Source of the DNA: a virus
IMG/VR virus record: IMGVR_UViG_3300045988_067336
Strand: one strand, 5' to 3'
DNA length: 29,780 nucleotides
The notes beneath the pieces were generated by a model, which saw only the letters and a list, made by a program, of their open reading frames with translations, was not told the origin of the DNA and searched no databases. The position numbers and the translations under genes were made by a program. Below, in pieces: positions 1 through 29,780 of the stretch; position 1 is the stretch's first letter, and every line of letters begins with the position of its first letter.

Positions 1-99
1 CCCTGCGTTGTTTGATATACACACAATATCATGTCCTTTTTTACGACACGCCGAACCGACGACGATCCACCGCGCACATCGGTTGCAACCAAAAAAAAC
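1..99. repeat. Terminal direct repeat, copy 1 (identical to 29682-29780). Most simply an assembly overlap of a circular or circularly permuted genome.
   Basis: The string ccctgcgttgtttgatatacacacaatatcatgtcc...ggttgcaaccaaaaaaaac occurs at 1-99 and again at 29682-29780. Confidence 0.9.
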
Positions 100-110
100 G
101 ACGCTATACT
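83..110 (+). promoter_or_regulatory. Sigma-70-like promoter, TTGCAA (83-88), 16-nt spacer, TATACT (105-110).
   Basis: Near-consensus -35 and -10 hexamers with 16-nt spacing. It faces rightward, back-to-back with the leftward promoter at 14-53. Confidence 0.55.
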
Positions 111-116
111 GACTCC

Positions 117-195
117 TGTACCTCATTGCGTACCTCTCTCTCAAGTGAGTGCCCAACCGGTTTCCGCACCTCTTTCCGGTTGGGCACTTTTTTAT
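117..195 (+). ncRNA. Candidate ~80-nt small RNA or terminated leader (promoter to intrinsic terminator, no ORF).
   Basis: It lies between the promoter at 83-110 and the 12-bp-stem terminator at 149-195. It has no start codon with an SD. CU-rich stretches (cctctctctc, and cacctcttt in the loop) are present. Confidence 0.4.
149..195 (+). terminator. Rho-independent terminator.
   Basis: The perfect 12-bp stem gtgcccaaccgg (149-160) pairs with ccggttgggcac (176-187). The loop is 15 nt and is followed by tttttt (188-193). Confidence 0.8.
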
Positions 196-251
196 ACCCC
201 AAAACCACAATCCGCGCCACATACTCCAGCAATACACCAATGTGAGACAAG

Positions 252-280
252 TTGTAGAAGCACTCAAACTGTTATATAAT
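252..280 (+). promoter_or_regulatory. Sigma-70-like promoter, TTGTAG (252-257), 17-nt spacer, TATAAT (275-280). The predicted start falls at or next to the ATG at 288.
   Basis: Consensus -10 with 17-nt spacing. Only 7 nt separate the -10 from the ATG at 288, and there is no SD, which implies a leaderless mRNA. Confidence 0.55.
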
Positions 281-287
281 AAGACTT

Positions 288-467
288 ATGAACGCTAAAG
301 ATTACACAGCAACAGTCCCCGAATACGCCAAGCGCTGGAAGCTCAACATCCAGACCGTCCGCCGCTTCATCCGCGAAGGACGACTCCACGCAGTCAAGGT
401 CGGCCGATGCTACTTCCTCAACCCCGACGTAATCCCGGGCGAAGGCACCCCCACCGCCAACGAATAA
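288..467 (+). CDS. Small helix-turn-helix DNA-binding protein of the excisionase/MerR-like (HTH_17) type, 59 aa.
   Basis: My own translation is MNAKDYTATVPEYAKRWKLNIQTVRRFIREGRLHAVKVGRCYFLNPDVIPGEGTPTANE. The segment QTVRRFIREGRLHAVKVGRCYF is typical of excisionase-family HTH proteins. The ORF is below the 60-aa cut-off of the ORF track. Confidence 0.65.
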   Translation: MNAKDYTATVPEYAKRWKLNIQTVRRFIREGRLHAVKVGRCYFLNPDVIPGEGTPTANE

Positions 468-1303
468 ACCACACCCAACACACACAAAGGAGCCACCCAA
501 CGAACACCGAAATCCAAACATTCGACTTCAACGCCGCAACACTGCGCATCATGACCGACAAAAACGGAGAACCATGGTTCTCAGGACAAGATGTGTGCAA
601 TATCCTCAACACCGGCACCAATCATCTACGCGAATACCTCAACGAAGACGAAATCACCAATATCCGCACTACGGACATTGGTCAGAACGGCGGTAAAGCG
701 CCTGTCTTCATCAGCGAGCCGGGCTTGTACAAGCTCATCATGCGCTCTCGCAAGCCGGAAGCCAAGGAATTTCAACGTTGGGTCACCCACGAAGTGCTGC
801 CAACCATCCGCAAGCATGGCATCTACGCCACCAAAACCACCATCGACCAAATCCTCGCCGACCCGGACTTCGGCATCAGACTGCTCACCGACCTGAAAGA
901 GGAACGAGCCAGACGAATCGAAGCCGAAAACCACATCAAGGAACTGGAACCAAAAGCGAAAGCATTGGATAACTTCACCAACATGCCCGACACTCTACTC
1001 GTCAGGGACGCAGCGAAACTCCTATCCAACGCAGGCACCCCAATCGGCGAAAAGGAACTACGCGAATGGCTCAGCCAACACGATTGGACGTACCGGCACG
1101 CCGGCACATGGTGGGCAGCCTCGGAGCGCGTGAAAGCCGGACATCTGGTCATGGTAGCGTCAAGATCGCACGGACGGCATAAGGACGGCAGCATCTACGC
1201 TTTCGCCCCGACCGTCAAGATCACCCGCAAAGGCTTGGCACTCCTCCACAGACGACTGGGAGAAACCAACCTGGCAAACGTCATCGAAACAGCCAATGAC
1301 TAA
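407..1303 (+). CDS. Phage antirepressor with an N-terminal BRO-N domain and a C-terminal KilAC (ANT) domain. The start codon is uncertain.
   Basis: IQTFDFNAATLRIMTDKNGEPWFSGQDVCNIL is a BRO-N signature. The C-terminal half (KALDNF...LLVRDAAKLL...VKITRKGLALL) resembles KilAC. The ATG at 407 overlaps the upstream gene, and the ATG at 551 would truncate the domain. An SD, AAAGGAG (486-492), precedes an in-frame ACG at 500. Confidence 0.8.
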   Translation: MLLPQPRRNPGRRHPHRQRINHTQHTQRSHPTNTEIQTFDFNAATLRIMTDKNGEPWFSGQDVCNILNTGTNHLREYLNEDEITNIRTTDIGQNGGKAPVFISEPGLYKLIMRSRKPEAKEFQRWVTHEVLPTIRKHGIYATKTTIDQILADPDFGIRLLTDLKEERARRIEAENHIKELEPKAKALDNFTNMPDTLLVRDAAKLLSNAGTPIGEKELREWLSQHDWTYRHAGTWWAASERVKAGHLVMVASRSHGRHKDGSIYAFAPTVKITRKGLALLHRRLGETNLANVIETAND

Positions 1304-1327
1304 CCAACAAGAAAAGGACACAAACCC

Positions 1328-1783
1328 ATGAACGATCCACACATCATCCTCCCCTCCGCCCGCCTCGTAGCCGACCCGGAACAGAAACAATCCAAGAACG
1401 GCACCCCATACCTCCTCATCCGCGTAGCCGCCAACGGCAGTCACAAGGACAAGCAAACCCAACAGTGGGTCGACCACGACACCATGTTCGCCACGATCTT
1501 CGAATACGACCAGCGCCTCGCCTCCACCTACATCCAAACTCTCCACAAAGGCACTCCGGTACGCGTCGAAGGCGACCTGACATGGTCCACAGGAACCGAC
1601 CGCAACGGCCAGCCTCGCACCAACTTCACCATCAACTACGCGAACATCAGCATGATCCTGAAGAGAGCCAAGACACAGCAGTCCACCCCACAGCAGCCCA
1701 CCCCGCAACAGCAGACCGCCAACTGGGGCAACACCAACCAGTCCGACCCATACGCGCAGTTCCCCGCCGTCGACGAATGGTAA
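1328..1783 (+). CDS. ssb: Single-stranded DNA-binding protein.
   Basis: OB-fold-like N-terminus (ARLVADPE...NGTPYLLIRVAAN...VRVEGDLTW), a Q/P-rich linker and an acidic C-terminal tip PAVDEW. The RBS is aaaaggac. Confidence 0.8.
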   Translation: MNDPHIILPSARLVADPEQKQSKNGTPYLLIRVAANGSHKDKQTQQWVDHDTMFATIFEYDQRLASTYIQTLHKGTPVRVEGDLTWSTGTDRNGQPRTNFTINYANISMILKRAKTQQSTPQQPTPQQQTANWGNTNQSDPYAQFPAVDEW

Positions 1784-1798
1784 AATAGAAAGAACGAC

Positions 1799-1936
1799 AT
1801 GAACAAGCAACATAACCCAATCAGCTACAAAGTAGGAAGAACCCTCGCCTACCTCCTCATCGCCCTCGCGGCCATCCTCCTCATAACAGGCAGCGTCGCG
1901 CTACTGAAACTCCTCATCGGCTTCATTCTCGCCTGA
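1799..1936 (+). CDS. Small membrane protein, 45 aa.
   Basis: My own translation is MNKQHNPISYKVGRTLAYLLIALAAILLITGSVALLKLLIGFILA. It has one long hydrophobic segment. It fills the gap between ssb and the terminator. Confidence 0.45.
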   Translation: MNKQHNPISYKVGRTLAYLLIALAAILLITGSVALLKLLIGFILA

Positions 1937-1940
1937 CCAC

Positions 1941-1969
1941 AGCCCCCACCGCCAATATGGGGGCTTTTC
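1941..1969 (+). terminator. Rho-independent terminator directly abutting the terS start.
   Basis: agccccca (1941-1948) pairs with tgggggct (1958-1965) and is followed by ttttcc. The ATG of the next ORF is at 1971. Confidence 0.7.
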
Positions 1970-1970
1970 C

Positions 1971-2381
1971 ATGCCTGCTAAAATAGGCAGTATGACAGAA
2001 GTAGTAAGAGACCACCGCGGCCGAATCATCAGCGGAGTCTGCAACCCCACAGGCAAAGGCGGATTCCAAGAACGCCCACAAGACCGAGGCTCCTGGACCA
2101 AAGACACCAGCCCAACCCGCTGGATACGTGAATTCAGCAAGCTCACCATATCGGAAATCAACGAAAAAGCAAAAGACACGACCCTGACAATGGTGCAACG
2201 GATCGCCATCAAACACGTCCTCAACGCATACAAGGACCCACACATCACAACCGACTACATCGACCGACTCGACGGCAAGGCCCGCCAATCCACCGACGTA
2301 AACGTCACCGGATACGAGCCGCCGAACATCACCCTCGAAGTATTCGACGACAACCCCGAAAACACCAAAGACAGCCAGTAA
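1971..2381 (+). CDS. terS: Putative terminase small subunit.
   Basis: It lies immediately upstream of the large terminase. It is 136 aa and has an N-terminal basic NPTGKGGFQERPQDRG segment like several TerS families. The start could instead be the ATG eight codons downstream. Confidence 0.55.
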   Translation: MPAKIGSMTEVVRDHRGRIISGVCNPTGKGGFQERPQDRGSWTKDTSPTRWIREFSKLTISEINEKAKDTTLTMVQRIAIKHVLNAYKDPHITTDYIDRLDGKARQSTDVNVTGYEPPNITLEVFDDNPENTKDSQ

Positions 2382-2400
2382 ACGCACATAGACTGGACCC

Positions 2401-3660
2401 ATGCAGATAGCAAGACCATACCGCGACCTATGGTGGTGGCTCCACACGGAGACACCACCATATCGTTACTACTGTTATTCAGGCGGCCGAGCCTCAGGCA
2501 AAAGCACCGCAGTCGCACAAAGCCTCATCCTCCGAGCCTCCGTACAACCAATCACCGTCCTCTGCGCCAGAGAATTCCAAAACTCCATCACCGACTCCGT
2601 CTACAAGCTCCTCACCGGCACCATCGAAAAATTCGGATTGCAGGGCTTCGAAATCAGACGAGACGGCATCGGCCACATCAACGGCAGCAGTTTCATCTTC
2701 CGCGGCCTTCACGACAACCTCCAATCCATCAAAAGCATCGAAGGCGTCGACGTCTGCTGGGTCGAAGAAGCGCAGACCGTCAGCAAGACAAGCCTGACCA
2801 CACTCATTCCAACCATCCGCAAAACCAATTCCACGATGATCTTCACTTGGAACCCGCTCACCAGCCATGATCCGATCTGGGCATATTTCGTTTCAACGGA
2901 CTCCGAGGAACGACTACGCCAGACATGCCACTGGCACACCACCTTCAACGACGTGCGCCGGCTCCTCAGCCAAGACGTCCTCGACATGGTAGAAGCCGAC
3001 AAGCAGACCGCCGACTACGGGCACGTCTGGCTCGGCCTCCCCTACGCCGACACCGACAACCAGCTCATCAGCGACACCATGATCAACGAAGCCATCCAAC
3101 GCGCGGCAACCGACGGCCCTGTCACCTTCGGCGTCGACGTCGCACGATACGGTAACGACCGCACCGCCCTCACCATCAAAAAAGGCAACCGGATCGAAAC
3201 ACTCGAATCATGGACACACGCAAGCATCGTCGACACAGTCGAACGAATCAGACTCCGCGCATCCCAACACCAGCCGATCGACATCCGCGTCGACGACACA
3301 GGCGTCGGCGGAGGAGTCACCGACCTACTCAAAACATACGGGCTGCCAGTTACCGGCATCAACTACGCCAGCAAAGCCAAAAGCCAGCAATACCCCAACA
3401 TCGCGTCCGAACTATGGTTCGACTTCGCCACCATACTCCCCCAACTCAGCATCAACCCACAATTAGCTGACCTCCCCAAACTCACCACCGAACTCACCAC
3501 ACGCAAATGGCACATAACCAGCCGTAACCAACGGCAAATAGAAAGCAAACAAGACTACAAAGACACCATGAACCTCGGAAGCCCAGACCTCGCCGACAGC
3601 CTGCTACTCGCCTGCTACGAGCCACCGAAACTCCCCTCATGGGATGTCGCAGTATGCTAA
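2401..3660 (+). CDS. terL: Terminase large subunit.
   Basis: Walker A GGRASGKS, Walker B-like VDVCWVEEA, and a C-terminal RNaseH-like nuclease region (FGVDVARYGNDRTAL ... IRVDDTGVGGGV). Confidence 0.9.
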   Translation: MQIARPYRDLWWWLHTETPPYRYYCYSGGRASGKSTAVAQSLILRASVQPITVLCAREFQNSITDSVYKLLTGTIEKFGLQGFEIRRDGIGHINGSSFIFRGLHDNLQSIKSIEGVDVCWVEEAQTVSKTSLTTLIPTIRKTNSTMIFTWNPLTSHDPIWAYFVSTDSEERLRQTCHWHTTFNDVRRLLSQDVLDMVEADKQTADYGHVWLGLPYADTDNQLISDTMINEAIQRAATDGPVTFGVDVARYGNDRTALTIKKGNRIETLESWTHASIVDTVERIRLRASQHQPIDIRVDDTGVGGGVTDLLKTYGLPVTGINYASKAKSQQYPNIASELWFDFATILPQLSINPQLADLPKLTTELTTRKWHITSRNQRQIESKQDYKDTMNLGSPDLADSLLLACYEPPKLPSWDVAVC

Positions 3661-3719
3661 CCAACATCCACTGCGATAAACTATGAAGCATACAACATAC
3701 CACTACAAAACGAGGTAAA

Positions 3720-5813
3720 ATGACCCTTCTCAACAACATTCGTGCGGGCTTCACAAGCGCCTTCGGCCGTACCAACGCCCCACACACCGAACCCACCCCA
3801 GCAGGCGGCAACACATGGCAGCCAATGGGCGGCAACACCATCCCCATGCACGACACGTACGACAACATCTTCCCCTACGTCAACGCCATTGCACAACGCT
3901 TCAGCACAGTAATCCCCTACGCCGTCACCACAGACGGCAGGAAAATCAACCCCGCCCCCACCGCATTAAACGCACTATACGCACCAAACGACACCTACAG
4001 CTGTCTCGAATTCCTCAAACTCATCGCCTCCGGCATCCTCACCCAATCCCACGTCGACATCCTCGTCTGGACCACGGAAGGCCCCGGCGGTAACATCACC
4101 CCAGACAACATCGCCGGCTACACCATCCTCCCCACAAACAGCCGCGTATACAACGACAGCCGCAGCGACTGGTACCACCGCGTAACCATGGACCTCGGCA
4201 ACGGCCCCCACCCATACGAATTCACCCGCGACGAAACCATCGCATTAAGCTACAGCCGTCACCCCAACGACCCAACCCGAGGCATCAGCCCCGCCATGAC
4301 CATCAAAAAATGGGCCAACGTCGACGACATGATCGCAGACTACGAACGCGGCTTCTTCGGCAACAACGCCGTCCCCGCAGGCATGCTCGGCATCGTCTCA
4401 GAAAACGCCGAAGACTTCCAACGCAACCGCGCACGCCTCGAAGAAACCTTCCGCGGAGCCGGCAACAACAACGGCATCGTCTACAACATGGTCCCAGTCG
4501 ACCCAATGACCCACAAGCCAAGCCAAACCAGCAAACTCGTCTGGGTCCCATTCCAGAACTCCAACGACACACTCGACCTGCAAACCGTATCCAACGTCGT
4601 CAACAACCGCCTAGCCAACGCGCTCGCCGTCCCCGACATCATCCGAGGCATCGACAACGGCCAAACCTACGCCAACGCCGAAATGGCCGAACGCGCCTTC
4701 ATCGAAAACACCCTCAGACCCCTCTGCATGACAGTATGGGACAAATGGCAGTTCGAACTCGACCGCATCACCGGCGGCCTCGGCTACGGCATCACCTTCA
4801 CCCTCGACCTCCCCGCCCAAACCGAAGTCGAGAAAGCACAAGCGGAAACCCAACAGATCCGCGTCAGCAGCCTCATCCAACTCGTCAACATGGGAGCTAC
4901 GGTCGAAAGCGCAGTCGAAGCACTAGGCCTCCCCGAACCCTACAAGCGACTCCACCTCCACCAGACCGACACACCACAACTCCCCCACCTCCCCTCAAAG
5001 AGAAACACCACGAAAGCCACCAAAAAAACAGACGACATGACAACCGAAAGCCAAATACTGCCAGCAACCCGCACATACGTCGACAGAGTCATCCGCCTCA
5101 CCCGACGCTCCCAAAACGGACTGAAAGACAACCTCGAAACAATCAGCCGCCAATGGGCCAACGACGTAGAAGACACCCTCATCACCCACCTCACGGAATA
5201 CGCCCGCAACACCGGCATAAAACTCGAACAGATCCTCACCGCATGGGCCGAACTCCACCCGGAAACCCCCATCGCCATCGACATCCAGTCCTACACGACC
5301 ACCGACTGGCAGAAACTCTACGACTGGACAACCCTGCCCGACAACATCAAAACAGCCTACGAAACCCACCTCCAGGAAATAGCCGACACGACATCCAAGA
5401 CCATCACCAGCAAAACCCTGGAACTCCTGAACCAAGCCGACATGGAACAATGGACCGCACACCGACTAAACGACGAACTAGCCAGAATGGGTAACGACCA
5501 CGCCGAACTAATAGCAAGATGCGAAACCGTCCAATCCCAAAGACTCGGAAGCCTATACAGCGCCCGTAACCTCAGCGAAACATTAGGCGTCAGACTCCAG
5601 AAAGTATGGCGTACCACCGGAGACGGCAACACGTGCGACTTCTGCCGGCACATGGAAGGCACGACCATACCCCTCGACTCCGCCTACATGGCAAAGGACG
5701 CGGTCGTCAACATCGGCGACCGCACCTACACCAACAGCTTCGAAACCATGAGCACGCCGAACGGCCATCCACGATGCCGCTGCTACGAAGACTACGAAGT
5801 CGTGGAAGACTAA
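3720..5813 (+). CDS. Portal protein fused to a MuF/SPP1 gp7-like minor head (head morphogenesis) domain.
   Basis: The N-terminal ~470 aa are portal-like (GISPAMTIKKWANVDDMIADYERGFFGNNAVPAGML...). The C-terminus carries the MuF signature TGDGNTCDFCRHMEGTTIPLD...NGHPRCRCYEDYEV. Confidence 0.8.
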   Translation: MTLLNNIRAGFTSAFGRTNAPHTEPTPAGGNTWQPMGGNTIPMHDTYDNIFPYVNAIAQRFSTVIPYAVTTDGRKINPAPTALNALYAPNDTYSCLEFLKLIASGILTQSHVDILVWTTEGPGGNITPDNIAGYTILPTNSRVYNDSRSDWYHRVTMDLGNGPHPYEFTRDETIALSYSRHPNDPTRGISPAMTIKKWANVDDMIADYERGFFGNNAVPAGMLGIVSENAEDFQRNRARLEETFRGAGNNNGIVYNMVPVDPMTHKPSQTSKLVWVPFQNSNDTLDLQTVSNVVNNRLANALAVPDIIRGIDNGQTYANAEMAERAFIENTLRPLCMTVWDKWQFELDRITGGLGYGITFTLDLPAQTEVEKAQAETQQIRVSSLIQLVNMGATVESAVEALGLPEPYKRLHLHQTDTPQLPHLPSKRNTTKATKKTDDMTTESQILPATRTYVDRVIRLTRRSQNGLKDNLETISRQWANDVEDTLITHLTEYARNTGIKLEQILTAWAELHPETPIAIDIQSYTTTDWQKLYDWTTLPDNIKTAYETHLQEIADTTSKTITSKTLELLNQADMEQWTAHRLNDELARMGNDHAELIARCETVQSQRLGSLYSARNLSETLGVRLQKVWRTTGDGNTCDFCRHMEGTTIPLDSAYMAKDAVVNIGDRTYTNSFETMSTPNGHPRCRCYEDYEVVED

Positions 5814-5909
5814 CCAGCCACATCAATTACCGTGGTATCATTGTGCTCGTCAGTACATCAACCACTGGTGCCACTGATGAGCACCACTGCCCCAATCCGG
5901 AAGGATGAT

Positions 5910-7715
5910 ATGAAGATTCGCAAGAGTCTCACACACGGCGGTGCCGCTGAAACCGAAGGCCATACGCTCACATTCCTCGCCAACAGCGGCAAGAAAATGA
6001 GCAACGGCCTCACCGTGGATCTAGCCACACTCAAAGCGCCACTCATCGACGGCACATTGAAACTAGTGGACGAGCTCACGGAATCAGACCAACTCACACT
6101 CCCCCTTCTCATTGACCACGAGCCCAGCATCGAAGCACAAGCAGGCACCATCACCCGCCTATGGACCACCGACGCCGGACTCATGGCCGAAGCGAAGCTC
6201 AGCGAAGTCGACAACGGCGAACGCGTCCGCCGACTCGCCGCAGACGGATGTCTAACCAACAGTTTCAGCATCACCGTCGAATTCCCCGAACGGCCCGGCA
6301 AGGACGGCATCATCCACGATAGCGAACTGGTCGAAATCAGCGTCGTTTACCGTGGAGCCGACCCGAAAGCAGCCTTCACATCAATCAACCAAAGAAATGG
6401 AGATAACATGAACCCGAACCTCATGAACAAGGTGGCACGCACCGTAGCCGAATTCAAACTCACCCCGGACGAAGCCACCTCGCTGACCTCGTCCATCACC
6501 GACATCATGCAGGACGCCGTCGAAGACATCACTGAAGCAGTCAACAGCCAGACTGATGCCAACGAAACGTCAGCGACCACCGCCCCGGAAGAACCGGTAC
6601 AGTCCGCTAACAAGCGTCCGCTCGTCATCATCAACAAGAACAACCGTACGGCCAAGCAGTCCGGCATTGCTTCCTTCTCCCACTCCCGTGAAACGTGGCT
6701 CGACTCGCCGGACGCAATGGCAGCGTTCGAACGCGCCTTCATCGACAACGACAACAAGGGCGTGGAAGCATTCCGCAAGGAGTGGGCCGACACCGTGTCC
6801 CGCAACATGGCCGACACCGCCTCCTTCGGCGTAAGCGAGACCGACGTGGACAAGTTCATCCCGACCGAAGCCATCACCACCATCTCCGACGCATTGAACA
6901 CTCGCGGTTCCGGCCTGTGGAACCTACTCCGCAAGACCGGCATGGACCGTCTCACCATCGGAGGCAACGTTCTCGGTCTGTCCGAAGGAACCCGCGCCCA
7001 CGGCTATCCGGTCGCCTCTTACGGCACCAAGAAGAAGGAGCAGACCCCGTCCTTCGTGAAGCGTGAGCTGACCGCCGACTACACGTACAAGTACATCACC
7101 TTGAACAAGGGTGACATCCGTCGTACGCAGAAGCCTGGCGCACTGCTCCGCTACATCCTCTCCGAACTGCCGAACTACATCATCCAGACCATCGAACGTC
7201 AGATCGTGCTCGGCGGCTACGAGGACATGGCACACTTCCGTTCCGTCACCACCGACGCGGCAGACAAGTCCTCCGAATGGGCCGGCAACAAGTTCGCCCT
7301 CTCCTACACCCTGACCGAAGATGCGCCGCTCATGGGCTTCGTGAAGGCTTCCCACATGGTCCGCGCACAGGGCAACAAGGTCCTCGTCTGCAATGCGGAC
7401 ACGGTAGCCGACCTACTCATGAGCGCCAACGCGAACGGCAACACGTACATCGCCCTCGGCGGCGACGACACGCTCGCCCGCGCTCTCGGCGTTTCTCAGA
7501 TCATCACCCCGGAATGGTGGACCGCGGAAGACGACAAGAATGTGGCCGGCGTGGTCATGAGCGCTTCCCACTACCCGCTCGTCGGCGACACTTCCGTCGA
7601 ATCGTTCACGAACTTCGCCCTCCAGACCAACACCAACGAATACCTCCAGGAGATTTACGCTGGCGGTGGCTTGGATGCTGAGAAGTCCGCAGTGGTCATC
7701 AAGCCGAAGGCCTGA
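5910..7715 (+). CDS. Prohead (HK97-type, S78-like) protease fused to a scaffold-like linker and an HK97-fold major capsid protein.
   Basis: The N-terminus ([16 protein letters not shown] ... [11 protein letters not shown] ... [16 protein letters not shown]) is prohead-protease-like. The C-terminal ~330 aa is capsid-like. The RBS ggaagga (5899-5905) precedes the ATG at 5910, and the ORF is open from 5832. Confidence 0.75.
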
Positions 7716-7717
7716 TA

Positions 7718-8095
7718 ATGAACGCTGAAATGTATTCTCGAATCGGCGGTAAAGCACTGCCGGCAGACAACTTGAACACGGTTAAGGTTATCAACTTCGT
7801 GGATGAGGAAGGCCAGCCGGTAGCCTTCGGCCAAGGAGCCCAGGGCCCCAAGGGTGATGCTGGTCCAGCTGGTCCCACTGGTCCTAAGGGTGAGACTGGT
7901 CCCGCTGGTCCAGCTGGCCCCACTGGTCCTACTGGTCCTAAGGGTGAGACTGGTCCCGCTGGTCCAGCTGGCCCCACTGGTCCGATTGGTCCCGCCGCCA
8001 CGATCACCAAAGCCGCCCACGTCGACCCGACCGCTGGCACGGTAGGGGAAGTAGTGAACGCTCTGATTAACGCTGGACTGATGGAATCCGCCTGA
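7718..8095 (+). CDS. Collagen-like (Gly-X-Y) repeat protein, probably a head decoration or head fibre protein.
   Basis: There are about 18 uninterrupted GXY triplets ([56 protein letters not shown]). It lies directly after the capsid gene. Confidence 0.75.
7880..7987 (+). repeat. Tandem duplication, period 54 bp, within the collagen-like gene.
   Basis: ggtcctaagggtgagactggtcccgctggtccagctggccccactggtcc starts at 7880 and again at 7934. The two copies are essentially identical. Confidence 0.85.
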
Positions 8096-8114
8096 CAGCC
8101 AGCCAGTAAACAAT

Positions 8115-8155
8115 TAGGTCCTACCGTTATAATAAACGGTAGGACCTATTCATTT
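8115..8155 (+). terminator. Rho-independent terminator after the capsid and decoration genes.
   Basis: The perfect 14-bp stem taggtcctaccgtt (8115-8128) pairs with aacggtaggaccta (8135-8148). The loop is ataata and the trailing sequence is ttcattt. Confidence 0.75.
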
Positions 8156-8168
8156 ACCCGGAGAAAAA

Positions 8169-8825
8169 ATGATAATCGACGACACCATACGAGACCAAGT
8201 CGGCGACGCCGCCTATACCACATGGAAAGACCCCGCATTGGCAGACCTTGCCAACATGCTCTGCATGAGCCTCGACCAGTCAACAGAAGACCTTCCAGGC
8301 ATCGTCAGCGACGACGGCAAACACGTACACCTACCAGCATGGTATTCAGAAGTAACCAGCATACGGTCCTCATACGATCACAACCTCGACTACACCATCA
8401 ACTACACGCGGTCTGACGGTTGGACCCCCGAAACGAAATACGCGAACAGTCTCACCCTCACCACACCATACCTACCCGGCATGCCAGTCACTATTACCGG
8501 CATCCACGGATTCAACCGACTACCAAAACCCTTGACCGGTATCCTCACAGCCATCATCCAAGCCGACCAGGCGACAGTCGACCGAACCGACAGCATCACT
8601 TCGAAGAAAATCGAAGACGTAAGCGTCACCTACGCCACCAGCACACAAACCACACTCGAACATACCCTCACCCCCTACCTTGCACTGCTCGACCAGTGGA
8701 AACTCTGCCCTGCGACAAACACCGGCGGCATCCTAAGCATGCCAAACCCCACCCACAACCAGCCATGGTGGCTCAACACGCAAGACTATCTAGGAGGCGA
8801 CTACACGTATGGCACCGCAATGTGA
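8169..8825 (+). CDS. Head-tail connector/adaptor protein (assigned by position).
   Basis: It is the first gene after the capsid module. The 218-aa sequence has no motif I recognise firmly. Confidence 0.45.
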   Translation: MIIDDTIRDQVGDAAYTTWKDPALADLANMLCMSLDQSTEDLPGIVSDDGKHVHLPAWYSEVTSIRSSYDHNLDYTINYTRSDGWTPETKYANSLTLTTPYLPGMPVTITGIHGFNRLPKPLTGILTAIIQADQATVDRTDSITSKKIEDVSVTYATSTQTTLEHTLTPYLALLDQWKLCPATNTGGILSMPNPTHNQPWWLNTQDYLGGDYTYGTAM

Positions 8826-9180
8826 CCCATTCACCTTATTCCCTAACCAAACCCAACCAGCCACAATCTGGAAATACACAGCACCAGGCCTCGACAACAT
8901 CAAACTCACAGAAGTAAAAACAATCATCAAACACTCCACCGAAAGCGACCAGCCAGCCGAACACGGTAGCCGTATCGCCACCCGCCGCTTCCACATCCAA
9001 CCCGACAACCTCCCCGAAACCCTCCGCGAAGACATGGAAGCATGGCCAGACCTCATCCTCCAACTCCCCAACGGACGCACCTACCAAATCACCAAAGCCA
9101 GCCGAGGAGACGACATGGACACCGGCAAAACCACCTTCATCACCCTCACCGGCAACCCCTACGCAAGGAACAGCCTATGA
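8809..9180 (+). CDS. Head closure / head-tail joining protein (assigned by position).
   Basis: The 123-aa ORF overlaps the previous stop and shares ATGA with the next start, as expected for a translationally coupled neck module. Confidence 0.45.
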   Translation: MAPQCDPFTLFPNQTQPATIWKYTAPGLDNIKLTEVKTIIKHSTESDQPAEHGSRIATRRFHIQPDNLPETLREDMEAWPDLILQLPNGRTYQITKASRGDDMDTGKTTFITLTGNPYARNSL

Positions 9181-9497
9181 GCTACCAACTCAAAACCAAC
9201 CCGTCATGGGCTCGCAAACTCTCCACCCAACAACTCAACAAAGGCGGCGCACGAATGATGACCGACATCCTCCGCCTAGCCCGCCAAAACGCGCCAATCC
9301 AAACCGGAGCCCTACGCAACAGCGGCCGCTTCCAACAAGTCGGGAACACCCACTGGCAAATCACCTTCGGCAACAGCCGAGTCCCCTACGCCCGCCTCCG
9401 CGAACACACCAACCACCTCCACCCCAACACCACCCGCTACCTCGAACGAGCCGCCCGCACCGCAAGCTCACGCACCAAAACCTACTTCAACCTCTAA
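9177..9497 (+). CDS. HK97 gp10-like neck/tail-attachment protein.
   Basis: LARQNAPIQTGALRNSGRF matches the characteristic APxxTGxLRnS motif of the family. The start at ATG 9177 overlaps the upstream stop as ATGA. Confidence 0.65.
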   Translation: MSYQLKTNPSWARKLSTQQLNKGGARMMTDILRLARQNAPIQTGALRNSGRFQQVGNTHWQITFGNSRVPYARLREHTNHLHPNTTRYLERAARTASSRTKTYFNL

Positions 9498-9506
9498 GGA
9501 CACCCC

Positions 9507-9932
9507 ATGATAGACCTCGCAGTATGCATGACCCTCCAAAACGAAGGCTACGGCACCTACGGCCAAAACCTCTTCTTCGGTATCAGCCCCATCCTCGACA
9601 CCGGCACCATCACCAACCAGGAAGGCATCTGGGTCAACGCAAACACCATCGACGTCAACGGAGACCTCTACACCGACCAAATCACCATCAGCAGCCGCCA
9701 CAACGACGTCCTCATCCAAGGACGACTCATGCTCCGACTACTCAACCTCATCAATAACAAGCTCCCCCACTACTGCCAACTCACCTGCCAGCCAATCGCC
9801 GACATCACCTACGAGTCAATCCGCACCCACCCAGCCACGGCGATAGACCTGGACGCCATCGACCACGAAGGCCACTGGGTAAAAAGCATCCGCTTCCAAA
9901 TCGACTACAAACTCGACCCCACACCACTGTAA
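9507..9932 (+). CDS. Tail terminator / tail completion protein (assigned by position).
   Basis: A 141-aa ORF directly upstream of the major tail protein. Confidence 0.4.
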   Translation: MIDLAVCMTLQNEGYGTYGQNLFFGISPILDTGTITNQEGIWVNANTIDVNGDLYTDQITISSRHNDVLIQGRLMLRLLNLINNKLPHYCQLTCQPIADITYESIRTHPATAIDLDAIDHEGHWVKSIRFQIDYKLDPTPL

Positions 9933-9986
9933 AATAAAAACGGCATAACACACCACAATCAAAAACGCCAAAACGAAAGGAAAAAA

Positions 9987-10811
9987 ATGGCATCCTACCC
10001 AATCATCGGCAAGAAAACCGTCTACATCGACGATATGGTCATCCCACCAGACTACATTCAGGACGAAGTCGGCACCATCACCCTCACCCCAAGCACCACC
10101 GAAATCGCCTCACAGTCAGGCACCATCAAAGTACCGAACGGCAGCTACGACGAAATGAGCTTCGAACTCAACGTCATCTGCCCAAGCGTCCGCTTCCTCG
10201 GCATGCTATTCCCCGAACTCTACCACAACGCGAAATTCAAGCGCGTCATCAGCGGAAACATCAGCGAAACCGGCCAAGTCCGATTCGGTGGCAACGAATG
10301 CGTATCCAACACGCCACGAGACATCATCATCCACAACGTCTGCGACGGCCACTCCAGCGCACAAGACTTCCGCATCCCACAAGCACTCATCAGCGCAGGC
10401 GGCGAATTCAAAATCAGCCTCAGCGACCCATTCGTCGTAACCCTCACCGGCACCATGACCGCCAGTCCCGAAGGCGCAGTAGTCATGGGCGAACTCAACC
10501 TCGACACGCCATCCTATTATGATGAAACCACCAGCTCCATCAAAACAACAGAAAGTTCAATCACTGAACTAAACGCCAGCCCAAACACCATCACCGGCCA
10601 CATTAACGACAAGATGAAAATCAACGTGACCGCCATGCCAAACGGTTCCACCGGAGACATCACCGCCACCATCGCCGAAACAGGATTAGCCGACGCAGTC
10701 GACAACGGTGACGGCACATGGACAATCATCATGAAAACGGAAGGCACCGGCACCATCACCTTCAAATCCGGTACCGCACAAACCATCGTCAACATCACCG
10801 TAACAGCCTGA
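9987..10811 (+). CDS. Major tail protein with a C-terminal Ig-like (Big_2-type) domain.
   Basis: It sits before the chaperone and tape-measure genes. The C-terminus ITGHINDKMKINVTAMPNGSTGDITATIAETGLADAVDNGDGTWTIIMKTEGTGTITFKSG is Big_2-like. Confidence 0.7.
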   Translation: MASYPIIGKKTVYIDDMVIPPDYIQDEVGTITLTPSTTEIASQSGTIKVPNGSYDEMSFELNVICPSVRFLGMLFPELYHNAKFKRVISGNISETGQVRFGGNECVSNTPRDIIIHNVCDGHSSAQDFRIPQALISAGGEFKISLSDPFVVTLTGTMTASPEGAVVMGELNLDTPSYYDETTSSIKTTESSITELNASPNTITGHINDKMKINVTAMPNGSTGDITATIAETGLADAVDNGDGTWTIIMKTEGTGTITFKSGTAQTIVNITVTA

Positions 10812-10920
10812 ACCAAACAAGAAAGCCCATCACCGTTACAATACGATGACGGGCTTTCCAGTCAACACAATGGCAAATAAAGGAGCCAACACCCATAATA
10901 CCACGCCCAAAGGAGCAAAA

Positions 10921-11271
10921 ATGACTACGCCAATCCTGAACATCGACACTCGCAAATCCTTCCGCGAGCTCACCGTCAAAATCGACGGTACCACCTATAC
11001 CATGCGTCCCCTCGGTTCGAAAGACATGCTCACCATCCTCGATAATGCCGAAGCGTTAGACAAGCTCTCTACCGGCCGAATGACCAAGGAAACACTGAAA
11101 ACCGCGGAAGACATCATCTTCCCCCTCATAACCTCGCTAATGAGCCCCAACAACGCTTTCCAGGAATGGGCAAAACAGACCAGACAGCGTAGCGACCTCG
11201 CCTACCTACAAGCCATGACCGCACTCTGCAAGCTCATGGCTGGAAACCTCACCCTCGACATCAAAGGCTGA
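10921..11271 (+). CDS. Tail assembly chaperone (gpG-like).
   Basis: A 116-aa ORF just upstream of the tape measure. The RBS aaaggag precedes the ATG at 10921. Confidence 0.6.
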   Translation: MTTPILNIDTRKSFRELTVKIDGTTYTMRPLGSKDMLTILDNAEALDKLSTGRMTKETLKTAEDIIFPLITSLMSPNNAFQEWAKQTRQRSDLAYLQAMTALCKLMAGNLTLDIKG

Positions 11272-11279
11272 CATATAAA

Positions 11280-11609
11280 ATGCGTTCATGGGATAGTCTT
11301 CTCACCCCCGCTGAAAAACAGCGGATGCAAGCATACAAACAACAAAGAACACAACAACACGCTTCACCAAGCATCCGCATCCTTGCTGAACTCGGCAGCC
11401 TATACGGGTGGGAAGCCATCCATGACGCATTAGAAAACAAGCTAACGCCAAGCCTGATGCTCGACCTGATCAAAGAAGGCCGACACCAGCAGCGAATCCG
11501 TTTAGCCGAACAATACCGGTTGACATTCGAATGCTTGACCGCCGCATTCACCAAACACGGAGACCAGAAAATCAGCCGTATCATAAACGAGCTCGGAAAG
11601 GAACTATAA
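11280..11609 (+). CDS. Second tail assembly chaperone (gpT-like), in the -1 frame relative to the upstream chaperone.
   Basis: A 109-aa ORF between the gpG-like gene and the tape measure. There is no SD before its ATG. Its reading frame stays open upstream across the stop of the previous gene. Confidence 0.5.
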   Translation: MRSWDSLLTPAEKQRMQAYKQQRTQQHASPSIRILAELGSLYGWEAIHDALENKLTPSLMLDLIKEGRHQQRIRLAEQYRLTFECLTAAFTKHGDQKISRIINELGKEL

Positions 11610-13661
11610 ATGGCTGACTCCACGCTTATACTCGACGCGGAAATTAACACTAGCGATTGGGACGCCGGTGTTAAAACCATCCAATCCGGTAGCCGACAGA
11701 TAGAACAATCCGCACGCCAAGCCGGCGAAGGCATGGACCAGATCGACAAGGCTTCCACTAAAGCTTCCGGTGGAACCGGTAAATTCGCTGCTATCGCGGG
11801 AGCGATGGGTGGTTTGGTGTCCACTGGCGTCAGCATGGCCGTGGATGCTATCTCGAATCTTAGCGGCGATATTATCGAGGCTTCCGATTCGGCTCAGAAG
11901 TTCGCTAGCACACTAAGTTTCGCCGGCCTAGACACAAGCACGATCGACCAGCTTACCGCCAGTACGCAAAAATACGCGGACCAAACAGTATACGACTTAT
12001 CTGACATTCGCAACACGACCGCCCAGTTAGCCGCGAACGGTGTGGACAATTACGCGAACCTAGCCGAAGCTGCCGGTAACCTTAACGCTGTCGCTGGCGG
12101 TAACGCGGACACGTTCAGAAGCGTGGGCATGGTACTCACTCAGACAGCCGGTGCTGGCAAACTCACCACCGAAAACTGGAACCAGTTGGCTGACGCGATC
12201 CCGGGTGCTTCAGGCAAACTCCAGGAAGCCATGAAGAAAAACGGGGCCTACACTGGTGATTTTCGTGATGCGATGGCCAAGGGTGAGATCACCGCCGAGG
12301 AATTCAATAAGGCCGTCATGGATTTAGGTATGACCGACGCGGCGAAGGAAGCAGCGACCAGTACCCAAACCATCGAAGGCGCGATGGGTAACCTGGAAGC
12401 GTCCGTCGTGAACGTGGGCGTGCAACTCTTGGACGCGTTCAAAGGCCCGTTGACTGAAGCCATGAGCGGTCTCGCTGATGGTATCGGCAGTCTGCCTGCC
12501 ATGTTTAACGGGCTTGTATCGTCGGCTGGCCCGGCTTTAAGCCAGATAGGCAAAGTGTTCCAAGAGTCTTTCGCTCCGGTAGGCCGGATCGTGTCCGGGC
12601 AACTGCTCCCCGCTTTGCAACCGTTCATGCAAGCCTGTCAGAATATTGGCAGTGCGATCATGCCTGTCTTAAATGCCGCATTCCAGGCTTTCACACCGGT
12701 ATTGGGTTCACTGGTCGCGAAACTCACGGAGGTCGCGGCAACGATCATGACCACGGTCACACCGGTCATCAATAATATAGCCATGGTGGTGCAGGCCGTA
12801 CTGCCGACGATCCAGGCCGCGTTCACGACGGTCGCTTCAACCATCCAGGGTGTCATCAATGCGGTATTCCCGTACATTCAGACGGTGATCACGACGGCCA
12901 TGAACGTTATCAACGCGATCATCACTACCGTGTTGGCGGCGGTGCAAGGCGATTGGAATGGCGTATGGACTGGTATCGGCAATATCATCACAACCATATG
13001 GAATGGTATTAAAAGCAACGTGTCAGCCGGTATTAACGCTGTTTCAGGCGTGATCAGTTCGATTATGGGTTCTATCACCGCTTACTGGTCCGGTGTTTGG
13101 AATACTGTCAAGAGCCTCGTAAGCAGCGCATGGAATGGTATTACCGGTGCCGTCAGCAATGGTGTCAACAGTGTCATGAACACTGTTCAGGGCATCGGCG
13201 GTAAGATCAAGGGCGCGTTCAGCGGGGCTGGTAGCTGGCTGTTAAGCGCAGGCCGGAACATCATCATGGGTTTGGTCAATGGTATTGGGAATGCGATCGG
13301 CAGTGCCGTGGCGGCTGCCAAGAACGCGGCTGCCAATGTCGTGAACGCGGCTAAATCGGCGTTGGGTATTCATTCCCCGTCTCGCGTGTTCCGTGACGAG
13401 GTAGGTAAGATGATCCCCGCCGGCTTAGGTAAGGGCGTGGAAGCGAACATGAACCTGGCTGTGAATCCGGTCCAACGCATGGTTGCGGATATTATGCCAA
13501 ACAGTTTGTCGAATGGTCCGGCGAGTCTTCCTGTCTCCTCCCCGGTTTTGGCGGACACGAATAGTGGCCCTCGCGTGACGGCCCCGATTACCGTTAATGC
13601 TTCCGACCCGACGATGGCGGCTCGTGAAACGGTCCGAATGATTAATTTCTGTTACGTGTGA
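11610..13661 (+). CDS. Tape measure protein.
   Basis: The 683-aa protein is Ala/Gly/Val-rich and helical, with many repeated A-I-x-x-V segments. The conserved C-terminal motif GIHSPSRVFRDEVGKMIPAGLGKGV is present. Confidence 0.9.
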   Translation: MADSTLILDAEINTSDWDAGVKTIQSGSRQIEQSARQAGEGMDQIDKASTKASGGTGKFAAIAGAMGGLVSTGVSMAVDAISNLSGDIIEASDSAQKFASTLSFAGLDTSTIDQLTASTQKYADQTVYDLSDIRNTTAQLAANGVDNYANLAEAAGNLNAVAGGNADTFRSVGMVLTQTAGAGKLTTENWNQLADAIPGASGKLQEAMKKNGAYTGDFRDAMAKGEITAEEFNKAVMDLGMTDAAKEAATSTQTIEGAMGNLEASVVNVGVQLLDAFKGPLTEAMSGLADGIGSLPAMFNGLVSSAGPALSQIGKVFQESFAPVGRIVSGQLLPALQPFMQACQNIGSAIMPVLNAAFQAFTPVLGSLVAKLTEVAATIMTTVTPVINNIAMVVQAVLPTIQAAFTTVASTIQGVINAVFPYIQTVITTAMNVINAIITTVLAAVQGDWNGVWTGIGNIITTIWNGIKSNVSAGINAVSGVISSIMGSITAYWSGVWNTVKSLVSSAWNGITGAVSNGVNSVMNTVQGIGGKIKGAFSGAGSWLLSAGRNIIMGLVNGIGNAIGSAVAAAKNAAANVVNAAKSALGIHSPSRVFRDEVGKMIPAGLGKGVEANMNLAVNPVQRMVADIMPNSLSNGPASLPVSSPVLADTNSGPRVTAPITVNASDPTMAARETVRMINFCYV

Positions 13662-13679
13662 TAAGGATATGATGAGATT

Positions 13680-14570
13680 ATGAGCGTGTTTCCTACTGAT
13701 CCTCGCGATCTTCAGTTGACGTTGAACGGTTTCCCCTTGTATGGGGTGGATGATAATGGGTGTGAATGGCATGTGACTTTCCAGGACGTGTCTGGCCTAT
13801 TCGATGGTGTCGGGTCCACGTTGAAAACGAGTGAGAAGGCCATGACTGACGGATGGTATGGTAACCTGCCACGTTTGCAGGGCCGTACCATCACCGTGGA
13901 GGGTTATATTATCGGCCGGTGTACGGAATCGTGTGTTACGTCTTGGGATGCGTTTAAAAGCGTGTTGGATCTTGCTGGGATGAGACTGGTCGCCCGGTTG
14001 GGTAATATCGGCCGTCAAGTGCAGGTGTTGCAGTCGGCGGCTGCTCCCTTGGTTAAATGGGCTGGGGTGAACATGCTTAAGTTCAGTCTCGGGTTGACGT
14101 CTTTGAGTCCATGCTTGTATGGGTTGGATTCTGCGTCCGGGGTTACGTATCTGCCGAAAACGTCGGGTGGTATGACATTCCCTTACATGTTTGAGGATTC
14201 TACTGGATCATTGTCGCAGTGGACGTGGTCCGAGAATGTCGTGTCTGGCAGGGTGAGCCTGTCTAATGAGGGGACGGCTTCGAGTCCGGTGATGATCCGT
14301 ATTGACGGTCCTGTCGTCAACCCGCAGGTATTGCATGTCGGGAGTGGGCATGCCATTGCTTTCAATATGACTCTTGGCAGTGGCCATTATGCGACTGTTA
14401 ATGGTGTGACGCATGAGATTCTGATCGATGGGACGGATCCGGCTCGTGGTCGTGTTGTCCGACGTGAGTGGAGTGAGGCGGAACCAGGTGAGAATGCTTG
14501 GGGTTTCACTGCGAGTGAATATTCGGCTACGGCTCATATGAGTGTTTCGTTTTATCCGGCTTATCTGTGA
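13680..14570 (+). CDS. Distal tail protein (Dit / siphovirus tail component).
   Basis: It lies immediately after the tape measure and is 296 aa. Confidence 0.55.
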   Translation: MSVFPTDPRDLQLTLNGFPLYGVDDNGCEWHVTFQDVSGLFDGVGSTLKTSEKAMTDGWYGNLPRLQGRTITVEGYIIGRCTESCVTSWDAFKSVLDLAGMRLVARLGNIGRQVQVLQSAAAPLVKWAGVNMLKFSLGLTSLSPCLYGLDSASGVTYLPKTSGGMTFPYMFEDSTGSLSQWTWSENVVSGRVSLSNEGTASSPVMIRIDGPVVNPQVLHVGSGHAIAFNMTLGSGHYATVNGVTHEILIDGTDPARGRVVRREWSEAEPGENAWGFTASEYSATAHMSVSFYPAYL

Positions 14571-14581
14571 GGAGGATTGTC

Positions 14582-15688
14582 GTGGGTTCGTATAATGGCT
14601 GGTTTGGGGCTTCTTCTTCCGGTAATGGTCGTGTCTTGTGGGGTACTGCCGGTTTTCAGTGGCTTGCCGTGTCTTTGACGAGTGGGTTCGTGTTGGCTGA
14701 GTTTCCGGATTTGCAGGCTACTAGGCTTTCGTATCGTTTCGAGGAGGTGACGAGTGGGACGGTGATGATCCCATGGAGGGATATTCCTTCTAATTGGGGT
14801 GAGGCTACCGTCCCGTATGGTACGGCGATGCTTTTGGTTCGTGGCGGGACGGTATTGTGGGGTGGGATCGTGGTCAAACGTGAACGGACTTTGCAGGGTG
14901 AGGGTTTGTCGCTCACGTTGGCGACCGTTGAACATTATTTCGATAGCGTGTATGTGAAGGATCATACTTATTCCGCTTGGGGGCAGACTTGGATCGTGAA
15001 TGATCTTGTGACGTCTACGCTTGAGGGTCACCGGTTCGTGTTAGACGTGGAGACGGAACATAGTTCCATTAAGCGTGATAGGACGTATGTGGAGTCTTCT
15101 GATAAGACGTTGTTGAGTGTTCTTCAGGAGTTGTCGAACGTGCAGGATGGTCCGGAATGGTGTACGTCTTGGAGGGGTGACGGTGGCAGGTATGTGCCGG
15201 TATTGACGGTCGCGGATAGGGTAGGTTCCCTGACTCCGGTTACGACGTTTGACGAGAGTGTGATGACGTCTTTTAGGGTGTTGGAGGATTATACGGCTGG
15301 CTATGGTGCGAACATGGTCGTAGCGGCCGGGGATACGCTGAATGAAACCCAGTTGCGTTCCGATGTGATGGTGGCCGATCAGTCTTATCGTCCTGTTGTG
15401 GAGCATGTGGTTCGCCCGTCGTCGAGTATTACGTTGAAGGAAACGTTGAACGCTCACGCGTCCTCTGCGTTACGGCAGTTGCGGGATGGTACGAATACGG
15501 TTGATATGACGTTGAGTCTGATGGCTGCTCCTGTCGTGTATGAGGAGTGGAAGCCGGGGGATGTTGTCGCGTGGACTGTCGCCGATGAGGCTGGCCGGTT
15601 CACGGGTTTTTCTAATGGTGAGGCTCGTGTCGTCGGATATGATATTGATTTTAGTGGCGTGTGGACTATCACGCCTGTATTGCGGTAG
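14582..15688 (+). CDS. Tail-associated (Tal-like) baseplate/tip protein, similar to the N-terminal prophage-tail region.
   Basis: It follows Dit. The GTG at 14582 lies 6 nt after the SD gaggagg (14569-14575). The ORF is open from 14567. Confidence 0.5.
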   Translation: MGSYNGWFGASSSGNGRVLWGTAGFQWLAVSLTSGFVLAEFPDLQATRLSYRFEEVTSGTVMIPWRDIPSNWGEATVPYGTAMLLVRGGTVLWGGIVVKRERTLQGEGLSLTLATVEHYFDSVYVKDHTYSAWGQTWIVNDLVTSTLEGHRFVLDVETEHSSIKRDRTYVESSDKTLLSVLQELSNVQDGPEWCTSWRGDGGRYVPVLTVADRVGSLTPVTTFDESVMTSFRVLEDYTAGYGANMVVAAGDTLNETQLRSDVMVADQSYRPVVEHVVRPSSSITLKETLNAHASSALRQLRDGTNTVDMTLSLMAAPVVYEEWKPGDVVAWTVADEAGRFTGFSNGEARVVGYDIDFSGVWTITPVLR

Positions 15689-15698
15689 GAGGATTGTG

Positions 15699-16394
15699 AT
15701 GCAAGGTAAATTCAGGTTTTCGTTTGATGGTGCGGATGCTACGGCCCGCCGGTTTGCGGAGGTTTCCCGGCAGTTGCGGGAGTTACCGGCGAGTGTGGGT
15801 AAGAGCGTTTCCCGGTTGGGGGAGCGTGTCGCTGTTGTTGAGCGGGGTTTTAACTCGTTGGGGTCCGAGCCAAGTCAGGCTGATGCCGGTGAATCCGATA
15901 TGGTGGTTGCGCCGGGCCATGGTGGTACCGGTGTTCGTAACGCGTTTGATAATCCGGTTTCTTTGGCTCCTATGAAGCCGGTTTATTGTCTTTATGACGG
16001 CACGTTGGGGGTTGACTGTTCATCGAAGCGTTCGGTCGTGGATGCCGGTGATGCGGACGGGTTCGTTCCGGTGGATGCTCTCCGTCAGGTGGAATGGAAG
16101 GTGTATTTTTTGAGGGATGATTTGAATCTGAAGCTTGATGATTCTCAGCCGGTTGTTGGGCTTCTGGCGGAGGATTTGGATGATGCCGGGCTTGGTTTCT
16201 TTTGTGAATACGATGGTGAGGGGAATGCGGTCGGCGTTGATTATCCGAGGTTGAGTGTGGCTGCTTTACGGTTGGCTCAGAAGGCTATGGATGAGGTGGA
16301 CGAGCTTAGGGGTGAGGTTGCCCGGCTTTCTTCCTTGGTGGGTAAAATGGGTGTGTCTACGTCTAAAGAATTGATTGTGAGGAGTGACTTATGA
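15699..16394 (+). CDS. Tail fibre/spike protein with a C-terminal intramolecular chaperone (Peptidase_S74-like) domain.
   Basis: The C-terminal segment SSKRSVVDAG...VGLLAEDLDDAGLGFF...VGVDYPRLSVAALRLAQKAMDEVDELRGEVARLSSLV resembles the endosialidase chaperone domain. The SD aggagg (15687-15692) precedes the ATG at 15699. Confidence 0.5.
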   Translation: MQGKFRFSFDGADATARRFAEVSRQLRELPASVGKSVSRLGERVAVVERGFNSLGSEPSQADAGESDMVVAPGHGGTGVRNAFDNPVSLAPMKPVYCLYDGTLGVDCSSKRSVVDAGDADGFVPVDALRQVEWKVYFLRDDLNLKLDDSQPVVGLLAEDLDDAGLGFFCEYDGEGNAVGVDYPRLSVAALRLAQKAMDEVDELRGEVARLSSLVGKMGVSTSKELIVRSDL

Positions 16395-17296
16395 CAGATA
16401 TCGTACTGCATCCTTTGACTGCTTTGAATGGGGCACCTGCTTATACGGCTGATGATTACCGTCATGCTGTCAATCCGTTTTTGTTCCCGTCCGATGGGTC
16501 TGTTTTTAATTGTCCTCAGGGTGTCCGGTATGGCAGTCCCGTACCGTTGGCGACGATTAACGGGTTGACTGTTACTGTCAAGCCTCATTGCGGTGTTGTG
16601 AGCCCGTGGGAGGGGGCTGGTGCGTACACGTACGCTATTACGGAGTCTATGACCGTAAATGTGCCTGATTCGACCGGTGATTATTATATTGTGGTCGCAG
16701 CTTATGATCCGAGTTTGGCTCATGGTGATAATCCTGGTGCGTGGTTGCAGTCGTGGCCGGCTAATACTCCCATCATGGATATCAATGGTTTGGTTTTGGT
16801 TAGGGTTACGGCCGGTGTCGTGTCCGATGTGGCACCGAAGCTTCATGCTGATGGTACGATCCAGGTGCATAATTGGGCGCAGTTGTCCTCAATTTCGATG
16901 GCTAATGGTGTTGAGGCTGTTACTGAGGATAATGGGATGCGGTATCGTCGTGATGGTGGTGTTTGGCTGGCGTTGAGTGACATCCAGTTGAATCCGGGTC
17001 AGTGGGCGAAGGATTGGAGTGTTTGGTATAAGTGTTCGAAGTATGGTAGTATCGTCAATCTTATGGTCAAGGCGTCGAGAAAGACCGAATGGGCGGCGAA
17101 GGCGTGGGAAAAGAGTCAGATTTTGACGTTCCCGGATTATGTGAAGCCGAATATAACGGATTTTAATGTCCCCGCGGCCGGTGTTGAGTATAGTGGTTTT
17201 CAGTTGGATAAGACCGGCTTGTATGTGAGGCCTTTTAGGGATATTACGTATACGAAGAATGTGTGGACTTCTGCGACTTTGTCGTGGTCGGTCTGA
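16391..17296 (+). CDS. Putative receptor-binding / tail fibre protein.
   Basis: It is the last structural gene before the lysis module. It overlaps the upstream stop as ATGA. No motif was recognised. Confidence 0.4.
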   Translation: MTDIVLHPLTALNGAPAYTADDYRHAVNPFLFPSDGSVFNCPQGVRYGSPVPLATINGLTVTVKPHCGVVSPWEGAGAYTYAITESMTVNVPDSTGDYYIVVAAYDPSLAHGDNPGAWLQSWPANTPIMDINGLVLVRVTAGVVSDVAPKLHADGTIQVHNWAQLSSISMANGVEAVTEDNGMRYRRDGGVWLALSDIQLNPGQWAKDWSVWYKCSKYGSIVNLMVKASRKTEWAAKAWEKSQILTFPDYVKPNITDFNVPAAGVEYSGFQLDKTGLYVRPFRDITYTKNVWTSATLSWSV

Positions 17297-17304
17297 TGTA
17301 TGGG

Positions 17305-17335
17305 AAAGCCCCGGCTGTTTGGCTGGGGCTTTTTC
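17305..17335. terminator. Intrinsic terminator between convergent genes. It is strong on the + strand and weaker on the - strand.
   Basis: aaagcccc (17305-17312) pairs with ggggcttt (17325-17332), with additional inner pairs. On the + strand it is followed by ttttcgtattgttttttt. Confidence 0.7.
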
Positions 17336-17350
17336 GTATTGTTTTTTTGG

Positions 17351-17695
17351 TTAGAGTGGGCAGATGCGGCCGCGGAGTCCGTCGGGTAGCGGTGGTTTTG
17401 GGTTGCGTGTGAGGAATTCGTCGTCGACGATTTCGCAGAATTTGGAGAGCCAGTGGCCTAGTGAGCGGATGTAACCTGTTTCGAGGTCGCTGACGTGTTG
17501 GAGTTCGTCTCGTGTTTGGATGAGTTTGTTGATTTTTTCGTCTTGGGCGTCGATTTGTTTTTTGAGTTCGCCTTGTGCTTCGACGAGGTGTTGGTAGGCG
17601 GTGGTGAGGTTGTTGCGTCGTGTGCTTGCCCATGTGATGATGCCGCCTACTGCTATGCCAGCGAGTCCGATGATGGATGTTATTAGTTCGTTCAT
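17351..17695 (-). CDS. Membrane-anchored coiled-coil protein of unknown function, in a moron-like position with opposite orientation.
   Basis: There is an N-terminal TM segment (ITSIIGLAGIAVGGIITWA) followed by a heptad-like region (LVEAQGELKKQIDAQDEKINKLIQTRDELQ). It is the only minus-strand gene inside the structural and lysis arm. Confidence 0.6.
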   Translation of the reverse strand: MNELITSIIGLAGIAVGGIITWASTRRNNLTTAYQHLVEAQGELKKQIDAQDEKINKLIQTRDELQHVSDLETGYIRSLGHWLSKFCEIVDDEFLTRNPKPPLPDGLRGRICPL

Positions 17696-17736
17696 GTGAC
17701 TGAGTCTATCGTAGGTTGTTTTGATATGCTGGCGGT

Positions 17737-17886
17737 ATGAGTCGTGAATCTATCGAGGATATCGTGTTGATACTCTTGTCATCGTTCCTTATTGGCGTCA
17801 TGGTGGTGGCTGGCTATCTGCTTGTTACCGGCATGCCGGCTTTCGCCTGTTTCCTGTTTACTATCTGGTATGTTTTGATTGTCTGA
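17737..17886 (+). CDS. Small two-TM protein, a holin-like candidate, 49 aa.
   Basis: My own translation is MSRESIEDIVLILLSSFLIGVMVVAGYLLVTGMPAFACFLFTIWYVLIV. It lies directly upstream of the endolysin. Confidence 0.45.
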   Translation: MSRESIEDIVLILLSSFLIGVMVVAGYLLVTGMPAFACFLFTIWYVLIV

Positions 17887-17897
17887 AAGGAGACAAT

Positions 17898-18740
17898 ATG
17901 TCATATGAATATATTACGAAATATGATAGTCCGAATTATACGAGTGGTCGCCCGTATGGGATCAAGTATATTGTGATCCACTGGTGGGGTGACCCGAACA
18001 CTCATCCGACGTTCGAGGGTGTGATCAATACCCTGTGCAGTAAGGCTCGTGGCGCTTCTGCGCATTACGTGGTCGAGGCCGGCCGTGTGGCCTGTATTGT
18101 GGATCCGGATGATCGTGCGTGGCATGCCGGTGATGGTGTCGGTGTCCGTTCGAAGGGCAATGACATGGGTATTGGCATTGAATGTAATCCTCGTCAGTCG
18201 GATGGGGATTATCTGACTGTCGCTCAGCTGATTCGTGACTTGCGTGTCGAGTATGGTGATTTGCCGTTGATTCGTCACCGGGATTGCTATAACACGCAGT
18301 GTCCAGGCTCGTATGATTTGGATCGTTTGGATCGTTTGTCTCGTGGTTTGGCGGCTCCGTCGAATCCGGTGCCTACTCAACCGGCTACGCAGTCGGTGAC
18401 CAGGCTTGAAGTGGATGGATCTTGGGGGCCGTTGACGATGCGTCGTGCTCAGGAGGTTGCTGGCACGTCGGTGGATGGTGTCATGTCCGGTCAGATTCGT
18501 TGTTTGGAGAATCAGAATATCGCCTGTTTGGAGGAGGGTACTTCCGGTAGTGATTGGGTTGAGTGGATGTCTCACCGTTTTGGTATTACCGATCGTCCGC
18601 GTAATGCTGGCCCGGAGTTCATTCACCGGTTCCTTATGGAGATGAACGGGTATGCTGGTGATGGGATGATTGGTTCGGCTCCTTCGCCGGCTGTCGTAGA
18701 ATTCCAGAAGCGGCTTAATGATGGTCGTATTTTCAACTGA
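17898..18740 (+). CDS. Endolysin: an N-acetylmuramoyl-L-alanine amidase (Amidase_2/PGRP) with a C-terminal cell-wall-binding region.
   Basis: IVIHWWGDP ... SAHYVV ... RAWHAGD ... IGIECNP ... HRDCYNTQCPG are typical of the amidase_2 zinc site. The C-terminus has DGSWGPLTMRRAQ and DGMIGSAPSPAVVEFQKRLN, which are PG-binding-like repeats. The RBS is aaaggag. Confidence 0.85.
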   Translation: MSYEYITKYDSPNYTSGRPYGIKYIVIHWWGDPNTHPTFEGVINTLCSKARGASAHYVVEAGRVACIVDPDDRAWHAGDGVGVRSKGNDMGIGIECNPRQSDGDYLTVAQLIRDLRVEYGDLPLIRHRDCYNTQCPGSYDLDRLDRLSRGLAAPSNPVPTQPATQSVTRLEVDGSWGPLTMRRAQEVAGTSVDGVMSGQIRCLENQNIACLEEGTSGSDWVEWMSHRFGITDRPRNAGPEFIHRFLMEMNGYAGDGMIGSAPSPAVVEFQKRLNDGRIFN

Positions 18741-18755
18741 TTGAAAGGATTGTTT

Positions 18756-19055
18756 ATGGCTAAGCATGTAGTGTTGGCTGATGATGGGCTGACTGGCGAG
18801 CCGACGGCTGATACCGCTATCACGAATGAGTGTGCTGACGGGTCGGATAATTACGTGCCTACGTTCGATGCTGAGACTCGTCGTTGGGCGTATCTGGTGT
18901 CCGGACTGGTGGGTATTGCCGGTGCTGTCGCGAGCCTTGTGAGTGCGGTTCCGGGTGTCCCGTCGTGGGTTGCCGTGGTTGGTGGTGCTTGTGCGCTGGT
19001 CGGTTCCGGTGTGGCTGGCTTGTTTGGCGTGCATTATGCTGGCGTGAGCCGCTAG
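18756..19055 (+). CDS. Holin-like membrane protein.
   Basis: Two hydrophobic segments (WAYLVSGLVGIAGAVASLVSAV and WVAVVGGACALVGSGVAGLFGV). It lies directly after the endolysin. The RBS gaaagga precedes the ATG at 18756. Confidence 0.6.
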   Translation: MAKHVVLADDGLTGEPTADTAITNECADGSDNYVPTFDAETRRWAYLVSGLVGIAGAVASLVSAVPGVPSWVAVVGGACALVGSGVAGLFGVHYAGVSR

Positions 19056-19073
19056 TCTGCCCTCTGTTGTGAG

Positions 19074-19117
19074 AACGCCCCGTGTTCGGCTTGTTCGGCC
19101 GTCTGCGGGGCGTTTCT
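19074..19117. terminator. Stem-loop terminator between the convergent arms.
   Basis: aacgccccg (19074-19082) pairs with cggggcgtt (19106-19114), followed by tctgtatgttc. The loop is about 23 nt with internal pairing. Confidence 0.55.
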
Positions 19118-19130
19118 GTATGTTCTGGGG

Positions 19131-19400
19131 TTACTTCCAGTGGAAGAAGCGGATGGTGATTGGGGCTGTCATGGTGAAGTCGTATCCGTTGCCGTTGTTT
19201 ATTTCGTGGATTGGTGTGGTTTCGACTTCTTCGATGCTGTTGAGGAGTTCGTAGAGGTTGGTGAAGGCGGGGTGGTCTTTGATGCCGATGTTGCCGTAGT
19301 TGATTTCCGGGGCGAGTCCGTTTCTGTCGAGGATGGTGCCGATTTTCGGTTGTTGCCGGATGAGGCTGATGATGGTGGTGAGGTAGTTGATGGTTTTCAT
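19131..19400 (-). CDS. Hypothetical protein, 89 aa. It is the last gene of the leftward arm and has its own promoter.
   Basis: The ORF has the RBS aaaagga. No motif was recognised. Confidence 0.6.
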   Translation of the reverse strand: MKTINYLTTIISLIRQQPKIGTILDRNGLAPEINYGNIGIKDHPAFTNLYELLNSIEEVETTPIHEINNGNGYDFTMTAPITIRFFHWK

Positions 19401-19447
19401 TTGTTTGGTCCTTTTGTGTTGCGTCAGGTTTTCTACTTGACATGTTC

Positions 19448-19490
19448 AATATATCATAAACGGCGTGCCGTGGAGATGCGACACGCCGTT
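19448..19490 (-). promoter_or_regulatory. Extended -10 promoter (TGATATATT on the minus strand) preceded by an inverted repeat that carries CGACACGCCG.
   Basis: On the minus strand the sequence reads AACGGCGTGTCGCATCTCCACGGCACGCCGTT-TA-TGA-TATATT. The exact 10-mer lies at 19479-19488 and the -10 at 19448-19453. Confidence 0.5.
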
Positions 19491-19496
19491 AGGGGA

Positions 19497-19823
19497 TTAC
19501 CTCGGGAAGACATTGCCTCCAAGCTCGGCGTTGATCCGCCGTCGGTATTCCTCTCGTGGGTGTCTCAATCCGTTTTCCCACATCATGATGATGGTCGGAC
19601 TGGATACGTGGATCAGTTTGGCGAGTTCGGCCTGTGTGTATCCGTAACGGTTCCGCCAATATTTGAGCCGCTGTGTGCTGGTCGTCCATGCCTTGATACG
19701 GGAGTAGCTGATCGGAGCGTGTTTGCCGCCGGCTGTGATGGTGTAGAAGAAGCCTGTATAGACGTTCTGGTATACGAGGATTTTCTTGCCTTCGATGGTG
19801 ACGGTGAATGGTTCCTTTGCCAT
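19497..19823 (-). CDS. XRE-family (Cro/CI-type HTH) transcriptional regulator with an N-terminal extra domain.
   Basis: The C-terminal segment RLKYWRNRYGYTQAELAKLIHVSSPTIIMMWENGLRHP is a canonical HTH_XRE motif. Confidence 0.8.
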   Translation of the reverse strand: MAKEPFTVTIEGKKILVYQNVYTGFFYTITAGGKHAPISYSRIKAWTTSTQRLKYWRNRYGYTQAELAKLIHVSSPTIIMMWENGLRHPREEYRRRINAELGGNVFPR

Positions 19824-19829
19824 GGTTTC

Positions 19830-20117
19830 TTATTGCCTTTCGTCCGGTGTCGTGAGGTCGAGGAGTTCTTGCATGTGTTCCTGGCCTTTTTTGGTGAGCG
19901 TCCATCGCCAGCATGGTCGTTTCCTGGCGCTTGTTCCGTTCCTGTCGACGCGGTGGGTGTATCCGGCTCGTTCGAGTTCGACCATGCGGCTTCTTAGGCT
20001 TTGTGGCGTGTCAGGGTATCCGAGCGTCGATGCTATTGAGGTCAGGTGTTCTTGTGTGATTGGCTCTTTGAATAGGTAGAGGATGGTGGCGACGTGTAGG
20101 CGGGGGATGTTGTGCAT
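19830..20117 (-). CDS. Winged-helix (MarR/PadR-like) DNA-binding protein, 95 aa.
   Basis: ITQEHLTSIASTLGYPDTPQSLRSRMVELERAGYTHRVDRNG is wHTH-like. The start at ATG 20117 overlaps the upstream stop as TAATG. The longer 203-aa ORF in the track is low-complexity junk upstream of that ATG. Confidence 0.6.
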   Translation of the reverse strand: MHNIPRLHVATILYLFKEPITQEHLTSIASTLGYPDTPQSLRSRMVELERAGYTHRVDRNGTSARKRPCWRWTLTKKGQEHMQELLDLTTPDERQ

Positions 20118-20452
20118 TATATTCTGCTTTCTGCTTGGTGTCGGTAGTATGCGGCTATTGCTGTGGCGGTTGCCCATCCGGCGAGCCATTTGAGGCCGAA
20201 GCGGATGTGGGAGGTTTTCGCTGTTATCGTCCATGTGGGGAGTGTCATGTATGGGCTGAGGCACCATCCGCAGTAGGTGAGCGTACCGAGACTGCGGGTG
20301 AGGTCGTTGTTCGCTGTTTCGGTTTTGCTTGTGAGCTTGTTTCGTAGCTTGGAGAAGACGTGGCTGGGGCCGGGGGAGAGTTGCGTTACTGTGGTGGCGT
20401 ATCCGGCTGTGAGTCCTGCGGTGATGACCGCGGTCCACCATTCGGTTTTCAT
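20117..20452 (-). CDS. Membrane protein, DUF1360-like.
   Basis: It has several hydrophobic segments and the motif LTYCGWCLSPYMTLPTW, which I associate with DUF1360. The RBS is aaaagga. Confidence 0.55.
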   Translation of the reverse strand: MKTEWWTAVITAGLTAGYATTVTQLSPGPSHVFSKLRNKLTSKTETANNDLTRSLGTLTYCGWCLSPYMTLPTWTITAKTSHIRFGLKWLAGWATATAIAAYYRHQAESRI

Positions 20453-20494
20453 TTTGTTGTCCTTTTCGTTATTGTTGATGGTTTCGGCTGGGGT

Positions 20495-20737
20495 TTAGTG
20501 GATTGTTCCGTCGAATAGTACCAGTGGGTATTTGATTGGCTTGTTCTGGTTTTTCGCGATGGTGCGGATGATGGTTGCGGTGGGGCTGCCGGATGGTACG
20601 ACTCGGAGTTGTTTCTGCATGTGTTGTGCTGCCGTGCGGCATGTGTCGAGGAATGCTGCGGTTTCTGGATCGCATGTGGGGCAGCCGTCGAAGAGTACGT
20701 ATATGTCTTGGCTTTTGAGGAGGGTGTCGATTGTCAT
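20495..20737 (-). CDS. Glutaredoxin/NrdH-like thioredoxin-fold protein.
   Basis: The 80-aa protein begins IYVLFDGCPTCDP (a CxxC redox motif after the first beta strand) and ends YPLVLFDG. Confidence 0.65.
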   Translation of the reverse strand: MTIDTLLKSQDIYVLFDGCPTCDPETAAFLDTCRTAAQHMQKQLRVVPSGSPTATIIRTIAKNQNKPIKYPLVLFDGTIH

Positions 20738-21639
20738 TAGAATGATGCTCCTGTTGTTTCGGTGATGGTGTCGATGATGTGTAGTGTGTTGAGCTGTTTG
20801 CGTTTGTGGTTGGCGATGAGTGGTTTGATGTCCTTTCGGTGTACTGGGATGATTTGGTGTCGTGCGTCTCCGTAGACTCGTGGGTCGTACATGCTGAAGT
20901 AGAGGGTTTCGAGTGTGTCGCAGACGACGAAGTATTGGAGGGCTTGGGCTTGGTATTTGTCAGGGATGAAGTCGATTCCTGTAGCGTTGAAGCTTGTGGC
21001 TGTTGAGGGGAGTACTTGTGCGGCTGTGTCGGCGATGTTGTCGGGCAGTGTGTGTTGGCGGATGAGTTGTAAGTGGATCATCCATGGGATGACGGCTTGG
21101 AGGTGGTAGGCGCTTCCGAGGCTTTTGCATTCGATGGCCCATGTCGGGTTTTCGGTTGCTTGGTAGGCGTCTGGGCTGCAGGCGAGTCGTGAGTCTTCGT
21201 CGCTTTCCCAGATGCCGCAGTCGGTGATGCAGTCTTTTTGTTCGTAGCCGAGTTGTTGGAGGGTGAGTTGGATGTTTTCTGGTTCGAGTCTGTGGCCGCG
21301 TTCCATGGGGTTTTCCCTGTCTGGCTGTTCAGCCATGGTTTCGGCAAGGAATTTCCAGAATTCGATGCCGACTTTGAGGCGTTTGTTTTTGGCTTCGGTT
21401 TCGGCGAGTAGTTCGTCGTACTTGAGGGCTGCCCGGTAGTGTTCTTCGGTTTCGTCTCTGGTGGTTGCTTCTTTTGATTGCTTGAGTGCTTTGTTTCGGT
21501 ATTCAAGGATTTTTTTAGTGTCGGTTTGCTGGTAGTGGTCTAGGGCTAGGCTGCCGCTTTTGGTGCCGGTGATGCGTCCTAGTCGTTCGTTGAGCCATGC
21601 TTCTGTGTTGTTGGCTTGTGATAGGTTGATGATTTTCAT
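20737..21639 (-). CDS. YqaJ-type (lambda Exo-like, PD-(D/E)XK) recombination exonuclease.
   Basis: WLNERLGRITGTKSGSL at the N-terminus, then CSPDAY and WAIECKS, which are catalytic-type motifs. It lies next to an ERF annealase. Confidence 0.75.
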   Translation of the reverse strand: MKIINLSQANNTEAWLNERLGRITGTKSGSLALDHYQQTDTKKILEYRNKALKQSKEATTRDETEEHYRAALKYDELLAETEAKNKRLKVGIEFWKFLAETMAEQPDRENPMERGHRLEPENIQLTLQQLGYEQKDCITDCGIWESDEDSRLACSPDAYQATENPTWAIECKSLGSAYHLQAVIPWMIHLQLIRQHTLPDNIADTAAQVLPSTATSFNATGIDFIPDKYQAQALQYFVVCDTLETLYFSMYDPRVYGDARHQIIPVHRKDIKPLIANHKRKQLNTLHIIDTITETTGASF

Positions 21640-21669
21640 TGTTGGTCCTTTCTTGAAGTTGATATCTTT

Positions 21670-21712
21670 ATTATATCAGCTCGTATGTGATTGGATGGCA
21701 TGCGGCGTGTCG
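21670..21712 (-). promoter_or_regulatory. Extended -10 promoter (TGATATAAT on the minus strand) with an upstream CGACACGCCG motif.
   Basis: The minus strand reads CCACGACACGCCGCATGCCATCCAATCACATACGAGC-TGA-TATAAT. The 10-mer is at 21703-21712 (here it reads CGACACGCCG on the minus strand) and the -10 at 21670-21675. Confidence 0.55.
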
Positions 21713-21720
21713 TGGCTCGG

Positions 21721-21755
21721 ATATGGAAAAGACCCCGGTGGTGTGCCGGGGTCTT
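21721..21755 (-). terminator. Rho-independent terminator after the erf gene.
   Basis: aagaccccgg (21729-21738) pairs with ccggggtctt (21746-21755). On the minus strand the stem runs into TCTTTTCC. Confidence 0.6.
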
Positions 21756-21758
21756 GTG

Positions 21759-22352
21759 TCACATTCTGTTGATGGCGTCCATGAGTTTGGACAGGTCTGC
21801 TTGGGTGATTCCTCGCCAGCCTTTGACGGGCCGGTTGAGTGTGCCGCTGATGAATTCGCCGCGTGCTTCGCTGGGGATGGAGTGCGTGTCCATCGCTTTG
21901 ACGAGCGTGGCGTACTGGTCGGCTCCGATCGGTTTGTCGGCGGTTTCGTACTGCTGTCGGGCGTAGCTGCCGTCGTCGTCCTTGTCGGGGAAGATGCCTA
22001 GGACGGTGGTGAGGCTGTAGCGTCGTGCGTAGGTGATGGCGCTGCCGACCTGTTGCGGGTCGCCTGTTACGAAGAATGGGTATTCGCAGACCGTCATCCG
22101 GTCGGTGTCGTCGAAGATGATGGTTTCGATGGTGCCGAGGATCTGGCGTCCGTCTCCGTGGCCGTCGAAGGTCACTTTTTGGGTGAATGCGAGCCCGTGC
22201 TTTTCGAAGATTGGCTTGATGTTTTTGAGGAGGGTGGCGAGGTTGAGGTACTTGTAGGTACGGCTTCCGGCGTTGGCGGTTTCGTCAGTGCTGAAGTTCG
22301 GGACTTCGTTGAGGACTTCGGCGAATTTCCGGTTGAGGCTGCTGTTTTCCAT
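21759..22352 (-). CDS. ERF-family single-strand annealing protein.
   Basis: YKYLNLATLLKNIKPIFEKHGLAFTQ and GSAITYARRYSLTTVLGIFPDKDDDG are hallmark ERF motifs. Confidence 0.85.
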   Translation of the reverse strand: MENSSLNRKFAEVLNEVPNFSTDETANAGSRTYKYLNLATLLKNIKPIFEKHGLAFTQKVTFDGHGDGRQILGTIETIIFDDTDRMTVCEYPFFVTGDPQQVGSAITYARRYSLTTVLGIFPDKDDDGSYARQQYETADKPIGADQYATLVKAMDTHSIPSEARGEFISGTLNRPVKGWRGITQADLSKLMDAINRM

Positions 22353-22379
22353 TTGTGGCTCCTTTTGCAGTGTTGTCTG

Positions 22380-22736
22380 TCAGTGCTTGTAGATCGGGTA
22401 GACGACGGTCATTGGCGTTGATTCGGTGACGTTGTTGTAGACGGCTTCGAGGGCTTCCATGCCGCCGATGTTGTAAACCTGCGCGTAGAAGTCGATGCGC
22501 TCTGGATTGTTTTTGGTGAGCGTGTATAGGTAGCAGGCCCATTCCGCTCCGTTGTGGTCCCATTCGTAGTCTTCGAAGGCTTGGGAGTAGTCGTCGAGGG
22601 TGACGTATTTGTGGTCTCCGACGTGGTAGATGGTGCCTTTTGGTGTGTGGTCGGTGTCGTAGTGGCTTTTCTGGTCGAGACGGACGTCGATGGTGTGCAT
22701 CATTGCTTTGACTTCGTTGGCGGTGATGGTGTTCAT
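22380..22736 (-). CDS. Hypothetical protein, 118 aa.
   Basis: The ATG at 22736 is preceded by aaaaggag. The longer ORF reaching 22826 runs through the promoter region. Confidence 0.6.
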   Translation of the reverse strand: MNTITANEVKAMMHTIDVRLDQKSHYDTDHTPKGTIYHVGDHKYVTLDDYSQAFEDYEWDHNGAEWACYLYTLTKNNPERIDFYAQVYNIGGMEALEAVYNNVTESTPMTVVYPIYKH

Positions 22737-22782
22737 TGGTTTGCTCCTTTTGTGTTTGCCAAGCTCTTTGCTTGATATGTCT

Positions 22783-22824
22783 AATATAGCACAATGCGGC
22801 GTGTCTTCAAACGCGACACGCCGC
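22783..22824 (-). promoter_or_regulatory. Extended -10 promoter (TGCTATATT on the minus strand) preceded by an inverted repeat that carries CGACACGCCG.
   Basis: The minus strand reads GCGGCGTGTCGCGTTTGAAGACACGCCGC-ATTG-TGC-TATATT. The exact 10-mer is at 22814-22823, and a 9/10 inverted copy lies at 22796-22805. Confidence 0.5.
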
Positions 22825-22886
22825 AAAGTTGACCGTTGCCTGCGTTCATCGTCTCCTATAGTAGATGAGCGCTATGAGTGTGAATA

Positions 22887-23057
22887 TCAATGCCGCGAGG
22901 ATGTCATCATTCGTTCCCATGCCTTGTCCTTTTCGTATTGTTTGATAACGGCTTCGATCTCCGGTTTGCAGCATTGGGGGATGAGAGGCGCGAATTCGTC
23001 GACGGCCAGACCGTCCTCATGCCATTTGATGATCTGGTTCTTCAGTATTTTCTTCAT
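22887..23057 (-). CDS. Small protein of 56 aa, possibly an HTH protein.
   Basis: My own translation is MKKILKNQIIKWHEDGLAVDEFAPLIPQCCKPEIEAVIKQYEKDKAWERMMTSSRH. The RBS aaggaa is present. The start overlaps the upstream stop as TGATG. Confidence 0.45.
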   Translation of the reverse strand: MKKILKNQIIKWHEDGLAVDEFAPLIPQCCKPEIEAVIKQYEKDKAWERMMTSSRH

Positions 23058-23230
23058 CAGTGGTTCCTTCTGACTGCTGAGTAAAATCTTGAGCTTTCCC
23101 GGTGGACTCGTCGGACGGTGTCTTCGTCCATGTCGAGGATTTCGGCGGTCTTTTCGACCGACTCGCCGAGGTCGAAGAGGTAGTGTTCGATCAGGAGCCG
23201 TTCGAGTGTGACGTCATTCATCTTGCGCAT
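23057..23230 (-). CDS. Small sigma-70 region-4-like / LuxR-type HTH protein, 57 aa.
   Basis: My own translation is MRKMNDVTLERLLIEHYLFDLGESVEKTAEILDMDEDTVRRVHRESSRFYSAVRRNH. The pattern LIEHYLFDLGESVEKTAEILDMDEDTVRR fits a region-4 HTH. An alternative start lies at 23221. Confidence 0.5.
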   Translation of the reverse strand: MRKMNDVTLERLLIEHYLFDLGESVEKTAEILDMDEDTVRRVHRESSRFYSAVRRNH

Positions 23231-23582
23231 TGTTTTCTTTTTCCTTCATCATTCGGTTGATTGCTTCGATGGCCAAGTGCCAGTCGCTTCGGCTGATGCA
23301 ATACCATGCGGCTCTTTCGAGGCCGCTGGTCGATGCGACGAGCTTGCGGATGATGAGGCCGCATCTGCCGGAGGTTTCCGTCTTTTCGTGTCTTATGGCG
23401 GCTTTTCGTGCGTACCATCGTGCTTTTTTTAGGTCTTCGATGGGGTTCCCTTTGTCTTTGTATCGCCATAGGTATTTGATGACGTTGCCGGTGCAGAAGT
23501 ATTGGCGTTTGGCGAGGAGGATGCATTCGTAGCCGATGTTGCGGCAGTTGTAATGCGTTGGATGGTTGATGTTGTCTGTCAT
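23214..23582 (-). CDS. DUF3310-family protein.
   Basis: HPTHYN...IGYECILLAKRQYFCTGNVIKYLWRYKDKGNPIEDLKKARWY matches the DUF3310 pattern (HY...IE...gNaiKYl.R...Kg...eDL.KA.wY). The start at ATG 23582 overlaps the upstream stop as ATGA. Confidence 0.75.
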   Translation of the reverse strand: MTDNINHPTHYNCRNIGYECILLAKRQYFCTGNVIKYLWRYKDKGNPIEDLKKARWYARKAAIRHEKTETSGRCGLIIRKLVASTSGLERAAWYCISRSDWHLAIEAINRMMKEKENNAQDE

Positions 23583-24016
23583 TTGGTTCCTTTTGCTTCT
23601 TTTGCTGCTTTGGCTTTGGCTCGTCGTATGCGGGCCCGTTCCCTTTGTTTCAGTACGTAGTCGGTTCTCTGTTCGGGGGTCATGGAGTGGTATCGGGCTC
23701 GTTGTTTGGTGAGCATTTTTTCCCTCCATTCGGGGTCGGTGTGGTAGCGGGCTCGGGCGGCTTCGCGTTTCTTTTTTAATGTTTTTGGTTTGCTGTGGTA
23801 TTCTTTCTGTTTTTCTGCGTAGTGTTCGGCGTGTGCTTCCCTCCATTTCCTGTTGGCTTCGGCGCGCTCTTCTTTGTGGCGGTGGTAGTAGCGGTAGTCG
23901 CTGATCTTGCGTCGTTCTTTGGCTGATGGCTGGCTGTTGCGCATTTCGTTGATCCAGTTCATCATGTCGGCGTCGTTGAGGTCGACGACGACGGGTTCTT
24001 CTGTCTTTCTGCCCAT
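23579..24016 (-). CDS. Highly basic repeat protein of unknown function.
   Basis: The 145-aa protein is K/R/E-rich, with recurring R-x-x-Y-H/Y-Y-x-x-x-x-E modules (DYRYYHRHKEE, AEHYAEKQKEYH, ARARYHTDPEWRE, QRARYHSMTPEQR). Confidence 0.6.
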   Translation of the reverse strand: MGRKTEEPVVVDLNDADMMNWINEMRNSQPSAKERRKISDYRYYHRHKEERAEANRKWREAHAEHYAEKQKEYHSKPKTLKKKREAARARYHTDPEWREKMLTKQRARYHSMTPEQRTDYVLKQRERARIRRAKAKAAKEAKGTK

Positions 24017-24033
24017 TGTGTCCCTTCTTCTTT

Positions 24034-24333
24034 TCAGAGGCTTCTGATGATGTAGTCGGCGATGTCCTTTGGGGTGGCATCGTTTAGGGACCCGTCGTAG
24101 AAGACGTGGTAGGAGATCAGTGTGTCGGGTCCGTCGTATAAGTGCATTTCAGTGTCGGCCGGGTCGCTGTAGGCGATGATGTACATGGTTTTCTCACTGT
24201 TTTGCTTTGTGATGCGTATTGCTGAGTCTCCGGGGTTGCAGTCGACTTCGGTTGTCGTGTAGTCGTCGCCGAGGAGGCGTAGTGCGTCCGTCATTTCGTG
24301 GTTGATGTTCCTGTGTTTGTTGTTGTCGCTCAT
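24034..24333 (-). CDS. Small acidic protein, paralogue of 24365-24643.
   Basis: It is 99 aa and D/E-rich. It shares its architecture and its C-terminal ending (DIADYIIRSL versus DLITYIKNSL) with the neighbouring gene. Confidence 0.6.
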   Translation of the reverse strand: MSDNNKHRNINHEMTDALRLLGDDYTTTEVDCNPGDSAIRITKQNSEKTMYIIAYSDPADTEMHLYDGPDTLISYHVFYDGSLNDATPKDIADYIIRSL

Positions 24334-24364
24334 TTTTTGGTCCTTTTCTTGTTCGCCCGGTTTG

Positions 24365-24643
24365 TTAGAGGCTGTTCTTGATGTAGGTGATGAGGTCCGT
24401 GAGGTTGAGGTTCGGGTCGTTGGTGTCCCATTTGTAGATTTCGATTGGCTCGTCGCCGTAGTTTACGACCACTTCGAAGTCGTCGGTGTCGGGGCTGTCC
24501 GGGCTGATGTACATGTCGTAGTCGGAGTCTTCCTTGGTGATGACGATGGTGGTTTCGTTGTCGGTGAGTTCTTCGGCGTATTCGTGGGGGAGGGTGTCGG
24601 TGAGGGTTTTGAAGAGGATGTGGATGTTGTCGTTCTTGTTCAT
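24365..24643 (-). CDS. Small acidic protein, paralogue of 24034-24333.
   Basis: It is 92 aa counted from the ATG at 24643 (RBS aaaggaaa) and is very D/E-rich (DSDYDMYISPDSPDTDDFEVVVNYGDEPIEIYKWD). Confidence 0.6.
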   Translation of the reverse strand: MNKNDNIHILFKTLTDTLPHEYAEELTDNETTIVITKEDSDYDMYISPDSPDTDDFEVVVNYGDEPIEIYKWDTNDPNLNLTDLITYIKNSL

Positions 24644-24696
24644 TTTGGGTTTCCTTTTTGTTTGGTGGCGTGGGTTTTCCTTGCCTGACATTTAAC

Positions 24697-24727
24697 ACTA
24701 TATCCACAAACGTGATGTGACACGCCG
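24697..24727 (-). promoter_or_regulatory. Extended -10-like promoter (TGGATATAGT on the minus strand) with an upstream 9/10 copy of the CGACACGCCG motif.
   Basis: The minus strand reads CGGCGTGTCA-N15-TATAGT. The motif is at 24718-24727 and the -10 at 24697-24702. Confidence 0.45.
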
Positions 24728-24734
24728 ATGGGCA

Positions 24735-24768
24735 TGAAAAAGGCGGCACGCTTTTCATACGTGTCGCC
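24735..24768 (-). terminator. Rho-independent terminator after the DnaC-like gene.
   Basis: The minus strand reads GGCGACACG-tatgaaaag-CGTGCCGCC followed by TTTTTC, with one internal mismatch. Confidence 0.6.
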
Positions 24769-24778
24769 TTGGGTGTGG

Positions 24779-25624
24779 TCATAGGCCGAGAAGTCTTGCC
24801 ATGTCGGCTGAATCGTTGCGGAGCTTCTTTTCTCGCCTGTCAGCGCCTTTCACTTCGATCGGGACGCACATTTCGAGCAGTCGTGAATAGATGCGTTTCC
24901 TGTCGATGGAGCCGGGTTCTTTCAGGTCGGCTTGTGTGAGGTTGGATGTTACGATGAGTGGTTTTCCGCTCCGGTATCGGGAGTCGATAATGTTGAAGAT
25001 CATTTCGTTCATGTAGGATGTGTCGCGTTCCGCGGCCAAGTCGTCGATTACGAGCAGATCCAGACGGTTGAAGTCGTCGAGGTAGCGTTGCTTGCCGTCG
25101 AACATTCCTTGGAGAGTGTTTGTGATCCTAGCGAAGTTGGTTACGAGGCATGGACGGCCCTGACTGATGAGTTCGTTGGCGATGCATGCGGCCGCGTACG
25201 TCTTGCCGGTGCCGACTGGGCCATATAGAAGTAGTCCTTTGCCGCGTTTCTTCATTTCGGCGAAGTTGTCGACGTATTTGCGGGAGATGCTCGTGGTTTT
25301 CGGGTCGGTTCCGTCGTCGTGGGCGAAGGTCCAGTCGGCCATTTCACTGTCGGGGAAGCCGAGTTTGCGGAGTCGGTTTACTTCGATGCGGAGGTTTTGT
25401 GCCTGTCGTGCTTGTTCTTCGGCGTCACGGCGTTCGTGTGCACAGTCGCAGAGTGTGTATGGCTTCTTTTCCTTGCCGTCCCATTTGGCGATGAAGCGGC
25501 ATTGTTTTGGCGTGTGGCATTTGCCGCACATGAGTAGGCCGTCTTCGTTGAGGTAGTCGCCTTTCTCGTAGTGGCTGTCCTGGCTTGCTTCGCGAACCAT
25601 GTTCTCGATGAGGTTGGTTTCCAT
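24779..25624 (-). CDS. DnaC/IstB-like AAA+ helicase loader.
   Basis: Walker A GLLLYGPVGTGKTYAA, Walker B LLVIDDLAAE, and a sensor-like LIVTSNL. The N-terminus has a zinc-ribbon-like CGKC...CDC. Confidence 0.85.
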   Translation of the reverse strand: METNLIENMVREASQDSHYEKGDYLNEDGLLMCGKCHTPKQCRFIAKWDGKEKKPYTLCDCAHERRDAEEQARQAQNLRIEVNRLRKLGFPDSEMADWTFAHDDGTDPKTTSISRKYVDNFAEMKKRGKGLLLYGPVGTGKTYAAACIANELISQGRPCLVTNFARITNTLQGMFDGKQRYLDDFNRLDLLVIDDLAAERDTSYMNEMIFNIIDSRYRSGKPLIVTSNLTQADLKEPGSIDRKRIYSRLLEMCVPIEVKGADRREKKLRNDSADMARLLGL

Positions 25625-25653
25625 TGTGGTTCCTTTCTATTGCCTATGGTGAT

Positions 25654-25669
25654 ATTACATCACGTGTCG
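25654..25669 (-). promoter_or_regulatory. Extended -10-like element (TGATGTAAT on the minus strand) overlapped by a GCGACACG half-motif.
   Basis: The minus strand reads CCAGCGACACG-TGA-TGTAAT, 30 nt upstream of the DnaC-like start. Confidence 0.35.
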
Positions 25670-25698
25670 CTGGTATTGTGTTGCCGGCGTGTTGTGGG

Positions 25699-26508
25699 TT
25701 AGAACCAGCCGTTTTCGCGGGTGCATTCGGCTACGTGGCCTTCGGCGTCCTGTGCGATGGACGCGGCGTTCGGGTTGGACAGAACGTTGGGGCGGGTGTT
25801 GGAGCGGGTGTTGAGGTAGCCTTCGAACTTGTTGCCGAAGAGGATGTCCGGGCGGAGATATTGGGACATTTTCGGGTTACCGACCCATTCCGTGGCCTTC
25901 TTGTCGATGACCAGCTTCATATCTTCGACGGTGAAGCCTTCTTTGAGGCGGGCTTTGATGAGTCTGCGTGTGGCTTGCGTTGTTGTCTTGTACTGCGTTC
26001 CGAGCCTGTGGTTCAGGTGGTGGATGACTTCATCGATGTCGTCCGGTTTCTTCGGCTGTGAGGTGGCCTGCGGCTCTGGGATGAGCGGCTGCGGTTCGTC
26101 GGTCGGAGTTTGGAATCGCGTGGTGTCCGCGTTTGCGTTATTGCCCCAAGGGTCCTGTTCAGGGGCCTGTGTGGCTGCCGGGGATTGTGTGGCTGCGTGA
26201 GCCGGCGTGGTTGTGGAGGTCGGCTGGATGGCGGCGTAGTCGACGAGTCGATGGCCGTAGTCGTCCGTGTGGGGGTATTTGGCTAGAAGGCCCTTGTTTA
26301 TGAGTGAGCCGAGTGACCTGTCGACGGTGTCCAGCGAGCAGCCGCACCAGTCGGCGATGTACTTGCGGCTGCCTTTGAATCTGGAGTTTCCGTCTTGAGA
26401 GAAGCCATAGATGAGCGCATAGATGAGTAGCTCGTTGCCTTTGAGGTTGAGCTTGGTGCGCATCCATCCTTGGATTGCGATGAAGTTGTTGTCGTTGACG
26501 GTTGACAT
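25699..26508 (-). CDS. Replisome organiser / replication initiation protein: N-terminal winged helix plus the conserved phage C-terminal domain.
   Basis: The N-terminus LNLKGNELLIYALIYGFSQDGNSRFKGSRKYIADWCGCSLDTVDRSLGSLINKGLL is wHTH-like. The C-terminus IDEVIHHLNHRLGTQYKTTTQATRRLIKARLKEGFTVEDMKLVIDKKATEWVGNPKMSQYLRPDILFGNKFEGYL matches the conserved-phage-C-terminus (DnaD-like) pattern. The SD ggaggg precedes the ATG at 26508. Confidence 0.8.
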   Translation of the reverse strand: MSTVNDNNFIAIQGWMRTKLNLKGNELLIYALIYGFSQDGNSRFKGSRKYIADWCGCSLDTVDRSLGSLINKGLLAKYPHTDDYGHRLVDYAAIQPTSTTTPAHAATQSPAATQAPEQDPWGNNANADTTRFQTPTDEPQPLIPEPQATSQPKKPDDIDEVIHHLNHRLGTQYKTTTQATRRLIKARLKEGFTVEDMKLVIDKKATEWVGNPKMSQYLRPDILFGNKFEGYLNTRSNTRPNVLSNPNAASIAQDAEGHVAECTRENGWF

Positions 26509-26531
26509 GATGTTTCCCTCCGAGGAAAAGT

Positions 26532-26609
26532 GAATCCCACTGACTGCTACCGTCTCCACCCGGTGGCAATCAATGGGATTCGTACCATGTAGGATTATCT
26601 CTCCACGTA
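26532..26609. promoter_or_regulatory. Cluster of inverted repeats in the leader of the replication-initiator gene.
   Basis: gaatccca (26532-26539) pairs with tgggattc (26574-26581), enclosing ccacc-c-ggtgg (26556-26566). ctccac (26591-26596) pairs with gtggag (26604-26609). The half-site CTCCAC(C)/GGTGG(AG) occurs four times. Confidence 0.4.
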
Positions 26610-26642
26610 AGTGGTGGAGCATCTTACATGGCGTATGTCTTC

Positions 26643-26672
26643 AGTATAACACGTTTTCTAGACGACACGCCG
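26643..26672 (-). promoter_or_regulatory. Extended -10 promoter (TGTTATACT on the minus strand) with an upstream CGACACGCCG motif.
   Basis: The minus strand reads CGGCGTGTCG-N14-TATACT. The exact 10-mer is at 26663-26672, inside the last codons of the upstream gene, and the -10 is at 26643-26648. Confidence 0.5.
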
Positions 26673-26963
26673 ACTTATCCGGTTTATCGCATACCAGCTG
26701 AGACTGCCGTAATGGACCATTCTAAGCAGCCCTTTATCCTCAAGCTCTCCAAGGATCTCGGAAACGGCAGACGCGGGCAGTTCCGGAAACATCCGGGGAA
26801 AATCCTCATAGGGCATCCGAACCCAATAACGGCCGTCATGGAAATGGCGCTGTCGCTTCCTCTGACTCCGATAAAAGTCGTAAAGCTGAACGTAGACGGA
26901 CGCCGTGGAAACGCCCAGCCTCTTGGCCACTTTAAGCATGGACTTCGGATCCTTCAAAATCAA
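26658..26963 (-). CDS. DNA-binding protein with an N-terminal HTH and a wHTH-like segment.
   Basis: MLKVAKRLGVSTASVYVQL is an HTH, and SAVSEILGELEDKGLLRMV is a wHTH-like recognition region. Confidence 0.6.
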   Translation of the reverse strand: MILKDPKSMLKVAKRLGVSTASVYVQLYDFYRSQRKRQRHFHDGRYWVRMPYEDFPRMFPELPASAVSEILGELEDKGLLRMVHYGSLSWYAINRISRRVV

Positions 26964-27208
26964 TCCTCCTCAATGAAGGAACTGAAAAGGCTGCGATTGT
27001 AGAGAATGCCGCCAAGCTTCGACAATGCGGTCACCGGATTATCATACTTCCTGCATGCGGTATCCCAAGCCTCAAGGACTTCATCACCACCGAACTTCAT
27101 GCACAGGTCTGAGAAGAACTTACGTGACTTCTGCTCGCCTTCCTCACTGAAGTGGACTCCATACCGTTCGACGAGGGTGTTTCCGATAGTGTCATAAACG
27201 CTCATCAT
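26960..27208 (-). CDS. Hypothetical protein, 82 aa.
   Basis: The ORF has the RBS aaagga and overlaps the downstream start (ATGA-type junction). No motif was recognised. Confidence 0.55.
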   Translation of the reverse strand: MMSVYDTIGNTLVERYGVHFSEEGEQKSRKFFSDLCMKFGGDEVLEAWDTACRKYDNPVTALSKLGGILYNRSLFSSFIEED

Positions 27209-27228
27209 ATGATCCTTTCTTGCTATTG

Positions 27229-27267
27229 CGTTGCTTCAAGTATACTACGAAGCATCGAAAAGCAACG
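27229..27267. promoter_or_regulatory. Operator-like inverted repeat around a palindromic -10-like AGTATACT.
   Basis: cgttgctt (27229-27236) pairs with aagcaacg (27260-27267), flanking agtatact (27239-27246). It lies directly upstream of the 82-aa gene on the minus strand. Confidence 0.35.
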
Positions 27268-27383
27268 AAAAGGTAAGGGGCAGACACTCACCGTCCAACC
27301 TGACCAAACCCTCACTCACGTTCCCCCCGGCCACCGCCATGCCCTGTTTCTTGAGGGAGGGAGCGAGCTTCGGTAGAGAGAGT

Positions 27384-27788
27384 AAGCCTTAAGCACTGAA
27401 AAATTTAAGTGTTTTTCAGGTTAAGGCTTGATGGCTGTTTCCGTCGGTCGGTCGGTCGTACGGCGTCGGTCATAAGAGTGATGCATTACTAACACTGATG
27501 CGGCATACCCCTTCAGATCGCGCTACATCTTTGTTGATGTGGCAGTGTCGGCATCCCTGTTATTCCACTGCCGTCTGAAGGGTCGGTTGAACTTCGCACC
27601 TCTAACGTGAGTATCAACCAACTGTTAGTGGTCGTCCCAATAATCCAAGGCAAGGGCTGTAGCTGGAGAGTGTTATCGTGCCTCCGCACCCAGCTGTACA
27701 TGTTTTTGCATGTACCCGTGGTAGACTGGATTTCGGTTATTGTCAAACCCCATTATAGCACGTCGTGCTGTGGTGGGGTTTTCCTTTT
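27384..27788 (+). ncRNA. Candidate structured non-coding RNA of about 400 nt or more. The 5' end is undefined and the class is unassigned.
   Basis: No credible ORF is present. The region holds a long interrupted hairpin at 27384-27429, a three-way junction (27509-27517 with 27574-27582 enclosing hairpins 27525-27540 and 27541-27572), helices 27585-27590/27614-27619 and 27661-27668/27682-27695, a hairpin at 27696-27715, and a 3' intrinsic terminator. Confidence 0.45.
27745..27788 (+). terminator. Rho-independent terminator on the + strand, inside the leftward arm.
   Basis: aaacccca (27745-27752) pairs with tggggttt (27774-27781), with inner pairing agca/tgct, and is followed by tcctttt. On the minus strand no U-tract follows the stem. 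Confidence 0.7.
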
Positions 27789-28285
27789 ACGCCATCCACG
27801 CATTCCCGGCATTCCTCCCACACGCTTTCCACCACACATGCCTCCAGAACGCACGTAAAGGACCCTCCAACCGATTTTCTAGCCAAACCCGATAACTCGT
27901 TAGGGCCAACCCATGACAGCCCGTCAAAAAGGCCTTCACGCAAGAAAGCGACGTTCCAGCCCAAACAAGCACCGAAAAGCATCGAGAACACCAAGCCGTG
28001 AGAGACCACCCAAGCCAAGCACGGACCAACTCTCCTCCATGCTCCCCTACAGGTCGGGTATCGGGACCAAGGCCCGAAGGGCAACACCGAGGTGAAGCCC
28101 GTATCCTCCTCCTTGCCCAGAGCCATGGAAGAAGCCTCGAAGACATCAGGTCAGACTACATGGCTCCATGTCACGCTCACCGAAGACATCAAGGCTAGGT
28201 TCTCATCGCTCTCGGCTCCCAATCCCCTTGGGTTGGGATTGGCTTCCCTTCGGACACGCCCGCGGCCCCCCGCGGGAGCCGCCTT
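27789..28285 (+). other. Non-coding C+A-rich spacer that ends in GC-rich hairpins.
   Basis: There is no ORF with protein-like composition. The line 27961-28020 contains only 2 T in 60 nt. Helix gagccatg (28120-28127) pairs with catggctc (28159-28166). The direct repeat cgaagacatca occurs at 28138 and 28181. Hairpins: ccaatccc/gggattgg (28219-28242) and cccgcgg-cccc-ccgcggg (28259-28276). Confidence 0.5.
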
Positions 28286-28288
28286 ATT

Positions 28289-28337
28289 TATATTATCCCT
28301 AGAGTATCTAACTCTATATTATCCCTCTATAGTATGG
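28289..28337. repeat. AT-rich segment with two direct repeats, TATATTATCCCT..AGTAT.
   Basis: tatattatccct occurs at 28289-28300 and 28315-28326 (26-bp spacing). Each copy is followed by an agtat element. Confidence 0.8.
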
Positions 28338-28341
28338 TGCC

Positions 28342-28441
28342 TGATTTTGCGGCTATGCCAACACTGATTTTGCGGCTATGCCAACACCGATTTTGCGGCC
28401 ATGCGCCATGAATGTGCGGCCACCACCCTGATTGTGCGGCC
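28342..28441. repeat. Iteron-like direct repeats: two perfect 23-bp tandem copies plus three degenerate copies.
   Basis: tgattttgcggctatgccaacac occurs at 28342-28364 and 28365-28387. The core T(T/G)TGCGGC recurs with GCGGC starting at 28349, 28372, 28395, 28416 and 28436, giving spacings of 23, 23, 21 and 20 bp. Confidence 0.85.
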
Positions 28442-28470
28442 GTCACTTATTGCGTCTGGGTTGACTGAAC

Positions 28471-28493
28471 AAAAAGGCCCCGGCCAGTCCGGG
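28471..28493 (-). terminator. Weak intrinsic terminator after the DUF1064 gene.
   Basis: The minus strand reads CCCGG-actgg-CCGGG followed by gccTTTTTg. The stem is only 5 bp. Confidence 0.35.
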
Positions 28494-28538
28494 AATCTCT
28501 TCCCAAGACCAACCGGGACCATGCCCGTTCCTAGACCG

Positions 28539-28874
28539 TCACGTCTCCTTGATGCTCATACCATACCGTCGCGCGAACAGCTTGCTCTTGAGCCTATACA
28601 CGTCAGTTCTCATGCCTTTCACATCCTCGACGACCTCCTTGCCGTCCTCCACGTAGACGAAGTCGGCCACGTAGTAAACAGGTCGATAATGCCTGCCGTC
28701 CACGTCGAAGGCCGGTACGAGCTCATAACGCACCTGCCGGCGCAGATCCTCGATGCTTCCGTTCTCCTCCATGCCCTTCAGGACGAGATACCTGTCGGCC
28801 TCCATACGCGAGTCGAAGGCAATGCCGTCGACGACGGTTTTCTTCGCGTGATATTTGCTCGCTCCATGCCACAT
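28539..28874 (-). CDS. DUF1064-family protein (predicted PD-(D/E)XK-like nuclease / resolvase-like).
   Basis: SKYHAKKTVVDGIAFDSRMEADRYLVL ... VPAFDVDGRHYRPVYYVADFVYVEDGKEVVEDVKG matches the DUF1064 pattern as I remember it. Confidence 0.7.
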   Translation of the reverse strand: MWHGASKYHAKKTVVDGIAFDSRMEADRYLVLKGMEENGSIEDLRRQVRYELVPAFDVDGRHYRPVYYVADFVYVEDGKEVVEDVKGMRTDVYRLKSKLFARRYGMSIKET

Positions 28875-28877
28875 GGT

Positions 28878-29288
28878 TTACCTTCCGGTGCTTCCGAAGC
28901 CGTTGTCGCCACGCTCCGTCGCGTTGAACGCGGAGACCTGCTCCAACGGTTCGCGGACCACCGGGATCATGACCAGCTGGGTGACCTTGTCCCCCGCCTC
29001 GAACTCATAGTCCTCGGCCCCATGGTTGTAAAGCTTCACCACGATGCTTCCCGTGTACCCCTCGTCGATGAGCCCGGTGCTAGTGATGCCGTGCCTGACG
29101 TTGAGACCGCTCTTGCTGACGAGCAGTCCGGCACACCCGTGAGGCAATGCCACATGCACTCCTGTGTCCACGGCGACGCTTCCGTAGGCCGGTACGGTCA
29201 CGGCCTTCGGCGTGCGCAGGTCCAGTCCGGCATCGGTCCCGTGGCCTCGTGACGGCATGTGCGCTCCGTTGTCCAACATGACTTCCAT
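28878..29288 (-). CDS. dut: dUTP diphosphatase (trimeric dUTPase).
   Basis: The motifs GTDAGLDL, LVSKSGL, GLIDEGYTG, GDKVTQLV and RGDNGFGSTG are present in the canonical order. Confidence 0.9.
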   Translation of the reverse strand: MEVMLDNGAHMPSRGHGTDAGLDLRTPKAVTVPAYGSVAVDTGVHVALPHGCAGLLVSKSGLNVRHGITSTGLIDEGYTGSIVVKLYNHGAEDYEFEAGDKVTQLVMIPVVREPLEQVSAFNATERGDNGFGSTGR

Positions 29289-29371
29289 GGTGTTTTCTCC
29301 TTTGTGATATGATTGTCGATGTCGGTAAGTTTTTTGGTTTCCCTTCCCGACTGCCTTTCATTGGATAAAAT

Positions 29372-29413
29372 AATACCCACCCAGGTGAATGCCCGGGTGG
29401 GTATTATTTTTTT
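29372..29413. terminator. Bidirectional intrinsic terminator.
   Basis: aatacccaccc (29372-29382) pairs with gggtgggtatt (29395-29405). On the + strand it is followed by attttttt, and on the - strand by attttat. Confidence 0.7.
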
Positions 29414-29423
29414 GGTGTTCGCG

Positions 29424-29648
29424 TCAGCGCTTGCTGTAGCCGCCGCTCAGCATCTTGACGAGCCAGTAGAAGAAGTAGATTCCGCTCGTGCAGATGGAAT
29501 AGATGAGGACCTTGAGGAATCCGGGGGCCTTCTTCTTGCCGCTGTCGTCCGACTGGGCCGGCGTTACGTTGTTGATGATGATCGGCTGCGGTGCGCACTG
29601 CGGCTGGGTCGGCTGGGTTTCCGTCTGGTTGATGTTCTGTTCGGTCAT
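29424..29648 (-). CDS. Small membrane protein, 74 aa. It is the first gene of the leftward arm.
   Basis: The N-terminus is Q/P/T-rich and a C-terminal TM segment is present (FLKVLIYSICTSGIYFFYWLV). The RBS aaaggaa precedes the ATG at 29648. Confidence 0.6.
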   Translation of the reverse strand: MTEQNINQTETQPTQPQCAPQPIIINNVTPAQSDDSGKKKAPGFLKVLIYSICTSGIYFFYWLVKMLSGGYSKR

Positions 29649-29681
29649 TTTGATTCCTTTCAATGTTGGTAGGTCGTTGTG

Positions 29682-29780
29682 CCCTGCGTTGTTTGATATA
29701 CACACAATATCATGTCCTTTTTTACGACACGCCGAACCGACGACGATCCACCGCGCACATCGGTTGCAACCAAAAAAAAC
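29682..29780. repeat. Terminal direct repeat, copy 2 (identical to 1-99).
   Basis: Exact 99-nt identity with the first 99 bases. Confidence 0.9.
29695..29734 (-). promoter_or_regulatory. Leftward promoter of the switch region: a TG-rich extended -10 (TGTGTATATC on the minus strand) with an upstream CGACACGCCG motif. It equals 14-53 in the duplicated left end.
   Basis: The minus strand reads CGGCGTGTCG-N24-TATATC. The exact 10-mer is at 29725-29734 (=44-53) and the -10 at 29695-29700 (=14-19). It is back-to-back with the rightward promoter at 83-110. Confidence 0.45.

Follow-up and report, generated by a model that had tools for sequence, protein, structure and literature searches.

Strand composition depends on genome position in a siphophage family of the human gut and most likely reflects DNA replication

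The + strand of the phage genome IMGVR_UViG_3300045988_067336 showed a strong compositional bias that depended on position in the genome and not on gene direction, and DNA replication, rather than gene expression, is most likely its cause. The window analysed here is the whole sequence of 29,780 nucleotides, and all coordinates refer to its + strand. A terminal repeat of 99 nucleotides gives a circle of 29,681 bp as assembled, which bears out the size proposed in a first-pass annotation. The genome is a member of a family of ~30-kb siphophages from the human gut, and the host is probably an actinobacterium. It was divided into a C+A-rich arc of about 11 to 12 kb, a ramp of 3 to 4 kb, a G+T-rich arc of about 12 to 14 kb, and a near-neutral zone of 3.1 kb (Table 1).

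Table 1. Compositional zones, genes, and sequence elements in the window (G+T3, third-position G+T fraction on the + strand)
Feature	Position	Strand	Remarks
Assembly overlap	1..99 = 29682-29780		100% identity
C+A-rich arc of + strand	280..10811		All genes +; order Ant, SSB, TerS (uncertain), TerL, portal, protease-capsid fusion, connector genes, likely major tail protein
Single-strand DNA-binding protein (SSB)	1328..1783	+	PF00436
Large terminase	2401..3660	+	Terminase_3
Sign-change ramp	10812..14400		Tail chaperone genes, tape-measure gene, start of Dit gene
Tape-measure gene	11610-13661	+	Flanked by tail chaperone genes and Dit gene
G+T-rich arc of + strand	14401..26508		+ then - genes
Tail, amidase, holin-like genes	up to 19055	+	
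Convergent junction	19056..19130		Late (+) / early (-)
Early genes	19131-26508	-	
RecE-like exonuclease	20737-21639	-	
Erf-like single-strand annealing protein	21759-22352	-	
DnaC-like helicase loader	24779..25624	-	
Replication initiator	25699..26508	-	HTH_36 / DnaD-like N-terminal domain, Phg_2220_C C-terminal domain
Near-neutral zone	26509..29681		- strand genes plus non-coding DNA
Left edge of neutral zone	26509..26657		Intergenic, initiator gene / upstream - strand HTH gene
HTH gene	26658-26963	-	Pfam; G+T3 0.34
Gene	26960-27208	-	G+T3 0.47
Hairpin	27745..27781	+	17-bp stem
Putative origin of replication	28260..28445		Palindrome, AT-rich repeat tract, five iterons
GC palindrome of putative origin	28260-28276		
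AT-rich repeat tract of putative origin	28285-28337		
Iteron core GATTTTGCGGC	28343, 28366, 28389		Degenerate copies at 28410, 28430; spacing 20-23 nt
DUF1064 gene	28539-28874	-	Pfam; G+T3 0.47
dUTPase gene	28878-29288	-	Pfam; G+T3 0.56
Small membrane protein gene	29424-29648	-	G+T3 0.64

A bias that follows position

The G+T fraction of the + strand, taken over all sites, was 0.27 to 0.40 over 0 to 11 kb and 0.62 to 0.71 over 14.5 to 26.5 kb. In 1-kb windows, the GC skew ranged from -0.09 to -0.41 over 1-11.5 kb, where A exceeded T, and from +0.13 to +0.39 over 13.5 to 26.5 kb, where T exceeded A. The cumulative GC skew was lowest at position 12,024 and highest at 26,512, and the cumulative keto skew, defined as (G+T)-(A+C), at 12,377 and 26,515, respectively. 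The excursion of the cumulative keto skew was 4,098. None of 200 mononucleotide shuffles exceeded 649, and none of 500 block shuffles (300 nt per block) exceeded 2,176, which confirmed that the strand bias is real and far above chance.

The first-pass annotation had proposed two oppositely signed arcs from five hand-counted lines of 60 nucleotides. All five counts were exactly correct on recount, and the sliding-window skew over the whole sequence upheld the sampled lines. However, the description of the genome as two near-equal halves of 14.5 and 15.2 kb was inaccurate, since the neutral zone parts the arcs and there are three zones. Similarly, the + strand had been described as C+A-rich from about 26.6 kb through the junction to about 11.6 kb, which was true for 0 to about 11 kb and false for 26.5 to 29.68 kb, where the G+T fraction was 0.46 to 0.54 up to 29.5 kb and 0.68 in the last segment (29.5 to 29.68 kb).

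The bias peaked at third codon positions and was also present in intergenic DNA. The third-position G+T fraction on the + strand was 0.20 for the genes at 407-10811, 0.80 for the + strand tail and lysis genes at 13680-19055, and 0.82 for the - strand early genes at 19131-26508; the third positions in the C+A arc consisted of A.22, C.58, G.14, and T.06. The unannotated DNA tracked the arcs, with G+T fractions of 0.32 and 0.67 in the C+A and G+T arcs, so that the skew does persist in non-coding DNA, as had been claimed. The sign of the bias reversed within the co-directional late operon, at the tape-measure gene, and the + strand composition was constant across the convergent junction at about 19.06 to 19.13 kb. 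The switch at 26.5 kb was likewise located inside a co-directional block, the genes at 26658-27208 and the initiator gene all being on the - strand. Amino acids with G/T-rich codons accounted for 37.5% of the tail proteins versus 28.7% of their orthologues in a sister clade, and amino acids with A/C-rich codons for 32.2% of the head proteins versus 28.6%. The pattern was seen in all of about 35 independent assemblies with 75% to 93% nucleotide identity. The flip within the operon, the continuity at the junction, the intergenic DNA, the opposite amino acid shifts, and the assemblies thus sustain the earlier view that the bias is positional and no effect of transcription or codon selection.

For every arc, general-Markov triplet estimates placed the ancestral composition close to that of the descendants. 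The dominant + strand substitutions were T>C and G>A in the head arc; in the tail and early arcs they were C>T and A>G. This analysis indicates that the composition is stationary and that the bias is still being generated. The asymmetry arises from an ongoing transition bias with position-dependent polarity, whereby C-to-T and A-to-G changes build up on the - strand from 0 to about 11 kb and on the + strand from about 14 to 26.5 kb. The first-pass annotation had named a recent inversion or mosaic acquisition as a possible source; the stationarity, and substitution rates that mirror each other between the arcs, speak against such a relic, and the bias is shared by the assemblies.

Arc boundaries, putative origin, and relatives

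The 26.5-kb switch was abrupt and completed within at most 200 nt, the G+T fraction in 100-nt windows dropping from 0.57-0.70 at 26.0 to 26.5 kb to 0.44-0.51 at 26.5 to 27.0 kb. The adjoining neutral zone was also neutral in five complete relatives. It included a conserved non-coding stretch of 1.3 kb, with no 3-nt periodicity of variation in 27230-28200, and the non-coding DNA changed from mildly G+T-rich (27.4 to 27.8 kb) to C+A-rich (27.8 to 28.2 kb) at the hairpin.

The putative origin is lambda-style, with iterons plus an AT-rich tract as in phage lambda. Its architecture and position were the same in every complete relative, the iteron sequence was different, and it was the one stretch that could not be aligned between relatives. 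The DNA-binding part of the initiator (~26109-26288) also failed to align between relatives. The true start of the initiator gene was placed at 26508, with a ribosome-binding site present.

The 12-kb switch was a gradual ramp centred about 1 kb into the tape-measure gene, over which the third-position G+T fraction climbed smoothly from ~0.1 at 10.5 kb to ~0.8 at 14.4 kb. In six complete genomes, the logistic midpoint of the ramp was at 12.6 to 13.0 kb, with a scale of 0.5 to 0.86 kb, and its distance to the iteron antipode was 0.1 to 1.0 kb. The standard deviation of the midpoint was ~160 nt relative to the tape-measure coordinate versus ~330 nt relative to the antipode, a comparison that is not decisive because genome length varies too little. 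Within the ramp, there was no dip in synonymous diversity, no iteron motif with up to 3 mismatches, no DnaA box, and no conserved embedded element, and the only inverted repeat there was not conserved.

The sister clade shared this layout of signs in a low-amplitude form, with the G+T-to-C+A switch at the initiator gene and the C+A-to-G+T change at the tape-measure gene. Its initiator was different, and four iterons were located within an O-like gene, as in lambda. The strong-skew clade carries the DnaC-like helicase loader, of which no counterpart was found in the sister clade. The nearest isolates were the Bifidobacterium asteroides phages BlindUri1 and BlindBasel1 from the honeybee gut (MT006234, MT006235), with the same gene order and a portal protein of ~50% identity. 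Their cumulative minimum was in the tape-measure gene and their maximum at the divergent early region, giving arcs of 16.08 and 16.18 kb, and their skew was weak, with G+T fractions of 0.40 to 0.57 in 1-kb windows and third-position values mostly of 0.38 to 0.57 per gene.

Replication model and competing readings

We give about an even chance to bidirectional theta replication from an origin at 28.3 kb, in which the forks collide within the tape-measure gene and the sign of the skew is the reverse of that in bacteria and lambda. The circular genome would replicate from the iteron origin at 28.26 to 28.45 kb, and the phage's own initiator and DnaC-like loader would act together with the host replisome. 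The meeting point of the two forks would vary around a centre ~1 kb into the tape-measure gene, making the ramp a fork-collision (termination) zone. Varying meeting points would account for a change spread over 3 to 4 kb at the tape measure and for sharp changes by the origin. In the neutral ~3 kb around the origin, both new strands are perhaps, speculatively, made continuously. Since a C-to-T change on one strand is a G-to-A change on its complement, skew sign alone cannot identify the damaged or miscopied strand. The inverted sign could arise if errors of lagging-strand synthesis dominated (T opposite G, G opposite T), or if lesions of G and T, not deamination of C and A, dominated on the exposed template.

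Several observations go against this model. The iterons are 1.8 and 1.3 kb away from the sharp boundaries at 26.55 and 29.68 kb, so the skew pivot is not exactly at the iterons, and the boundaries coincide with the edges of gene blocks and probable promoters. Over the first 5 to 9 kb, the skew strengthened away from the origin, which is not predicted by simple coupled forks. Moreover, we know of no replisome that produces a C+A-rich leading strand. The leading strand contains more G than C as a general rule in bacteria (PMC3269012), so that the simplest chemistry would place the origin at 12 kb.

By that rule, replication would start in a broad zone of the tape-measure gene at about 12 to 13 kb and end either within the region from 26.5 to 29.7 kb or at its edges, for example where initiator-bound iterons block the forks. 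We consider this unlikely. The skew minima at 12.0 to 12.4 kb and the maximum at 26.5 kb would be origin and terminus under the bacterial rule (PMC3269012), and the arithmetic by which the first-pass annotation called the 12-kb switch origin-type was correct. Furthermore, the ramp midpoint was slightly steadier relative to the start of the tape-measure gene than to the antipode, and fixed barriers would suit the sharp boundaries. However, a site-specific origin should yield a sharp switch and not a 3 to 4 kb ramp devoid of the origin signatures listed above, and in two clades that differ in their origin modules, a sequence-independent initiation zone would, by chance, have to face a conserved iteron origin. 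Between an origin in an unexpected place and an inverted polarity, the two options raised earlier, the latter is favoured and the tape-measure origin disfavoured because the ramp is broad and without a conserved element, and lies near the antipode of the iteron origin, and because the same sign relationship holds in the sister clade with its different, lambda-like origin.

Quite unlikely is a recombination scheme in which long 5'-to-3' resection by the phage exonuclease from a break or genome end near the neutral zone repeatedly exposes 3'-ending strands that deaminate and are then annealed by Erf. Its geometry and sign suit ordinary deamination, with exposure of the - strand on the right-hand side of the break and of the + strand on its left, and a RecE-like exonuclease, Erf, and SSB are phage-encoded. 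However, resection of 12 to 14 kb from each side would be required, the skew increases rather than decays away from the neutral zone, and the sister clade has only weak skew with the same exonuclease, Erf, and SSB. The large terminase resembles the headful enzyme Sf6 gp2, its closest solved relative (4IDH/4IFE, E = 3e-42), which implies headful packaging and thus virion DNA without unique ends.

Selection on transcripts or codons, with C/A-ending codons favoured in head and early genes and G/T-ending codons in tail and lysis genes, is very improbable and already largely refuted. The third-position composition of the coding strand was near-identical in head and early genes, and the sharp boundaries match gene-block edges. 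Yet the ramp passes smoothly through single genes, intergenic DNA also follows the arcs, neutral-zone genes are transcribed but unskewed, and amino acid composition is pulled along with the bias. C-ending and T-ending codons generally share tRNAs, so translation gives no reason for the swap. Least probable is an inverted tail and lysis block, or one acquired from a lineage of opposite bias: the tail genes of the sister clade are just 41% to 63% identical, but an inversion leaves the coding-strand composition of a gene unaffected, the junction is a gradient within an intact tape-measure gene, the pattern is common to all relatives, and the substitution bias is active in a tail arc of stationary composition, so that this reading is already refuted unless the triplet model was badly misled by rate heterogeneity.

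Known systems and the polarity of replication

The Lobry-type skew of bacterial chromosomes and theta plasmids likewise forms two opposite arcs on a circle, independent of gene orientation and strongest at synonymous sites, with one switch adjoining the initiator and origin and a second at about the far side of the circle. The phage differs from these by a several-fold larger amplitude (all-site GC skew up to 0.4, third-position skews of 0.6 to 0.8), a strong co-variation of G and T, a reversed sign relative to the putative origin, the 3-kb neutral zone at the origin, and the 3 to 4 kb distal ramp.

Protein-primed linear genomes such as adenovirus and phi29, replicated from both ends, reportedly show a skew that switches at the centre, according to work by Grigoriev in 1999. 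They share with the phage two mirror arcs joined by a gradual central switch. However, no protein-primed polymerase was found in the phage genome, which assembles as a circle with a headful-type terminase, and its sign is opposite to that expected from displacement of the 5' halves.

The magnitude of the bias is similar to that in vertebrate mitochondria, which have a heavy- and light-strand asymmetry and strand-displacement replication (PMC3269012). In both systems, C-to-T and A-to-G changes on one strand give G+T-rich and A+C-rich strands, and the amino acid composition is pulled along. Mitochondria show a single polarity with a gradient, whereas the two phage arcs form plateaus that mirror each other, and the phage encodes an initiator and a helicase loader serving a coupled bacterial replisome.

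Phage lambda has the same layout, with a mapped iteron origin in gene O that separates diverging leftward and rightward transcription units, and both phages carry an exonuclease and a single-strand annealing protein. The lambda + strand has more G than C to the right of the origin and does not flip inside the late operon; the GC skew of lambda stays at or below 0.18 and is opposite in sign to that of the phage. The third-position G+T fraction of the lambda late genes is 0.55 to 0.63, whereas the corresponding region in the strong-skew family has 0.08 to 0.3. If the forks do start at the iterons and collide in the tape-measure gene, the 12-kb switch would be the terminus, and the leading, continuously made strand would be C+A-rich, opposite to bacteria and phage lambda.

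Strand composition and gene map of the circular genome

The bases at positions 1-99 of the window recur at 29682-29780, so that the assembly corresponds to a 29,681-bp circle, in support of the size assumed in the first-pass annotation. On the + strand, the GC skew in 1-kb windows ranged from -0.09 to -0.41 over 1-11.5 kb, where A exceeded T, and from +0.13 to +0.39 over 13.5-26.5 kb, where T exceeded A. The keto fraction, i.e. the G+T share of the + strand, was 0.27-0.40 over 1-11.5 kb and 0.62-0.71 over 14.5-26.5 kb. The cumulative GC skew was lowest at 12,024 and highest at 26,512, and the cumulative keto skew at 12,377 and 26,515. The cumulative excursion was 4,098 and exceeded the largest values from 200 mononucleotide shuffles (649) and from 500 shuffles of 300-nt blocks (2,176). 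The five 60-nt lines counted by hand in the first-pass annotation were all exact on recount, and the extreme positional strand polarity described there was confirmed as real by the windowed, cumulative and shuffle analyses.

The two sign-change points part the replicon into a C+A arc and a G+T arc, between which lie a neutral zone of 3.1 kb and a ramp of 3-4 kb. Two arcs of opposite sign were thus recovered as first proposed, but the neutral zone and the ramp break up the near-equal halves. Nor was the + strand C+A-rich from 26.5 kb through the junction, as had been suggested: the keto fraction was 0.46-0.54 in the neutral zone at 26.5-29.5 kb, and the segment at 29.5-29.68 kb was G+T-rich (0.68). 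The switch at 26.5 kb was complete within 200 nt or less, and the edges of the neutral zone were sharp at 26.55 and 29.68 kb, both of which are gene-block boundaries. The putative iteron origin lies inside this zone, 1.8 and 1.3 kb from its two edges. The opposite sign change was gradual, with third-position G+T values of 0.06-0.18 at 8.8-10.9 kb, 0.22-0.56 at 10.9-13.3 kb and 0.74-0.88 from 13.9 kb on, and the same smooth curve was obtained for the family average. Skew strength climbed over the first 5-9 kb away from the putative origin, with third-position G+T on the + strand going leftward from 0.74 in the initiator gene to 0.91 in the exonuclease gene, and rightward from 0.27 in the anti-repressor gene to 0.08-0.12 at 9-10.8 kb.

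Features of the circular genome, with coordinates on the + strand
Feature	Coordinates	Strand	Remarks
+ strand block	407-19055	+	Anti-repressor, SSB, probable small terminase, large terminase, portal, protease-capsid fusion, collagen-like gene, connector genes, probable major tail protein, two chaperones, tape measure, Dit, three further tail genes, amidase, holin-like gene
Collagen-like gene	7718-8095	+	Gly-X-Y repeats; eight overlapping copies of a 54-nt unit in 9-nt steps
Strong hairpin	10820-10859		After the probable major tail protein gene, at the beginning of the ramp
Tape measure	11610-13661	+	
Strong hairpin	17298-17339		19-bp stem then T run; between last tail gene and lysis genes
strand block	19131-27208	-	Small early genes, RecE-like exonuclease, Erf, DnaC-like loader, initiator, two small regulator-like genes
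Copies of TGATGGTTTTCATTTGTTTGGTCCTTTT	19388-19420, 20440-20472, 22724-22756, 24321-24353		
Two adjacent small early genes	24034-24333, 24365-24691	-	99 and 108 aa, ending ...IRSL and ...IKNSL
DnaD-like initiator	25699-26508	-	
Conserved non-coding DNA	27209-28538		No 3-nt periodicity of variation across 27230-28200
Palindrome	~27380-27425		In the non-coding DNA
(GTCG)n-like run	~27440-27470		In the non-coding DNA
17-bp-stem hairpin	27745-27781		In the non-coding DNA
Strongly C+A-rich tract	27790-28200		In the non-coding DNA
Putative origin	28.26-28.45 kb		GC palindrome, AT-rich repeat tract and five iterons
AT-rich repeat tract	28285-28337		
Five iterons	28343-28440		Spacing 20-23 nt; core GATTTTGCGGC at 28343, 28366, 28389; degenerate copies at 28410, 28430
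DUF1064, dUTPase, small membrane protein	28539-29648	-	
False ORF	17901-19034	-	377 aa, opposing the amidase
False ORF	28401-29252	+	283 aa, opposing the dUTPase
False ORFs	19140-19997 (+), 23214-24080 (-)		Wrong frames or non-coding stretches

The large terminase belonged to the Pfam family Terminase_3 and its best solved match was Sf6 gp2 (E = 3e-42), pointing to the P22/Sf6 type that is found in headful (pac) packaging phages. The two strong hairpins are likely to be transcription attenuators or terminators within the late operon. The two adjacent early genes look like paralogues, with similar C-terminal halves. The motif TGATGGTTTTCATTTGTTTGGTCCTTTT is the reverse complement of the ribosome-binding site and start codon (AAAGGACC...ATG) of early genes on the - strand, and its copies were useful in fixing their orientation. 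It was also noted that long false ORFs occur on both strands because the skew depletes stop codons; their translations were of low complexity, those compared with protein families had no match, and such ORFs could mislead automatic gene callers. The collagen-like gene was nearly unskewed locally, and many contigs of relatives begin or stop about 3.6-3.7 kb upstream of the tape-measure gene, i.e. at this repeat, which appears to break assemblies. The 1.3 kb of non-coding DNA was conserved in the family, with a diversity of 0.12-0.21, no codon periodicity and no Rfam match; nothing was found in Rfam and tRNA scans of the window. A comparably C+A-rich tract of 1 kb (0.28-0.32) is located a few kb upstream of the terminase gene in genomes of the sister clade, the weakly skewed relatives that share the structural genes.

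Putative origin, ramp and sign of the bias

The architecture and place of the putative origin were common to all five complete relatives, with iterons that differed in sequence. Alignment between the genomes, otherwise 77-88% identical, failed in the iterons and in the segment encoding the initiator's DNA-binding region, a pattern that is, qualitatively, expected of a co-evolving initiator-origin pair. With five phased direct repeats next to an AT-rich tract and a presumably cognate initiator nearby, the region resembles origins of the iteron-type theta class. No origin-like signal was recognised in the tape-measure gene: there was no iteron copy and no dip in synonymous diversity around 12-13 kb, no DnaA box anywhere in the window, and the 22-nt inverted repeat at 12396/12817 was not conserved in a third of the relatives and showed no compensatory changes.

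In logistic fits to the six complete genomes, the ramp had its midpoint at 12.6-13.0 kb and a scale of 0.5-0.86 kb. The midpoint lay inside the tape-measure gene, 1.0-1.4 kb from its start, and fell 0.1-1.0 kb before the antipode of the iterons. The spread (SD) of the midpoints was about 330 nt relative to the antipode and about 160 nt relative to the tape-measure gene, the six genomes being too alike in length to discriminate between the two. Cumulative extremes in ten rebuilt genomes of the sister clade were uninformative about the position of the ramp, owing to weak skew and an offset base composition. Termination models and the shape of the skew have been discussed previously (PMC3317982). 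By our own reasoning, a fixed start should produce a sharp switch, and forks that meet at variable, untrapped places a ramp opposite the origin. The sharp switches flanking the origin region and the antipodal ramp are both in line with initiation near 28 kb and termination within the tape-measure gene.

The sister clade comprised about 65 IMG/VR contigs of 28-33 kb (L194-L219, L036 and L244-L310), with identities to the window of about 81% for the large terminase and 65% for the tape measure, and 56-81% for the structural proteins of the two clades in general. These genomes also shared the SSB, Erf and exonuclease genes. Homologs of the initiator, the DnaC-like loader, DUF1064 and the dUTPase were not found in them; they encoded an O-like initiator with four iterons inside the gene (5557-5651 in contig L211), a GH25-LysM endolysin and a RusA-like gene. 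The G+T content of the + strand was 0.40-0.47 in head genes, 0.49-0.53 in the tape measure, 0.53-0.64 in tail genes and 0.55-0.67 in early genes, and the change from G+T to C+A took place at the iteron-bearing initiator gene. Two different origin modules thus display the same sign relationship. The amplitude of the skew differed about four-fold between the clades and correlated with the replication module. Lysogeny was dropped as a cause of this difference, as none of the ORFs examined in the two clades, those of 110 aa or more in the sister clade, was seen to encode an integrase. No phage-encoded deaminase was recognised among the early ORFs inspected or scanned.

The leading strand in bacteria has more G than C (PMC3269012), a rule that does not hold here if the iteron region is the origin and holds only with an origin at 12-13 kb; we therefore agree with the first-pass annotation that by this rule the 12-kb switch is origin-type. 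It had left a choice between an unexpectedly placed origin and an inverted polarity. The anatomy favors inverted polarity with a terminus in the tape-measure gene, and the unexpected origin is less favored, as nothing origin-like was seen at 12-13 kb. With replication deduced from sequence, our confidence in the inverted polarity is only about even. In the explanation that we prefer, the genome would replicate from an ordinary iteron origin near 28 kb with the host replisome, the converging forks would meet at variable places in the tape-measure gene, and the leading strand would be C+A-rich, the reverse of the bacterial rule. The neutral zone could represent DNA in which both new strands are continuous, between first priming sites about one Okazaki length from the origin. 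As a speculation, the sign would be inverted if the dominant source of change were G·T mispairs of lagging-strand synthesis, or lesions that strike G and T where the template is exposed. We know of no replisome that yields the inverted sign, and this is the main argument against the preferred explanation. Since every C-to-T change also reads as G-to-A on the complementary strand, the damaged strand cannot be assigned from sequence alone, nor can sequence separate hits on C and A of the G+T-rich strand from hits on G and T of the other strand, or from a bias during synthesis.

Phage lambda has the same genome layout and a mapped origin, whose architecture is matched by the putative origin, with four iterons next to an AT-rich tract; its iterons lie inside the O gene as do those of the sister clade in their O-like gene. 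Lambda follows the bacterial rule, with a GC skew of +0.05 to +0.18 rightward of the origin and across the late genes and of -0.01 to -0.10 over most of 24-38 kb. The third positions of its late genes were 0.55-0.63 G+T, and the departure from 0.5 in the strong-skew family was several-fold larger and of opposite sign. The asymmetry of mitochondrial strand displacement has a single polarity over nearly the whole genome and a gradient that depends on how long DNA stays single-stranded, whereas the phage has two mirror-image arcs with plateaus. In the honeybee Bifidobacterium phage BlindUri1, the cumulative minimum likewise falls in the tape-measure gene and the maximum at the divergent early region, giving arcs of 16.08 and 16.18 kb.

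A broad zone of initiation within the tape-measure gene, combined with fork barriers where the neutral zone ends, would retain the standard chemistry, but it would need sequence-independent initiation that by chance lies opposite a conserved iteron origin in two clades, and we consider it improbable. Long resection by the phage exonuclease from a break near the neutral zone, which would give the right sign by ordinary deamination, is slightly less probable again: the terminase resembles the headful Sf6 enzyme, so the ends would not be unique, the skew grows instead of decaying away from the neutral zone, and the sister clade is weakly skewed despite having the same recombination genes.

Gene direction, relatives and substitution pattern

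The third positions read on the + strand contained A.22, C.58, G.14 and T.06 in the genes at 407-10811, A.05, C.15, G.40 and T.41 in the tail and lysis genes (+ strand), and A.03, C.14, G.56 and T.27 in the early genes (- strand). Head and early genes were thus near-identical in the third-position composition of their coding strands, and the tail and lysis genes were the mirror image of the head genes, though located in one operon with them. Transcription-coupled skew was rejected, since the coding strand of the tail and lysis genes was opposite to that of the head and early genes (0.80 vs about 0.2) and the genes of the neutral zone were unskewed. Both sign changes fell within co-directional gene blocks, and the convergent junction at 19.06-19.13 kb was located inside the G+T arc, with the same composition on either side. 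Unannotated DNA tracked the arcs, with G+T values of 0.32 and 0.67. At aligned orthologous positions, amino acids with G/T-rich codons made up 37.5% of the tail proteins, compared to 28.7% in the sister clade, and those with A/C-rich codons 32.2% of the head proteins, compared to 28.6%.

The bias is therefore independent of gene orientation and seen at both synonymous and non-coding sites, so that the first-pass claim of a positional cause is upheld, with good support for a replication-type reading. Selection on codons or transcripts is very improbable: it would have to account for arcs that extend into intergenic DNA and for shifted amino acid composition, while translational selection cannot produce a ramp that runs through single genes and offers no ground for replacing codons that end in C by codons that end in T, two classes generally read by the same tRNAs.

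About 35 relatives were identified in IMG/VR, with tape-measure proteins of 76-93% identity and genomes of 28.3-30.9 kb, all of which had the same profile. The five complete circular relatives that were rebuilt had cumulative minima at 12.28-12.88 kb and maxima at 26.68-27.84 kb, and the zone past the maximum was neutral in all five. The rebuilt genomes were 75-87% identical to one another at the nucleotide level, and identities between other members of the family reached 93%; a profile shared at this distance is neither an artefact of assembly nor recent in origin.

Polarising substitutions by singletons gave a large apparent excess of common-to-rare changes, which we judged to be a saturation artefact of the fast direction, and the method was therefore replaced by a general-Markov three-taxon EM applied to third positions in six triplets. 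The estimated ancestral and descendant G+T contents were 0.11-0.24 and 0.13-0.25 in the head arc, 0.69-0.81 and 0.70-0.80 in the tail arc, and 0.78-0.83 and 0.75-0.83 in the early arc. Per-base substitution probabilities on the + strand of the head arc were 0.05-0.23 for T>C and 0.02-0.04 for the slower reverse change C>T. The tail arc mirrored these, with 0.13-0.21 for C>T and 0.05-0.11 for T>C, and with 0.07-0.22 for A>G and 0.02-0.05 for G>A. Judging from these estimates, the bias is a family trait that is still being produced. The scenario of an inversion or mosaic acquisition, raised in the first-pass annotation as the alternative to a replication signal, is ruled out as far as the near-equal ancestral and descendant compositions, the mirrored rates and the profile shared by all of the relatives can do so. 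An inversion would in any case leave the coding-strand composition of a gene unchanged, and we regard such a historical relic as the least probable explanation of all.

The portal protein of the window was present on contigs from human-gut samples, and a megablast search with its first 25 kb gave no match to isolate phages. The endolysin had only a 52% match among bacterial genomes, to Varibaculum, and its catalytic domain resembled those of isolate phages of Arthrobacter, Brevibacterium, Rothia and Propionibacterium, from which the host is probably an actinobacterium, an assignment that stops short of the genus level. Two sister-clade members were also found on contigs much longer than one genome, L288 (IMGVR_UViG_3300014917_000051, 142,612 bp) and L202/L284 (56,432 bp), which could be integrated or concatemeric forms or else chimeras of assembly; a clue to the host might come from the 142-kb contig. 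Furthermore, the 42-kb gut phage contigs L072-L082, with about 49% identity in the tape measure, contained a stretch of 5-6 kb upstream of the structural genes with G+T values of 0.28-0.40 on the + strand, drifting to 0.50-0.56 downstream, and strong positional skew may be more widespread among such gut phages.

Implications for phage replication and genome analysis

The fuller account, in which a family of iteron-origin phages using the host replisome has an asymmetry of mitochondrial strength, a C+A-rich leading strand, a new mutational asymmetry and a ramp that records fork meeting, is put forward tentatively, as somewhat short of an even chance. No prior description of such skew in phages was found in the literature searched. 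If this reading is true, GC skew would be unsafe for finding phage origins, as its sign would be reversible and the "origin" could be misplaced into a tail gene. The dominant mutational asymmetry would be of a kind not described for cellular replicons, for example an error-prone synthesis of the lagging strand or damage to G and T in exposed template DNA. The ramp of 3-4 kb would be a sequence-encoded record of the places where converging forks meet, and its width would provide a sequence-only estimate of the variability of fork meeting where there is no termination system.

Mutation pressure alone has given the head and tail genes of one operon near-opposite codon usage and shifted the composition of their proteins. 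The bias also creates the long false ORFs, a consideration for predicting genes, for inferring hosts from codons and for the phylogenetics of gut phages. The contrast between two clades that share structural genes but differ in replication module and about four-fold in skew could indicate what sets the strength of the skew, and the family would offer a natural setting in which to study why replication is mutationally asymmetric.

Follow-up and report, generated by a model that had tools for sequence, protein, structure and literature searches.

A candidate accessory structured RNA carried as a cassette by human-gut phages

The locus and its phage genome

The window analyzed here, a 29.8-kb stretch of DNA at its full length of 29,780 nucleotides (IMG/VR record IMGVR_UViG_3300045988_067336), is a phage genome with the following genes:

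2401-3660, plus strand, large terminase
3720-5813, plus strand, portal
17898-18740, plus strand, endolysin amidase
21759-22352, minus strand, Erf
24779-25624, minus strand, DnaC-like loader
25699-26622, minus strand, DnaD / Phg_2220_C-type replication protein
28539-28874, minus strand, DUF1064
28878-29288, minus strand, dUTPase

Two leftward genes are separated by a 1.33-kb gap (27209-28538) in which we found no protein-like ORF, in agreement with a preliminary description of this DNA that had called the gap ORF-free; the gene callers used for public assemblies also leave it empty. Five features were recognized within it:

27219..27277, minus strand, palindromic region that likely contains the leftward promoter of the replication operon (inverted repeat I2 and the sequences of relatives)
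27347..27791, plus strand, the whole cassette, an insertion/deletion unit running from TTTCTTGAGGG to GGGGTTTTCCTTTTACG
27797..28280, non-coding backbone block, C/A-rich on the plus strand, present with or without the cassette
28281..28445, AT-rich stretch with iteron-like direct repeats after it (families D1, D3 and D9)
28478-28494, minus strand, terminator ending the upstream operon (terminator scan)

Among GenBank phages, blastn gave no DNA match to the gap and megablast none to the first 25 kb of the window. By portal protein, the nearest cultured relatives are phages of Bifidobacterium asteroides (50% identity), and for the amidase domain of the endolysin the closest counterparts are in actinobacteriophages. 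The relatives originate from human-gut metagenomes, always on contigs of ~30-35 kb and in no instance inside a bacterial genome. The portal and endolysin affinities, together with the human-gut origin, point to a host that is probably a gut actinobacterium such as Bifidobacterium. Searching GTDB genomes with the large terminase returned distant relatives only (≤ 47% identity) and yielded no prophage or host assignment. Elsewhere in the window, an Ant-type anti-repressor is found at 407-1303 (phrog_130, E = 2e-75), and no integrase was recognized among the window proteins scanned, nor were prophage relatives found in bacterial genomes. A 377-aa minus-strand ORF (17901-19034) without a family match, overlapping the plus-strand gene for the 280-aa N-acetylmuramoyl-L-alanine amidase (endolysin), is probably a shadow.

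The non-coding DNA on either side of the cassette has features of its own. To the left, 27219-27277 holds an 18-nt inverted repeat centered on GTATAC, with TTGCTT-N15-TATACT on the minus strand (TGGTATACT in relatives), ~30 nt upstream of where gene 26960-27208 begins; it is a likely early leftward promoter or operator, probably that of the replication operon. To the right, the C/A-rich block spans ~480 nt and is conserved in all relatives at 76-92% identity (80-92% over 33 relatives). We rejected this block (27797-28290) as a gene for its absence of codon periodicity: over 27795-28300 the variable columns number 124, 127 and 120 in the three phases, and gap lengths modulo 3 are distributed as 364 (1), 157 (2) and 2 (0). 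It was also rejected as a second structured RNA, with weak fold z-scores and compensatory changes in only 5 of 63 pairs on the plus strand and 4 of 123 on the minus strand; conceivably, it gives rise to a G-rich transcript running leftward or has a role related to an origin. The hairpin CTCCCAATCCCCTTGGGTTGGGATTG at window 28216-28241 has a weak Rfam match to CRISPR-DR45 (E = 1.9), probably by chance since it is present in a single copy with no array. Farther right, 28281-28445 contains the AT-rich TATATTATCCCT twice and then two sets of direct repeats, 3 x 23 nt (CTGATTTTGCGGCTATGCCAACA) and 2 x 20 nt. In relatives the repeat units at this position are quite different, such as CCCTCATTTTGAGGGT or TTGCAATTTTTGCAG, and the region has the look of an origin or operator that changes its specificity in step with a DNA-binding protein.

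Extent, distribution and coding potential of the cassette

A search of IMG/VR with the two flanking proteins collected 59 loci from 35 contigs; the flanking protein of 82 aa is represented by roughly 310 clusters. By blastn, the whole gap is ~77-85% identical in one subset of contigs, and in the other subset only its ends and 27800-28290 align; the piece absent from the second subset is exactly the RNA flagged in the preliminary description. The cassette is present in 18 of 33 window-like contigs, absent from 14, and reduced in one to a remnant (the first ~50 nt, with an internal deletion). Seven further backbones from ENA/Logan divide into three with the cassette (gap ~1340-1500 nt) and four without it (gap ~850-890 nt). 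Searching with a pattern of the conserved-core DNA located the same cassette in three phages of 35-37 kb, in which nothing beyond the cassette aligns with the window's 2-kb stretch around the gap.

Its boundaries were set by comparing relatives that carry the module with those that lack it, and by these three distant phages, which share only 27347-27791 with the window. The inserted unit, ~445 nt long, begins with TTTCTTGAGGG (27347) and stops where the U-tract of the terminator does (~27791), and its flanks are contiguous in the relatives that lack it. The start proposed earlier, at 27384, has to be moved, with the conserved unit beginning 37 nt further upstream. In the second lineage the cassette has a holin-like gene on one side and an HNH endonuclease gene on the other and is antisense to both; the earlier claim that the RNA runs opposite to its flanking genes holds in the window and in this second genome setting alike. 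Three further degenerate-pattern scans of IMG/VR, directed at more distant members of the family, recovered no contigs beyond those already known except five chance hits, which nhmmer rejected; the RNA pattern had no match in GTDB genomes, and Bifidobacterium asteroides phage BlindUri1 has no homologue of the RNA. Phage morons are accessory cassettes that sit between operons and bring a promoter and a terminator of their own. The cassette is likewise present or absent between close genomes at defined junctions, and on this distribution it is an accessory, mobile unit, moron-like but with a predicted RNA as its product.

Details at individual loci add to the picture of these junctions. At L075 5096-5494 and L077 8529-8927, the cassette adjoins the HNH endonuclease gene. 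This gene is oriented divergently and likely starts ~35 nt from the cassette 5′ end, at MLKACGYCG preceded by the ribosome-binding site GGAGGTG; a ParB-like/methyltransferase gene comes next. At L056 5820-5870 (IMGVR_UViG_3300045988_070004), the first ~50 nt of the cassette are fused to a backbone mini-palindrome, AAGCCTTCAAGGCTT (window ~28183-28197). Recombination of AAGCCTTCAAGGCTT with the similar P1 stem AAGCCTTAAG apparently caused the deletion there, in which both the RNA and the C/A-rich block were lost.

GC skew is ~0 within 27200-27700 and -0.18 to -0.28 at 27600-28100; the balanced composition amid skewed DNA described earlier was recovered, near zero inside the segment and strongly negative to its right. 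No conserved ORF of any size was found in the cassette across homologues. Open frames of at least 40 aa vary in frame, place and length among the 22 homologues, one of which has two only, and ORFs with a common start column encode 12-25 aa, vary in length and are hydrophilic; no conserved short hydrophobic ORF, as expected for a type I toxin-antitoxin system or small peptide, was present in the cassette. The indels are not multiples of three, and no homologous phage examined for an intact protein gene at the locus carried one.

Predicted fold and covariation

The plus strand of 27384-27788 folds at -155 kcal/mol, compared with -120.3 ± 5.4 for shuffled sequences (z = -6.47, 0/100), and the fold of the minus strand gives z = -3.69. 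An alignment of 22 distinct full-length homologues from human-gut phage contigs, 73-90% identical, produced an RNAalifold consensus of 103 pairs. Standard pairs occupy 98.0% of the pair cells, and compensatory double changes occur in 29 of the 103 pairs (covariation score 0.196), although the 22 homologues are related by descent and these counts are not independent events. Control alignments in which the 3′ partners were slid by 1-3 columns had 31-52% of cells paired and 4-6 pairs with double changes, and none of 500 column shuffles attained the observed values. Consensus fold energy is -106.7 for the plus strand versus -85.9 for the minus strand, and we take the plus strand to be the folded one because G-U cells outnumber A-C cells 296 to 41. 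Judged from these comparisons, the cassette is a structured non-coding RNA element on the plus strand; this was the central proposal of the preliminary description, which had named compensatory changes among homologues as its test. The elements of the predicted structure, from 5′ to 3′ and all on the plus strand, are as follows:

27347..27382, purine-rich 5′ segment, nearly invariant (TTTCTTGAGGGAGGGAGCGAGCTTCGGTAGAGAGAGT), with invariant columns in the alignment
27383..27430, P1, long 5′ hairpin with lower stem AAGCCUUAAG/CUUAAGGCUU and variable upper stem and loop
27432..27472, P2 domain with a (GUCG)n tract; one pair changes CG<->UA in 3 sequences, the rest conserved
27477..27496, P3, hairpin with loop GCAUUAC; column 148/159 is GC in 11, AU in 5 and UA in 3
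27497..27500, 5′ strand (GAUG) of candidate pseudoknot PK1, its partner being the P5c loop CAUC at 27552-27555
27509..27582, P5, three-way junction closed by 27509-27518/27573-27582
27525-27529/27536-27540, P5a
27541-27547/27566-27572, P5b
27548-27551/27556-27559, P5c
27615..27634, P6, hairpin; columns 291/306 are AU in 15 and GC in 7, columns 293/304 GC in 12 and CG in 10
27636..27656, P7, hairpin (CCC...GGG) with one compensatory change, otherwise invariant
27678..27689, P8, hairpin GUGC-CUCC-GCAC; two pairs with compensatory change, loop nearly invariant
27690..27729, P9, variable-length hairpin with a CCAG/CUGG closing stem and an inserted hairpin at 27696-27715
27745..27790, intrinsic terminator, a 17-pair stem then a U-tract (terminator scan)

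Seven helices had been listed in the preliminary description, of which two were wrong. The hairpin at 27384-27429 corresponds to P1, where the lower 10 bp are invariant and the upper part covaries, with compensatory changes in 3 pairs of columns 55-58/72-75 (27398-27401/27414-27417). The three-way junction at 27509-27582, including acatc/gatgt and ggcagtg/cactgcc, covaries strongly; 11 of its pairs are compensatory, for example GGCAG/CUGCC <-> GAUGG/CCAUC. Helix gtacatg/catgtac (27696-27715) turned out to be an insert, found in 5 of the 22 sequences, inside the conserved hairpin P9. The alignment missed P9 because its length varies. Folds of single sequences give the same hairpin, with stems that differ but mutually compensate (CCAAGUAU/AUACUUGG, CCAAAUAU/AUAUUUGG, CCAGUC/GACUGG, CCUGAG/CUCGG, CCAAGC/GCUUGG). 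Of the two helices that failed, ggttga/tcaacc (27585/27614) overlaps the hairpin at 27615-27634, which has true compensatory changes, and agctggag/ctcc..ccagct (27661-27695) is not conserved, the comparative helices there being GUGC/GCAC at 27678-27689 and CCAG/CUGG at 27690-27729.

The candidate pseudoknot PK1 emerged from an extra-stem scan, with column 165/227 GC in 14 sequences, AU in 6 and other in 2, and 96.6% of cells paired. Informative variation was never seen in the lower P1 stem, in P4, or in the long-range helices 27348-27353/27664-27669, 27374-27378/27600-27604 and 27501-27504/27586-27589, the first two of which would join the 5′ segment to 27664-27669 and 27600-27604; the columns are invariant, or their only changes are transitions facing G or U. 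The P8 loop CUCC (27682-27685) resembles an anti-Shine-Dalgarno sequence. At the 3′ end, a stem at 27745-27781 with the tail TCCTTTT has the form of a Rho-independent terminator. It is kept in all 22 sequences with 4 compensatory pairs and many G-U substitutions, and the same element is found in L077. The terminator scan detected none on the minus strand at 27745-27781. The plus-strand terminator called earlier at 27745-27788 was upheld, as both conserved and covarying. Together, P9 and this terminator (T) form two tandem terminator-like hairpins at the 3′ end of the cassette. As a separate observation, the pentamer GTCGG occurs in 6 copies in the 444-nt cassette versus ~0.4 expected, with three of them making a tandem (GGTC)n tract (window 27441-27476); it may be a repeated protein-binding motif.

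The 5′ end admits two readings. The first 36 nt of the cassette are almost invariant and occur in a single copy in the phage genome, and no sigma-70-type promoter was found upstream of the cassette in the window or in two homologues. The segment 27347-27382 could be either an atypical promoter with an RNA start near 27383, or part of the RNA with a promoter that went unrecognized. Changes within it (A->G at 27375, T->C at 27374 and C<->T at 27369-27371) would damage a -10 box and keep the proposed pairs. A candidate promoter TTGAGG-N17-TAGAGA was rejected because 6 sequences have G in place of its critical A and one has C in place of the T, changes that also keep the proposed RNA pairs. Three other candidates were set aside as well: TGGTATACT / TGGTAGACT (27719-27727) as an extended -10 promoter is not the main reading, being the 3′ strand of covarying P9; the conserved 5′ motif occurs once in the genome and is not a repeated phage promoter; and the AAGCCTT..AAGGCTT palindrome has degenerate copies only, not those of a repeated operator.

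Proposed function and comparison with known systems

We searched Rfam 15, whose 4227 models include ROOL, GOLLD, HEARO, OLE, raiA, 6S, RNase P, tmRNA, group I/II introns, T-box, riboswitches, 6C and RNAIII, and found no match at gathering thresholds in the whole window. At E ≤ 10, the region 27100-28650 had two chance hits only, CRISPR-DR45 (E = 1.9) outside the cassette and drum (E = 7.1) on the minus strand, and seven homologue loci gave nothing relevant. ARAGORN predicted 0 tRNA or tmRNA genes in the window. In both contexts the next genes are on the opposite strand, which does not fit a riboswitch or cis leader, and no repeat longer than 12 nt, such as the template RNA of a diversity-generating retroelement would share with its target gene, occurs elsewhere in the genome. 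Like the preliminary description, we could assign the element to no known class; with no catalogued RNA family matched, the cassette RNA would add a new family to a kind already known, the structured RNAs that phages carry as accessories.

The reading that we favor, and regard as moderately probable, is that the cassette is a self-contained gene for a trans-acting accessory structured RNA of ~410-445 nt with its own terminator. A plus-strand transcript of this length would end at the intrinsic terminator and would fold into the 5′ hairpin P1, a central three-way-junction domain, and the 3′ hairpin series P6-P9, with the hairpin loop of the P5 junction probably forming a pseudoknot with the preceding junction strand. 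The cassette would move between phage genomes as a unit, as morons do, with RNA instead of protein. Its RNA would act in trans via its three-dimensional fold; most likely it would bind or sequester some macromolecule of the host or the phage during infection, with hairpin P8, whose CCUCC loop is invariant, and the conserved sequences of the junction as candidate contact sites. We infer action in trans because the cassette appears to work the same way in two unrelated genome positions without a sense-strand gene downstream, because its complementarity to the phage's own genome does not exceed chance 12-mers, and because invariant junctions and loops lie around covarying stems. It is possible, though doubtful, that the cassette encodes a hitherto unrecognized class of large phage RNA whose function lies in the RNA alone, as a ribozyme, a self-assembling particle like ROOL/GOLLD, or a decoy against a host defence or translation factor.

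Other explanations give the cassette a role at its own locus. Transcription against the flanking leftward operons could block or modulate read-through from one to the other, by interference or by duplexes with read-through mRNA, the RNA having no function off-locus. The cassette does oppose the genes on both sides in both independent contexts, and in the window it is located between the minus-strand terminator at 28478-28494 and the likely leftward promoter at ~27240-27275. Interference, however, needs a promoter and a terminator only, leaving ~350 nt of conserved fold and its compensatory changes, a pseudoknot and invariant junctions unexplained, and about half of otherwise similar phages are without the cassette; we therefore consider such a cis-acting antisense or insulator role unlikely. 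A link to replication, either as an origin-proximal RNA (primer or activator of an iteron origin) or as an sso-like ssDNA initiation signal, also seems rather improbable. The window cassette is in a non-coding region with an AT-rich stretch and iterons, between replication genes; sso-type signals of rolling-circle replicons are strand-specific and modular, and G-T pairs are tolerated in DNA hairpins. Yet in the second lineage the cassette is far from any such repeats, with lysis and packaging genes on its two sides, the 14 of 33 relatives that dispense with it retain the iteron region, and a conserved covarying 3′ hairpin with a U-tract is a feature of transcription and not of a DNA origin.

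The order of a structured domain followed by a terminator, the two tandem terminator-like hairpins P9 and T, and the conserved non-coding block that comes next in the window lineage are what one might expect of a cis-regulatory leader, in which a large sensor domain governs read-through of its own terminator into the C/A-rich block and the origin region. We judge this very improbable, as neither context has a downstream sense-strand gene, a convergent gene is directly next in the second lineage, the downstream block is equally conserved in phages without the cassette, and no Rfam riboswitch or leader matched. Scarcely credible is the encoding of a small protein or toxin with the apparent structure as a by-product. 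Mechanical ORFs do overlap the segment (27513-27746 on the minus strand and 27607-27858 on the plus strand), but the frames differ in frame, position and length from homologue to homologue, the shared-start ORFs of 12-25 aa are of variable length and not hydrophobic, and the indels are not multiples of three.

Few RNAs in biology are understood as little as the large structured ones of phages, ROOL and GOLLD for instance, and few families of them are known. If the trans-acting RNA gene is the correct reading, the cassette RNA would be one more family, unrelated to these, and its carriers are abundant phages of the human gut whose hosts are probably Bifidobacterium-like actinobacteria. The occurrence of the cassette in some close relatives and its lack in others, along with its second context, amount to a natural experiment that could reveal what is gained from a 440-nt RNA; given this presence/absence polymorphism in near-isogenic gut phages, the function of the cassette RNA is directly testable.

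Among known systems, Staphylococcus aureus RNAIII and the actinobacterial 6C RNA are Gram-positive multi-hairpin regulatory RNAs with C-rich loops. The predicted cassette RNA is similarly long, with many hairpins and a terminator at its end, and its one invariant CUCC loop could pair with a Shine-Dalgarno sequence. Unlike them, it has only one such loop and shares no homology with either, neither Rfam model having matched; we read the resemblance as analogy rather than membership. In the screen of IMG/VR v3 by Fremin et al. (2023), candidate structured RNA motifs measured 29-151 nt, with a mean of 67 (PMC10690425). The cassette, like those candidates, comes from intergenic DNA of IMG/VR phages and has covariation evidence, whereas no 400-nt RNA is described in that screen; fragments of the cassette RNA, such as the terminator, may yet overlap with its motifs.

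ROOL and GOLLD, ornate RNAs found in phages and prophages alike, are phage-borne, accessory non-coding RNAs of several hundred nt, multi-helix with pseudoknots and of unknown function (PMC12286853). The cassette RNA shares with them its large size, multi-helix fold, candidate pseudoknot, non-coding nature, and phage-borne, accessory occurrence. It differs in having no Rfam model match even at E ≤ 10, in its smaller size (~430 nt) without neighboring tRNA genes, and in its narrow range of two human-gut phage lineages. Measured against morons, the cassette has no recognized promoter of its own, and its predicted product is a structured RNA, not protein. Like morons, it is a sharp-junction insertion between two operons with its own terminator and an orientation independent of its neighbors, suggesting that what a 'moron' brings along as accessory cargo may be not a protein but a complex RNA.
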